64,000 nucleotides of DNA. Source: Caecitellus pseudoparvulus. Lineage: Eukaryota; Protista; Bigyra: Bicosoecida. This document shows, in pieces, positions 1 to 64,000 of this stretch; position 1 is the stretch's first letter; each line of letters starts with the position of its first letter. The notes below the pieces were generated by a model. That model did not search any database. It saw nothing but the letters and a program-made list of their open reading frames with translations, and had not been told where the DNA came from. The translations under genes and the position numbers were made by a program. The stretch lies in assembly GCA_965644315.1 (NCBI GenBank), contig CBFFRQ010000180.1:1-64000 (forward strand). The letters are read 5' to 3'.

Positions 1-38
1 ATAAAATGTTTTTTTAATTTTTTTAAATATTTTTTTTC

Positions 39-42
39 TCTA
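39..42 (+). promoter_or_regulatory. TCTA late-promoter-like motif (representative copy)
   Basis: TCTA in AT-rich context ~9-16 nt before the ATG: 39-42, 924-927, 1518-1521 (+); TAGA at 2493-2496, 3578-3581, 4169-4172, 11650-11653, 13347-13350 (- strand genes). Matches the known CroV late/mavirus promoter core. Confidence 0.75.
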
Positions 43-52
43 GGTTTTTAAT

Positions 53-877
53 ATGGATAGATTCATTTTTAATTATAATGGTAATAAATATCTAGAAACA
101 AAGAAATATTTAAATGATTTTGTTGAAAATTCTAATTTTGATTATATTGCTGAACCTTGTGCCGGTATTTTTGGATTTAGTAGATATTATTTTTTAAAAC
201 ATAAAGATAATGATAATATTAAATTTTTAATTAATGATATTGACCCACGTATAATTAAATTTTATAATGATTTAAAAAATGATTTTGACGGAACATTAAA
301 TTATATTATTGATTATAAAAATAAATTATATGATGAATTAGAACTAAGCAAAGAAACAGACGATAAAAAATTAACTCAATATTTAAGAAAAAAAGAAAAT
401 AAAATAAAATATGAAAATTATTTATTAAAATTAATATCTTCTAAATGTCTTGGTATTTGTGGAATTGATAAATTTGAAACAAAAATAAACAATTTCTTAA
501 AAAAGAAAGACGATTATATTAAAATGTTTTCAAAATGTGAATTTTCTAATTTAGAACTTAACGATTTTTTAAAACAAACTAAAAAGAAATATAAAAATAA
601 AAAAATATTATATTATTTTGACCCCCCTTATTTTAATTCTTGTAATACTGAATACGCATACACTTTCAAAGGAAAAGATAAAAAAATAAAATATACTGAC
701 GGGACAACTATCTATTTAGATATATATAAATTTATGAATGATAATAAAAATTGTTTATTTGTTATGAATAAAATTGACGTTTTAAATTACATTTTTAAAA
801 AATTCTATTATGAAGAATACGGGGGAATTTATCAAATTAATAAAAATAAAAAAGTTCATATTATATATAAATCATAA
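53..877 (+). CDS. N6-adenine DNA methyltransferase, Dam/D12 class (element A)
   Basis: YNGNK (motif X), EPCAG (motif I), INDID (motif II), YFDPPY (motif IV). Confidence 0.88.
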   Translation: MDRFIFNYNGNKYLETKKYLNDFVENSNFDYIAEPCAGIFGFSRYYFLKHKDNDNIKFLINDIDPRIIKFYNDLKNDFDGTLNYIIDYKNKLYDELELSKETDDKKLTQYLRKKENKIKYENYLLKLISSKCLGICGIDKFETKINNFLKKKDDYIKMFSKCEFSNLELNDFLKQTKKKYKNKKILYYFDPPYFNSCNTEYAYTFKGKDKKIKYTDGTTIYLDIYKFMNDNKNCLFVMNKIDVLNYIFKKFYYEEYGGIYQINKNKKVHIIYKS

Positions 878-936
878 AGATAAATAAATTATTAAAGACA
901 GGTAAATAAAAAAATAAAAAATCTCTAGTATAATAT

Positions 937-1500
937 ATGAATTTAGAAACAGGATTAATGGTAGGCGGCGCCCTAGTATCTTTAGGCGTTAAAAGCTCTT
1001 ATAATTGTTGGAAAAATGGAAGAGCTAAAAAATTTAAAGCAGTAAAATTTGGGGCTGTCGTGATGAGCTCTAAAACTGGCAAATCGAAAATGTGTAGTCA
1101 ACTTAAAGGAAATAATAAAGTTCTTTTAGTAGATGTTGGCGAAAGTGTGCCACGTGAAAACTCAGTAAATTCTAACGTAAATTATTTAGTAAAAGCTAAA
1201 GAATATGTTAATAAACTTAGAAAAGATTTAAAAGACCACTCATTATTATTAGTTGTTTCTTCTATTGATGAGGCTAAATTTCTTGGTGTTGAAGATAAAG
1301 CAATCGTATGCTTAACCCCTTCGAATGATTTATTTAGAAAAATCACGCAAAATATCCCCGCTGATGAATTAAAAAAAGTTGAATCTAACAGATTAGAATT
1401 AATCAGCAGCTGCGGTCAAGATTTATTAAATATCTTTTCTTCTTATGATGAATTATATAATGTTATTAAAGCTACTTTCAAATTATCAAATAAATTTTAG
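937..1500 (+). CDS. Hypothetical viral protein with degenerate P-loop-like motif (element A)
   Basis: Intact in both elements; hydrophobic N-terminus; AVVMSSKTGKS followed by VLLVD; TCTA upstream. Confidence 0.7.
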   Translation: MNLETGLMVGGALVSLGVKSSYNCWKNGRAKKFKAVKFGAVVMSSKTGKSKMCSQLKGNNKVLLVDVGESVPRENSVNSNVNYLVKAKEYVNKLRKDLKDHSLLLVVSSIDEAKFLGVEDKAIVCLTPSNDLFRKITQNIPADELKKVESNRLELISSCGQDLLNIFSSYDELYNVIKATFKLSNKF

Positions 1501-1533
1501 ACCTAATAAAAATATATTCTAAGATGTTATAAT

Positions 1534-2001
1534 ATGGTTAATGTATGGATTCAAGCATTAAAAGAATATAATAAAGGTAATGGTGCCTGGTGTCTCCCAA
1601 GAAAAGGAACTAAAGAATATGAAAAAGTAAGGCAAATTATGGACGCTCTCAAAGGTGTTAAAACAAATCAAAAACAAAAAGAAGAGACAAATAATAAAAC
1701 GCCTAGTAAAGGAAGAATGGAATATTTAAAAAAAGCTAAAAGACAAGGTCTAATTAATGAACTTGACGATTTTTTAACAAGTGCTAGATACCATTTTATG
1801 AGTAAGCAGTCATTATATAAAGCACTAAAACAAATATTAAGCATAATTGATATCTACGGAGACGCCGGACCAACTGAAGGAGCACTAAAAACCGAGTATA
1901 ACAACGCATTTAATAAAATTAACGAACAAATATCAAAAATTAAAGGTGAGAGAAATAAACAAAAAGGAAAAGAAATTATTAATTCTATTCTACAAGTTTA
2001 A
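1534..2001 (+). CDS. Hypothetical basic viral protein, intact only in element A
   Basis: 155-aa ORF with TCTA upstream; only a decayed remnant at the equivalent site in B. Confidence 0.7.
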   Translation: MVNVWIQALKEYNKGNGAWCLPRKGTKEYEKVRQIMDALKGVKTNQKQKEETNNKTPSKGRMEYLKKAKRQGLINELDDFLTSARYHFMSKQSLYKALKQILSIIDIYGDAGPTEGALKTEYNNAFNKINEQISKIKGERNKQKGKEIINSILQV

Positions 2002-2035
2002 ATATATTTTTACACTGTCTATAAAAATATATTTA
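1999..2035. terminator. AT-rich hairpin between convergent gene blocks (candidate bidirectional 3'-end signal)
   Basis: TAAATATATTTTTA (1999-2012) / TAAAAATATATTTA (2022-2035), a perfect 14-bp stem; 12-bp stem kept in B at 11143-11179 with a different loop. Confidence 0.55.
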
Positions 2036-2482
2036 TATTTTAATCTTTTCAATTGGTTTTAGTTCTGTTATGGGTATTTCTAAATGAAGTTTATTTATAT
2101 CTCTGTCAAATCTTTGAATAAATCTTTTTTTGAATGTATCAAATAATTTTGATTTATACTTAATGTAATATAAACCATTTGTGAAATTGAATAAAAAATA
2201 AAAACGTTTCTTAGGATGTTGTAATTTAGCAGCTTTTATATGTCTTATCTTTTCTATATTTATTATTGTTGTTGAGTATTTATCATATGTATTATTTCTG
2301 CTTTTCAATTCTATATTATATTTTTCGTCTTGGGTTGTAAAATCAAAAGGAGAATATAAACTTTTAGTTTTGTAAAATGTGTGTTTGGTTGTTTTGTTTA
2401 TTGTTTCTAATACTTGAACTTCTTTTTCTAAACCCTCTTTTAAACTTTTTTCAATGCTCCTTAAATCACGGTGAGACTTCAT
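2033..2482 (-). CDS. PD-(D/E)xK-family endonuclease-like protein (element A)
   Basis: Helix with E, then PFDF...NIELKSR and YFLFNFTNGLYY; homologue in B; ATG overlaps the integrase stop. Confidence 0.7.
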   Translation of the reverse strand: MKSHRDLRSIEKSLKEGLEKEVQVLETINKTTKHTFYKTKSLYSPFDFTTQDEKYNIELKSRNNTYDKYSTTIINIEKIRHIKAAKLQHPKKRFYFLFNFTNGLYYIKYKSKLFDTFKKRFIQRFDRDINKLHLEIPITELKPIEKIKI

Positions 2483-3567
2483 TATAAAGCCCTAGAAAAT
2501 ATATTTAATGATTTATTTTTTTCTAGAGTTTTTTTATACTTTTTCACTAAATCAGGAACCTGAGAATTTATGCGCCGGGCTAGTTCATATGTTTGCTTTT
2601 TGTATCCCTTCCATTTTATACGATAATATTTTTTATTCTTTATCTTCTTCTCTCCTGTTATTTTTTCTACTTCATATCGTTTATTATCTTCTATTTCTTC
2701 TGGTTTATCTTGTTCTTTTGGATTATATAAAAGTTGATTTCGTGTGTATCCTGTATTATCTATACCTTCAATCGTATATATTGGCGGTTGTCCTGGTGTA
2801 ATTAGAACACCGTCTATTTTTCTTAAATTGTTTTCATATCTAAAATCACCCGTTCTAAATGTTCCGTGTAATCTTTGACCGTCTATATTTTGTGGATAAT
2901 CTAAAATGATTTTTACTAAATCGCCACGTTTCAATATGTCTTTTGGTATATGTGGCATTTTGAAAAATTCTTTAATTCCTATTTTTGGTCGTTTTAAAAT
3001 TATTTCATTATATAATTTCATTATTTCTGGTATAGTTTCTACCCATTCTTTATTTTCTTGTTTATGGATTAGCTCAAAGTTTTTTTGCTTTAGTGCTATG
3101 ATACGCCCTAACGTTTTATTTAATGCTTCAACGACTGCTGTTTGCCTATGTCTTGCAACTCTTGAATTTTTCAACGTTGCATTATCTGAACTCTCAAAAT
3201 ATTTTTTAACATATCCTTTAAATTCTTTGCCATCATCTGTTTTAAATATCACGGATGGAGGATTTAAATATTTTCGTTTCCATATTCTCTTTAACGCTTT
3301 TAATACGGTTTTGCTTTCTTTATTTTTTAATGGCTCAGCGTCTGCGGCTTTTGTTGCTACATCAATAATAACTAGTAAATATTTATAGCCTTTATCCTCG
3401 GGTAAATATAACAAATCACCTTGTTGAATACTATCTTTAATTAATGCTTTATGTTTTGGTATCTCTTCGCCTTTGTCTTTCTTTGGAGGTTTGGTTAATG
3501 TTGTTAATTCTGATTTTTTAGAATCTTTAAAAATTTTCAATTCTTCCAAAATCTTATCTGATATCAT
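2482..3567 (-). CDS. rve-family (retroviral-type DDE) integrase with C-terminal chromodomain (element A)
   Basis: QGDL...YLLVIIDVAT, TDDGKEF and AVVEALNKTL give the D-D-E triad; YEVEKI...YYRIKWKGY chromodomain; same architecture as mavirus/Polinton integrases. Confidence 0.95.
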   Translation of the reverse strand: MISDKILEELKIFKDSKKSELTTLTKPPKKDKGEEIPKHKALIKDSIQQGDLLYLPEDKGYKYLLVIIDVATKAADAEPLKNKESKTVLKALKRIWKRKYLNPPSVIFKTDDGKEFKGYVKKYFESSDNATLKNSRVARHRQTAVVEALNKTLGRIIALKQKNFELIHKQENKEWVETIPEIMKLYNEIILKRPKIGIKEFFKMPHIPKDILKRGDLVKIILDYPQNIDGQRLHGTFRTGDFRYENNLRKIDGVLITPGQPPIYTIEGIDNTGYTRNQLLYNPKEQDKPEEIEDNKRYEVEKITGEKKIKNKKYYRIKWKGYKKQTYELARRINSQVPDLVKKYKKTLEKNKSLNIFSRAL

Positions 3568-3600
3568 TAATAATATATAGATTAATATATTATTAGTAAT

Positions 3601-4158
3601 TTAAAATTTATGGTCTGGATATTCCTCTTTTAAGTATTTAATTAAATCTTCTTTTGTTTCATATCTTGTATAAAATCCGTTATTTTTAATTCTGGTTATC
3701 ATTTTAATAAAAAACTCATCTTTTAATAATTCTTTTAATTCATAAGATACCGTTTTTATATTCTTTGGTAGCTTGGGTAATATCTGAGATTTTAAAATAT
3801 AATGTTGTTGAACGAAAGCCTCCGGACAATTTGTCCCGAGTGTATCAATAATAAACTGCCGCTTGGGTAAATCATCAATATATAAATTTATAACTTCTAA
3901 TAAATCTATTAATTGTTCGAAGGTTTTAATTTTATTTTTAATATCTTCTGTTTCTGCTTCAACTTCTAATTTAACTTTTTCTAAATTCTCTAATTTGGTT
4001 TCTTTTCTGATTTTTATAGATGGTTCATTAAATATTGAGTAATAAAAGAAATACGAATAATCCTCAATTTTACAAAATTTATTTATTAATGAGTGATAAG
4101 AGTTTAACTCCCTCTTATGAATGCTTAATAATGTCTTTAGACTTTTTAAAGTTGTCAT
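3601..4158 (-). CDS. Hypothetical viral protein (element A)
   Basis: 185-aa ORF highly conserved with 12773-13330; TCTA motif upstream. Confidence 0.75.
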   Translation of the reverse strand: MTTLKSLKTLLSIHKRELNSYHSLINKFCKIEDYSYFFYYSIFNEPSIKIRKETKLENLEKVKLEVEAETEDIKNKIKTFEQLIDLLEVINLYIDDLPKRQFIIDTLGTNCPEAFVQQHYILKSQILPKLPKNIKTVSYELKELLKDEFFIKMITRIKNNGFYTRYETKEDLIKYLKEEYPDHKF

Positions 4159-4339
4159 TATATAAATTTAGAATATTTATTTTTTAAATTATTCTTTAAA
4201 TTTAAATAAATTAGTTTTAAGAAATATATTTTCTCTAGATTATTATATATATCAAGATGTAATTTTTATAGTGCATTAAATCAACGTTGTATCATAAGCC
4301 ATAATATCCATTTTTTATAAGTATTAAATAATATAATAT

Positions 4340-4876
4340 TTATAAAAAATCATCTTTTGAGACTGTTTCAAATAATCCTAATCTTTCGGCATTGTCTGGA
4401 TGATATACAACCGTTATTAATTCATCTAAAACATTTTTATATTTTACTTTGTGTTTTTCTTTATGTCTTAGAATTTTTATATATTCTTTTAATGTATTTG
4501 AAGACCATTTAAAATTATCAAATATTTCTATTAAATCATAAAAAAAAATGTTTTCTCTTTCTATTCCTTCGGCACTCCATTCCTTATCGGGATATTTAAA
4601 AAGCCAATCAATAGTAAAATTTTTAAATTTATGAAATATCTTAAAATTTAAATTACCATCATTATATTTATCTATTAGTTCTATTGTTAATCCTGATTTT
4701 TTTATATCCTTAATATCTTCAATTGTAATTTTTGAATTATCAGCCCCTTCTAATTTTGTAATTTCAATAAATTTCTCTCTTACGCATTCTATATTACCAC
4801 AACAACTTAATAAAATATCATCTTCTATATTATCACAGGTTATTATATCATAATATAAATTAAAATCAATATTCAT
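4340..4876 (-). CDS. Hypothetical protein with a PDKxW-type repeat and paralogous C-terminal domain (element A)
   Basis: KYPDKEW; C-terminus ...VYHPDNAERLGLF shared with 4903-5682 and 13562-14101. Confidence 0.75.
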   Translation of the reverse strand: MNIDFNLYYDIITCDNIEDDILLSCCGNIECVREKFIEITKLEGADNSKITIEDIKDIKKSGLTIELIDKYNDGNLNFKIFHKFKNFTIDWLFKYPDKEWSAEGIERENIFFYDLIEIFDNFKWSSNTLKEYIKILRHKEKHKVKYKNVLDELITVVYHPDNAERLGLFETVSKDDFL

Positions 4877-4902
4877 TATAGACCTATATAAAATAAAAAT
4901 CT

Positions 4903-5682
4903 TTAAACATTTATAAAAAAATCATCTTTTGAAACATTATCAAACAAGCCTAAACGTTCCGCATTATCTGGATGATAAACAATTGATAAGAATTCATCTA
5001 ATACATCTTTATATTTTATTTTGTGTTTTTCTTTATGTTCTTGAATTTGTTTATAATCATTTAATATTTTAGATGACCATTTAAAATGTGGAAATATTGA
5101 TATTAAATCATAAAAGAAACATTCTTTTTTTTCAATTAATGATATATCCCATTTTTTACGTGGATATTTATATAACCATTCTATATTAAAATTATCAGAT
5201 TTTGTCATAAGTCCAAAAATCCATTTTATATTTTGACATTCATTAACCCAGCTTATATCAAAATTATCATTATATAATAATTCGTTTTTGTCCCATTTAG
5301 CATCATAAAAATAATTTATTATATCACTATTTATAAAATTCAAACTTGAAAAATATTCAAAGTCCCATCCTTTATCAGGGTGTTTTTTAACAAATTCAAA
5401 ATCCTCTTTATTTTTTATAAATTGTGATAATGTGTAATAACACCAGTCTTTATCGGGATTTTTTTTTACAACTTCAAAACCCTCTTTAATTTTTTTATTT
5501 CTAATTCTTATTGATAATATTTTATAATCCCAGTCTTTATCGGGGTATTGTTTAACAAAATTAAAATCTAAATCTTCTTCTATTGCTGAAACCCATTCAT
5601 AATCCCATTTCTCGTTATGTGGGTCTTTTTTAATGGCTTCCATCTTATAATCCTCATTAACATATATAAAATAACCAGTCAT
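4903..5682 (-). CDS. Tryptophan-rich repeat protein (xPDKxWD repeats of giant-virus type), element A only
   Basis: QYPDKDWDY, KNPDKDWCY, KHPDKGWDF, KYPRKKWDI repeats; C-terminal domain paralogous to the neighbouring ORF. Confidence 0.75.
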   Translation of the reverse strand: MTGYFIYVNEDYKMEAIKKDPHNEKWDYEWVSAIEEDLDFNFVKQYPDKDWDYKILSIRIRNKKIKEGFEVVKKNPDKDWCYYTLSQFIKNKEDFEFVKKHPDKGWDFEYFSSLNFINSDIINYFYDAKWDKNELLYNDNFDISWVNECQNIKWIFGLMTKSDNFNIEWLYKYPRKKWDISLIEKKECFFYDLISIFPHFKWSSKILNDYKQIQEHKEKHKIKYKDVLDEFLSIVYHPDNAERLGLFDNVSKDDFFINV

Positions 5683-5712
5683 ATAATATACTAAATAAAA
5701 TATTTTTTCTTG

Positions 5713-6303
5713 AAACCCTTTTAAAATGTGAGAGAGTGTTTTTTATTATATATTCGCACACGCCCCACGCTATGTCTGATTTAGTGATTAAGTGATTTAG
5801 TGATTAAGTGTTAAGGGTTATAATGGATTTAGTGTTAAATGATATATGAATAAGTGATTTACAATGTATCTTTTTATTTTGTCATTTCGCCTCCTTTGAT
5901 TGTTTCTAAAATAGGGTGTTTGGATGGATGGTTGATTGCTTCAATTTTGTTTTGACTGATTGTCAGATAAGGGCTAAGAATAGTCTCAGAAAAAATATAT
6001 ATATATATATTTATTATATTTTTTATATTATTTCTATTTATTGTAGTGATAACCCTTAAGATAACACTTATAAAATAGTAGTAAAAAGTAAGTAAAAAAT
6101 ATATTAAAGGGTTTATAAGAGATTGTTTTTATAGGGATAGTGTCTAATAAGTGTTATAGATATAATATAAATATATCTAAGAATAATATTTATAGATATA
6201 GTCTAAAAATATAGTATAAAAATATATCTGTTTTTAGTCGCAAACTGCGGCAGCAGTTGAGACATATCGCTCATAAATTCATTTATGGATTTATTGTCCC
6301 CCT
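5713..6303. repeat. Non-coding right terminal region (probable terminal inverted repeat, ~590 bp) of element A
   Basis: No ORF; collinear with 14131-14454 + 32986-33125 + 36345-36480; ends in CT-3' as Polinton-type termini do (5'-AG...CT-3'). The partner TIR is outside the window, so the inner boundary is approximate. Confidence 0.7.
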
Positions 6304-7306
6304 AAGATTTACCACAAATCACACCACACAAACTGGATATACTTTCTCTTATTCTCCCGTAAGCTTAAACGGTCAAAACCCCTTTCAAAATGCCGCCGTA
6401 AATTGTGTTTTCCGTGCTCCTTCTCTTTCTCTACCTTTACCTAAACGTAGCGTAATTCCCTACTGTGAATACCCGCGATATGTCTCAACAAGCTCAGTAA
6501 CTGTAGCACCCGGAGCAAGTGTTAATTTACGTTCTCAAACTATCACACTTTCTCAAATCCCCGATCTGCTTGTTATTTATGCCAAACCTTCATTAACTGG
6601 CAATAATAATGTCGGCGATTATTATTTACCTGTGAAAGATATTAGATTGAATTTTAATAATGTATCCGGTATTTTATCTTCAATGACTACCCAGCAATTA
6701 TTCCACATTTCACAAAATAACGGATTAGATGTTGATTATAACGAATATTTAGGGCAAGCCTGGACTGGTCAAAATGGCAACGGTAAAATTGGTTTATCTG
6801 GTTCTTTCTTAATCCTCCGTCCTGGTGTTGATTTTGCTTTACCTGCGGGCACTTCTAGTGGTGTTGGTGGTAATTATACAATGCAATTTGATGTCAATTG
6901 TATTAATAATAGTGGTTTAACTGCTAATAACCCTATTTTATATACAATGGCTGTTAATTCTGGTTTCTTTATTAGTGAAAATGGCACAAGTGCTGTCACT
7001 ACTGCTCCACTTTCTGAAGCTGACGTTATTGAAGCACCTGTAAGCGGTGATACTATGAGCCTTACTCGTTATATTGGCGGTTCTAATTTCTGGAAAAAAT
7101 TGAATTCTGGTTTAAAATCCATTGTAAATAATGACGCATATAAAGCAGCCTCTAAATTAGGTAAAAGTGCTTTACGTGATGTAGGTATGGAAGGAAAAGT
7201 AGCAGCTGAAGTGCTTGATAAATTAGGGCTTGGTATAAATACAGGAGGTGGAAAAACTACAGGTGGAAGACGTAAAAAGAATAACCTTCAAAATTTATTA
7301 AATTAA
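6304..7306 (+). pseudogene. Virophage major capsid protein, 3' part only (gene interrupted at 6303/6304 by element A)
   Basis: RSVIPYCEYPRY, TITLSQIPDLLVIY, FNNVSGILSS, GSFLILRPG and GNYTMQFD motifs; RYIGG/S di-glycine maturation-like site; basic Gly-rich tail. Lacks the N-terminal part of a ~600-aa MCP and has no own ATG at the junction. Confidence 0.88.
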
Positions 7307-7372
7307 ATAATTTAATTTATTGTTTAAGAAATATTAAATAATAAAAAAAATAATATATGTTATATTAATAAT

Positions 7373-9271
7373 ATGTTTAATAATGTTAAGAATCAGTATG
7401 AAATGAATAAATTGATTGTATATAATGAACCACAAACAACAGCAAACGTGGCAAGATTAAAAGAAGCTATTAATTTTTTTTCAACTGCGGGGACTGCTTT
7501 TGGAACTCAAGATACTATCAACGCAAATACTGCTTATAAAGCTATGTTTTTTTCTCAACCTTTAAAAGATGTTTTAAAAGCTCCTGACGATATGGGGACA
7601 TATTCACGATTAAATTTAAATTATTATTGTGAAATTGAAACAACAGAAAACGAACAATTAAATTTAAATGTTAGGTTAGATTATTACGATAAAGACCAAA
7701 ATTATATTTCATCTAGTAATGAAGCGGATATTTTAAACACCGATCATTTAATCGATATTCAAGTCATAGGGGACGCCCTACAATTTCCAGAAAATACAAA
7801 ATATATTTATTTATCGGCTAAAAATAACGCAAACTTTAATACAACATTTAAATTTAAACATGCTAATTGTAAAACTTCAACCGCTCAAGAAGTATTATTA
7901 GAAGACCCGCCCACGAATTCAAATCGTTTATTTGTTATTTTAGGTAACAGCACACAAGGAACACCAGCACCAATACCCCCAACTAATCCTAGTTATGAAA
8001 CGGTCACCCTTGATAAAGCCTCTAACCCTTCTTTAATCTTTGATAATGGTTCATCAACAATGGATTTAACATATAATAGCGATAATGAATTAAATATTAA
8101 CGGAAATTTAGGATTTGGTGGAACTGAAGTTTTACTAAATCAAGATAACACAAATAAAATTTTAACTTTATCTTCTAAAACCGCCTCAACCGCTCAATTT
8201 AGAATTGGAAACGACCCAAATAAACAACTAACATATTTTTATAATACAGGGGCTATTTATTTAAGCCCTAGTTGTCGTATTTTCCAAACTGACACCGCCA
8301 ATAATGATGATTGTTTAACCAATAAAGCTTATGTTGATAATTTAATTAATACATGTGTCCAACTTACAGGAAATCAAAGTGTAGCAGGAAATAAGACATT
8401 TTCAGGAATTACAAGCATAGAGGCTTTATTAGATATGAATAATAATAAAATTGAAAATGTGGCAAATCCTACTTTAGGAACTGACGCCGCAAATAAATCT
8501 TATGTTGATAGTGTGGCGGGTGGTGGTAATTTTAATACAAATATTAATATGAATGGTAATGATATTGAAGACGCTGGAGAGATTCAAGCGGATAAATTAA
8601 CCTTAATTCGTCCTGATGGTTCGTTAATTGCTGGTTGGATTGAATTAGCAACACAAGAAACACGATATGTGAATATGTCTGGTGGTTCTAGCAGTGAGCA
8701 CGCTTTTTATTGTAATAATTCAGGCGGAATGGTTCAACGCTTTGCAGTCACTAATACTGAACTTAAAACAAATGTAAAATTAGATATGGGTAATAGGAAT
8801 ATTGAATGGTTAAGAAACGCTACCACACAATATGAAGCAACAAATTACGGGCAATTATTAGAAAGAACGGCAAATTTTCAAAGTTATAAAATAACCCTTA
8901 ATGATGTTTTCACCGCTAACACGTGGAAAACGTATGTTATGGATGATGTAATCCCTATTGAATCATATCAAACAGGAACTTATATTTTATCTGCTACTAT
9001 AAATTTAGTAATAGACGGACCAGGACAAACTACAGCCGTTGTATTTGGTAGATTAACTACCCCCGCTTCTGCTTCAGGTGTTGATACAACTATAGGGCGA
9101 ATTTTTATGGAGGCTGAGGCATCTAAAAACTATGGACAAATTACATTAAGTAAAGTTATGTCCATATCTTCAGCAGGTAATTTTCCCACTTGGAATGTAT
9201 CAGTCAAAAGTGATATAAACGAAAATATAGACGTTGAAATAACATATAAAATGGATAGAATATCAAATTAA
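7373..9271 (+). CDS. Putative virion fibre/spike-like protein (element B)
   Basis: Asn/Thr/Gly-rich; TNKAYVD, MNNNKIENVANPTLGTDAANKSYVD and MGNRNIEWL...ATNYGQL fibre-type repeats; directly downstream of the MCP. Confidence 0.6.
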   Translation: MFNNVKNQYEMNKLIVYNEPQTTANVARLKEAINFFSTAGTAFGTQDTINANTAYKAMFFSQPLKDVLKAPDDMGTYSRLNLNYYCEIETTENEQLNLNVRLDYYDKDQNYISSSNEADILNTDHLIDIQVIGDALQFPENTKYIYLSAKNNANFNTTFKFKHANCKTSTAQEVLLEDPPTNSNRLFVILGNSTQGTPAPIPPTNPSYETVTLDKASNPSLIFDNGSSTMDLTYNSDNELNINGNLGFGGTEVLLNQDNTNKILTLSSKTASTAQFRIGNDPNKQLTYFYNTGAIYLSPSCRIFQTDTANNDDCLTNKAYVDNLINTCVQLTGNQSVAGNKTFSGITSIEALLDMNNNKIENVANPTLGTDAANKSYVDSVAGGGNFNTNINMNGNDIEDAGEIQADKLTLIRPDGSLIAGWIELATQETRYVNMSGGSSSEHAFYCNNSGGMVQRFAVTNTELKTNVKLDMGNRNIEWLRNATTQYEATNYGQLLERTANFQSYKITLNDVFTANTWKTYVMDDVIPIESYQTGTYILSATINLVIDGPGQTTAVVFGRLTTPASASGVDTTIGRIFMEAEASKNYGQITLSKVMSISSAGNFPTWNVSVKSDINENIDVEITYKMDRISN

Positions 9272-9289
9272 ATTATATATGTTTTTATA

Positions 9290-9562
9290 ATGATTATTGA
9301 TATTAAGAAAAGTAATAGAAAAAATAAACGTTTTATGGCTTTATTTCATGATGGAACTAAAACACATTTTGGATATGATGGAGGTAAAACATATTTAGAC
9401 CATAAAGATAAAAAAAAGCGTGATAATTACAGAAAAAGACACGAAAAAGATTTATTAACATATGACCCTAAAAGAGCCGGTTATTTATCCTATTTTTTAT
9501 TATGGGGTGATGATGATAATTTAAAGGATGCCGTTGAAACATATAATAAAATGTTTTTTTAA
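9290..9562 (+). CDS. Small basic protein of a family common in giant viruses/virophages (DUF5754-like)
   Basis: KSNRKNKRFM...THFG...YLDHKD..KRDNYRKRH...AGYLSYFLLWG; its 3' end also matches window positions 1-17, implying the same gene upstream in A. Confidence 0.7.
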   Translation: MIIDIKKSNRKNKRFMALFHDGTKTHFGYDGGKTYLDHKDKKKRDNYRKRHEKDLLTYDPKRAGYLSYFLLWGDDDNLKDAVETYNKMFF

Positions 9563-9596
9563 TTTTTTTAAATATTTTTTTCTCTAGGTTTTTAAT

Positions 9597-10421
9597 ATGG
9601 ATAGATTCATTTTTAATTATAATGGTAATAAATATCTAGAAACAAAGAAATATTTAAATGATTTTGTTGAAAATTCTAATTTTGATTATATTGCTGAACC
9701 TTGTGCCGGTATTTTTGGATTTAGTAGATATTATTTTTTAAAACATAAAGATAATGATAATATTAAATTTTTAATTAATGATATTGACCCACATATAATT
9801 AAATTTTATAATGATTTAAAAAATGATTTTGATGGAACAATAAATTATATTATTGATTATAAAAATAAATTATATAATGAATTAGAACTAAATAAAGAAA
9901 CAAACGATAAAAAAATTTCAATATATTTAAAAAATAAACAAAAAAAAACAAAATATGAAAATTACTTATTAAAATTAATATCTGCTAAATGTCTTGGTCT
10001 TTGTGGAATGGATAAATTTGAAACAAAAATAAATAATTTTTTGAAAAAAAAAGAAGATTATATTAAAATGTTTTCAAAATGTGAATTTTCTAATTTAGAA
10101 CTTAACGATTTTTTAAAACTAACTAAAAAGAAATATAAAAATAAAAAAATATTATATTATTTTGACCCTCCTTATTTTAATTCTTGTAATACTGAATACG
10201 CATACACTTTCAAAGAAAAAGATAAAAAAATAAAATATACCGATGGAACAACGATTTATTTAGATATTTATAAATTTATGAATGATAATAAAAATTGTTT
10301 ATTTGTTATGAATAAAATCGACGTTTTGAACTACATTTTTAAAAAATTTTATTATGAAGAATACGGGGGAATTTATCAAATTAATAAAAATAAAAAAGTT
10401 CATATTATATATAAATCATAA
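9597..10421 (+). CDS. N6-adenine DNA methyltransferase (element B)
   Basis: Same motifs and length as 53-877. Confidence 0.88.
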   Translation: MDRFIFNYNGNKYLETKKYLNDFVENSNFDYIAEPCAGIFGFSRYYFLKHKDNDNIKFLINDIDPHIIKFYNDLKNDFDGTINYIIDYKNKLYNELELNKETNDKKISIYLKNKQKKTKYENYLLKLISAKCLGLCGMDKFETKINNFLKKKEDYIKMFSKCEFSNLELNDFLKLTKKKYKNKKILYYFDPPYFNSCNTEYAYTFKEKDKKIKYTDGTTIYLDIYKFMNDNKNCLFVMNKIDVLNYIFKKFYYEEYGGIYQINKNKKVHIIYKS

Positions 10422-10480
10422 AGATAAATAAATTATTAAAGACGAGTAAATAAAAAAATAAAAAATCTCTAGTATAATAT

Positions 10481-11044
10481 ATGAATTTAGAAACAGGATT
10501 AATGGTAGGCGGCGCCTTAGTATCGTTAGGCGTTAAAAGCTCTTATAATTGTTGGAAAAATGGAAGAGCTAAAAAATTTAAAGCAGTAAAATTTGGGGCT
10601 GTCGTGATGAGCTCTAAAACTGGAAAAAGTAGAATGTGCGAAAAATTAAAAGGCAATAATAAAGTTCTTTTAGTTGATGTTGAAGAAAGCGTAGAACGTG
10701 AAAATTCGGTAAATTCTAACGTTAATTATTTAGTAAAAGCTAAAGAATATGTTAATAAATTAAAAAAAGATTTAAAAGACCACTCGTTATTATTGGTTGT
10801 TTCTTCTATTGATGAGGCTAAATTTCTTGGTGTTGAAGATAAAGCAATCGTATGCTTAACCCCTTCTAATGATTTATTTAGAAAAATCACGCAAAATATC
10901 CCCGCTGATGAATTAAAAAAGGTTGAATCTAACAGATTAGAATTAATCAGCAGCTGCGGTCAAGATTTATTGAATATCTTTTCTTCTTATGATGAATTAT
11001 ATAATGTTATTAAAGCTACTTTCAAATTATCAAATAAATTTTAG
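10481..11044 (+). CDS. Hypothetical protein with degenerate P-loop-like motif (element B)
   Basis: Near-identical to 937-1500. Confidence 0.7.
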   Translation: MNLETGLMVGGALVSLGVKSSYNCWKNGRAKKFKAVKFGAVVMSSKTGKSRMCEKLKGNNKVLLVDVEESVERENSVNSNVNYLVKAKEYVNKLKKDLKDHSLLLVVSSIDEAKFLGVEDKAIVCLTPSNDLFRKITQNIPADELKKVESNRLELISSCGQDLLNIFSSYDELYNVIKATFKLSNKF

Positions 11045-11142
11045 ACCTAATAAAAATATAGGGTTTTTATTAAGACGCTCTTAAGGTGTTAAATAAAAAA
11101 GTAAAAAACAAAAAATAAGAGACAAAAATAAAAAACTAATTT
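11045..11142 (+). pseudogene. Decayed remnant of the 155-aa gene of element A
   Basis: GACGCTCTTAAGGTGTTAAA...AAGAGACAAA (from 11074) aligns to GACGCTCTCAAAGGTGTTAAA...AAGAGACAAA (from 1642); start, promoter and 3' part are missing. Confidence 0.55.
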
Positions 11143-11176
11143 TAAATATATTTTCATAATGTTTATAAAAATATAT

Positions 11177-11638
11177 TTATATTTTAATCTTTTCTATTGG
11201 TTTAAGTTTTGAAATGGGTATTTCTAAATGAAGTTTTACAATATCTCTATCATGCCTACATATATTTTTAATATTGAATTTATCAAATACTTTTGATTTA
11301 TACTTAATATAATATAAACCATCAATAAAATTAAAAAGAAAATAAAAACGTTTCTTAGGATTTTGTAATTTTTCGGCTTTTATATGTCTTATCTTCTCTA
11401 TATTTATTATGGTTGTTGGGTATTTGTTATATGTGTTGTTTCTGCTTTTTAATTCTATATTATATTTTCCATCTTTTGTTATAAAGTCAAAATGATTAAA
11501 AAAATCTGTTGTTTTATAAAATTTATTTTTGGTTATTTTATTGAGTCTTTCTAAAACTTGGCGTTCTTTATTAAATCCTTCATCTCTTGATTTATTAAGA
11601 CTATTTATATATTTTTGAGTTGGTTTTATAAAATCCAT
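11177..11638 (-). CDS. PD-(D/E)xK-family endonuclease-like protein (element B)
   Basis: HFDFITKDGKYNIELKSR; homologue of 2033-2482. Confidence 0.7.
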   Translation of the reverse strand: MDFIKPTQKYINSLNKSRDEGFNKERQVLERLNKITKNKFYKTTDFFNHFDFITKDGKYNIELKSRNNTYNKYPTTIINIEKIRHIKAEKLQNPKKRFYFLFNFIDGLYYIKYKSKVFDKFNIKNICRHDRDIVKLHLEIPISKLKPIEKIKI

Positions 11639-11669
11639 ATATCATGCTTTAGAAAATAATTTTAAAGAA

Positions 11670-12734
11670 TTATTTTTTCTTAGAGTTTTTATATATTTTA
11701 TATTTTTTAACTAAATCTGGTATTTGTGAATTTATGATCTGGGCTGGTTCGTATGTTTGTTTTTTGTATCCCTTCCATTTTATACGGTAATATTTCTTAT
11801 TCTTAATCTTTTTCTCTCCTGTTATCTTCTCTACTTCGTATCGTTTATTATCTTCGTCTTCTTCTGGTTCCTCTTCTGGTTCTTCTATTAATAAAAGCTG
11901 GTTTCGTGTGTATCCTGTATTATCTATTCCTTCAATTGTATATATTGGCGGTTGTCCCGGTGTAATCAAAACACCCTCTATTTTTCTTATCTTATCTACT
12001 TCGTATCTTATATCGCCTGTTCTAAATGTTCCGTGTAATCTTTCACCCTTTATATTTTGTGGATAATCTAAAATAACTTTTACTAAATCTCCACGTTTCA
12101 ATATATCTTTTGGTATATATGGCATTTTAAAAAATTCTTTAATTCCTATTTTTGGTTTTTCTAAAATATATTTATTATATAGTTTCATGATATCAGGGAT
12201 AATATTAGCCCACTCGTTTGTGGTTTGTCCGTGTATTAATTCATATTGTTTATGTTTTAGTGATATTATACGCCCTAACGTTTTATTTAGTGCTTCAACA
12301 ACTGCTGTTTGTCTATGTCTTGAAACTCTTGAATTTTTTAAGGTCGCATTTTTTGGATTATTGAAATATTCTTTAACGTGTCCTTTAAATTCTGTCCCGT
12401 CATCTGTTTTAAATATCACGGATGGAGGGTTTAAATATTTTCGTTTCCATATTCTTTTTAACGCTTTTAATACTGTTTCACTCTTCTTATTTTTTAATGG
12501 CTCAGCGTCGGCAGCTTTTGTCGCCACATCTACCACCACTAATAAATATATATAATTATTATCATTTGGTAAGAATAATAAATCAGCCTGTTGGATACTA
12601 TCTTTTATTAATGCTTTATGTGTTGGTATTTCTTCTCCTTTGTCCTTCTTTGGTGGTTTGGTTAATCTTGATATTTTTGATTTTTTGGAATCTTTCAAAA
12701 TCTTCAAATCTTTTAATATTTTATCTGATATCAT
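11670..12734 (-). CDS. rve integrase with chromodomain (element B)
   Basis: QADL, TDDGTEF, VVEALNKTL; YEVEKI...IKWKGYKKQTYEP. Confidence 0.95.
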   Translation of the reverse strand: MISDKILKDLKILKDSKKSKISRLTKPPKKDKGEEIPTHKALIKDSIQQADLLFLPNDNNYIYLLVVVDVATKAADAEPLKNKKSETVLKALKRIWKRKYLNPPSVIFKTDDGTEFKGHVKEYFNNPKNATLKNSRVSRHRQTAVVEALNKTLGRIISLKHKQYELIHGQTTNEWANIIPDIMKLYNKYILEKPKIGIKEFFKMPYIPKDILKRGDLVKVILDYPQNIKGERLHGTFRTGDIRYEVDKIRKIEGVLITPGQPPIYTIEGIDNTGYTRNQLLLIEEPEEEPEEDEDNKRYEVEKITGEKKIKNKKYYRIKWKGYKKQTYEPAQIINSQIPDLVKKYKIYKNSKKK

Positions 12735-12772
12735 TAATAATATATATATATTAATATATTATTATTGATTAT

Positions 12773-13330
12773 TTAAAATTTATGGTCTGGGTATTCTTCC
12801 TTCAAATACTGGATTAAATCTTCTTTTGTCTCGTATCTGGTATAAAATCCATTGTTCTTTATTCTGTTTATCATCTTCATAAAAAATTCATCTTTTAAAA
12901 GTTCTTTTAATTCATAAGATATAGTTTTTATATTTTTTGGAATTTTTGGTAATATTTGAGATTTTAAAATATAATGTTGATGAACGAAAGCTTCCGGGCA
13001 GTTTGTCCCTAGTGTATCAATAATAAATTGTCTCTTTGGTAAATCATCAATATATAAATTTATAACTTCTAATAAATCTATTAATTTTTCAAAAGTTTTT
13101 ATTTTATTTCTTATATCCTCTGTTTCTGCTTCAACTTCTAATTTAACCTTCTCTAAATTCTCAAGCTTGGTTTCTTTTCTTATTTTTATTGATGGTTCAT
13201 TAAAAATAGAATAATAAAAAAAATACGAATAATCCTCAATTTTACAATAATTATTTATCAAAGCGTGATATTTGTTGAGCTCTCTTTTATGTATACTTAA
13301 TAATGTCTTTAGACTTTTCAAAGTTTTCAT
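12773..13330 (-). CDS. Hypothetical viral protein (element B)
   Basis: Homologue of 3601-4158. Confidence 0.75.
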   Translation of the reverse strand: MKTLKSLKTLLSIHKRELNKYHALINNYCKIEDYSYFFYYSIFNEPSIKIRKETKLENLEKVKLEVEAETEDIRNKIKTFEKLIDLLEVINLYIDDLPKRQFIIDTLGTNCPEAFVHQHYILKSQILPKIPKNIKTISYELKELLKDEFFMKMINRIKNNGFYTRYETKEDLIQYLKEEYPDHKF

Positions 13331-13561
13331 ATATATTATATATATTTAGAATATTTTTTTTTTAAATTATATTTTATATTTAAATAAATTAGTTTTATAA
13401 AAAATTTTATCTAGGATATTATATATATCAAGATGTAATTTAAAAATTATTTCAAATCGATTTGAGTTGTCAATGAGCCATTTTCCATTATATTATATTA
13501 TATAATTGTATTTTTTATTGAATACATTATTTTTTTATAAATATTAATTATCAATTAATAA

Positions 13562-14101
13562 TTATAAAAAATCCTCTTTTGATATATTATTAAATATTCC
13601 TAATCTTTCAGCATTATCAGGATGATAAACAACCATTATTAATTCATCTAATACATTTTTATATTTTCTTTTGTGTTTTTCTTTACATTTTAATATTTTG
13701 ATATATTCTTTTAATGTATTAGAAGACCATTTAAAATTTTCAAATATTTCTATTAAATCATAAAAAAACTCTTTGTCATTTTCTATTCCTTCAATGCTCC
13801 ATTCTTTTTCTGGAAATTTAAAAATCCAATCAATACTAAACTTTTTAAATTTATGTAATACTGTAAAATTTAAATTACCATCATCAAATTTTTTTATTAA
13901 ATCAATGGTTAATCCTGATTTTTTAATATTCTTAATATCTTCAATTGTAATTTTTGAATTATCAGCCCCTCTAAATCTCGTAGCTTGAATAAATTTATTT
14001 CTTACGCATTCTATATTTTCACAACAAGTTAATAAAATATCATCTTCTATATTTTTACAATGTAATATATTTTGATATAAGTTAAAATTCATTATATACA
14101 T
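13562..14101 (-). CDS. Hypothetical protein (element B), orthologue of 4340-4876
   Basis: Aligned over its full length; ...VYHPDNAERLG C-terminus. Confidence 0.75.
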   Translation of the reverse strand: MYIMNFNLYQNILHCKNIEDDILLTCCENIECVRNKFIQATRFRGADNSKITIEDIKNIKKSGLTIDLIKKFDDGNLNFTVLHKFKKFSIDWIFKFPEKEWSIEGIENDKEFFYDLIEIFENFKWSSNTLKEYIKILKCKEKHKRKYKNVLDELIMVVYHPDNAERLGIFNNISKEDFL

Positions 14102-14130
14102 TATATATATTAATATAAATAATTATCTTA

Positions 14131-14454
14131 AAACCCTTTTAAAATGTGAGAGAATGTTTTTTATTATATATTCGCACACACTCCACGCACTTTGTAGGAT
14201 TCAGGGTTAAGGGATTAAGGGATTAAGGGATTAAGTGATAAGGGTTATATTAAATTTAGGGTTATATTATATATGAATAAGTGATATTGAATGAATCTTT
14301 TTATTTTGGCTTTTCGTCTCCTTTGATTGTTTCTGGAATAGGTAGATTGGATGGATGCTTGATTGCTTCAATTTTATTTTGATTGATTGTTGATGAAGTG
14401 TTAAGAAGAGATTTAAAAAAAATATATATATATATATTTATTATATTTTTTATA
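14131..14454. repeat. First piece of element B right terminal region (probable TIR)
   Basis: Aligns to A from 5713 up to ...TTATATTTTTTATA, where H1 is inserted. Confidence 0.75.
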
Positions 14455-14581
14455 CTAGAAGACCTAGATCGCCGCCTAGCGCGGCTCACAACACCAACAA
14501 CGGCCTGGCCATTATGTGTTGGTGTTGGGTCTGGCACAGACCACTGATCAAGGTTCAGATCAAGGACTTGAGAAGTGCATT

Positions 14582-17500
14582 TTAAACCAGTCCCTTACGT
14601 CGGCACATGTCCAGAAAAGCAGAGCTTGACACCTTCAGTTCTGCCAAAAAGTCTTGAAGTCGTTTGGGCCAAACCGACGTCGTTGGGTACTCTGCTTTGT
14701 ACCGCTCAGCATTGTGTGGTAGAATGATCATGTCGTCCAGGCGGCGGGTCCTGGACAATGCAACAAAGGCGAGGCCATGTGTCGGGACTGCATCCCTGAG
14801 GTCTACGACACAGCGGTCTAAAGTTAGGCCTTGAGCCTTGTGAACAGTCCGAGCTACATCTGGTTTCAAGGCAAGTTGAGAGCGTGTGCACTTGACTGTC
14901 CGTCCGGACTCTTGAACTGTGAACGAAGACGAGACAACAGGTACAGGAATGACTCGAGGAATTCCTTCGAGTACTGAGGGCCCTGAGTAAGGTGGATCCA
15001 TCTGCACCAGTGCTGCAACAACATGTTTGGAAGTGATCAATGACACGTTGCTGGTGATTGCCTGGTTCTTCAGTATGACAGCTTTCAGAATTCCTCTGCT
15101 CCCATTACCGAGACCCGCCTCTACCCACAGGTTCCTGGTCAGGTGAACAGGCATGTCAACTGCCACTGGGAGAGGGTGCATCAGGCCAGCATCTGATGCT
15201 GATGCTTGTGTGGCAGCTTTTCCACCAAATGGATGATGGGCAGATATCACCATCTTGTCGGAGAAGCTTGCCCAAATGGATAAGCTGTAAGCAACAACTT
15301 GCCTGTTGGTCGAGAAGAGATGCATGCACCTTGAAAATTGACGTTCCACCGCTGGTGGAAGCGTGAGAACTGACGGGGATCTGGACTTGATGAGGTCCAC
15401 ATGTCGCTGCGTCGCCTTCTTCTCTCGAATGGCTAGAAGAGCATCTCTCCACTCGGACTGATCATGTGCTTGCTGACGTTCGATCTTAGCTAGTTCAAAC
15501 TTTACAGAAAATAGCGACGTGAAGAGTCCAAGACCATGTTCGTGTTGAATCCTTGACATGCCACTCTGTCTTGAAGGGGTTGTGCCTCTTGTTGTGGAAG
15601 ACAGCAGAGAGGCAGCGGCCACTGGTGGAATTTGGCCGAAGTCCCCCACAAGGACAACATGTAGTCCTCCGAAAGGCTTGTCAACCTGAAATAGCTGCCT
15701 GCAGCGAGCTTCAAGGCGACCAAAAAGCGAGGTCGATACCATGGAGATCTCATCCACGATGAGTATGCTGGGGGCTGTGCCTTCAGAAGACATGGACGCC
15801 TTCAGTCGCTCAGCTGCGAGGCTGTCAAGGACTGGCATGTCTTCATGCCAACTGAGCTGGACTGGGATTTCAAAGGCACTGTGAATGGTCTTACCTGATA
15901 TGTTAATCGCTGCCACTCCGGAAGGAGCAACCCTCAGCACTTCTGACTGCCACCGCGATGAAATGGCGTTGATGGTGAATGACTTTCCTGTTCCTGCTGT
16001 CCCGTGCAAAAGCATTAAGCATTGTGTTCCACTCTCACAGCAGAAATCCAAGTATCGTATGACACACTTCTGCCCAAGATTCAGTTGTTCGAAGGAAACG
16101 TTCTCTTGCTGAAGTCGCCACTCAGGGTGACTTGCCATGTCGTCTTTTTGAAGCTGCAGCCAGCCATTCAGAGAGTTCCTTTCGACAACCGAATCAACCA
16201 AGAGTTCTTGGGCGATGGCCTCTACTTCTGCCGCACATGATCCAGCATGTAGAAGTTCTTCGATTGTGCTTAGTGTGTCACTGACTGTGCTGTCCTGAAA
16301 AGCTGCCGCGAATGCGTCCCCAACATAGTCACTGTCTTCGAGAGGTTGAAGCTTCGGTGGATCAGATCCTGAAAGGAGGCTGTGCTCCGCCCAGCACGCC
16401 TCAGCAAGTCCATGAGACGTGATCAATCGCTGCTGCTGCAGTCGCGTGTCAGACTGCGAAAGTGCAGGTATCTCAGGATGTGCAGCAATGAACGCCTCCC
16501 ATGATTCAATACACGCTTCAGCTCGGTCTTGTTCGCTGCCTTGCAACGGCATATCAAGCTCGGGTCTGCCAACTGCTTCTTCGAAGAAAGCGCCCTCGTG
16601 CCAGCATTTGTACTTTTTGAGCTGGTTCTTGCAATAGTCAGCATACAGAGAGGATCCTTGAGACGCAATAATGCTGGGCCGAAACACAGGGAGAACTGGC
16701 TTGGAAAAGAACGTCTCACTCAAGATAGGAGATCGTGCAACATGGTCTTGAAGAAGTGTGAGGGGAACGCCTTGACCGCCTTTCCATCGCCTGTACAATA
16801 CGTCTCCTACAGTGCGACCTTGATTTCGAGTGCGCAGGCTTGAGTGCCGCTTCATCGGACCAAAGGCATGATCCTTGAAGAACTCAAGCAAAGTTGCATC
16901 CCTAATCCTGGTCAAGAGCTCAATGGAGCTTTCACACTCTGACACCCACTTCATACGTTTTGCATACGCTTGAAGCCCCGTGACCGCGACAGCTTGACCT
17001 TCTTCAGCTATGGTTGACTGTCGAGCTGGCTGAGGCACCTCTTCAGTCCCTCCAATTAGCCCCCCTCTGTTTGTGATCCCCACATTCTCGAAACCAAAAG
17101 TAGAGTACACAATCTTTGCTCCCCTTAGATGATGACTAGCTTCTTGAATGCTAACGTCTCTGGGACTAGACATGCGCATCAGCAGTGATGAAATGGTTCC
17201 CACCAAGGCCGCCCTTCTTGCCTGATCAGGCATGTCTGCGGTCGAGGTTAGCGTGCGGACTCTGTTTGGAGCTGCAAGAACTTTTGGAAGAAGCTCACTG
17301 AATGACAAAGACGGAACTTCTGGCTTGCAACCATACTTTGCAAGGTATGTTATCATGGCTGGCATATCCAACACGAGCTTCACATCAATATTTGCTCTCC
17401 ACGAAGCAAGCATTGTCTTGTTGTAGCCATTCATGAACGGATGATCCCTCTTTGTCTGGAGTTGGGTCTTGAAGAGGGGTGTGTGCACAAGATGTGCATC

Positions 17501-20500
17501 ATCATCAGCATCGTCCGATCCAGGAGAAACTTGTGCTGCAACTCTTACAAACCTCGTGTACGTTTTGTCAACGTTGGGCTGAGGGAAGCCAAAGCGACAC
17601 ACTTCTTCTCCAGATGGAGTTTTGCGGAGGCAGGTTGGTCCATGTTGAGGGTCGTGCCGTTGGACAACCTGGGCAAGAAGACGTATGTCATGATCTGTGT
17701 CTACTGCGGGTAGATGCTCACATGGGTGGTACTCAGGCGGAACTGTGGTTCGTGCATGCGTGGTTGTGATGATCGTGTCTGCATACTGTGCAATCACGCG
17801 TTCGGATTCTTCTCCAGAAGAGACAAGTTGCCCGAGGGTAGCTTTGCGCTCCTCAGTAAGCCCTTCCCCGGCAAGCTCCACCCCTGCCAAGATCCCAAGC
17901 AAGCGCACCTGACTGTGATGATGAAGGTCCGGTGCGCCATGCAAGGCTGCAACTCCATGCACGTGAGGCGCGCCTCTAGACTGCCACTCGTAACGGAGCC
18001 AATGCCATTTGGCATTCAGTGCTCCATAGAGACAGCGGTGGACGAACGCATCCACGCGCATCTGGAAGAGACAGTCTGCAACCATTGGTGCGCGTTCAAC
18101 AGCGGCTGCCCTGTTGGCTATACTATCCTGAATAGAGCTACCAAGATGCTTCAAGAATGTGGGCCATCTCAGATCCGCAGCTGATAATGTAAAGAATATT
18201 GTTGGAAGACCTTGTTGCTCCACCAAAGCTTCCAATTGTTTTCGTTCTGAGGCCATGTGTTCCGCGGAGCCAGGCACTTGAGTTCTAACACGCCGTACAT
18301 GCGCTAGAAGAGATGCCTTGTGCTTGAGAATGTGCTCCTTCAGTGTTGATTCGTGCAGCGGTTCAGATGCATCGTCACCAAAGGCGGACTTTACCACATA
18401 CCTTGCACTTGCAAGCGAACGTTGTCGACGAAGAGTATCAAATGACCAAAGAAGGAAGGATTTGTGTTCCTGAAAAGGCCAACTTTTTTTCCCTTCTGCA
18501 CCAGAGAAGCACACCCAGAGAAGATGCTTCAAGCCAGCCTTCATTGTCACATTCTTTTGGCAAATAGGCCGCGTAAAGTCTCCAAGTCCGTCAGGAAACA
18601 GAGTAGGAAATGCCATGGAAAGAAGACCCGGTGTTGAGCTTTTAGACGCATCAGGCACTGGTTTGTTTATCTCCATCGCCGGCCATTGTTGAGCTGCGAA
18701 GCATGCAGGAACCTCCTGCATGTTCGCTGCTCGGGCAGCAATCTTCGCAACATGATACAAATTTGCTTCTTGGGCAGCTGCTGTTCCCGATATTATCGTT
18801 GATGTGGGTGTGCTTCGTACTGGAAGCTGTCCTCTTGCCCTTGACCTTCGACGTCGAATTTGGGACGGGTTCTGCTTGGTGTCTGCTGGCAGCGTCCTGC
18901 TTTCACTGCCTTGCCATGAATGCTGTGGCGTCGTTGCTGTTGGAGACTCACTTGCTGCCCCTTGTTCTTCATCCCTCTCCACGGTCATGAGTAGCTCAAC
19001 GCCGCTGACACTGGGGCTAAAGGACTTGTCAACGACCAGCTGCCAATGCTCTCCATGATGTAAGAGTCCAACGATGCCATGAGCTCCTACGAGCAGCTGA
19101 GGTGAATCTCCAACAAGCAATGGAGATGAAGGGGAAAGTTTGTCTGTCCATATTCCCTTCCCGTACATACAAACTCGATACTCAGGAATGCTGAACAATG
19201 CCAAAAGATCCGGAGCTTCGTTGAACGTGCCAGGAGTGCACCGACTATCAAGGTACTCCTCCCATGACATGCCATTGACAGTCGCATGAAAGGCGGCCTG
19301 TGCGCTTTCAAGCTCCTGCCCTGTGATCTTCTGGAGCCATCGATGACAATCCTCTCGAACATGCATGGCCTGTATCCCTGATGGATCCAGGTTCCCATTT
19401 CTGATAGCAGCCATACAAAGAAAGAAACAGTCGCCCCCACCTCCGACATCAACTACTGCAAGATGGTATTTCTCAAAGTACTCATGAAATTCTGTAGAAA
19501 AAGGCGGTCCGGATCCTGTCCGACTTCCTGCGTCCATGAAGTGGGTGTGCACAGCGTCCAGGCTTACACAGGAAGCTTGTGACGTTGGCACAGTGGAGAC
19601 AGAGACACTTGGGAGTTTATGTACAACTCTGGGGTCCAGGTACTCTGCAAGATTATCTTCGCTGATTACAATGTCTGAGTACATGGGATTGTGAACCTTT
19701 AGCCAATGCAGCGCAGAAAGAATGCGAGTCGTGCAAACCCATGCCCCAGCTTGTTGTCCTGGACCCCCCTTTATCATGAGCACTGGCAAGTCCTTTGGTA
19801 GCAGGGGAAGTGTGCGCGTGATCTCACCGACATCTTGCCGAATGTTGGTGACGGGGGACGCAAGCAACCTCTGTCCATGACCCCTCCATCGAAGTATCCT
19901 CAGCAATGGGTGGACACGGGCAACGAGCACCTGCTCAACAAAGTTCAAGGCGGACAGAACGTCAGGAGGTTTGCTCGGTACCATGCAATTCTGCTCTGAA
20001 AGCAGCACTGGGTCACGTTGACAGGATTTACAATCTTTCTCACGCTTCCGCTTCCTTCCTCGTCTCTCTCCTGCTCTCACATGGGTTACTCTCGTCTCAC
20101 TTGTGTTCCAGCATGGTCTGCACTCATAGCAGATGGGGCAATGATGAAAGGTAATGCTCTGGAAGTCGTCATGAAACGACTTGAGAGCCTCAGCTTGTTT
20201 GGCGCTTTCCACCTGATCGGAGTCAACAGATACTCCTTGATTTGCTCCTGACGATAGTCGGTGAAAGGCAGCCGCTTCACGTGCAAGCCTTCGTCGATTG
20301 GAGTTTATCTGGTTGATTGACTTCCTTACATGTGCGGGAGATCCTACAGGTGTCAATGTGTGCAGGTACTGCACGGCTGCCGGACCGAACGGTCCTGGCG
20401 CTTCCGTGAGAAACGCATACTTATGTACCCTCTCAGTCGCCCGAGTTTTTGTTTTGCAGCGGAAGATCCCTGGGCTAGTCGTGCCAGCTAGCACCGAACC

Positions 20501-20845
20501 CCTGCTCGTACCTGCAACCCATACACTGCCATCTGACTCAGCACGTTCTGTCCCTGCGGTTACCATATCTATGTACTTACTTCTGATCGCTCGAGCGACA
20601 CAGTCGTTGTACTGCCTGAAGTGCCTAGAAGTACGGGACGCCTTGCCAAAAGGATCGAAGAGACGCACTGCACCAATGCACGGCCCACCATCTGAAGTAG
20701 CGGGCAGCAAGATCAACTGCCCTTCCCCTTCTTCAATCGCTGCTGCAAGGGCAGGACTTGCACGAAAATCAACAACAGTCCATGTTCTGTCACTCCAAGG
20801 CGCGCTTGGGGCGTCTATGACAGCGACCTCTACCTTCAGAGCCAT
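14582..20845 (-). CDS. Helitron RepHel transposase: Zn-finger, OTU-like protease, HUH Rep (Y2), PIF1/SF1 helicase
   Basis: CPICYEC..CKSC; VVDVGGGGDCFF...HWQ (OTU); FPTLFPDG; PTIFFTLSAADLRW; YEWQSRGAPHVHG (HUH); CRFGFP; YLAKYGCK; GTAGTGKS; IVDEISMV; PFGG..VLVGDFGQIPPV; TVHKAQGLTL; FVALSR. Confidence 0.95.
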   Translation of the reverse strand: MALKVEVAVIDAPSAPWSDRTWTVVDFRASPALAAAIEEGEGQLILLPATSDGGPCIGAVRLFDPFGKASRTSRHFRQYNDCVARAIRSKYIDMVTAGTERAESDGSVWVAGTSRGSVLAGTTSPGIFRCKTKTRATERVHKYAFLTEAPGPFGPAAVQYLHTLTPVGSPAHVRKSINQINSNRRRLAREAAAFHRLSSGANQGVSVDSDQVESAKQAEALKSFHDDFQSITFHHCPICYECRPCWNTSETRVTHVRAGERRGRKRKREKDCKSCQRDPVLLSEQNCMVPSKPPDVLSALNFVEQVLVARVHPLLRILRWRGHGQRLLASPVTNIRQDVGEITRTLPLLPKDLPVLMIKGGPGQQAGAWVCTTRILSALHWLKVHNPMYSDIVISEDNLAEYLDPRVVHKLPSVSVSTVPTSQASCVSLDAVHTHFMDAGSRTGSGPPFSTEFHEYFEKYHLAVVDVGGGGDCFFLCMAAIRNGNLDPSGIQAMHVREDCHRWLQKITGQELESAQAAFHATVNGMSWEEYLDSRCTPGTFNEAPDLLALFSIPEYRVCMYGKGIWTDKLSPSSPLLVGDSPQLLVGAHGIVGLLHHGEHWQLVVDKSFSPSVSGVELLMTVERDEEQGAASESPTATTPQHSWQGSESRTLPADTKQNPSQIRRRRSRARGQLPVRSTPTSTIISGTAAAQEANLYHVAKIAARAANMQEVPACFAAQQWPAMEINKPVPDASKSSTPGLLSMAFPTLFPDGLGDFTRPICQKNVTMKAGLKHLLWVCFSGAEGKKSWPFQEHKSFLLWSFDTLRRQRSLASARYVVKSAFGDDASEPLHESTLKEHILKHKASLLAHVRRVRTQVPGSAEHMASERKQLEALVEQQGLPTIFFTLSAADLRWPTFLKHLGSSIQDSIANRAAAVERAPMVADCLFQMRVDAFVHRCLYGALNAKWHWLRYEWQSRGAPHVHGVAALHGAPDLHHHSQVRLLGILAGVELAGEGLTEERKATLGQLVSSGEESERVIAQYADTIITTTHARTTVPPEYHPCEHLPAVDTDHDIRLLAQVVQRHDPQHGPTCLRKTPSGEEVCRFGFPQPNVDKTYTRFVRVAAQVSPGSDDADDDAHLVHTPLFKTQLQTKRDHPFMNGYNKTMLASWRANIDVKLVLDMPAMITYLAKYGCKPEVPSLSFSELLPKVLAAPNRVRTLTSTADMPDQARRAALVGTISSLLMRMSSPRDVSIQEASHHLRGAKIVYSTFGFENVGITNRGGLIGGTEEVPQPARQSTIAEEGQAVAVTGLQAYAKRMKWVSECESSIELLTRIRDATLLEFFKDHAFGPMKRHSSLRTRNQGRTVGDVLYRRWKGGQGVPLTLLQDHVARSPILSETFFSKPVLPVFRPSIIASQGSSLYADYCKNQLKKYKCWHEGAFFEEAVGRPELDMPLQGSEQDRAEACIESWEAFIAAHPEIPALSQSDTRLQQQRLITSHGLAEACWAEHSLLSGSDPPKLQPLEDSDYVGDAFAAAFQDSTVSDTLSTIEELLHAGSCAAEVEAIAQELLVDSVVERNSLNGWLQLQKDDMASHPEWRLQQENVSFEQLNLGQKCVIRYLDFCCESGTQCLMLLHGTAGTGKSFTINAISSRWQSEVLRVAPSGVAAINISGKTIHSAFEIPVQLSWHEDMPVLDSLAAERLKASMSSEGTAPSILIVDEISMVSTSLFGRLEARCRQLFQVDKPFGGLHVVLVGDFGQIPPVAAASLLSSTTRGTTPSRQSGMSRIQHEHGLGLFTSLFSVKFELAKIERQQAHDQSEWRDALLAIREKKATQRHVDLIKSRSPSVLTLPPAVERQFSRCMHLFSTNRQVVAYSLSIWASFSDKMVISAHHPFGGKAATQASASDAGLMHPLPVAVDMPVHLTRNLWVEAGLGNGSRGILKAVILKNQAITSNVSLITSKHVVAALVQMDPPYSGPSVLEGIPRVIPVPVVSSSFTVQESGRTVKCTRSQLALKPDVARTVHKAQGLTLDRCVVDLRDAVPTHGLAFVALSRTRRLDDMIILPHNAERYKAEYPTTSVWPKRLQDFLAELKVSSSAFLDMCRRKGLV

Positions 20846-20922
20846 GCAGTTCCGCTGCGTTCATCTCCTGTGAAAGGATGTGGCTGGCTGACTGTGCTCG
20901 GATCGTGAGTTGACTATGTTGA

Positions 20923-21345
20923 CTAGTCGTCAGTGACAGTTATCACGCCTACTAAAATGTTGAGCAGGAGGGACTGCGCCTGTTCTGAGAGCCGGTCATT
21001 GACATGAAGCTGTTCTGCCGAAATTCCGCAGTCTGCACACGCCATCATAAGCACTGAAAGACGTTTTGGAAGGGCTGAGTTCCTGGCGGAACTTGACAGC
21101 CGATGTCCTGTGCCAGGGAGAGAGATCCATGGCCGATGCACGATGCCCTCAAACTCAAGGGCGGAACGCTGCCTTGCAAAGCCAGTAATCCACACGAGCA
21201 AAGTCCAAGTACCCTGCCTGGTAGCCTCTGCCCCCTTGCCAGTATTGTGGAGACGCAGCCTTCGTTCAAGCGTGTCCTCTTTCGAGTATCCGACGTACGT
21301 TCGCTGATCACTGCCCCGCACGAGTACATACACACAGTACCCCAT
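20923..21345 (-). CDS. GIY-YIG endonuclease, SLX1-like, carried by H1
   Basis: YCVYVL...TYVGYS...RRLRLHN..KGA..T...W.L...ITGF.....ALEFE reproduces the SLX1-type GIY-YIG pattern. Confidence 0.85.
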   Translation of the reverse strand: MGYCVYVLVRGSDQRTYVGYSKEDTLERRLRLHNTGKGAEATRQGTWTLLVWITGFARQRSALEFEGIVHRPWISLPGTGHRLSSSARNSALPKRLSVLMMACADCGISAEQLHVNDRLSEQAQSLLLNILVGVITVTDD

Positions 21346-21519
21346 GGCTGGTGCCGTGCACCAATCCTGCCTGGGTGATGCGAGTCAATCAGCTGACAAA
21401 CTTCAATCAGCTCAGAGGCACATACTCTCGGTTGCCCCACACCACTTTCATCATTGCAAATGTATCACGTGTTGACAAACACGGTAGCCTCAAGACTGTC
21501 CCTCCTCGTACGTGCCATC

Positions 21520-22824
21520 ATGGCCAACGCCAGCCGCGGGGTTCGCGTTCCAAGTGCCCCCCCTGCCAAGGTGGGCAAGTGCACTGCACTCTCCCTCATC
21601 ACCAAGGCCTCGGCTCAGCTATGTGCTGAACCCGGCAACTTTGGTGTCATGGACGCCGACCTCATCGCCAACAAAGGTGGCATCCCACCGCTGAAGACAG
21701 GACAACTTCCGATCAAGGTCGCGGATGTCTTCTTTGAGCCATTAGTCAGTATTCCGCCTCTCTTGATGCTCATCTGTGCCCCACTTTCAGCCTTGCCAAA
21801 GCAGGATGATGCCAACGATACGGCATGCATCGTCATGGATGACATGGCCCTCCTCGGACACCGTTGGAAGACGAAGTACGGTGCAGGTCAAGCTGGCCGG
21901 ACCCCCTATGAGAACTCGCAAGAAGTCCTTCAGTCTCACTGGACCGCCTTCAGTGAGTGCCAGAGAGTTCTATCGGTGACGTGCCAGAGTGAAGTACCTG
22001 TGACGACGTTCCACACTCTTTGCTTATTCGCAGAAACCATTGTTCCCCTGGACCTTGCCGTTAAAGGCCTCCGGGCCACGGCAATGTTGGAGCTTGACAT
22101 TGATGGGGAGAAGCAGACCCCGCCTCCCCTCCCATTTGAAGTTTACGATGAACCACCCCACCAGGACATCGTCAAGACAGTCACCTCGCAGGCGTACCGC
22201 ACCAAGCTCGCCCGTTCGGTTGGCGCAGGCTCCGGCGAGGTAGTGCTGGCCGAGCACCTCTTCACCGGACACGTCGAGGCCGGCGACCAACTATCCCTGA
22301 CGCTTACCCCCACCAAGCTGCCCCCCACCCCTGGCACACGGTCATCGTCGTACGGCTTGGTGCCGTACTCTGATGTAGTTGTGTTTGCCGTGGGGGTGGG
22401 GACCATCGCCGAGACCAGCTTTAAACTGAAAAAAGCTTGGTTGCTCCTCGTCCAAGCCATCCCCAATGCCGCTGAGCACCTCGCGTCCATGCGAGATGCC
22501 AGCGGCATGTCGGGCATTGGCTACGACTTGGCCGCTGGGCTACGCGAGCAGCTGGATGGCATCCAGACAGCTGCTCTTGACCCAGCGACCTACTTGGCAG
22601 CTGCTGAACGGGTGCTTGACGAGCACAAGAAGGTGGCTGAGGCTGCTGAGGCTGTCAAAGCCTCTGTGGCGCCAGCCCCCGTGCGTAGCCCCGAGCTCCT
22701 CGCCCTGGCACAGCAACGACAAAAGCGCCGACGCAGCACGACAGATGCAAGTCAAGCTCCACCTGCAAGCCAAACCCCTACATCTGAAGTTGCCAAGCAA
22801 AGGAGCAAGCGACGTGCTAAGTAG
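21520..22824 (+). CDS. Orphan protein carried by H1, divergent from GIY-YIG/RepHel
   Basis: Long open frame (listed from a non-ATG codon at 21454; MANAS ATG at 21520 chosen, an earlier ATG exists at 21460); basic NLS-like C-terminus (QKRRRS, KQRSKRRAK); no family recognised. Confidence 0.65.
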   Translation: MANASRGVRVPSAPPAKVGKCTALSLITKASAQLCAEPGNFGVMDADLIANKGGIPPLKTGQLPIKVADVFFEPLVSIPPLLMLICAPLSALPKQDDANDTACIVMDDMALLGHRWKTKYGAGQAGRTPYENSQEVLQSHWTAFSECQRVLSVTCQSEVPVTTFHTLCLFAETIVPLDLAVKGLRATAMLELDIDGEKQTPPPLPFEVYDEPPHQDIVKTVTSQAYRTKLARSVGAGSGEVVLAEHLFTGHVEAGDQLSLTLTPTKLPPTPGTRSSSYGLVPYSDVVVFAVGVGTIAETSFKLKKAWLLLVQAIPNAAEHLASMRDASGMSGIGYDLAAGLREQLDGIQTAALDPATYLAAAERVLDEHKKVAEAAEAVKASVAPAPVRSPELLALAQQRQKRRRSTTDASQAPPASQTPTSEVAKQRSKRRAK

Positions 22825-23033
22825 TCAAGAGAAATGCATTGGCTTTGACTCATACGGAGTCAAAATACCAACGCAACCATGAGGGAAGCTCACGCTTCCA
22901 CCACCTCACCACCCGAAGTAAACTCCTTGCGTCCCTTCTCTACCCGAGTGAAACGTAAAATGGTCTACGCTCACAGGATCCGTTAACAGCTTCAAGTGCG
23001 CTGGTAAGACCCCGTACCTCTACCGGCACGTCT

Positions 23034-26000
23034 GAGGCCCGCCGTGCCCCTGCACAGGTCATGCCAGCTGTCCATCGCCAGGTATGCCACGCCTGCACCA
23101 CGCTGCATGACGCCACGGCCCCACACTGCACGCGCAGAGGCCCGCCGCGCCCCTGCACAGGTCATGCCAGCTGCCCATCGCCAGGTATGCCACGCCTGCA
23201 CCACGCTGCATGACGCCACGGCCCCACACTGCACGCTCCGAGGCCCGCCGTGCCTCTGCACAGGTCATGCCAGCTGTCCATCGCCAGGTATGCCACGCCT
23301 GCACCACGCTGCATGACGCCACGGCCCCACACTGCACGCTCCGAGGCCCGCCGTGCCCCTGCACAGGTCATGCCAGCTGTCCATCGCCAGGTATGCCACG
23401 CCTGCACCACGCTGCATGACGCCACGGCCCCACACTGCACGCTCCGAGGCCCGCCGTGCCCCTGCACAGGTCATGCCAGCTGCCCATCGCCAGGTATGCC
23501 ACGCCTGCACCACGCTGCATGACGCCACGGCCCCACACTGCACGCTCCGAGGCCCGCCGTGCCTCTGCACAGGTCATGCCAGCTGTCCATCGCCAGGTAT
23601 GCCACGCCTGCACCACGCTGCATGACGCCACGGCCCCACACTGCACGCTCCGAGGCCCGCCGTGCCCCTGCACAGGTCATGCCAGCTGTCCATCGCCAGG
23701 TATGCCACGCCTGCACCACGCTGCATGACGCCACGGCCCCACACTGCACGCTCCGAGGCCCGCCGTGCCCCTGCACAGGTCATGCCAGCTGCCCATCGCC
23801 AGGTATGCCACGCCTGCACCACGCTGCATGACGCCACGGCCCCACACTGCACGCTCCGAGGCCCGCCGTGCCCCTGCACAGGTCATGCCAGCTGTCCATC
23901 GCCAGGTATGCCACGCCTGCACCACGCTGCATGACGCCACGGCCCCACACTGCACGCTCCGAGGCCCGCCGTGCCCCTGCACAGGTCATGCCAGCTGTCC
24001 ATCGCCAGGTATGCCACGCCTGCACCACGCTGCATGACGCCACGGCCCCACACTGCACGCTCCGAGGCCCGCCGTGCCCCTGCACAGGTCATGCCAGCTG
24101 CCCAACGCCAGGTATGCCACGCCTGCACCACGCTGCATGACGCCACGGCCCCACACTGCACGCTCCGAGGCCCGCCGTGCCCCTGCACAGGTCATGCCAG
24201 CTGTCCATCGCCAGGTATGCCACGCCTGCACCACGCTGCATGACGCCACGGCCCCACACTGCACGCTCCGAGGCCCGCCGTGCCCCTGCACAGGTCATGC
24301 CAGCTGTCCATCGCCAGGTATGCCACGCCTGCACCACGCTGCATGACGCCACGGCCCCACACTGCACGCTCCGAGGCCCGCCGTGCCCCTGCACAGGTCA
24401 TGCCAGCTGTCCATCGCCAGGTATGCCACGCCTGCACCACGCTGCATGACGCCACGGCCCCACACTGCACGCTCCGAGGCCCGCCGTGCCCCTGCACAGG
24501 TCATGCCAGCTGTCCATCGCCAGGTATGCCACGCCTGCACCACGCTGCATGACGCCACGGCCCCACACTGCACGCTCCGAGGCCCGCCGTGCCCCTGCAC
24601 AGGTCATGCCAGCTGTCCATCGCCAGGTATGCCACGCCTGCACCACGCTGCATGACGCCACGGCCCCACACTGCACGCTCCGAGGCCCGCCGTGCCCCTG
24701 CACAGGTCATGCCAGCTGTCCATCGCCAGGTATGCCACGCCTGCACCACGCTGCATGACGCCACGGCCCCACACTGCACGCTCCGAGGCCCGCCGTGCCC
24801 CTGCACAGGTCATGCCAGCTGTCCATCGCCAGGTATGCCACGCCTGCACCACGCTGCATGACGCCACGGCCCCACACTGCACGCTCCGAGGCCCGCCGTG
24901 CCCCTGCACAGGTCATGCCAGCTGTCCATCGCCAGGTATGCCACGCCTGCACCACGCTGCATGACGCCACGGCCCCACACTGCACGCTCCGAGGCCCGCC
25001 GTGCCCCTGCACAGGTCATGCCAGCTGTCCATCGCCAGGTATGCCACGCCTGCACCACGCTGCATGACGCCACGGCCCCACACTGCACGCTCCGAGGCCC
25101 GCCGTGCCCCTGCACAGGTCATGCCAGCTGTCCATCGCCAGGTATGCCACGCCTGCACCACGCTGCATGACGCCACGGCCCCACACTGCACGCTCCGAGG
25201 CCCGCCGTGCCCCTGCACAGGTCATGCCAGCTGTCCATCGCCAGGTATGCCACGCCTGCACCACGCTGCATGACGCCACGGCCCCACACTGCACGCTCCG
25301 AGGCCCGCCGTGCCTCTGCACAGGTCATGCCAGCTGTCCATCGCCAGGTATGCCACGCCTGCACCACGCTGCATGACGCCACGGCCCCACACTGCACGCT
25401 CCGAGGCCCGCCGTGCCCCTGCACAGGTCATGCCAGCTGTCCATCGCCAGGTATGCCACGCCTGCACCACGCTGCATGACGCCACGGCCCCACACTGCAC
25501 GCTCCGAGGCCCGCCGTGCCCCTGCACAGGTCATGCCAGCTGCCCATCGCCAGGTATGCCACGCCTGCACCACGCTGCATGACGCCACGGCCCCACACTG
25601 CACGCTCCGAGGCCCGCCGTGCCCCTGCACAGGTCATGCCAGCTGTCCATCGCCAGGTATGCCACGCCTGCACCACGCTGCATGACGCCACGGCCCCACA
25701 CTGCACGCTCCGAGGCCCGCCGTGCCCCTGCACAGGTCATGCCAGCTGTCCATCGCCAGGTATGCCACGCCTGCACCACGCTGCATGACGCCACGGCCCC
25801 ACACTGCACGCTCCGAGGCCCGCCGTGCCCCTGCACAGGTCATGCCAGCTGCCCAACGCCAGGTATGCCACGCCTGCACCACGCTGCATGACGCCACGGC
25901 CCCACACTGCACGCTCCGAGGCCCGCCGTGCCCCTGCACAGGTCATGCCAGCTGTCCATCGCCAGGTATGCCACGCCTGCACCACGCTGCATGACGCCAC

Positions 26001-29000
26001 GGCCCCACACTGCACGCTCCGAGGCCCGCCGTGCCCCTGCACAGGTCATGCCAGCTGTCCATCGCCAGGTATGCCACGCCTGCACCACGCTGCATGACGC
26101 CACGGCCCCACACTGCACGCTCCGAGGCCCGCCGTGCCCCTGCACAGGTCATGCCAGCTGTCCATCGCCAGGTATGCCACGCCTGCACCACGCTGCATGA
26201 CGCCACGGCCCCACACTGCACGCTCCGAGGCCCGCCGTGCCCCTGCACAGGTCATGCCAGCTGTCCATCGCCAGGTATGCCACGCCTGCACCACGCTGCA
26301 TGACGCCACGGCCCCACACTGCACGCTCCGAGGCCCGCCGTGCCCCTGCACAGGTCATGCCAGCTGTCCATCGCCAGGTATGCCACGCCTGCACCACGCT
26401 GCATGACGCCACGGCCCCACACTGCACGCTCCGAGGCCCGCCGTGCCCCTGCACAGGTCATGCCAGCTGTCCATCGCCAGGTATGCCACGCCTGCACCAC
26501 GCTGCATGACGCCACGGCCCCACACTGCACGCTCCGAGGCCCGCCGTGCCCCTGCACAGGTCATGCCAGCTGTCCATCGCCAGGTATGCCACGCCTGCAC
26601 CACGCTGCATGACGCCACGGCCCCACACTGCACGCTCCGAGGCCCGCCGTGCCCCTGCACAGGTCATGCCAGCTGTCCATCGCCAGGTATGCCACGCCTG
26701 CACCACGCTGCATGACGCCACGGCCCCACACTGCACGCTCCGAGGCCCGCCGTGCCCCTGCACAGGTCATGCCAGCTGTCCATCGCCAGGTATGCCACGC
26801 CTGCACCACGCTGCATGACGCCACGGCCCCACACTGCACGCTCCGAGGCCCGCCGTGCCCCTGCACAGGTCATGCCAGCTGTCCATCGCCAGGTATGCCA
26901 CGCCTGCACCACGCTGCATGACGCCACGGCCCCACACTGCACGCTCCGAGGCCCGCCGTGCCCCTGCACAGGTCATGCCAGCTGTCCATCGCCAGGTATG
27001 CCACGCCTGCACCACGCTGCATGACGCCACGGCCCCACACTGCACGCTCCGAGGCCCGCCGTGCCCCTGCACAGGTCATGCCAGCTGCCCATCGCCAGGT
27101 ATGCCACGCCTGCACCACGCTGCATGACGCCACGGCCCCACACTGCACGCTCCGAGGCCCGCCGTGCCCCTGCACAGGTCATGCCAGCTGCCCAACGCCA
27201 GGTATGCCACGCCTGCACCACGCTGCATGACGCCACGGCCCCACACTGCACGCTCCGAGGCCCGCCGTGCCCCTGCACAGGTCATGCCAGCTGTCCATCG
27301 CCAGGTATGCCACGCCTGCACCACGCTGCATGACGCCACGGCCCCACACTGCACGCTCCGAGGCCCGCCGTGCCCCTGCACAGGTCATGCCAGCTGTCCA
27401 TCGCCAGGTATGCCACGCCTGCACCACGCTGCATGACGCCACGGCCCCACACTGCACGCTCCGAGGCCCGCCGTGCCCCTGCACAGGTCATGCCAGCTGC
27501 CCATCGCCAGGTATGCCACGCCTGCACCACGCTGCATGACGCCACGGCCCCACACTGCACGCTCCGAGGCCCGCCGTGCCCCTGCACAGGTCATGCCAGC
27601 TGCCCATCGCCAGGTATGCCACGCCTGCACCACGCTGCATGACGCCACGGCCCCACACTGCACGCTCCGAGGCCCGCCGTGCCCCTGCACAGGTCATGCC
27701 AGCTGCCCATCGCCAGGTATGCCACGCCTGCACCACGCTGCATGACGCCACGGCCCCACACTGCACGCTCCGAGGCCCGCCGTGCCCCTGCACAGGTCAT
27801 GCCAGCTGTCCATCGCCAGGTATGCCACGCCTGCACCACGCTGCATGACGCCACGGCCCCACACTGCACGCTCCGAGGCCCGCCGTGCCCCTGCACAGGT
27901 CATGCCAGCTGTCCATCGCCAGGTATGCCACGCCTGCACCACGCTGCATGACGCCACGGCCCCACACTGCACGCTCCGAGGCCCGCCGTGCCCCTGCACA
28001 GGTCATGCCAGCTGTCCATCGCCAGGTATGCCACGCCTGCACCACGCTGCATGACGCCACGGCCCCACACTGCACGCTCCGAGGCCCGCCGTGCCCCTGC
28101 ACAGGTCATGCCAGCTGTCCATCGCCAGGTATGCCACGCCTGCACCACGCTGCATGACGCCACGGCCCCACACTGCACGCTCCGAGGCCCGCCGTGCCCC
28201 TGCACAGGTCATGCCAGCTGTCCATCGCCAGGTATGCCACGCCTGCACCACGCTGCATGACGCCACGGCCCCACACTGCACGCTCCGAGGCCCGCCGTGC
28301 CCCTGCACAGGTCATGCCAGCTGCCCAACGCCAGGTATGCCACGCCTGCACCACGCTGCATGACGCCACGGCCCCACACTGCACGCTCCGAGGCCCGCCG
28401 TGCCCCTGCACAGGTCATGCCAGCTGTCCATCGCCAGGTATGCCACGCCTGCACCACGCTGCATGACGCCACGGCCCCACACTGCACGCTCCGAGGCCCG
28501 CCGTGCCCCTGCACAGGTCATGCCAGCTGCCCAACGCCAGGTATGCCACGCCTGCACCACGCTGCATGACGCCACGGCCCCACACTGCACGCTCCGAGGC
28601 CCGCCGTGCCCCTGCACAGGTCATGCCAGCTGTCCATCGCCAGGTATGCCACGCCTGCACCACGCTGCATGACGCCACGGCCCCACACTGCACGCTCCGA
28701 GGCCCGCCGTGCCCCTGCACAGGTCATGCCAGCTGTCCATCGCCAGGTATGCCACGCCTGCACCACGCTGCATGACGCCACGGCCCCACACTGCACGCTC
28801 CGAGGCCCGCCGTGCCTCTGCACAGGTCATGCCAGCTGTCCATCGCCAGGTATGCCACGCCTGCACCACGCTGCATGACGCCACGGCCCCACACTGCACG
28901 CTCCGAGGCCCGCCGTGCCCCTGCACAGGTCATGCCAGCTGTCCATCGCCAGGTATGCCACGCCTGCACCACGCTGCATGACGCCACGGCCCCACACTGC

Positions 29001-30920
29001 ACGCTCCGAGGCCCGCCGTGCCCCTGCACAGGTCATGCCAGCTGCCCATCGCCAGGTATGCCACGCCTGCACCACGCTGCATGACGCCACGGCCCCACAC
29101 TGCACGCTCCGAGGCCCGCCGTGCCCCTGCACAGGTCATGCCAGCTGTCCATCGCCAGGTATGCCACGCCTGCACCACGCTGCATGACGCCACGGCCCCA
29201 CACTGCACGCTCCGAGGCCCGCCGTGCCCCTGCACAGGTCATGCCAGCTGTCCATCGCCAGGTATGCCACGCCTGCACCACGCTGCATGACGCCACGGCC
29301 CCACACTGCACGCTCCGAGGCCCGCCGTGCCCCTGCACAGGTCATGCCAGCTGCCCATCGCCAGGTATGCCACGCCTGCACCACGCTGCATGACGCCACG
29401 GCCCCACACTGCACGCTCCGAGGCCCGCCGTGCCCCTGCACAGGTCATGCCAGCTGCCCATCGCCAGGTATGCCACGCCTGCACCACGCTGCATGACGCC
29501 ACGGCCCCACACTGCACGCTCCGAGGCCCGCCGTGCCCCTGCACAGGTCATGCCAGCTGCCCATCGCCAGGTATGCCACGCCTGCACCACGCTGCATGAC
29601 GCCACGGCCCCACACTGCACGCTCCGAGGCCCGCCGTGCCCCTGCACAGGTCATGCCAGCTGCCCATCGCCAGGTATGCCACGCCTGCACCACGCTGCAT
29701 GACGCCACGGCCCCACACTGCACGCTCCGAGGCCCGCCGTGCCCCTGCACAGGTCATGCCAGCTGTCCATCGCCAGGTATGCCACGCCTGCACCACGCTG
29801 CATGACGCCACGGCCCCACACTGCACGCTCCGAGGCCCGCCGTGCCCCTGCACAGGTCATGCCAGCTGTCCATCGCCAGGTATGCCACGCCTGCACCACG
29901 CTGCATGACGCCACGGCCCCACACTGCACGCTCCGAGGCCCGCCGTGCCCCTGCACAGGTCATGCCAGCTGTCCATCGCCAGGTATGCCACGCCTGCACC
30001 ACGCTGCATGACGCCACGGCCCCACACTGCACGCTCCGAGGCCCGCCGTGCCCCTGCACAGGTCATGCCAGCTGCCCATCGCCAGGTATGCCACGCCTGC
30101 ACCACGCTGCATGACGCCACGGCCCCACACTGCACGCTCCGAGGCCCGCCGTGCCCCTGCACAGGTCATGCCAGCTGTCCATCGCCAGGTATGCCACGCC
30201 TGCACCACGCTGCATGACGCCACGGCCCCACACTGCACGCTCCGAGGCCCGCCGTGCCCCTGCACAGGTCATGCCAGCTGTCCATCGCCAGGTATGCCAC
30301 GCCTGCACCACGCTGCATGACGCCACGGCCCCACACTGCACGCTCCGAGGCCCGCCGTGCCCCTGCACAGGTCATGCCAGCTGCCCAACGCCAGGTATGC
30401 CACGCCTGCACCACGCTGCATGACGCCACGGCCCCACACTGCACGCTCCGAGGCCCGCCGTGCCCCTGCACAGGTCATGCCAGCTGCCCATCGCCAGGTA
30501 TGCCACGCCTGCACCACGCTGCATGACGCCACGGCCCCACACTGCACGCTCCGAGGCCCGCCGTGCCCCTGCACAGGTCATGCCAGCTGCCCATCGCCAG
30601 GTATGCCACGCCTGCACCACGCTGCATGACGCCACGGCCCCACACTGCACGCTCCGAGGCCCGCCGTGCCCCTGCACAGGTCATGCCAGCTGCCCATCGC
30701 CAGGTATGCCACGCCTGCACCACGCTGCATGACGCCACGGCCCCACACTGCACGCTCCGAGGCCCGCCGTGCCCCTGCACAGGTCATGCCAGCTGCCCAT
30801 CGCCAGGTATGCCACGCCTGCACCACGCTGCATGACGCCACGGCCCCACACTGCACGCTCCGAGGCCCGCCGTGCCCCTGCACAGGTCATGCCAGCTGCC
30901 CATCGCCAGGTATGCCACGC
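23034..30920. repeat. Tandem array, 103-bp unit, ~76.6 copies, inside H1
   Basis: Unit GAGGCCCGCCGTGCCCCTGCACAGGTCATGCCAGCTGTCCATCGCCAGGTATGCCACGCCTGCACCACGCTGCATGACGCCACGGCCCCACACTGCACGCTCC; three recurrent variant positions. Confidence 0.98.
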
Positions 30921-30963
30921 TTGTCCTGCATGTTGCATGCATGAGCCGGACAGAGTGCTTTGT

Positions 30964-31167
30964 AACCTGCGTGGAGCTCTGGAAAGACCTCTCCTTCCTG
31001 TGGCAGTTCCGCAGTCACGCTTACCGACGCACCGTGCCCTTGCACAGGTCGCGCCAGCTGTACAATGCCAGCTGAGTCATGGTAATCTTTATGTTTTATG
31101 TATGAGGTGGATAGAATGCTTCGCAACCTGCGTGGAGCTCTGGAAAGACCTCTCCTTCCTGTGGCAG
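30964..31167. repeat. 43-bp direct repeat pair
   Basis: AACCTGCGTGGAGCTCTGGAAAGACCTCTCCTTCCTGTGGCAG at 30964-31006 and 31125-31167. Confidence 0.85.
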
Positions 31168-31348
31168 AGCGTGCGTCAGTTCCAGGTGTCTTCGCTGCAG
31201 GGCAGGACATAGCCTTTGGCGGACACACGAAGTGAATGAGGTGTCAAAGGATCATGTAGTGTACTGGTTTTGTTGTGTCTTTTGTAGGTGACTGCGCGCT
31301 CAAGAAGAGTATTGAGTGCAATGAGATTTGCGTTTCAACCGAAACGTT

Positions 31349-32004
31349 CACACCATCACGTCCGAGAGATCTCCTCAACGACACCGATTACACCGACACG
31401 AACGGCACCAGTAGGCTCAAATGCATTCATAATGACCCTGTGTATGCTTGGAAAGCATGTCCTTGCCGGCGCGCCGCAGGGACAGGCGCCCAAAGTGCCA
31501 GGTCGCCGCGATAAGTCCACACCATCACGTCCGAGAGATCTCCTCAACGACACCGATTACACCGACACGAACGGCACCAGTAGGCTCAAATGCATTCATA
31601 ATGACCCTGTGTATGCTTGGAAAGCATGTCCTTGCCGGCGCGCCGCAGGGACAGGCGCCCAAAGTGCCAGGTCGCCGCGATAAGTCCACACCATCACGTC
31701 CGAGAGATCTCCTCAACGACACCGATTACACCGACACGAACGGCACCAGTAGGCTCAAATGCATTCATAATGACCCTGTGTATGCTTGGAAAGCATGTCC
31801 TTGCCGGCGCGCCGCAGGGACAGGCGCCCAAAGTGCCAGGTCGCCGCGATAAGTCCACACCATCACGTCCGAGAGATCTCCTCAACGACACCGATTACAC
31901 CGACACGAACGGCACCAGTAGGCTCAAATGCATTCATAATGACCCTGTGTATTCTTGGAAAGCATGTCCTTGCCGGTGCGCCGCAGGGAGAGGCGCCCAA
32001 AGTG
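31349..32004. repeat. Tandem array, 169-bp unit, ~3.9 copies, inside H1
   Basis: Unit starts CACACCATCACGTCCGAG at 31349, 31518, 31687, 31856. Confidence 0.95.
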
Positions 32005-32985
32005 GGCGGGAGCGGAAATGGATGGTGTACCCAGCGCGCCGGTATAACGCAGGCTCCATCGCGCGCCCGCGCACCGGACCGGTTTAGATGTTTTTATCTA
32101 TCTTTTAAACCCCCAGGTATGTAACCCCAATTTATGATTCAGCTTGCATGCACGCCTGCTGGGTGCTGCCGTGCACTGGCTTGCCGAAAGTGATGGTGTG
32201 GCGTAGCGCCTAGCAGAATGCATTCCAGAGGACGAGGCTGCGGCTATGTAGGTTTTTAATAGCGCTTAACACCCTGGCAGTGCTCCCTTAAGCTCTAGAT
32301 CGCTCTTTTCGTACCTCCACATTGACCTCACAATGAGTCTCAGCGGCTCGACTGGCCGGGGGCTGCCATTGCACGGGCCAGGAAATGGGCCATGTTGGGG
32401 CCTTTGAACCCGGATATCTCGGCCCGTAATACGTCTACAGATCCAAGCTCACGTGGACATGCCTAAATCACTCCGATGCGTTGACGATTAAAAGGACAGG
32501 ACCGTGTGATGCGTTTTGGTCTCTCTACAGCTGGATTCATGGCTGAAAAAATCAACTTTTTCAAATTCGCCAAGACAAAAGAGGCCCAAAATCTGATCTT
32601 TGACCGGCTATGGCTCCAAGGGAAATGCGTTTCAGATTATGAGACTTCGTACACATGGTAAACATTATAGGGCCCACCTATGATATGTGTTCAGGTTTAG
32701 ATTTGATTTTTAGCTTGGGCTCCATGACCAGTTTTGCACCCAAAATGCACAGTTTAAGGCTGTGGCCCGTTCACAATTTTGAAACGCATGACAAAATCAA
32801 GAACCTGAACTACGAATGTTGCCTTACAGCCCTTGGTCGAGTTTAGTGCTCAGAGATCTACAAACGGCTCAGGAATCGCGCTTGTAAGTTAATATTTTTG
32901 GGGACCACCTCCTCATACTCCTCTTTCAGACTTGACGTCTGGGGATGCTCGACCAACTCGCCCTACGGGCTGTGGTCTGTGCCAA

Positions 32986-33125
32986 TTATTTCTATTTATT
33001 GTAGTGATAACCCTTAAGATAACACTTATAAAATAGTAGTAAATAGTAGTATAAAAATGGTATCAAGGGTTTATAAGGGATTGTTTTTGTAGGGGTAGTG
33101 TTTAATAAGTGTTATATATCTATTA
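32986..33125. repeat. 140-bp middle piece of element B terminal region, between the two Helitron 5' ends
   Basis: TTATTTCTATTTATTGTAGTGATAACCCTTAAGATAACACTTAT... aligns to A ~6028-6167. Confidence 0.9.
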
Positions 33126-36100
33126 TTGGCACAGACCACAGCCCGTAGGGCGAGTTGGTCGAGCATCCCCAGACGTCAAGTCTGAAAGAGGAGTATGAGG
33201 AGGTGGTCCCCAAAAATATTAACTTACAAACGCGATTTCTGAGCCATTTGTAGATCTCTGAGCACTAAACTTGACGAAGGGCTGTAAGGCAAAATTCGTA
33301 GTTCAGATTCTTGATTTTGTCATGCGTTTCGAAATTGTGAACGGGCCACAGCCTTAAACGATGCATTTTGGGTACAAAACTGGTCATGGGGCCCAAGCTA
33401 AAATTCAAATCTAAACCTGAACACATATCATAGGTGGGCCCTATTATGTTTACCATGTGTACGAAGTCTCATAGTCTGAAACGCATTTCCCTTGGAGCTA
33501 TAGCCGGTCAAAGTTCAGATTTTGGGCCTCTTTTGTCTTAGCGAAAATGAAAAAGTTGATTTTTTCAGCCTTGAATCCAGCTCTACAGAGACTGAAATGC
33601 ATCGCGCTGCTCTTTCCTTCTACACATCAACGCATCATAGTACATCGAGCATCTCCATGTGAGCTTGGTTCAGTTGGCGTAATACGAGCTGAGATATTCC
33701 GGTCCAAAGGTCCCAAAATGGCCCATTTTCTGGCCCGTGCAATGGCAGCCCCAGGCCAGTCGAGCCCCTGAGACTCATTGGAAGGCCCGTCTGGTGAAAC
33801 GACAGGAGCCATCTAGAGCTCCAGGGAGCGACACCAGCCTGATCAGCGACATTGAAAACCTACATAGCCGTACCCTCGTGCTCAGGAATGCATTCTACTA
33901 GGCGCTAGGCCACACCATCACTTTGCGCGCGCCAGTGCACGGCAGGCGCCAGCAGGCATGTATGCATGCCGAATATCGAGTTGAGGTTGAAACCATGGAT
34001 GTTTCATGGGTAAATTAGAGTATCGGAATCGGTCCAGCGTGCGGGCGCGCGATAGAGCCTGCGCTATACCGGCGTGCTCGGCACACCATCCATTTCCGCT
34101 CCCGGCCACTTTGAGCACCTATCACTGCGGCGCGCCGCCGTAGAATCGAAATCCAAGCATACACACGGTCATTGTACCTAATACGTACCTCAGAATGACT
34201 GTCTAAATTACAAACCTTGTCGCCGTTCAGCAGATCCAGAGGGTGGGTTCGCACGCCAGTGCCGAGGGGCTCGAATATGAGCATGCACCGAAACTCGGCA
34301 TCTACGAACCGCACAAATGTGAAACTTGTGGAGCTCACGTAACTAAATCTCAAACCTAGACATCCGAAGCCCCAGCAAGGATAAATGCGTATTACGCGCG
34401 AAATCGACACTTTAAGTGTAATTCACGCAATCACTAAAACACGCATATATCCACACACACTGCGTTTCAAACCCCTACACTTTACACACATTGCACACAT
34501 TATGTAGGCTAGGCTAGTATATCCTTGAAGGAAAACCAAAGCTTCACACTGAAGCATAATAAGCACATTCAGGTCAAGACAGGACACAAGCTATTTGCTT
34601 CGGTTTTGCCTCAATTCTACATCACAAGGGTCTTCCCAGACACCGTTTCGACCATGGCCCACTGGCGGAGGTCCATGACCACCGGACAGTGTTCTTGGCT
34701 GAGGCCCAGACGGCATCCTGTCGCCGTGAGACCTCCGCCCGTCCGACCCGAGCCTCCGACACGGGCGCACCCGGTCATGTCCACCTTTCACACCATGATC
34801 ACACCTGAATCACGCAGTGCGGCACATGGCCCACTGGTGGAGGTCCATGACCACCGGACAGTGTTCTTGGCTGAGGCCCAGACGGCATCCTGTCGCCGTG
34901 AGACCTCCGCCCGTCCGACCCGAGCCTCCGACACGGGCGCACCCGGTCATGTCCACCTTTCACACCATGATCACACCTGAATCACGCAGTGCGGCACATG
35001 GCCCACTGGCGGAGGTCCATGACCACCGGACAGTGTTCTTGGCTGAGGCCCAGACGGCATCCTGTCGCCGTGAGACCTCCGCCCGTCCGACCCGAGCCTC
35101 CGACACGGGCGCACCCGGTCATGTCCACCTTTCACACCATGATCACACCTGAATCACGCAGTGCGGCACATGGCCCACTGGTGGAGGTCCATGACCACCG
35201 GACAGTGTTCTTGGCTGAGGCCCAGACGGCATCCTGTCGCCGTGAGACCTCCGCCCGTCCGACCCGAGCCTCCGACACGGGCGCACCCGGTCATGTCCAC
35301 CTTTCACACCATGATCACACCTGAATCACGCAGTGCGGCACATGGCCCACTGGTGGAGGTCCATGACCACCGGACAGTGTTCTTGGCTGAGGCCCAGACG
35401 GCATCCTGTCGCCGTGAGATCTCCGCCCGTCCGACCCGAGCCTCCGACACGGGCGCACCCGGTCATGTCCACCTTTCACACCATGATCACACCTGAATCA
35501 CGCAGTGCGGCACATGGCCCACTGGTGGAGGTCCATGACCACCGGACAGTGTTCTTGGCTGAGGCCCAGACGGCATCCTGTCGCCGTGAGACCTCCGCCC
35601 GTCCGACCCGAGCCTCCGACACGGGCGCACCCGGTCATGTCCACCTTTCACACCATGATCACACCTGAATCACGCAGTGCGGCACATGGCCCACTGGCGG
35701 AGGTCCATGACCACCGGACAGTGTTCTTGGCTGAGGCCCAGACGGCATCCTGTCGCCGTGAGACCTCCGCCCGTCCGACCCGAGCCTCCGACACGGGCGC
35801 ACTCGGTCATGTCCACCTTTCACACCATGATCACACCTGAATCACGCAGTGCGGCACATGGCCCACTGGCGGAGGTCCATGACCACCGGACAGTGTTCTT
35901 GGCTGAGGCCCAGACGGCATCCTGTCGCCGTGAGACCTCAGCCCGTCCGACCCGAGCCTCCGACACGGGCGCACCCGGTCATGTCCACCTTTCACACCAT
36001 GATCACACCTGAATCACGCAGTGCGGCACATGGCCCACTGGCGGAGGTCCATGACCACCGGACAGTGTTCTTGGCTGAGGCTCAGACGGCATCCTGTCGC

Positions 36101-36344
36101 TGTGAGACTCATAGTTTACAACTTGCAAACACTTGTTTGGTAAAGAGTTTGACTCAGCATAGCTCCTTTTGGAATTCGTTGCTTGTTTTGGAAAGGCAAG
36201 CTGTTGGAGTCAAGGCACGATCTCAGGCCCAAGTCTAGATCTAGGTCTTGGTCAATGGTCTGTGCCAGACCCAACACCAACACAGAACGGCAAGCCCGTT
36301 GTTGGTGTTGTGAGCCGCGCTAGGCGGCGATCTAGGTCTTCTAG
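33126..36344 (+). mobile_element. Non-autonomous Helitron-family element H2 (3,219 bp), same family as H1, opposite orientation
   Basis: Starts TTGGCACAGACCAC after A(33125), ends TTCTAG before T(36345); ~1.1-kb 5' region and ~115-bp 3' region similar to H1; 12-bp subterminal IR (33127-33138 vs 36256-36267); no RepHel. Confidence 0.9.
34653..36108. repeat. Tandem array, 172-bp unit, ~8.5 copies, inside H2
   Basis: Unit starts CATGGCCCACTGG at 34653, 34825, 34997 and so on. Confidence 0.96.
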
Positions 36345-36480
36345 TAAATATATCTAAGAATGGTATTTATAGATTTTATCTAAGAAAACTATATATAAAT
36401 ATATCTGTTTTTAGTCGCAAACTGCGGCAGCAGTTGAGACATATCGCTCATACATACATTTATGTATGTATTGTCCCCCT
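36345..36480. repeat. Last piece and terminus of element B
   Basis: Aligns to A 6168-6303 including TCTGTTTTTAGTCGCAAACTGCGGCAGCAGTTGAGACATATCGCTCATA; ends TTGTCCCCCT. Confidence 0.9.
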
Positions 36481-37050
36481 CCCTGCTCACGATTGCACCG
36501 GCAGAGGCACTGTGCGAGGAAGGACCGACACAAGCGGACCGCGAAGAAAAATAATCATGCATGAGAATAAGGCCATCTCCCTGGGCCCCTGGCATACTTG
36601 ACCCTTCCGCAGGTGGTGTGGACGTAGCACCATTGACCTTGCGACGCCCCTGCTCACCCTGACGGTGCCCTGGATTGACATACAAACACTCCACCAAACC
36701 ATCTTCCACTACTTGCTATGTCCTAGGCAGGCCACTTCTGCCAGTGAGGGAGAGTCCGTTTCTGACGCTGCGTTGCTGCCTCCCTTGACGAGTCGAGAGG
36801 CAAGAGCATTCAGACTTCGAAAGTCATCCTTGCACCAGCCATCGAAGACAGGTGGAGGCTTCTGCATCACTGCGATCAATTGCTTTGCCCCCGCACATTG
36901 CAACACCAATTCACCCTGCTTTGCGAGGTTGCGGTTTTTGAAACATTGCCCCTTTGCCAACACCTGCGCGAAGCACGCCGGGAAGCCGGGAACTGCATCC
37001 CCCTAACCTTGCCTGCTTGGTACTTGTTTTGTGGCATGGTTTGCAGCAGC

Positions 37051-40000
37051 ATGCGATCGCTGGGCTCTCTCGGACACTTTGCTGTGTTAGCTGCCTGCTT
37101 TGTGCTGGCCTGTGCAGTGATGAACCCGCACAGACGGCCCGGGATGGCCACCGCAACGACTGCCCCCATGATGCCGATGGATACAAGGGCATCCTTCGCT
37201 CGCTCAAAGCCGGGGCAGGCGCTCGTCAAGCGTCAAACATACCCCTCGCAATTGCCACATGGAACTCACAACCGCCTGCTGTCCTCTGCCCACCGCTTGA
37301 GCGCCGCAGCACCGCTAAGAATCAAGTACGTGTGGGACGTAGTCCACAGTGGGGGTGCTACATGTAAAAGCCATGGTGAAAGCGGTGCCCTAAAAGGGCC
37401 TTGCGAGGCCACTGAAGCGACGCACTGCTCTGCTGCTGGGCAGCGCATTGCAGCGTACAACCGTGAAACGTCAGCATGGCAACAGTACACCTGCGTGCCT
37501 GAAGACATTGTGGGGCAAACCGATGTTGGCCTTTCAACAAGGACCCTGGTGCGAGCTCTCGAAAAAGCTGCTGAGCTGTGGGGCGCAGCGCTGTCAGTCC
37601 TGCCTGTGCAGGACGCGGTGTCAATCCCCTTGGAGCTCAAGCAATCCCTGAACATACAGAACTCCTCCGCAGACCACAATCACTGTGACTTGCTTGTCAT
37701 CGTCACAGTGAGACCTGAACCAGCGCAGGGTTCCATTCGTGGCTCAGCAACTTGCTGGCAACGTGATCAGTTCTACAGGTGCACAGTTGGAGTTCTCAAC
37801 GTTGTTCCAAAAGTCATCGCAACGACACAGACAGGAACAACAACTCTCGATTCGATCTTTCGAACAGCAGCCCATGAAGTTGGGCACCTCCTTGGCGCTG
37901 TATCCATGGGGCCACATTGGATCGACTCAAGCTCTCAGCGCCCAGCCCATCCTTCCGAGTACGCCATGGCAATGGGCGCAAGGCCCACGCAGTCGGAGAG
38001 GCGTGCGATCCTTCTGAAATCTCCACGTCTTCTTATTGTTGCAAGGTGGTTCTTTGCCTGCTCTAGCCTCGCAGGCGTTCCTCTGGAAGACCATCCACTG
38101 GGGCACGGACACCACTGGGAGAGTCGGGTTATGGGTCCAGAACTCATGGCCTACGGTCGGCAGACAGGGACTACTTTTTTGTCACCATTAACACTAGCTA
38201 TGCTTGAGGACACGAACCAGTTTGTCGCGAACTATGACGTTGCTGGGCCAATCGGGGCACAATCGACGCTGGCACGCGAGGCCACGAGGCTGCACACTGG
38301 CAATGAGACCCTCGCACTCCCCAACACACTGGCAGAGATGCTGCCAGGTACTCGTCTTGACTGGCCTATGTGGGGTTTCAAGGCTGGCTGCGACTTTGTG
38401 AAGGGCGTGCGTGCCAAGAACTGGCCCGCCGAGTACACTTGCACGCAGCATGGTGTGCGTGGGTGCACCGCAGACCGCTCATGGACTGGGCTGTGCCAGC
38501 TGTCCAGTGAGCTCAACATTCCGTGGCCGTACTCATGTAGTGAAGTCGAGGAGCACGCAGTTCAAGGCAGCCAAGGTGGGCGGTACGCGCTATGGCGTTC
38601 GGCTTGCCCTCAGGGCAGCCCTCCGGCGCAATGCCAGAATGGCAGCTGCCCTCTACCTGACGCTTTCCAACTCTTTGGCAACAATAATTTCTCCCTCGCT
38701 CCACTCGATGCCAGCGGTTTGCGCTTGCCAAGTTCTAACCTGGCACCCGAGAGGGTTGGCGGAGTCATTGCAGCCATGGATTTCCTGCCGACCACTTTGC
38801 GACTCAGCAAGTGCGCACAAGACGATTTGACTGCCGGGTACTCGGCAGCTTCCCAATACTTGCAAACGGATTCTTCGGGGCAAATACGCTGTCGTGATTG
38901 CCGCTGCTTCCACAGCACATTGTCTGAGTCGCCGCTGGGGCGTTGGACAAGCCAATCACCAGCAGCCTCCAGCGGCTGCTACAGATCCAATTGCTTCTCG
39001 AAAGAGTTACTCCAGGTGGGCATCCAAAGGGTGGAAACTTCATCAATGATGTGGTTTGATTGCCCGCGCAATGGTGGGGACTTGGTTGTCCCGGGGTGGT
39101 CTGGGCGACTTCTCTGCCCTCCAGCGACGCGCTACTGCGAGACCCAACCGCTCACAGGCAACCTCGAGAGAACTGCTACCCATGAAGCACAATGGGGGCT
39201 CCTCATCGTGATTTGGCTTGCACTTTGCGCCGGCTGCATCCTCACATGCTCACGCAGAGCATCGCGCTTCGCAGCAAGGCAGTGCACGCGGGCGTGTGCC
39301 GTGACCGCTTTTCACCAACGACGTGAACTCCTCTGCGATCCAGCTCTGCAGGACATGTCCAGGTGGCTTTGGTCAGCTGCTCCCTCTGTCAAGGCTCGTG
39401 TGGGGCGCTACGTGGCCTGGATGCAAGGCTTCTCCACCTTGACGGCTGCAGGTGCGCTGCTTTGCTTCGGAACTGGCTGGATGCATATTGCCCACGCTTC
39501 TGTGGTCCTGATCGTCATGGGGCTTTCATGCATGCTTGGTATTCTTGGTCGCCGTAGTTTCTCCGTTCCAGCCCACGGGGCTCCTTGCGGTGCACTGGCA
39601 TTCACAGTCAGCGCTGGCACGTGCGCCCTTGCCTTGTTCGTTGGGGGCGGAATCTTGTTCTTCGCAGCTTCGCAGCCGGGACTGACGGAAACATACGCTC
39701 GAAGCATCGGATGCAGCTACCTCTCCTCCGCGGATACGGTCCTGTGCGGGAGCACGTCGGGCATCCGAACACATAGCCTTGCAGGCTCCCTCGTCCGAGT
39801 GCTGACTACTGCAATTGGCCTGCTTTGCTGTTGCGTTGGAAGCTTGCTGCTCTGTTCGTCCACGACCGCCATCCGATCCTTGCCCACGACTCCCCTCGTT
39901 CCTGTGCTCGCATGCTCTTCATGGCTCAGCCTTGGACTCTCCGCGTCCGTCCTGGTCGCTGCAGCATCTGACGCACTGTTCTGGCGTGCCTCCTTCTGGC

Positions 40001-41070
40001 CGTGGCATGCTGTGGGAGGGCCAACAACTGCAATGGGTGGATTCATGATCCTGGGGGCTGCCACTGGCGCCGCTGGGCTTCATGCTCGGTGCGAAGTGTG
40101 GGTGGTGTGGCAAACACGCATCGCTTGCATCTTTGGCGTGGCATGCTGCGCTGCCTCCGTGTCAGCGACTTCAGTGGCACAGCTGGACACACTGCAGCGC
40201 TGGACTTCGAGTTTAACAAAGGATGAAGTGTATGATGTGTCGCTTGGACTCGGCTTGCCAGTGGGACACTCTGAATGGCTGCTTCGCCGCCTGACGCAGT
40301 CTTTCAGGGTAGCAGGCGTGCTTAGTGCGCTGTGTGCCGTTGTCTGTGTTGTGTGTGCCTACACGAACGCGCTCTTTGTTCGCGAGCTCCGGATCTTTAA
40401 TGCGGACCGCACTCTTCGAGTTCAGAGGGAAGAGGCCATGCTTCGAGAGCTCGGCATCCAGGCGCTTTTCTCCCGGAGCCGCGGAGTATTCGATGTCCTT
40501 GCGCCGCGTTTGCACATCTCGCAGCGCACCCCACCGCCAGAGAACTCTGGGGCCCAGTCTCAAACACGGGCGTCCCTCCCTGAACTTGCTGGAGTCGAAG
40601 GCATGGAGGGTCTTGCCACGACTATGCGGGCAACGTGGGTCGCACATTTTGGGGGCGCCAGCAGCGTACGCTGGGTGACGGATGGGAGCCTGTCTTCATC
40701 ATGCGACAGTGGCCCTGAAGCTGCCATGGAGTTGGCAGAGACTCTGGCCAATGAATCGCTGCGCTCTGAAACAGATAGGCTGCAGCGCTCATTGGTGCTG
40801 TGGCGTGCCGAGGACCGCTCACAGCCAAGAACGCTGGCTTGCAGTATCAACCTCGCTGACGAAAGTGAGGCTGCAGTGGCACGCATCCTGGAGCTGCAGC
40901 GGCTGAGCCGGAGCCTTCCCAGTGAACAAGAGTTTTTGGCTTGGCGGGGACAGCCTCTGAACGCGTTGCCAGTGACCGAGGATGCCGAAACTCCTACAGC
41001 CGGTGTGCGAGCTGGCAACACCAACGAGCATGCGACTCGCATCGCTGTGCGCACCTCTGGAACCGCCTAG
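37051..41070 (+). CDS. Leishmanolysin/GP63-like M8 metallopeptidase with multi-pass membrane C-terminal region (host)
   Basis: Signal-like N-terminus; HEVGHLLG, VPLED..G.G.HWESR, ELM, LTLAMLEDT, WGFKAGCDF; Cys-rich region; many hydrophobic segments. Start codon uncertain (37036 or 37051). Confidence 0.85.
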   Translation: MRSLGSLGHFAVLAACFVLACAVMNPHRRPGMATATTAPMMPMDTRASFARSKPGQALVKRQTYPSQLPHGTHNRLLSSAHRLSAAAPLRIKYVWDVVHSGGATCKSHGESGALKGPCEATEATHCSAAGQRIAAYNRETSAWQQYTCVPEDIVGQTDVGLSTRTLVRALEKAAELWGAALSVLPVQDAVSIPLELKQSLNIQNSSADHNHCDLLVIVTVRPEPAQGSIRGSATCWQRDQFYRCTVGVLNVVPKVIATTQTGTTTLDSIFRTAAHEVGHLLGAVSMGPHWIDSSSQRPAHPSEYAMAMGARPTQSERRAILLKSPRLLIVARWFFACSSLAGVPLEDHPLGHGHHWESRVMGPELMAYGRQTGTTFLSPLTLAMLEDTNQFVANYDVAGPIGAQSTLAREATRLHTGNETLALPNTLAEMLPGTRLDWPMWGFKAGCDFVKGVRAKNWPAEYTCTQHGVRGCTADRSWTGLCQLSSELNIPWPYSCSEVEEHAVQGSQGGRYALWRSACPQGSPPAQCQNGSCPLPDAFQLFGNNNFSLAPLDASGLRLPSSNLAPERVGGVIAAMDFLPTTLRLSKCAQDDLTAGYSAASQYLQTDSSGQIRCRDCRCFHSTLSESPLGRWTSQSPAASSGCYRSNCFSKELLQVGIQRVETSSMMWFDCPRNGGDLVVPGWSGRLLCPPATRYCETQPLTGNLERTATHEAQWGLLIVIWLALCAGCILTCSRRASRFAARQCTRACAVTAFHQRRELLCDPALQDMSRWLWSAAPSVKARVGRYVAWMQGFSTLTAAGALLCFGTGWMHIAHASVVLIVMGLSCMLGILGRRSFSVPAHGAPCGALAFTVSAGTCALALFVGGGILFFAASQPGLTETYARSIGCSYLSSADTVLCGSTSGIRTHSLAGSLVRVLTTAIGLLCCCVGSLLLCSSTTAIRSLPTTPLVPVLACSSWLSLGLSASVLVAAASDALFWRASFWPWHAVGGPTTAMGGFMILGAATGAAGLHARCEVWVVWQTRIACIFGVACCAASVSATSVAQLDTLQRWTSSLTKDEVYDVSLGLGLPVGHSEWLLRRLTQSFRVAGVLSALCAVVCVVCAYTNALFVRELRIFNADRTLRVQREEAMLRELGIQALFSRSRGVFDVLAPRLHISQRTPPPENSGAQSQTRASLPELAGVEGMEGLATTMRATWVAHFGGASSVRWVTDGSLSSSCDSGPEAAMELAETLANESLRSETDRLQRSLVLWRAEDRSQPRTLACSINLADESEAAVARILELQRLSRSLPSEQEFLAWRGQPLNALPVTEDAETPTAGVRAGNTNEHATRIAVRTSGTA

Positions 41071-41696
41071 AGCAGTATGTCACTTGTGCACGCCACCGAT
41101 GCTTTGCTTCTTGGTGCGTTGGCCCCCGCTGCTGTCGGGTTGCGCTGATGGCAGCACCAACACAAGCTTGAACCTCAACCTCTGCGACCGTCGTGCCCTC
41201 CGTCTCAGAGACAAGAACAAGCAAAGGACTGGCGACGTACCATTGGCACCCAAAACCCATCACGACCCAACTTGAGTCTGGCACCCAGTGCCTGCCCCGC
41301 GTGCTTGAGCACCGTCGTGCACACCGGCGCCGTCGCCAGTCACGGCTGCTGCACTGTTCACACATCTGCTGCCACTTGCTTCTCTCCTCTGGCCCCGCTC
41401 CTGGATCTCTTTCGAAGTACTTCGACGCAGCGACGCAGTAAGTTGGAAGGAAAGGACGCCCCCTAACGCTGTCAAGTTGAGGGGGTGTCCCTTCGGCTTG
41501 AGATTCGCCACGCAAGTGTGCAAAGGCGCGCGGAAATCGATTGCTGGCACACTTTTCACCCCCGCCGCGTGCTCAGATGGCAAGAGTTTGCGCGCTGATT
41601 TCCGCTGCCGCTTTGTCAAATGACGCGATTCTGGGCTCTCTGGCTCCACGATTGAGAAAGGGTGCCCAGGTGGTGGCCTTCTCCAGCTCAGGCACC

Positions 41697-42565
41697 ATGG
41701 GCTGCGGCCATTCGTCAGCATCTGTGCAAGCGGCGCCTGCCGAGGAGCACTCCAAGGCTCAACCTGGACTGCCGAGACCTGTTGTTTGTGCGTCCTTCCC
41801 CTGGGGCATGGGCTGCCCTCGTGACATGCCCTTTTCCGGCTGTCTTTTGACTCGAGGCTCCTTGCACCTTTCACCGCTGCGCAGTGTGTGGACCCAGCGG
41901 CGTGGGCAAGTCCACCCTCGTCAAGCGCCTGCAGGCAGACTTCCCCGATGACTTTGGCTTCAGTGTCAGCCACACCACACGTGACTCGCGACCTGGTGAG
42001 GTGGACGGCGTGAGTCATGGCGTTCAAGGAGGCAACCAATTTCCGCGCAAACACACGCCGCCCTGCTGCGCCACGCTCGCAGGTTGACTATCACTTCACC
42101 AGCATCCAGGAAATCGAAGAAGCCATTGGTGCTGGTGGCTTCCTTGAGCATGCTAAGGTGCACGGCAACTACTACGGCACCAGCAAAGCCGCAGTGGCAG
42201 ATGTGCAGAGGGACGGCCGCATCTGCATCCTTGACATCGATGTTCAGGGCGTCCAGCAGGTGCAAGATCAGCACTTTGAAGTGAGCAAGTACATTTTCAT
42301 TGAGCCTCCCAGTGTTGAGGACCTGGAGCACCGCCTTCGCAAGCGAGGGACGGAGACAGAGGAACGCATTCGCAAGCGTGTCGGCGCAGCCGCTGGGGAA
42401 ATCGAAGCGTCCAAGTCCCTGCATTGGGACGCCCGCATCGTGAACAATACCATCGAGGAGGCGTACGCCGAGCTGCGCGCTGCGACGGAGGAGGAACGCG
42501 AGCGGGCCGCCATCGCCCGAGGCTTGACTGTGGCCACAGAGCTGCAGGGCTTGCCACGGGCTTGA
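41697..42565 (+). CDS. Guanylate kinase (host, two introns)
   Basis: Spliced [15 protein letters not shown]; [17 protein letters not shown]; DYHF; [15 protein letters not shown]; ILDIDVQG; [11 protein letters not shown]. Confidence 0.93.
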
Positions 42566-42587
42566 GAAATGCATCGGGCAGCCGTGC

Positions 42588-44645
42588 TCAGACGCCCTGC
42601 ACGAGGACAGCCACCTCACCGTCCAGAAGGGTGTCCACCTTGCGCGCTGTGGCATGCAACAGCGCCGGTAGGAGGCGGGCGGCCACTGCCTCCGCCAGCA
42701 CGAGATCCCCCAGCGAGTCCACGGCTGCCCCCCCTTCGCCGCGGAGCCCCCTGCCCCATGTCGCCTCGACAGCGGCGTTTTGAATGCGCCTGGCCCGCTT
42801 GCGCTCTGCCGCATGCTGGCGAATGGCGCCGAGTGCGCCAGGCTGCAGCACTGCAGTGGCCTGCGCCAGTGTCGGCGGCACGGAGGGTTGGCCGGCGGCT
42901 GCGGCCTTGGCAGCAGCTAGGACCAGGTGCCCCTGCAGCGACCCGCCACCGTGCACCTTCCACAAGGGCGCAGGTGCTGCAACATGCGCCGCGTGCTCGG
43001 CTTGGTCCGCACCTCGTGCGTGCCGCCTGGTCGCGGCTGCAACCTGCGCCGACTCCACCTGCCCCGCCCCACCTTCCTGCCCAGCCTGCCGCCCAGCCTT
43101 GCGCAGTTGCAAGTCTGCGGCTGCTTCGCCCTCCTCCTGCACTGCCGCCTCCAGTGCTGCCAGCATGGCATGCAGGTCCTCCGGTTGCCGTACAGCGTCA
43201 GCCAGCTGCTCCGCGTTGGAGAAGAACGCGAGGCGGCCCTCGCCCGCTGCCAACCGGGCCGCATCCTGCACACTCCACGCCTGGGCTGCGTTGGGTGCTG
43301 CCTGGTGGGCAGTGTCGCCATGCGCTGGTGCGACAGGTTGGCTGGTGGGGGTGCTGCTTTGGGCAGCAGCGGCAGGGGTGGCCGCCCCTCCAGCAGCACA
43401 GCCCAAGTTGATGTAGCGGGTGTGGACTGCATCCACACTGGCTGCTGCCGCAACTTTGCGCATGGAGTGATGCCACACGTGTTCGTGCAAGTCAGGCACG
43501 TGCACTGAGCCGGACAGGCCGCCCCCCGTGGGGTTTTGTGAGACCCTTCCAGAGCTTGCCGCACACCCCAGCGGGACATAAAGCTCCTCGAGATTGAATG
43601 CTTGGCTCTGCCAGGGTGAGGAGCGTGCGGGGGGGGGTGTTGCACCCCCCCTCGTGTACATCATTGGGGGGGGGCTACCGACTCCGCGGTCCGAACCGCC
43701 CACCGTGTGGGGATCGGAGCGTGGCAGTACGCGAGTGGGAGAGCTACCCACTGGCATGCGCACAGGGTTCACCAACACCTCGCGCTCCTGCTGGGCCTGG
43801 GGCAAGTGCGTGTGTCGGATCGTCACGCCCCCCATCCGCTGCACTCTCGGGGCCACGGGCGGCACAGGTGCCGGCGACACGCGCCCGGCATCACTGCCTG
43901 ACCCTTGCCAAGGCCCAGGCAAGACAGATCGTTGGCGAGGCAGCTGCTCAACCTTGTTGAGGGGGGGTGGTGGCCTTGGCGTCGGCTGGGGGGGCCTCCG
44001 TGGCTGTGAGTCGTTGCCTGCAGCCTTGGCTTTTCCGCCCGCTACGGCACTGCTGCCGGCAGCCCGGGGCTTGCTTTGTCCTTTGTTCCTGGTCTTGGCA
44101 CTGCGTTTTCGGGTTGCTGTGGTCACAGGCCTGCCGTGCGGCACACTTTGTCGCCGAGTGCGACCCTGCCGTCGCAGCTGCAGCAAGCGCTGGTAGGGAT
44201 GCCGCGCACGCTTGGTGTGAGCTCGGCGAGGGGGCGTGTTGGACGAAGTTGGTGGGCGCGCAGGCGACACACTGCGCACGCGAAAGGTCGCAGAACTGCG
44301 CTCCAGACTGCGGCCTCGCGTCCGCATCTCGTCAAATGTCCCTGCGGTCGTGGTGTCATCGTTCCACTCAGGATGGCGGCGCGCAGGGACAGCGGCACGT
44401 GAAGACCGTGCAGGCTGTGCCCTGGGAGGTGTGCGATGACGACCTGCGTGTGTCACTGCAGGTGCCTGGCTGTGGGCTGTGGAAGGCTTGCCGTGGGGGC
44501 GTGGAGGGATGCCTGCGGAAGTTGGTGCTCGACGTGCCGCCTGAGGTGGTGCTTGGATGTCAATGGAAGGTGGAACAGGCCCACTTGCGACGCGAGCATC
44601 AGCACTGCTCGCTGCCCATGTCAGGCCTAGGCCAGAGTCCTGCAT
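42588..44645 (-). CDS. Hypothetical low-complexity Pro/Arg/Ala-rich protein (host)
   Basis: Long ORF filling the space between two recognisable genes; first plausible ATG (MQDSG) at 44645. Confidence 0.5.
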   Translation of the reverse strand: MQDSGLGLTWAASSADARVASGPVPPSIDIQAPPQAARRAPTSAGIPPRPHGKPSTAHSQAPAVTHAGRHRTPPRAQPARSSRAAVPARRHPEWNDDTTTAGTFDEMRTRGRSLERSSATFRVRSVSPARPPTSSNTPPRRAHTKRARHPYQRLLQLRRQGRTRRQSVPHGRPVTTATRKRSAKTRNKGQSKPRAAGSSAVAGGKAKAAGNDSQPRRPPQPTPRPPPPLNKVEQLPRQRSVLPGPWQGSGSDAGRVSPAPVPPVAPRVQRMGGVTIRHTHLPQAQQEREVLVNPVRMPVGSSPTRVLPRSDPHTVGGSDRGVGSPPPMMYTRGGATPPPARSSPWQSQAFNLEELYVPLGCAASSGRVSQNPTGGGLSGSVHVPDLHEHVWHHSMRKVAAAASVDAVHTRYINLGCAAGGAATPAAAAQSSTPTSQPVAPAHGDTAHQAAPNAAQAWSVQDAARLAAGEGRLAFFSNAEQLADAVRQPEDLHAMLAALEAAVQEEGEAAADLQLRKAGRQAGQEGGAGQVESAQVAAATRRHARGADQAEHAAHVAAPAPLWKVHGGGSLQGHLVLAAAKAAAAGQPSVPPTLAQATAVLQPGALGAIRQHAAERKRARRIQNAAVEATWGRGLRGEGGAAVDSLGDLVLAEAVAARLLPALLHATARKVDTLLDGEVAVLVQGV

Positions 44646-44970
44646 GAAGCCCACTGCGGTGCCGCCGAAGCAGGGCTGGTGTGCAGAGTGGGCAACGGCA
44701 GAAACGCTAGCAAACACCACCCTGCAGGGGATGGCTCGCGGTCCGGGCGGAGCAACAGCCCTGAACAAGTTGAATGCTGAGACGTGTTTCTTGTCACATG
44801 TGCTGGCGCCTGGGGCTTTGTTTCTTACCTGGCTCTGTCCGCCCGAGCAGTGACTGGGCTGCAAGCCTGCCATAGCCAGGGCCGCCTTGCAACTGGACTG
44901 CGGTCGGCGACGTAACTGCCACAGCACAGCTGCCAAGGAAACATGCATTGGATGGAGCCCGGGGCGAGCT

Positions 44971-45780
44971 TCATCGCTCTTGCGTAGCTGCGTCCACTGG
45001 CACTGTGAGGGTGCTGTCCAGCAGCGCTTGCAGCTGGTCCACTGCGGCGGCACTGGCGGGCACGTGCTTGGCGATGAAGAGGCACCTCGCCTGAGCGTGC
45101 ACGGTGCCAGAGGCAGGGTCGAACAGCACGGCGGTCATGTGCACCTTCCGGCCCTGCACAGAGGTCACCTTGAGGTGAGCTTGCACCTCCCGCCCAGCGG
45201 GGAGAGGCGCCCGGTAGTCGATGTTCAGGTTGGCCGTGAAGCCTGTGCCCATGCGCAGGCAGAAGAACAGCATGCCAAAGGTGTCGTCAAGCAACGTGGC
45301 GGTGGCCCCGCCATGCACCAGGCCGGGGTGCCCCACCATCTTCTCCCCCAGGCGCAGCTTCATGAGCAGCTCACCCCGCTTCGCACACACGAAGTGCTCG
45401 TGGCGCTCCAGGCCCCCCGGGACGCGCATAAGGGAGTTGATGAAGTGCTCTTTTTTGTTGAAGTGCCTCGTCACGTTCACGCGGACGAAGCCGCCCTCTT
45501 CTTCGTACCCTGCCGGCAGCGAGTACGAAGACAGGCGCCGGTACTGCTTGCCGAGGGAGTCTATGACGGCGTCTTCCCCAGCAGTGGCTGTTTCAAGGTG
45601 GGTGTCTGCCTTTCCTCTAGTGACAGCAGCGAGGTTTGCTTGCCCACTGCCGAGTGGCGCAGGGGTCTGAGTCGCCCCGCTCGGCTCACATTCCGCGGCG
45701 GAGCCCAGGATCCCTGTCAAGGCCACAGAGGACCCTGCCAACACGGCCCTGCATGCAGCGAAACACACCTTAGCAGCCAT
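44971..45780 (-). CDS. Hotdog-fold acyl-CoA thioesterase (PaaI/THEM4-like) (host)
   Basis: GHPGLVHGGATATLLDDTFG; FTANLNIDYRAP; GRKVHM. Confidence 0.9.
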   Translation of the reverse strand: MAAKVCFAACRAVLAGSSVALTGILGSAAECEPSGATQTPAPLGSGQANLAAVTRGKADTHLETATAGEDAVIDSLGKQYRRLSSYSLPAGYEEEGGFVRVNVTRHFNKKEHFINSLMRVPGGLERHEHFVCAKRGELLMKLRLGEKMVGHPGLVHGGATATLLDDTFGMLFFCLRMGTGFTANLNIDYRAPLPAGREVQAHLKVTSVQGRKVHMTAVLFDPASGTVHAQARCLFIAKHVPASAAAVDQLQALLDSTLTVPVDAATQER

Positions 45781-45998
45781 GTCGATGAGTTCCGCACTTA
45801 CTTTGACGCGTTCGCGCCAGAAGCCGCGAGGGAGGGGACCAGGGAGGGTGCGGAAATTGCCACAATGCCCCTGTGCGGGAACCTTGCCGAACAATTGACG
45901 GAATACAAGAAACCATCGCAGGGCTAGGAATGCACCAAGGCAGCAAATTCGTATTGTTTGTGCCTTCCCATGCCAATTGATGCTGCTCGCCATGCGAC

Positions 45999-48069
45999 AT
46001 GGCAGCTGAGCCTGCCACAGCGGCGCCGGGCTTGCCTGGGCAGTGCGAAGCTGAAGCTGAGAGCGCTGTCCTGCCAGAGGCCGAGCAGGCTGCCTCCCTT
46101 GCGGTCCTTCTCAGGCTCTTTCAAGAAACAGCTACGTTTGATCTTGCAGGGCTGGTTGCCGCCCTCCATGCGGCCACCCAAGCCACAGTCGACGCGTGCC
46201 TCGGCCAGCTCTGGCCCTCCCACAGCAGCACGCTCCTTGCGCGAGCGACCGAGGCTTGCGCCGACACCAGCGGCTTAGCTTGGCAGGGTCGAGCCAAGCT
46301 CGTGCGTTCAGTGTTCCGTGTCGGCGAAGGAGCTTGGAACACTGACGCCTACGCGGCCTGCATCCTCGCAGCCTTCGGGCCGCTGGAGGGACAGGCACTG
46401 TACTCCGCCAAGGTGCGCGGGCATGCGCTCGCGGCGGCGCGCTGCACCCAGCGCCGCGAGGTGCACACCTTCCTCCTCTCGCGCGCAGGCATACGTAGAC
46501 GATGGTGAGGACAAGCTCACGCTGCACCTCTTGGTGTTCAAGACGCTGCCGCCGGCGCCGCGGGCAGCCCTCCTGCGCCACTTCGCTGCGGGCGCCGCGG
46601 CGGCGAGCGGACCGCCCGCACGACCTAACATCGTGGCAGTGGACATCGACGATACCCTGCACCCGTACCTCTTCGACCAGTCCAGTGCGGCGGGGGAGCC
46701 GTACCCGGGCGTCCTGGACTGCCTCGCTGCTCTGGTGGCGGGGCCACAGGGGGGAACCCCGGGCCGCCTCGCAGTCATCACAGCACGCCCAGGGCTGGCG
46801 AGGAGCTACACGCGCGCAGCCATGCGCAAGCTGGGCCTGGGACACGCCACGGTGTACACGGGCACCCTGACCGCCCTAGTGTCCACCGACAGCATGGCCG
46901 CGCGCAAGCTGCAGAACTTCGACCGGCTGCGGCAGCTGTGGCCCGAAGGCCGCCTGGTGTGGGTGGGAGACATGGGGCAGGGGGACTGCCTGGCGGGACA
47001 GCAACTGCTGGCCCAGCCCTGTCCCGCAACCTGCCCCCCCCCCCTTGTGCTCATGCACGACATTGTGCTGCGCGGCGCGAAGCAAGTGCCGAGCACATGC
47101 TTGGCGAAACGCCGCCAGCTCGCAAGCACTGGCGTCTTCGTGTTTGATAGCTACATTGACGCGGCGGTGGTGGCGGTGCAGGCAGGCGCGGCTGACCCGC
47201 GCTGCCTGCTGCCCCTTGCCCTGGCGGCCCTGCGGCGCGTGGGGCTGCGGCCACCCCGCCTGGCTGCTCACGCAGACACTCTGGCCGCCTGGGCTGAGCA
47301 GCAAGTGCCTGCCCAGGGGGACCAGCTGCCTTCCTTCCGCTTGCCAGAGGCTGCCGTGGCGGGGGAGGTGCTCGGAATGCCGCGAGCTCCCACCAAGGCA
47401 CCAGCACCCACCGCCCCACCTGCTGCCGCTGCGACAGATGCTGCTGCTGTGTCGCCAAGCCATGCGGGTGCGCTGCAGGGCCCCCCCCCGCCACGGATGC
47501 CGCCCCCACCACTGACGCTGCCTGTGGGCTTGGGGCTGTACGCGGTGACAGGCAGTGCGGGGCACGCCACGTGCAGGGGCATGGCAGTGCCTCGCACGTG
47601 TCCGTTGGGCCTGCCGGGCTTGGCTGTGCAGTGGCAGAGTGGTGACGACGTGGCGGCGGACGGGGGGCTGCGCATGCCGGGATGCGCGCCTCGCACGGAC
47701 ACGGCGGACCTCGCGCAGTACCCGGGCCTGTCCACTTCGCAGCCTTCCCCAGGGAGCTTGCCAGCGACACCTCACCATGTGCAGGTGCTGGGGGGTGCTG
47801 CAGCCACCACTGCCATTCACAACGCCAGCCGTGGCTGCTCGCCCGCCACAGCCCTGTCTGAGGACTCCCCCTGGCCCAGCTGGGCCCACGCGCAGGCCGC
47901 GCCAGCGGTACAGGCCGCCGCAGCTGCCTCTCGGTACCAGAACCTGCGAAACAACATGCGGCGGGTGGAGGCGCAGGCGGCAGCCGAGCGTGCGCTGGCG
48001 CTACTCGCCCTGGCTGCGGCGGTGCCGGACCCCCCCTGCCGCGCAGGCGAGGGGGGGGGCGGGCCGTAG
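45999..48069 (+). CDS. HAD-superfamily, App1-like phosphatidate phosphatase candidate (host; probably spliced, 5' structure uncertain)
   Basis: VDIDDTL (DxDxT), YPGV, VITARP, RKLQNF..LWPE..VWVGDMGQGD in frame 46318-48069; ORF 45999-46508 probably supplies the N-terminus. Confidence 0.65.
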
Positions 48070-48079
48070 ACTGCCCGGT

Positions 48080-49430
48080 TCACATGATAATGCACTTCTT
48101 CTTCTTCTTCTTGCCTCCTGCGCCGGGCCCTGTGTCTGCACCCTCCCCGTCGGCGGCACCGAGCTCCTCGTCGTCGTCCTCCGAATCGCCCTCACCGGCC
48201 CCCGCCCGCAGGGAGTGAGGGGCAGCTGCTCCGTCGCCTCCCCGCCCCGCGGCAACAGCTGCCTGGCCTGGACTGCCTCCCTGCCCTTGCTGTTCCGCCG
48301 CCTCTGCAGCCTGGCGCGCCTCGGCTGTACGCTTGGCGCGCTTGCGGCGGGCCTTGCGGGAGGCCTCCAGGACGGCCGGGTCGGGTGCGCGGGGGTTGAC
48401 AGGCGGTGGAGGGGGGGGCGGCTGCACAGGCCGCCTGCTGCCGATGATGCCGTGCTCGGGGGGGGCATCCTCAGCCACCACCGGCACGCTGGACAGGTCG
48501 TCTGCCGGCAGCCGCTTGGCAGCCTCTGCCCGGCCCACCGCCGTCAGGGGGGGTGCTGTACTGTCAAAGAACTCCGCTGGTAGGCCCACACCCACCGCGC
48601 CGCCTGCTGCAGGCGGCGGGGGGGGTGACGCAAAGGAAGCCAGGCCTGGGATGACCGCCGAGTGTGGCGTGGCGGAAGTGTACTCTTCGGGCAGGCTACG
48701 CAGCGCGTCCAGGACCACCGACCGCACGGCCTCCGTGACAGGCACAGGGTCCCGCGCATCCAGCATGCAGAAGGGCACAGCCATGCTTTCTGCCGCCGCC
48801 TCCAGGTCCGGGGCCGTCACTTCACAGTGACGGGGCTCCACCTCCCCCCGGCTGGCCACCAAGAGCATGGGAATGCCGCCGCAGTGGTCCAACACCACCT
48901 CTTGCCACGCAGCGGCTGCGCGCAGACTCGACGGGTCTTCCATAGACGCCAGCAGTAGCGCTCCACCGGCGCCGTTGAAGTAGGAGGCAGCTACATTTGA
49001 GAAGTCCCCGGCTCCTGAGCGTGGCGCAAGGAAGACAGTGCCGGTTCCTGTCGCTCTTGCGGGGCGCTGGGTGGGGGACTCACCGGAAAAGTCCCAGAAC
49101 ATGACACGAGTGCTGTGGCCTCCCTTGTGTACGAGGTCCCGCTCCATGAAGTCGGCCCCTGCGAGGTGCGGCAGTGAGTGACGGGCAGCTGTCAACGGCA
49201 AGCAGGCTGTGGGCCGACCCACCGACTGTGGGCTTCGCCATGGAGGGAGGGGAGCCCTTGCAGAAAGTGTGCACGAATGTGGTCTTGCCAGTGCTCTCGC
49301 CGCCTACGACGAGCACCTTCACCGTGCCTGCGCAATCACGCGGTGCACCGTGGTGCCAGCGACAGGCCGCCGGCGCCAGGAGCGCCGCCCATCACTCACT
49401 CTCCAAGTCCTGGAAGTCTTCTTCTTCCAT
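48080..49430 (-). CDS. Atypical Rab/Ras-like small GTPase with polybasic-CAAX tail (host, three probable introns)
   Basis: KVLVVGGESTGKT, PTVG/ADF, FWDFSG, YFNGAGGALL, PMLLVAS; ends KKKKKKCIIM. Confidence 0.8.
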
Positions 49431-49697
49431 GACCAGGGGAGTTCCAACTTGCAGTTTTCCGCACAGACCACTCCGTCTCAGGTCCGTGCCTGGCCCCAAG
49501 TTGCGAGGTCAGGGGCGACCTCACCTGCCTGGGCCAGGTGCGGAAAAAGGGCCAGACACGCCTAACCGGCACCTGCCCTGCAGGTAAGTTTCGCGCCAGA
49601 CCAAATTACAAACAAACCTGGATACGCCACCCTCGGTGAAGTTTTGAGTTTGCCCCTCTTGCCTTGATTAAGCGTGAACCCCCTCGGTACAGGCGAC

Positions 49698-50566
49698 ATG
49701 GCCAAGAAGACTGCCTCCACGAAGGAGGCAGGGGAGACGCGCACTTCCCTGCCACTGACTGCGCGCAGCGTGGACCTGCTCATCAGCTTCTACTACATCA
49801 TCTTCATCTTCACCGTGTCCTTCACTGACCTGCACAACTTCACGGCAAGCGTGCTGCGAGTGGAGGTGAAGGACCTGGAGAACATGGACCTTGCGTGAGT
49901 GCGGAAGAGAATGACCCGGCAACTTCCGACCACCACACCCCCGCCTGCTGCGCCGCAACAGGTACCCCCCCAAGTTCCTGACCGACCTCTACTTCAAGTG
50001 GGCCCGCACCGTGGACCCCCTGCTGTACGAGAACCCCATGTGGTGGCAGGCCATCGAGTGGGTGAACCTCCTGGTGCTGACGCCATATGCTCTCCTGGCT
50101 GTCATCGGCTTCCCCCTTGGCTGGCGCTGGCTGCGCAACCCCGGCATGATCGTGTCCTCGTTCACGGCGTACAGCCTGGCTGCCATCATCCCCGCTACGC
50201 TGTACGTGCGCGGGGTGCCTCACGCTGGTGCTTCCCTGCCCACATCACTTGCCTTTCACATCCACCACCCCCCCGCACAGCTTCGGCAACGACCCGACCC
50301 CCAACCCCCATGTCTTCTGCTGGGTGTATATTCCCTACGCCATCTTCCCCCTGCTCATCATCCTGCGCTTGTGGGGTGAGCGGCCTTTTGAGACCAAGCT
50401 GTCTGGATTCGCGTCAACCATCATCTGGCTGGTCGGCACCGTCACCCTGGCCCTCTTCTTCACCTACTGCCTCAAGTGGTTCGTCGTCTACGAGCCTGGC
50501 ATGCTGCCTTCCGAGGTGTTGGATGTTGTGAAGGGGCCCATGGACCAACTGCCTGGTGGGTTGTGA
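49698..50566 (+). CDS. EXPERA-domain (TMEM97/EBP-like) membrane protein (host, two introns)
   Basis: Hydrophobic helices; WARTVDPLLYENPMWW.AIEW; VYIPYAIFPLL. Confidence 0.7.
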
Positions 50567-50679
50567 CTCGGCTTGCAACCCCTTCGCAGCGCAGTGCGCT
50601 GCCTGAATGCATGACAAATCCCCGCCTCCCCAGGCTCCCTGTCCAGAGGCATAGCACTACCCACCACACTGCCTAAAAC

Positions 50680-52080
50680 ATGGCAGCAAGCAGCGTTGGC
50701 GGCGGGGGCACGTCAGCGCCAGCCCTGCTGCCACACGCGCCTTCCATTCCAGCTGCACCCTCGCGCCAGCTGTGTGCCAGAGCTGTCACTGCACCCCTTT
50801 GGGTATGGCTGGTGCTGTTCGTTGCAATTACGTGCATGTCAGCTGGTATGGCCGCAGCCCGCGCATGTTGCCCTGGGCAGTGCATTCTGAGCAGCACACG
50901 AATTCCGCACCACCTTCGATGTGCAGGAGGTGTGCTGTTCGCCCTGATGAAAGGCGTGCCGCCCTTCAACAAGGCTGCTTGGCGGCTGTGGTGGACAAGT
51001 TTCCTGCAGCTGGTCCCCTTTGCGCTGCAGACCTGGCACCGCACACAGGGAGGCGGCGGGATTTCGTCACATGCAGAGGCACAACAAAGTGCCACAACCA
51101 CTGTGGCCGCCACACATCGCGTGCCGCCGCAGCGCATGCCGCCGGCTCGGCCCAAGAAACCCTCACGGCGTGCCTTTTGGAGGCGGTGGTGGGCCAGTCT
51201 CCCTGGCCTTTGTGCCATCGGCTGCGTGCTGGCTCTGCACTTTGGAGCTTGGAGCTGGTCCGTCAACCACACGACCCTGGCGCGGAGCCTGTTGTTCGTG
51301 ACGACACACCCCATGCTGGGAGTCCTGGGGAGTCTCTCAGCCGCGGGCATTCTTCTTATCGCCAGGCACACGTGTGGCACAGGGCTTTGGCCTTCCGCCT
51401 GGCACCCACGCTGGCCAACTGGTCTCGAACTTCTGGGCACCACGGTCGCCCTCGCCGGCGCTGCAGCCATGGTGCTGCCAGATGCAGATGAGGGGACTGG
51501 CGCAAACTCCAGCGCTCCATCCCTTGCAGGAGACGCCGCTGCCGTGCTGGGCGCCGCTGCCATGGCGGTGTACTTGTGGGCGGGCGCGGCGGCGAGGAAG
51601 TGGCAGCCGCTGTGGTTGTACGCATTCCCTGTCACCCTCTCGGCAGCTGTGACTGCCTCCCTCGCCAGCTGGGCAGCGGAGCCCGGCATTTCCCTGGCAG
51701 GCTCTGGCGGCCTGGGCCTGTTTGGCTGGGCAGCAGGCGGGCGCCTCACGACGCTGGCCTTTCTCTCCGGCTTCGTGTCTGGCATCCTGGGGCACTCCCT
51801 CGCCATCCTCGCCCTGGCCCACCTCCCACCCCTCATCGTCTCTGTGAGTTTGCTCTTGGAGCCACTGCTGGGTTCGCTCATCGGCTGGGCTTTGGGAGAG
51901 CAAGGTGTGCCCAGCGCGTGGACAGCTCTGGGCGGCTCGCTTCTGCTGATGGGGGTGGCAGCCATCACTGTGGGCCAGCCCCCAGTCGCTGATAGTGGCG
52001 GTGGTCCGGACACCCCAGTGTGTGTCAGGTCTGATGCAGGGCGTCCCAAGGCAGGCAGGCCCGCTGTGCGTGCAGTGTGA
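50680..52080 (+). CDS. DMT/EamA-family transporter (host; may contain an in-frame intron)
   Basis: About ten hydrophobic helices; LALHFGAWSWS, GD...VLGA, GILGH, SVSLLLEP..GSLIG. Confidence 0.85.
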   Translation: MAASSVGGGGTSAPALLPHAPSIPAAPSRQLCARAVTAPLWVWLVLFVAITCMSAGMAAARACCPGQCILSSTRIPHHLRCAGGVLFALMKGVPPFNKAAWRLWWTSFLQLVPFALQTWHRTQGGGGISSHAEAQQSATTTVAATHRVPPQRMPPARPKKPSRRAFWRRWWASLPGLCAIGCVLALHFGAWSWSVNHTTLARSLLFVTTHPMLGVLGSLSAAGILLIARHTCGTGLWPSAWHPRWPTGLELLGTTVALAGAAAMVLPDADEGTGANSSAPSLAGDAAAVLGAAAMAVYLWAGAAARKWQPLWLYAFPVTLSAAVTASLASWAAEPGISLAGSGGLGLFGWAAGGRLTTLAFLSGFVSGILGHSLAILALAHLPPLIVSVSLLLEPLLGSLIGWALGEQGVPSAWTALGGSLLLMGVAAITVGQPPVADSGGGPDTPVCVRSDAGRPKAGRPAVRAV

Positions 52081-52081
52081 A

Positions 52082-52128
52082 TTCAAGAGGCACCCGGGCA
52101 GGACCTGCCTTGTGAGCGCCTCCATCGT
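52082..52128 (-). promoter_or_regulatory. SECIS-like element (type II) in the 3' UTR of the selenoprotein S gene
   Basis: Minus strand: ACGAU-GGAGGCGCUC-ACAA-GGCAG guc CUGCC-C-GGGUGCCUCU-UGAA; GA/GA core, 10-bp helix, unpaired AA, mini-stem. Core is ACGA rather than AUGA; lower helix not obvious. Confidence 0.6.
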
Positions 52129-52245
52129 GAGTGCGGGAAGCGGGCATGTTCCTGCCCGCTTCCCGCGCTGCGTTAACAAAAAGCAACAATCCGCCAACCC
52201 CCCCCAGACAAAGCGCTGTGCGCAGCCATGTGGCCAGCACAGCGC

Positions 52246-52779
52246 TTACCCTCAGCCGCCTCGCTTGCGCAGCGCCGCGCGGCGGTCTGCCCCCCACCGA
52301 ACTGGCCTCTTGCCGCCACCTCCACCCGCTGCAGAAGTGGCGGAATGGCGTTGACCGCATGTCTGCGGTGCAAGCATGCGTAGCGCGGGAAACTCACGAG
52401 GAATGATGGGGCAGAGCTTCTTCTCTTCTTTGGCCTTGGCAGCAGCACGCTCTTTGAGCTCTTGGCGTTTCTCTTCGCTCATGGCGGCAAACTTCGCTGC
52501 TTGAGCCTCGCGGACACGGCGACGGTCTTCGTCCAAGACTGCCACGCGGTCTGGAGCCGTTGCCTCGGCCCTGGACCTGGACATGCGCCACTCGTGCAGC
52601 TGGCGCTGCACTGAAGGGGCCACCGTGACGTAGATGACCACCGCCAGGACGATCCACCAACCGTACTGTTCAAAGAAAGCTGCGATGGGCGTCAAGACTG
52701 GGTCAATCCCCAGCCAGGATGAGGGCGCCTCTGACGCCGCTTCAACAGCCGCGGCATCGTCAGGCTTGCGCACGTCCAT
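52246..52779 (-). CDS. SELENOS: Selenoprotein S-like membrane protein (UGA = Sec in C-terminal GGUG)
   Basis: YGWWIVL single TM, coiled coil, Gly/Arg-rich tail; codons GGC GGC TGA GGG TAA; probable 69-nt intron 52329-52397. Confidence 0.8.
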
Positions 52780-53165
52780 GGCTCCGAAACGCAAGCCCAC
52801 GAAACGCAGCTCCCACACTGCACCACCAGCCGCCTGCACTCAGTGGGAGACGCAGAATGAGACAGCACACGAGCATTCTCATGCCCGGGCTGCTATCGTG
52901 TGCATGCATTTTGCACTACGCTCAATTTCTTGGAGCTGCCGTACAGGAGCCGCTTGAGCCCCCTCAACACGCCGAGAGAGTGCAGGCACAGTAACCCTCT
53001 CCCGCAACAAGTGATCGCCGCAGCTAAATCACACAAGTGCACGCCCTGTCCGCTTGCATCATTGCCAGCTTCGCCCCGCCTGCTGCTCACCCGCCCCAGC
53101 ACTGGCTGCCCGAGTGTCGCAGTGCCTGCTGCACGCTTTTCACCCCGCCTCCTCACACCGCCAAC

Positions 53166-54069
53166 ATGGCCAAGGGAGACAAGGACGTAACGAAAGGCAT
53201 GAGCCTGCTGGAGCGCAACTTCTGCGCCTACGCTGAGTGCGTGCGACGCTGCGCTGCAGATCTTGCGGAAGTTGCGGGACTTGACACGCCGCTGAGCTCA
53301 CGTGATGCCCTCTGTCGTGTGGCGTCTCAGGTACCACTGGGACCCCATCAACCAGTGGATCCACATCATTTTTGTCCCATGCATCTTCTGGTCCGCTGCT
53401 GTGATGCTTGGACATGTCAGTGAGTGCACAGCCACGCCTCCTCACCCCGTCGGGCTGGCTCCCGCAGCAAGTTGCAACATGGCCTCGCGTGCCTGCCTCC
53501 AGGTCCTGTCGTGGACAAGGTCGCGCCTGAACTGGCCCAGCACTTCCCCCTGGGGGGTGTCTTTGGAGACAACCTCTCCCTCCTCCCCTTGGTTTTGTAT
53601 GCTTCCTTCTACGTCATCCTCGGCTTCTCTGACGGCAAGGCTTGGCTGGGGTTCCTGGCAGCGAGCATGATCACTGGCCTCGTTGCTGCTGCAAACATTT
53701 TCCTGACGCAGTACAGCGCGCCCGAGAGCATGCCCTTTGCCACTGTGTGGAACGTCGCCATTGCCCTGCACATCTTCGGGTGGGCAGTGCAGTTCTACGG
53801 CCACGGTGCGTGGTGTCCACTGTCGAAACATTCGCTCCGCGCCGTACCCCACGACCCACCTTTCCCCACACTCTGCAGGAGTCCACGAGGGCCGCAGCCC
53901 TGCTCTACTGGACAACTTGTTCCAGGCTATCTTCGCGGCGCCCATTTTCGTGCTTATGGAAGTGCTCATGAAGCTGGGCTTCCTCCTGGAGTTCAAGGGC
54001 AAGGTCGCCTCCCACGTGGAGCAAGCCATCGCCAAGTTCAAGGCCAGCAAAGGGAAGAAGGCCAACTGA
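53166..54069 (+). CDS. Mpo1/DUF962-family membrane protein (host, three introns)
   Basis: YH.DPINQWIHIIFVP; GWAVQFYGH; HEGRSPALLDNLFQA..APIFVLME. Confidence 0.9.
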
Positions 54070-54380
54070 ATTCTTCGACCGCTTCTGGAACGGTACAAAT
54101 GCAGCTATTGAAAGCGATTGAGCAGCCTGCCTCACCCGAGTGGGCCCCAGTTGACCCCCTCCAAGGAGCCGCCCTGCTCAGCCAGCGCGTCACCTCAAAA
54201 ACCCCTCCGCCAAGCAAACCCACATCACAAGTCACACGCATTAGTGAACTTTCAGGGATAGCTTAACATCCCAGCTGTCGCTTCCTCCAGTGTGCCAGCT
54301 CAAGGTAGACGCGGGAAGACCCCGCAATTTCCGCGCCAAACCGTGCTCACACCGACCCCCTTCACAAGCGCGCTTCAAGC

Positions 54381-56569
54381 ATGGCAGCCCTTGACCTGTC
54401 GGTGACAGGGACAGGTGTTAAGCCTGGCCCCAGTAGTACACGGCAGAAATCACGCGCCAAAGGGCTGCAGAGCTCCAGGGTGAGTATGCTAGGGCGTTTC
54501 TGGAGTCAACGAGCCGCGCCATCCCTGAATACGTTGCAAGCACGGGGCGAGCAGGGAGCTTTCCCCAGCCCCTTCCGATACAACTTCAGACACTTCTTAC
54601 ACTGCTTCGCCCTTACAGGTACCCATGCTGGACAGCGCGACAGCGCTGAGCATAATGGAGGACAAGCTGTGCTCCCGATACAAGAGCGTCAAGGACGCCT
54701 TCGTGCACATGGACTACGATCTGGATGGCCGCATTTCCGCCGCAGAGTTCAGAGTCACTCTGGATCTCATGGGGCTTGTCATGTCGGACGAGGAGTTCCT
54801 CAGGCTGTGGCAGTACTTCGACACGGAGGGTGTCGGGTTCCTGAACTACACCGCATTCAACAACAAGGTGGGAGCCATGATCCACCCCCCGATCACCAAG
54901 CCTGTGATCGACCGGCCCCAAACCCCTCGAGTACGCCGTGCAAATGCCAAGCGGATCGCTTCCCGACTCAAGAAGACCATGCTCAACTTGCGCGACGCGT
55001 TCAACATGATCGACTCAGACCACAGCGGGCGCATCTCACACGCTGAGTTCATCCAGGCCCTGCGACATGTTGGACTGAACAAAATTGGGCATGATCAGAG
55101 TTACGAGCTCATGGTGAAGGTGAGGAGGCCAGGCAGGGACGGCCCGCCGCCCACGCCCGCCCTTGTGTTCGCAAGTACACGCCGACGCGCCCGCCTTCGC
55201 TGCGCAGCACAAGCCTGCCGACGACTTGGAGGACGGAATAACGTACGAGACGTTCGTCAAGACGATGGAGGACTACTTGAACTGTGAGAGAACATGCCAG
55301 CCGTATGCTGGCAGCGCGGCTCGCACTGCTCCAGCACTGCTACGCTACGCAGATGATGCAGCGGAGGCCAACGCACAAGCCGCAGGAGTCTACGACGAAG
55401 AGCCACTGCTAAGCTTGAACCACGCTGAGAAGCTGCTCGCTGAAAAGCTGTGGGGCAAGTTCGCCGCCGTTCAGCGAGCGTTCCGTGCCTTCGACTCAGA
55501 CAAGTCCGGCGCCCTGTCGTACGATGAGTTCAGAGCAGCCTTGCGCACGCTGGGCGTCAACCTGTCAGACCCAGACTTCAAGGAGCTAGTCCTCAAGTAC
55601 GACACAAACGGGGACGGAGAAATCTCCTACGACGAGTTCAACGCAGTTGTCGGCCCACTCATCCACCCCGAAGCCATCAACACCAACAAGTTGCACCAAA
55701 CCATGATGGAGCACGCTGGCGCACAGACAAGCGCCTTGCATTACAGGCCAGATGCCAAACTCGGAGCGGCCAAAATCAAAAAGGTCATGAGCCTTGAGGA
55801 ACGCGCAGCCATGGTGGCTCCGATCCTTGGCCTGATGCAGTGCGAAACGATATTTGCACAGTCGCTGTTCGGGCGCTACAAGGAGCTTGCGGCCGCTTTC
55901 CGGGAAGCAGACGTTGATGGCTCAGGGGAGCTGTCAAAATCTGAGTTCCACGCCCTGCTACGAAGCTTGGGTGTGAAGATGGCGGACGAACACATCGCGC
56001 AGCTCGTGGACAAGTACGACCAGAACGGCGATGGAGGGATCAGCTATGACGAGCTGGCCGCGCGACTGGGGCCCCTCATGAAGGGTGGAGATCATGCAGC
56101 TGCTGCCCTTGGCATGCACATTGAGGTCGAGGGCGCGAAGCCTGTCTCTTCGTACGCTGGCAGCCGCGGCAGCACGGCTGCTGAGAGCAAGCACAGCGCC
56201 TTCGCTCAGGGCGGGAAACGCACGCCCCGGAAGGATGTAGACTGGGACCGCATGTCCTTTGACGATGCTGCATCTGTATCGACCTTGTCCACATCCGCCG
56301 TCGATGTCAAGGGCGTCGAGGCGCGCATGCGACGAGTCTTGGGCCGCTCCTGGATGAGCGTGTACAAAGGTTTGCAGAAAGAACAGGTGTCAGGCTCAGT
56401 CTCCAGCGACCGTTTCCGGGACCTCATGGCCAAGAGGGGTGTCCCTCTCACGTCAAAGGAGGTGCGCGCGCTGGGGCGAGCCCATGGTGTGCCCGCCGCT
56501 GCTGCAACGGGCGGCATTCCGTACGAGGATGTCATGCGGGCGACGTTCTCGAAGGGTGCGGGACTGTAA
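54381..56569 (+). CDS. Multi-EF-hand calcium-binding protein (host, spliced)
   Basis: DYDLDGRISAAE, DSDHSGRISHAE, DSDKSGALSYDE, DTNGDGEISYDE, DVDGSGELSKSE, DQNGDGGISYDE. Confidence 0.9.
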
Positions 56570-56640
56570 TGCATGCACATTGCGGTGAATTTCCATGCGG
56601 TACAAAAGAGTCTACGCCCCGTCGTCGTGCCGGAGACACC

Positions 56641-59600
56641 TCAGGATCCCCCTTGCCCTCGCCCTCGCCCACCCCTGCCACCTCGTCCACGCCCACGCCC
56701 TCGCCCTCGCCCTCGCCCTCGCCCTCGCCCTCGCCCCCGGCCACCGCCCTTCTCGTGCCCTGCACCTTCCCCGTGTCTTTGCGCTTTTCCTCGCGCGGCT
56801 CTTCCTCGTGCACTCCCACGTCCACGTCCACGTCCACGTCCAGCTGACCCATGGGTGGACGCCCCAGCGTGCCCGCCATGCCTTGCAGGCGGCCTGGAGG
56901 TCAGCAAGATCCCAGGAGCCGGCGCGCGCCTGTGGCCGGTTGCCTTCGACCCAGCACACAGCATGTCCAAAAAGCCGCTGACAACCTTGGAAGCTTGTTC
57001 TGTTTCCCCTCCACTGATCTTTCTATGATACGGCGTCAGGCGCGAGAGAATAAGGAGGGCGAAAGCTTTGGACAGCTCCGCTCTAAGCAAGGCCATGCCA
57101 GCAGCTACACCCGGCGGTGCAGCGTACGCAAGCCAGGAGTTGAGGCCCACAACCACTTCACCTGGGCGGGAGTCTGACTTGTACAGCACCCAGCGCTCAA
57201 GAGCCTCGGCGTCGACTGACTCTGCGTCTGTCTGGGCACAGGCCTGTCCCCCACCGACAGTTTCCCAACCGGATTCCTCCAGCTCGTCGTCGCGTGCAGG
57301 TCGAGAGGGCGCAAGACTCGCGATGATCTCTCCGTCGCTGTCCACAGCCGCTGCAGCACCCCGAGCTCCGCCGCCAGTCATCAGATCTGTGCGTGCCGCG
57401 GCTGCCGAAGCGTTCCAGCTGCCTGCCTCCGAGGTGGCATGTGCAACGTGCAGCTCTTTCATGGACCGCTTGTGGGCCCTGCCAGCCTTGAACAGCATGC
57501 TTCCAACAGCTGATGCAAGGCTGCCGGGCAAGGACTCGTCTTCGTCGCTGCTGTCCGCAGATGGCGAGCCGGATGGAGGCCGCTTCGCGGCTTGGCCTTG
57601 CTTTGCCAACACCTGCTCCAAGGATTCCGCTTCCAGCGCTGGCAGGCTGGACAAATCAAGGCTGTCCGACGAGTCTCGCCCAGCAAGCACCAGCAAAGCC
57701 AGGAGAGGAACGTTGCTCAGGTTTCGGATGGTGTTCTTCCTTCCTAGTCGTGTGAGCTCTTCGTAGGCCACAAGGATGCCGCCTTGCTGCTGGGCTTGGG
57801 AGGTCTGACTTGCCAGCGTGCGGCCGATGAGGGAGCTTCGGTGCACGGCCGCTGAGTCGACAGCATCCACTCTCACGGTGGGAAACCGTGCAGGCTTCTG
57901 TGGCAGGAACCGTGCAATGCGAGGGTACATGCCCACAGCCAAGGCCGCTTGCACCACCTCCAGTTGCCTGGCCGAGCGATTCATGAAGCCGCGAGGCCCC
58001 ACCTCGGATTTAAACACCACCTTGGCAGAGAGAAGTTCCTGCAACACCTGGTGCCGCATGCCCTCCACCATCATCAGCGCCGGGAAGGAGAGGAAGTTTG
58101 CGCGGCAATACCCATGTGCTGCGCTCATGCCACCACGGCGCTTGGCCGCTGCGTAGCCGTCAAAAGCGCCCAGCATGGCCAAGTGGTCGGACCCTGTGCC
58201 TCCCGACATGGATGCGCGAATGGCAGTGGCCCGTGCCTGGTCCCCTGCGCGTGTGGCCAGTGCAAAGGGGCTGCGGTACGACACAGTGCAGGCGATGGTG
58301 AGGACTGGGTCCAGCACGCCCAGTAGGCAGCCGATGAGGATCATCTTGCCCATGTCTGGCGGGACGGGCATGTGCAGGAGCGCTCTGCCGAGGGGGGTCA
58401 GGCGCTGCCTGACGCAATCTTGACCTCCCACAGCTACAGAGTGCTGGTGCAGCGCTCCCAACTGCACAAGCAGGCGCACTGCCCGCTGCACACTCAACGC
58501 AAGGGGGGGCTCAGGGGCCGTGGCCATGAACGCTTCAATTTCCCCAGAAACAGCGCGTGAGGCGCCAGGGCTGCTTGCTCCTCCCCCCGACAGACCTTGA
58601 ACATCGCCGAGGTCCAAGGCTTTGACCCGAAGGCACAGCTCCTCCAGTGGGGTGCTGAGCATCTCGGCGATGTCGTGGGGGTTCAGCGCTGCGTGCCGCG
58701 ACCTGGAGAAGAGGTGGTACGCAATGCCTGGGCGCACACGACCGGCCCGTCCTGCACGCTGTCGAGCGCTTGCCTGGGATACCCACCGCGACTTAAGGGA
58801 CGAGCAGCCTGTATAGGGGTCAAACATCTTGGACTTCCCCTTTCCAGAGTCGATCACGTACACGACGTCGTCGATGGTGATGGACGTCTCGGCAATGTTG
58901 GTGGACAGGACGACCTTGGTCTTGCCTTTAGGGGGCTTCCGGAACACTTGCCGCTGCTCTGAAGTGGGGATAGCTGAGTGCAGAGGGAGCACCCACGTCA
59001 GGCTGTTAAGGTAGGGGTGCTCCTCGATGAGGGCCTGCGTTCGGGAGATGTCATCCCACCCAGGGAGGAAGACTAGGATGGCACCAGCGACTGCGTCTGC
59101 ACGCGCTGCGCCCTGCTGGTGCTGCACAATGGACTCCACCAAGGCTGTGATGAGGTCACAGTCAACATTTTCGTCGTCGTGCAGTCCCATGTACTGCTGT
59201 AGCAGCGCCTGCACAGGGTCGGACTCGGCGGCTTCCTCCAGCGCCTCCTGCGCGTCGGCGTGCTTAAGGCGGCCTCTCTTGTCCCGGGATCTACCCTCAG
59301 TTTCAGTTGCCAGTGCTGCCATGAGGCTACCGAGGCTGTTTGTAGGGGCATCCACCGGGGGAGGCGGCGGCCGAGCAGCGGTGGTTGCCATGGCGCTCCC
59401 TGCGCAGGAGGGATCCAGGAAAGCTTCCGCGGAGAGCGCAGAGGATGGTTTCTGGGCGTCCCCTGATGAAGGTGCAGCGGGCTTGCCTTGAGGGAGGCCG
59501 TCGGGCACTGTGCCGGGCCCTTGGCACAGGGCCACGTGAGTTGCGAAGTCTCCCACAGAGTCCAGGACATACTTGCACAACTTGCACTGGTAGTCCACAT

Positions 59601-61017
59601 CCCGAGCCACCCCCGCCAACTCCGCGTCGTCATCTTCACCAAGGCCCAGCGCGGGCGCTGTAGCGCTGCGGCCTGTGCCGCCGACGCCCAAGTCCAGGAT
59701 GTCCGCGGATGCCAGGCTGTCTGCCACCAGGTCTTCCTCGGGGAAGAGTCGGGAAAAGTCCAGCCCCTCCATGCCGGTGGGCACCGCATATCCCTGGCTT
59801 CGGAGGCTGTCCACCACCGCGCTCTGCACCTTTGACACAGCTGCCGCCTTGTGCGTGCCGGCCCCCACTTTGCTGAGATACCCCGTCTGCAGCAGAACAT
59901 CCTCCAAGAAGTACTCAGCAACAGAGTGCACTGCGCCGGGAATGTGCACCGACGTGACAGGCTGGCGTGTGTCTGAGGGGGCCATGGGCACGTCAGCAAA
60001 GTACGACGTGAACAGCTCCAGCTGCAATGTCGCTGACATGAGGATGACTGTGAGGTCTGGCCGACTGGGAAGCACCCGGCGCAGCACCATGAGCAGGAAA
60101 TCGCTTTCGCAGGAGCGTTCGTGCACTTCGTCCAGCACCACATGAGTCACGCCGGTAAGCAGCGGGTCTGCCGTCAGACGCCGCAACAGCACGCCGGTCG
60201 TGCAGAAGAGACACTGTGTGGAGTCGGACGCGACCTTGTCCAGGCGCACGGCGTACCCGATGGTCTGCCCCACCTTCTCGCAGCGCTCGTCGGCGACACG
60301 CTCTGCCAGGGACACAGCCGAGATGCGGCGCGGCTGGGAAACCAGGACGTTGGCTGACAGGCCCAGCGTGCTGTCCTCCAGGATGAACTGGGGCACCTGG
60401 GTACTCTTGCCGCAGCCAGTGTCGCCGGACACGACGACGACACGGGCTGAAGAGACGGCCTCGATGACAGCGTCCCGGACATTCCAGGCTGGAAGGCGCT
60501 GGCGCTGGCTCTGCATGCTGCGCCACGCTGGCTTGCTCGCCCTGCGGGCAGCCACAGCGGCAAAGCCGTCCTTCGTCATTGGTGTTGGCGCGGCGTGGGG
60601 GCGCCGACGCTTGCTGCCCCCTTTCTGGTCCACTCCCTGGCTCATCCACTGTACGTCGCGGGGTGTGACATCCAGAGAGGGGCCCTCCACAGCCCTCCTC
60701 TCCAAAGAAGCCACCACGTCAGCTGGAAGAGCCAGACGCGGAACCTCCAAGGGCAGCGCACGCGCTTGGGTGTCGAATCGCGAAACGCGCAGTTGCCTTG
60801 CCTGACCTTTGCCGTGACTCTTGGACTTCAAGCCCAGCTCGTCGCAGAGGTCGTGCACGAACTTCCGCTCTTGTGGCGTGAGGGTGTGGGGGAAGGAAAT
60901 GTACTCATCCGCAGACTTGTCGCGGAACTCCTCGAGGGCCTTGGTCGCTGTCATCCGGAAGGCTTCGGATATGCCCATACCAACGCCACCCTTGGCAGGT
61001 CGCTTGCCCCTTCCCAT
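56641..61017 (-). CDS. R3H-containing DEAH-box RNA helicase (YTHDC2/DHX36-like group) (host)
   Basis: R3H (ERKFVH..C..LGLKSKS.G); GDTGCGKSTQ; QPRRISA; DEVHER; MSAT; ILVFLPGW; TNIAETSITIDDV; QRAGRAGR; RG-repeat tail. Confidence 0.93.
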   Translation of the reverse strand: MGRGKRPAKGGVGMGISEAFRMTATKALEEFRDKSADEYISFPHTLTPQERKFVHDLCDELGLKSKSHGKGQARQLRVSRFDTQARALPLEVPRLALPADVVASLERRAVEGPSLDVTPRDVQWMSQGVDQKGGSKRRRPHAAPTPMTKDGFAAVAARRASKPAWRSMQSQRQRLPAWNVRDAVIEAVSSARVVVVSGDTGCGKSTQVPQFILEDSTLGLSANVLVSQPRRISAVSLAERVADERCEKVGQTIGYAVRLDKVASDSTQCLFCTTGVLLRRLTADPLLTGVTHVVLDEVHERSCESDFLLMVLRRVLPSRPDLTVILMSATLQLELFTSYFADVPMAPSDTRQPVTSVHIPGAVHSVAEYFLEDVLLQTGYLSKVGAGTHKAAAVSKVQSAVVDSLRSQGYAVPTGMEGLDFSRLFPEEDLVADSLASADILDLGVGGTGRSATAPALGLGEDDDAELAGVARDVDYQCKLCKYVLDSVGDFATHVALCQGPGTVPDGLPQGKPAAPSSGDAQKPSSALSAEAFLDPSCAGSAMATTAARPPPPPVDAPTNSLGSLMAALATETEGRSRDKRGRLKHADAQEALEEAAESDPVQALLQQYMGLHDDENVDCDLITALVESIVQHQQGAARADAVAGAILVFLPGWDDISRTQALIEEHPYLNSLTWVLPLHSAIPTSEQRQVFRKPPKGKTKVVLSTNIAETSITIDDVVYVIDSGKGKSKMFDPYTGCSSLKSRWVSQASARQRAGRAGRVRPGIAYHLFSRSRHAALNPHDIAEMLSTPLEELCLRVKALDLGDVQGLSGGGASSPGASRAVSGEIEAFMATAPEPPLALSVQRAVRLLVQLGALHQHSVAVGGQDCVRQRLTPLGRALLHMPVPPDMGKMILIGCLLGVLDPVLTIACTVSYRSPFALATRAGDQARATAIRASMSGGTGSDHLAMLGAFDGYAAAKRRGGMSAAHGYCRANFLSFPALMMVEGMRHQVLQELLSAKVVFKSEVGPRGFMNRSARQLEVVQAALAVGMYPRIARFLPQKPARFPTVRVDAVDSAAVHRSSLIGRTLASQTSQAQQQGGILVAYEELTRLGRKNTIRNLSNVPLLALLVLAGRDSSDSLDLSSLPALEAESLEQVLAKQGQAAKRPPSGSPSADSSDEDESLPGSLASAVGSMLFKAGRAHKRSMKELHVAHATSEAGSWNASAAAARTDLMTGGGARGAAAAVDSDGEIIASLAPSRPARDDELEESGWETVGGGQACAQTDAESVDAEALERWVLYKSDSRPGEVVVGLNSWLAYAAPPGVAAGMALLRAELSKAFALLILSRLTPYHRKISGGETEQASKVVSGFLDMLCAGSKATGHRRAPAPGILLTSRPPARHGGHAGASTHGSAGRGRGRGRGSARGRAARGKAQRHGEGAGHEKGGGRGRGRGRGRGRGRGRGRGRGGRGGRGRGQGGS

Positions 61018-61573
61018 GCTTGACCTGCCAGCCTTCGTTGTGACGGCCGCCTGAGAGGCTTTGCCAGGCACTGGCAGGAACTTGAAACGCGCGAGAAACG
61101 CCGAGGAGTGGAGCAATGCACCCCGCTATTGACGCAGGCTTGCCGAACTGTGCGTGGAAAGGAAGATTGAGGGTTATTTTGGCGAATCGTTTGTTTTGGT
61201 ACTGGTGTTTGTGTCTGGAACTCCGTATGGGGTGTGGGGGGGGGGGTGAGCCAGGGAGCTGAAAGGCTGGTCAGGAGCTGGCCACCCCGCCGAGGAAAGC
61301 GAGCAAGGGGGGCCACACAGGAGGGCTGGCGATGCAGAGTGCGCTCGTGCACACTCCTCCACGCCCTTGCCTCCGCCCCTCCCTCGTGCCCCCACGCCCC
61401 AGCTGTCCATCGAAGCCCGCTTCGCTGTCCCTGCCACGTGCGTACCTTGCTGCCGAGAGCAGCGCCACTGACCGCTCTCGCGCACTCTGGCTCAGCGTGC
61501 GGCTCAGTCGTTGGTGAAGTCTGACCATGAATGCTTGCGGCGTTCACCGTGCACAGATTCCCCCAAAGTCACC

Positions 61574-62912
61574 ATGGCTGCCGCTCGTGGAGTGTACATC
61601 GTTGCTGTGCGTGTTGCGCCGTAAATTCCGCACGTGCTGCAGTGCACCAACCTCGACTTTGCGCCTGCGGTGGCACAGGCCAAGCGCACTGCTTTTGGCA
61701 CCTTCGGCGGCAAGCTGACCAAGTTCACAGCCACTGACTTGGGCGAGAAGGCAGCTGCAGCTGCTCTGGAGGCAGGCAAGGTGGGTTGCCGCAGAACCCG
61801 CCACGCCCGCTGCTGCGCCTGACACAGCACGTGCCTTGCCTGTTCAGATCGACCCTGCGCTGGTGGATGCGACCATCGTCGGGAATGTCGCGCAGTCGTC
61901 TGCAGATGCGCCGTACATTGCCCGTCATGTTGGCCTGCGTGTGGGTGTGCGCGACGAGACGACTGCGCTGACGGTGAACCGCCTGTGCGGCTCTGGCTTC
62001 GAGTCCGTCGTGCAGGCGGCCAAGGACATGCAGCTGGGGGAGAGCCACGTTGCCCTGGTGGGAGGTGCTGAGAGCATGTCCCAGTGCCCCCTGGTCTCCT
62101 ACGGCCAACACTCCCGCTTTGGAGTCAAGCTGGGCGGGGGCCTGAACCTTGTGGACACCTTGTGGGCGGCGCTGACAGACAACCACACAAAGCTGCCCAT
62201 GGGCATCACCGCCGAGAACTTGGCCCGCAAGTACAACATGACGCGGGAGGAGGTGGACGAGTTCGCCGCCAGGTCCCAGGCAATGTGGGCGGCAGCCCAC
62301 GAGGCGGGCAAGTTCGCAGCTGAGATCACCCCCATCGAGATCAAGACCCGCAAGGGGACGACTGTTGTGGACACTGACGAGCACCCTCGCCCCGGCACGA
62401 CTGCGGAGCAGCTGGCGAAGCTGCCCACCGTCTTTGACAAGGAAGGCATCGTCACTGCCGGCTCCAGCTCTGGCATCAACGACGGCGCCGCCATGATGGT
62501 GATGGCCACAGAGGACGCCGTGAAGCAGCACGGCTGGACTCCCCTCGCACGCGTGGTGTCCTGGGGCATCTCGGGCGTGGACCCCTCCATCATGGGCTAC
62601 GGCCCCGTGCCCGCCATTCGCCAGGCGCTGGAGCGTGCCGGCAAGAGCATCGGGGACATGGACCTGGTGGAGGTCAACGAGGCCTTCGCCCCCGTCGCCC
62701 TCGCCTCTGAGAAGGAACTGGGCATTGACCGCGCAACTTTCAATGCCTGTGGTGGTGCCATCTCAATCGGGCACCCCTTGGGGGCCAGTGGCGCCCGCAT
62801 CACGACTCACTTGGCGCACCAGCTGGCTGCTGACGAGGGCAAGAAGCTGGCAGTCGGCTCCGCATGCATCGGGGGGGGGCAAGGCATCGCTGTGGTGCTG
62901 GAGCGCGCATGA
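61574..62912 (+). CDS. 3-ketoacyl-CoA thiolase, ACAA2-like (host, two introns)
   Basis: AKRTAFG; NRLCGSG; GGAESMS; NEAF; GHPLGASG; CIGGGQG. Confidence 0.95.
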
Positions 62913-62939
62913 ACTCTGTGAATGCAACCCGCCCTTGCC

Positions 62940-64000
62940 TCACTCAGGGTCCCTTCCCTGTGCATCCTTGCCATGGAGAGCTGCATCCTGTGACAGGCTC
63001 GGCTGCAAGTGAGTTGGGAGGACAAAGCTGCCTCCGAAAGGGCCCACCAACACTTGCTGCTTCCCTTGGAGAGATCCCTGCTGACCATCAACCTCGCTGT
63101 CAGGCGCTGGTGTCCACAAGCCGGATGGAGGGGCTGCCGCCTGCCTTGGTGGCTGACAGGCGTCGCTGTCACTGCTCATGGACGCTGCAGTGGAGGGTGC
63201 GGGCTGGGCGTGCCTCAGCTGCGACGGAGCAGATTTGCGTTCAGGGGTGGAGTCACTGTCGCTGCCTGCAGGCGGCAAGCCCGCCAGGAGCCGCAGGAGT
63301 GACGGCGGCAGCCCCTCCACATTGAGCCCTACCTCTTCCATCGCGCGTACCTGAGCCTCTACCTCTGCATCCTTGGGAGTGGAGCTGTGCAAGATCTCTT
63401 GATGGGGAGGCATGTCGCCGCCTGGTTCCCGTGCTACCATCTCCAGTGCTGTGGGGCGTGTGCCGGACTGGCTGTGAGCCATGGCAGCCAAAGCTTGGAA
63501 CGTGGAGGACGCCCGAGAGTCATGCGCGTCCACCCTTGGCAGTTCGCGCTGGCGCCTATTGTGGTGCGCAGGGCGAGGGAGCCATTGTTGCATGTGGCGC
63601 AGCAGGGACGCGTAGGCGTCCACCACCGCTGGGGTGAGAAAGCATGCTTGCTGCAGCACTGGCAGCAAAGCAGGCAGCTCTGCAGCCAAGATGCTATCAC
63701 GCGCCAGCCGGCAAGCCAAGGAAGCGTCCAGCACCTGAACAGCCGGGAGGAGCACATGTCCCATCGTGGGTTCGTCGCAGTGTGCCGTCACTGCCTCCAG
63801 CGCCCACTGCACTGCGCCAGAGCTGTGCAGGCAGGATGCCGTGACGGCACCTGAGACGCCGAGCACAGCGACAACCTTCCCAGCCAGCGTCTGCAGAGCT
63901 ACGTCCCCAGCGTCCAAGACCCCCATCATGACGTGCAAGCAGCGCTGGTAGTCCCGGCCTTTGGGCTGTCCCTGCGCGCACGTGCATGCCAGCAACGCGT
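62940..64000 (-). CDS. Hypothetical protein, 3' part (runs off the window)
   Basis: Open frame of >350 aa convergent on the thiolase; helical region followed by a low-complexity tail. Confidence 0.5.
   Translation of the reverse strand, partial: ALLACTCAQGQPKGRDYQRCLHVMMGVLDAGDVALQTLAGKVVAVLGVSGAVTASCLHSSGAVQWALEAVTAHCDEPTMGHVLLPAVQVLDASLACRLARDSILAAELPALLPVLQQACFLTPAVVDAYASLLRHMQQWLPRPAHHNRRQRELPRVDAHDSRASSTFQALAAMAHSQSGTRPTALEMVAREPGGDMPPHQEILHSSTPKDAEVEAQVRAMEEVGLNVEGLPPSLLRLLAGLPPAGSDSDSTPERKSAPSQLRHAQPAPSTAASMSSDSDACQPPRQAAAPPSGLWTPAPDSEVDGQQGSLQGKQQVLVGPFGGSFVLPTHLQPSLSQDAALHGKDAQGRDPE

Follow-up and report, generated by a model that had tools for sequence, protein, structure and literature searches.

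Two related rolling-circle elements, H1 and H2, are inserted head-to-head in the end of an endogenous virophage (virophage B) of Caecitellus pseudoparvulus. The 5′ ends of the two elements face each other across 140 bp of virophage DNA. The window analysed is the 64,000-nucleotide stretch at positions 1 to 64,000 of contig CBFFRQ010000180.1, and its features are collected in Table 1. The initial annotation had described two elements of one family, 140 bp apart and head-to-head in the terminal repeat of an endogenous virophage, and its coordinates proved to be exact.

Table 1. Features of the two elements and of the virophages that surround them.
Feature	Position	Strand	Basis or remark
Virophage A, visible part; supplies the uninterrupted end 5686-6302	1..6302
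Virophage B body	6303..14104		Pfam and homologue searches
Virophage B non-coding end, inner piece (inner border approximate)	14105..14454		83% to A 5686-6030
H1, autonomous HLE2-type Helitron, 5′-TT...CTAG-3′, at A|T	14455..32985	-	18,531 bp; junctions, ends, coding content
H1 3′ region with, in this order, a 13-bp inverted repeat (its end 77 bp short of the terminus), predicted hairpins and CTAG	14455..14570	-
RepHel ORF, 2087 aa, uninterrupted	14582..20845	-	Pfam/motif scan
GIY-YIG nuclease ORF, 140 aa, directly upstream of RepHel	20923..21345	-	Pfam PF01541, E 6.8e-11
454-aa ORF, antisense to H1	21460..22824	+	ORF list, family searches
103-bp tandem array, 76.7 copies, within H1	23026..30920
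169-bp tandem array, 3.9 copies, within H1	31349..32004
H1 5′ region common to H2, with an asymmetric inverted repeat 1 bp inside the 5′ terminus	31938..32985	-	85%
Spacer, 140-bp piece of the virophage B end between both 5′ ends	32986..33125		90% to A 6027-6168
H2, non-autonomous family member, same termini, at A|T	33126..36344	+	3,219 bp; junctions, ends
172-bp tandem array, 8.5 copies, within H2	34653..36108
Virophage B end, outer piece; host DNA from 36480	36345..36479		89% to A

All four junctions are clean A|T joins with no duplication, as had been reported for this locus. Read on its own strand, the target is TAA|TAT for H1 and TTA|TAA for H2. The cut can formally also be written one base over (T|A), and the sequence alone leaves both registers. 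The end of virophage A (5686-6302) aligns to virophage B in three abutting pieces, 14105-14457 (83%), 32985-33126 (90%) and 36345-36480 (89%), with 86% overall, which bears out the earlier claim that excision of H1 and H2 rejoins an end collinear with that of A. At the H1 site the flanks of A and B are identical over 25/25 bases on either side. Judged against the uninterrupted end of A, both target sites are free of target-site duplication. Contig-level support covers junction 4, which is crossed by one contig from run X3 with 49+30 letters, one short of the bridging rule of 31 letters, and run X3 may be the window's own source.

The body of virophage B features the C-terminal half of a major capsid gene, a 632-aa ORF, DUF5754, a PDDEXK nuclease, and an rve integrase with a chromodomain; integrases of this type are located at 2482-3567 and 11670-12734. 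The capsid assignment is based on a match to MCP_V20_C (E 9.9e-42), and PF21915 together with PF22031 was found in 81/81 longer homologues (best 58%). The capsid gene of B retains only residues ~271-590 of a 590-aa relative. The end of virophage A abuts the middle of this gene and splits it, which points to a nested insertion. Penton, packaging ATPase, and maturation protease were not identified within the window, where both virophages are partial. Variable flanks and a virophage-free host allele meet at 36479/36480. One end of each virophage lies within the window, thus the word terminal is supported by the flanks and the empty allele and not by paired inverted repeats. The initial annotation's "terminal repeat" is upheld as to position, and an inverted repeat there is putative.

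The RepHel protein of H1 contains DUF6570 at residues 277-400 (E 1.2e-19), Helitron_like_N at 791-965 (PF14214, E 3.6e-24), and a PIF1 helicase at 1588-1745 (PF05970, E 3.6e-29), with OTU-like motifs recognised by eye at ~468-600. The HUH motif is formed by H961/H963 and a Y-x-x-K-Y motif starts at Y1167; H961, H963, and Y1167 are invariant in 20/20 aligned sequences. Motif 2 reads W-L-R and G-A-P-H, and several homologues likewise have W/Y/F-x-R. DUF6570 is present in 10 of the 12 best homologues scanned, out of 150 listed, and also in 20/28 other RepHel homologues. No match to a C-terminal AP endonuclease (Exo_endo_phos) was found among 10 Pfam families. The strongest match of Helraiser to RepHel is in the helicase (E 4.4e-17) and ranks below plain Pif1 helicases. 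An identical RepHel protein is present in one Logan contig (P0001). The 454-aa ORF gave no Pfam match at E<=0.01, no NCBIfam match, and no usable Atlas match.

The 5′ ends of H1 and H2 match over 1048 bp (85%) and their 3′ ends over 116 bp (90%). The first 100 bp are identical, and the remaining shared region varies between 69 and 96% per 100 bp. Because they are unlike outside these shared ends, H1 and H2 are distinct elements, in agreement with the initial annotation. H2 features three ORFs of 129-151 aa with no Pfam match at E<0.1. The possibility that H2 is a local deletion copy of H1 is ruled out by the 85% identity and the different arrays.

The features of the Helitron superfamily are all found: a RepHel with HUH, tyrosines, and a Pif1 helicase, insertion with no duplication, and a predicted 3′ hairpin. 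The last 75 bp of both elements are predicted to form subterminal hairpins, a prediction made with no shuffled-sequence control. Canonical HLE1 elements start with TC, end with CTRR, insert at A|T, and have a Helraiser-like transposase that lacks DUF6570. H1 and H2 share the 3′ end (CTAG) and the A|T target at both sites, but HLE1 is excluded by the TT start of both elements, DUF6570, and the inverted repeats. A transposase with DUF6570 is described as a marker of HLE2 (PMC11417382), as are asymmetric inverted repeats of 8-17 bp whose 5′ copy is 0-4 bp from the end (PMC3627910, PMC11417382, PMC4067079). These repeats are 13 bp in H1 and 12 bp in H2, each 1 bp from the 5′ end. DUF6570 and the 12-13-bp repeats, both read from sequence, mark the elements as putative HLE2 and not canonical Helitrons. 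HLE2 inserts at T|T, whereas both sites here are A|T (T|A in the other register), and the 3′ inverted repeat precedes the hairpins at 77 bp from the end, against a reported range of 20-60 bp. Helentrons are excluded, as no C-terminal AP endonuclease was matched. The TT...CTAG ends and the A|T target match those of the proto-Helentron, which also has no duplication and an HLE2-type RepHel that lacks the endonuclease; however, the reverse inverted-repeat layout of the HELIANO re-annotation of the proto-Helentron is not seen, and the layout of H1 and H2 is forward. The initial annotation labelled the elements Helitrons and missed that they are HLE2 with proto-Helentron-type ends.

Depths in run X3, the best-matching sample, suggest that the family consists of just two copies, compared to roughly 75 virophage ends. 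The H1-type 3′ contig has a depth of 26.3, the H2-type 24.1, and the host 46. The merged end contig has a depth of 34.9; the prediction is 35.4 with exactly two copies and 45.7 with three, although contig depth is not a copy number and members with <85% identity in the 3′ end would escape detection. Both copies (2/2) are apparently located in the virophage end. Run X1 features an H1-type end, whose insertion site there was not seen, and a contig that spans the same joint of virophage and host by 28+29 letters. It has no H2-type end and no junction-4 contig, and nothing in its depth bin is left unexplained (138.7 vs 138.8). The H1 contig of X1 ends 2 letters past CTAG, where the known flanks diverge, and may fork to at least two sites. 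For contigs whose sequence is still virophage as far as the H2 site, the depths are 300+216 in X1 and ~1,800-2,000 in X3; most virophage ends are empty. Metagenome X5 contains two Helitron 3′ variants (depths 11.2 and 7.2; host 20.1) and little of the B-type virophage end (8.1). The 1001-bp end contig of X5 has 865 unseen letters upstream. Run X8, at low depth, has zero cover over the Helitron end and the virophage end.

Both targets read T-W-A|T-A-W, and the GC content over ±25 bp is 8% and 14%. The count of this hexamer, which was derived from the H1 and H2 sites themselves, is 371 in the 14.7 kb of virophage DNA (25 per kb) and 0 in the 27.5 kb of host DNA sampled. Host DNA in the window is 63% GC, with no 50-bp window below 38% GC, and plain AT steps are only 5-fold denser in the virophage. 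Cafeteria burkhardae is excluded as the host species, its DHX36-like proteins being 41-48% identical. Among virophage hexamer sites, the H1 and H2 sites are at the 12th and 36th GC percentile (±25 bp) and are not extreme. The terminal region holds 10-13% of the candidate sites on 8.4% of the visible virophage DNA. Helraiser is reported to prefer AT steps within ~20 bp of AT-rich DNA (PMC4778049). The known Helitron preference for AT-rich DNA would by itself send H1 and H2 into virophages, because the hexamer is dense there and absent from the host DNA seen, but it fails to account for two insertions into one and the same end at a distance of 140 bp. The rough chance of a second insertion within 140 bp, assuming 13-75 ends and 20-kb elements, is 0.0006-0.003 under a pure AT sink and 0.006-0.04 under terminus targeting.

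The favoured reading, with a probability of about 0.5, is that an autonomous and a non-autonomous member of one low-copy HLE2 family landed successively because virophages are almost the only very AT-rich DNA in this host. RepHel likely needs an A|T step within very AT-rich DNA, and virophages are likely almost the sole source of it in the GC-rich host. By analogy with Helraiser, RepHel would nick the 5′ end, peel off one strand, and stop at the 3′ hairpin and CTAG, and the copy would be joined into a melted AT-rich target with no duplication. Contig depths suggest that H2 arrived after H1 and was mobilised in trans. The outcome would be a de facto virophage sink with no virophage-recognising factor, and H1 and H2 would probably be passengers in an already crippled provirophage. 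The junctions, the termini, the intact RepHel motifs, and the target-site contrast are direct observations. Against the AT sink are the lack of preference for the terminal region in AT-richness, the spacing odds, the reported lack of local hopping by Helraiser (PMC4778049), and the finding that H2 is not an H1 copy. The spacing needs the extra assumption of a bias toward inserting beside an existing Helitron, as maize Helitrons are reported to do (review PMC12477314).

The initial annotation proposed a preference for virophage DNA or its terminus. Apparently 2/2 copies are there, but the preference is not established, since n=2 and a Helraiser-type AT-rich preference already predicts the landing. 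In a less likely alternative, the family actively recognises virophage DNA or the virophage terminal repeat by means of RepHel, the GIY-YIG nuclease, or the 454-aa ORF, or by binding a virophage end-binding protein; it would then pass from host to host within reactivated virophage genomes, a route proposed for Ngaro types 1 and 2a. The two copies inferred for X3 agree with recognition, and terminus targeting makes the 140-bp spacing ~11-fold likelier than a pure AT sink does. There are also precedents: 91% of type 1 Ngaro are inside EMALEs, with 4/20 sites in TIRs (PMC8547959), and Paramecium Helitrons have been suggested to target telomeric repeats (PMC13085455). Additionally, the family is present in several marine metagenomes, where it persists at very low copy and RepHel is intact. 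However, the two copies are non-independent, terminus targeting alone still leaves a chance of ~1/13 to 1/75 for the same end copy, most virophage ends are empty at the depths given for X1 and X3, H1 is 18.5 kb in a virophage copy with a split capsid gene, and four IMG/VR scans found no RepHel (weak negatives with no positive control). A more specific form, of similarly low probability, has a proto-Helentron-like element that specialised on virophage termini and stays at one or two copies per host; by recognising the AT-rich terminal repeat, it would either travel between host cells in reactivating virophages or disable them. It would perhaps recognise single-stranded DNA exposed in virophage excision or replication, with the GIY-YIG nuclease as a helper, and it would represent a rolling-circle hyperparasite of a virus's parasite. 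The hitch-hiking proposed initially is unlikely for copy B because its capsid gene is split and the inserts add 21.7 kb.

The viral and metagenomic searches were as follows. In IMG/VR, the 5′ end pattern and a degenerate Rep motif-2 pattern gave 0 matches, and 0/3 candidates from exact RepHel peptides and 0/4 from a capsid fragment were confirmed, each with no positive control. A RepHel alignment search of 12/64 parts of IMG/VR gave 423 confirmed loci, of which the best 80 are all helicase-only, and none of these 80 had a Rep match by tblastn (no positive control). In JGI metagenomes the 3′ end pattern gave 0 matches, and the 20 matches to the 5′ end pattern are chance (20/20), with no likeness past the seed. 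Phage records gave 411 RepHel matches; among the 20 listed, all are in the helicase part. No RNA dataset was among the listed carriers of the sequence, a result with no bearing on expression.

It is improbable that there is no meaningful preference beyond A|T, that copies in other strains lie in host DNA, and that the locus is a rare coincidence picked as striking. The window was chosen for being unusual, and X5 has its two 3′ variants beside little virophage end, with flanks not recovered; however, the X5 end contig could itself carry a Helitron at the H1 site. Since AT steps are just 5-fold denser in virophage DNA and virophages, judged from depth, are probably a few % of the genome, 2/2 insertions in virophage would be rare by chance, and both sites have the hexamer absent from the host DNA seen. 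It is similarly improbable that the pair arrived inside an incoming virophage or by one compound event (template switch or recombination of the facing 5′ ends), followed by loss of H2 from one lineage. No donor copy of H2 is visible in X3, and the identity of the first 100 bp stands out from the rest of the shared region, but conserved termini are expected from transposase binding, and both H1 and H2 are intact at either terminus and have clean A|T joints of their own. The virophage integration site appears to be common to X1, which lacks H2, and later gain is the simpler account of this. An assembly artefact of repeats is very improbable, for although the region has three tandem arrays, a 1-kb inverted repeat, and a high-copy virophage end, with contig support at one junction of four, the four base-precise joints give back a collinear end, a contig crosses junction 4, and the depths agree with a single copy of each element.

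Endogenous virophages can defend protists against giant viruses, and the breaking or riding of virophage ends bears on this protection. With the present locus, the transposons known inside virophages gain a rolling-circle class. The general rule proposed is that ordinary AT-rich target choice would make virophages the principal sink of these elements in a GC-rich host, and some of the Ngaro and MULE pattern could have the same explanation. The elements would be a second lineage with proto-Helentron-type ends and bear on how HLE1 and HLE2 termini relate. RepHel, intact and apparently single-copy, makes target choice amenable to assay.

The further parasitic layer proposed by the initial annotation is not new in kind, as transposons inside endogenous virophages are already known from Ngaro (PMC8547959) and from MULE and LINE elements (10.64898/2026.07.28.741278). 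The Ngaro elements in Cafeteria burkhardae EMALEs are likewise GC-rich host transposons within AT-rich rve-integrase virophages, TIRs included, and one EMALE holds two adjacent Ngaro1 insertions (PMC8547959). However, Ngaro is a tyrosine-recombinase retrotransposon whose preference is based on 80 copies and tied to ORF1, whereas the elements here are rolling-circle and two in number; the word Helitron occurs 0 times in the main text of that paper. The MULE and LINE elements in Halocafeteria seosinensis virophages and PLVs share the presence of DNA transposons inside endogenous virophages and the nesting of virophages. The available text of that study names Helitrons once as associated with viral regions and gives no resolved Helitron insertion within a virophage, although its supplements may show one (10.64898/2026.07.28.741278). 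Insect-virus Helitrons, e.g., Hel-2, are also Helitron-like elements in viral DNA, with the virus proposed as a shuttle, but these are non-autonomous insect elements in large insect viruses, as opposed to virophages (PMC4344730). No resolved Helitron inside a virophage was found in print, and the literature found reports the proto-Helentron from Phytophthora only.

HLE2 elements (Helitron2/Helentron) resemble H1 and H2 in DUF6570, asymmetric inverted repeats, internal tandem arrays, and non-autonomous partners (PMC3627910, PMC11417382, PMC4067079). They differ in the T|T target, the 3′ end, the AP endonuclease, motif 2 (G-S-P-H in place of G-A-P-H, within the signature F/Y-x-R and G-S-P-H), and a 3′ repeat reported at 20-30 or 38-60 bp from the end. 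Proto-Helentron-Pi of Phytophthora, with 25 copies against two here, is alike by description and not by sequence comparison. It shares the 5′ TT, the 3′ CTAG, insertion between A and T with no duplication, a long intronless HLE2-type RepHel that lacks the C-terminal endonuclease, DUF6570, and ~12-nt inverted repeats (PMC4067079, PMC11417382). H1 and H2 have the forward HLE2 layout, with 1 bp between the TT end and the 5′ repeat and with the 3′ repeat ahead of the hairpins, whereas HelenPi572 resembles the reverse layout (PMC11417382). The cargo also differs, with SET/TIR in proto-Helentron-Pi and GIY-YIG in H1, the latter being known as cargo in the Sphagnum HLE2 family HelenSM92.

GC content is 17–33% over the first 14.4 kb of the window and ~50–70% from position 14455, dips again in the 140 bp between the Helitrons H1 and H2 and in the last piece of the virophage B end, and reaches 57–73% in the host DNA beyond. 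Alignment of B to the uninterrupted end of virophage A yields three abutting blocks with 83%, 90% and 89% identity (86% overall), which confirms the four junctions where the initial annotation had placed them. At the H1 site, 25 of 25 bases are identical between A and B on either side. Read on the strand of the element, the target is TAA|TAT for H1 and TTA|TAA for H2, and duplication is absent at both sites. The elements have 1048 bp in common at 85% identity and 116 bp at 90%, and their tandem arrays differ; neither is therefore a simple copy of the other, and the claim of two distinct elements of one family stands. Identity at the 5' ends (H1 31938–32985 vs H2 33126–34173) is 100% over the first 100 bp, 93–96% to 400 bp and 69–85% further in, a peak that may reflect constraint or recent conversion.

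Features of the H1/H2 locus and its surroundings
Feature	Position	Strand	Length	Remark
Virophage A, visible part	1-6302
Uninterrupted end of A	5686-6302
Virophage B, body	6303-14104
Virophage B, end pieces	14105-14454; 32986-33125; 36345-36479
H1	14455-32985	minus	18,531 bp	5' end facing H2
H2	33126-36344	plus	3,219 bp	5' end facing H1
RepHel ORF of H1	14582-20845	minus	2087 aa	uninterrupted
ORF antisense within H1	21460-22824	plus	454 aa
Virophage ORF with DPPY motif	53-877; 9597-10421		274 aa
ORF beside the end, A	4340-4876; 4903-5682			two tandem paralogues
ORF beside the end, B	13562-14101			one copy
Host DHX36-like helicase	56641-61116	minus

Virophages A and B are 82–95% alike over shared genes, and each carries an integrase gene of the rve type with a chromodomain. 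The capsid fragment of B is of virophage type (PF22031; both V20 domains occur in 81 of 81 longer homologues), and its frame begins directly past the end of A (6302/6303) and corresponds to residues 271–590 of the 590-residue best relative. Because the frame opens only there and its N-terminal part is missing, A is most likely nested in the major capsid gene of B, a virophage within a virophage. The window holds one end each of A and B, with the opposite ends, penton, ATPase and protease outside it, and the B terminus is therefore called an end and not an inverted repeat. An uncharacterized ORF beside this end is duplicated in A and single in B. The DPPY motif of another virophage ORF is, we presume, suggestive of a DNA adenine methyltransferase, a label to which Pfam and NCBIfam lend no support. 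The host DNA is GC-rich, intron-poor and eukaryotic, and the host is probably a heterotrophic protist of marine origin. Its DHX36-like helicase shares 95% identity with a protein recorded for Symbiodinium sp. KB8, an assembly that may be contaminated by an intron-poor, GC-rich heterotroph; identity to Cafeteria proteins is only 41–48%, which rules out Cafeteria burkhardae as the host.

The RepHel protein of H1 features DUF6570, Helitron_like_N and PIF1 domains, and a GIY-YIG ORF lies upstream of it. The HUH histidines and one catalytic tyrosine do not vary across the 20 sequences aligned, out of a set of 29 made up of RepHel and its homologues. The nearest relatives are at most 42% identical among the matches listed, and DUF6570 is found in 10 of the 12 best-ranked relatives scanned. 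Residues ~468–600 show, by eye, motifs that we take to be those of an OTU-like cysteine protease; the Pfam scan reports no such domain there. The Atlas recognition score of the antisense ORF, 2460, falls within the span of known families, and Pfam, NCBIfam and Atlas searches gave no match (for Atlas, none usable). Both elements begin with TT and end with CTAG after predicted hairpins. In each, one arm of a 12–13 bp inverted repeat lies 1 bp inside the 5' end and the other arm 77 bp inside the 3' end. HLE2 (Helitron2/Helentron) is marked by DUF6570 and by short inverted repeats, and its target is T|T in contrast to the A|T found here; a GIY-YIG cargo is already known in a Sphagnum HLE2 (PMC11417382). 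PMC4067079 defines the Phytophthora proto-Helentron as an element that starts with 5' TT, ends in 3' CTAG, inserts at A|T without duplication and lacks an endonuclease. H1 and H2 share all of these traits; however, their repeat layout is that of a forward HLE2, and HELIANO reads the Phytophthora element otherwise (PMC11417382). Given this layout and a comparison by description, not sequence, the family is classed as an HLE2 with proto-Helentron-type ends and is not placed inside the proto-Helentron family.

The family had been proposed to prefer virophage DNA, possibly its terminus. Virophage DNA has 5 times the density of AT steps seen in host DNA, and the hexamer common to both target sites, which was derived from those sites themselves, is present 371 times in 14.7 kb of the former and not once in 27.5 kb of the latter, a count that argues against a family with no preference, itself an improbable reading. 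No 50-bp window of this host DNA falls below 38% GC, and by a looser measure 0 of ~755 host AT steps have flanks as AT-rich as both sites (three window sizes). Helraiser, a canonical Helitron (HLE1), favours AT-rich flanks (PMC4778049); with hexamer and such flanks absent from this stretch of host DNA, an ordinary preference of this kind alone would direct the family to virophages. Two points speak against its being sufficient, the share of candidate sites in termini and the spacing. Termini represent only 10–13% of the candidate sites in the visible virophage DNA. Assuming 20-kb virophage elements, the rough chance of a second insertion within 140 bp is 0.0006–0.003 for a pure AT sink and 0.006–0.04 for terminus targeting, so that the spacing is likelier under true targeting but is still improbable under either, and a neighbour effect is likely behind it. 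Maize Helitrons insert close to other Helitrons, as reported in a review (PMC12477314), and local hopping is described as absent in Helraiser (PMC4778049). Base composition and clustering most economically explain the placement of H1 and H2 (probability about 0.5): the family would land in virophages through AT-rich target choice, with virophage DNA acting as an AT sink, and clustering next to an existing Helitron would account for the spacing. True targeting by the family is a more tentative explanation, and dedicated targeting of the virophage terminus is possible at a slightly lower weight. The proposed preference agrees with the position of both apparent copies of the best-matching sample in one virophage end; dedicated targeting does not follow, since a preference for AT-rich flanks already predicts this. 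Import, or one compound event, is doubtful, and an assembly artefact is very improbable.

Parts of 13000–22800 are contained in 15 runs from 8 studies, and four of these were compared over 36112–38600, around junction 4 (36344/36345, the 3' end of H2), using assembled contigs, whose depth is not equal to copy number; X1 or X3 may be the source of the window itself. In X3, the best-matching sample, long host contigs have depths of 43–46, and the H2-type (24.1) and H1-type (26.3) 3' contigs merge into a 79-bp contig that spans junction 4 by 49+30 letters, 1 letter under the bridging rule. Its depth of 34.9 is near the 35.4 predicted for two copies (three copies, 45.7), and the family in X3 thus appears to be exactly the two copies of the window, H1 and H2, each at about haploid depth. 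The virophage end has a depth of ~1,800 there (~75 ends). X1 contains only the H1-type end (depth 47.3) and a 57-bp contig that fits the same virophage/host joint (28+29 letters), with no contig over junction 4 (depth bin 138.8 observed, 138.7 explained), which suggests, with the location of H1 in X1 unseen, that H2 arrived later than H1. In X5, a marine metagenome, the host allele is virophage-free, the virophage end (depth 8.1) is empty at the H2 site, and two Helitron 3' variants are present (depths 11.2 and 7.2, flanks not recovered). The depth-7.2 variant (36195–36325) is a third 3'-end type of the family, with 4 differences and other upstream sequence. X8 has no cover of the Helitron/virophage-end region. 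The B insertion is polymorphic: X1, X3 and X5, three of the 4 runs, contain a host allele that lacks the virophage and has its joint at 36480, and the same virophage end continues into other flanks in X1 and X3 (joint 36479/36480). The ratio of virophage-end (36345–36479) to single-copy depth is ~13 in X1, ~75 in X3 and <1 in X5.

Virophage genomes are reported as 20–30 kb (10.64898/2026.07.28.741278). In copy B the capsid gene is split, another virophage is nested inside and the end is 21.7 kb longer, so packaging of this copy is unlikely, as is the suggested hitch-hiking of the Helitrons on its replication. To hitch-hike, the family would have to place short members like H2 within intact virophage copies; none turned up in IMG/VR or in JGI metagenomes, searches that are weak negatives.

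The initial annotation knew of no rolling-circle equivalent. The literature searched, which included few subscription papers, showed no case of a Helitron resolved inside a virophage, and the Halocafeteria supplements may bear on this novelty; Helitrons have once been named as associated with viral regions, in a report of Halocafeteria virophages that hold MULEs and LINEs (10.64898/2026.07.28.741278). Helitrons are known in insect viruses (PMC4344730), site-restricted Helitrons have been proposed in Paramecium (PMC13085455), and prior art includes PMC3627910, 10.64898/2026.10.09.758095 and the supplement of PMC4067079. A low-copy HLE2 with proto-Helentron-type ends and both apparent copies in one virophage end is real, well-defined and unusual. 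Ngaro elements are known colonists of endogenous mavirus-like elements (EMALEs), where 91% of type 1 copies reside; TIRs account for 4 of 20 sites, and in one case two insertions are adjacent (PMC8547959, whose main text does not contain the word 'Helitron'). Like H1 and H2, these are transposons inside virophages, including their ends and including two adjacent insertions, and H1 and H2 extend this already known virophage supraparasitism to a Helitron.
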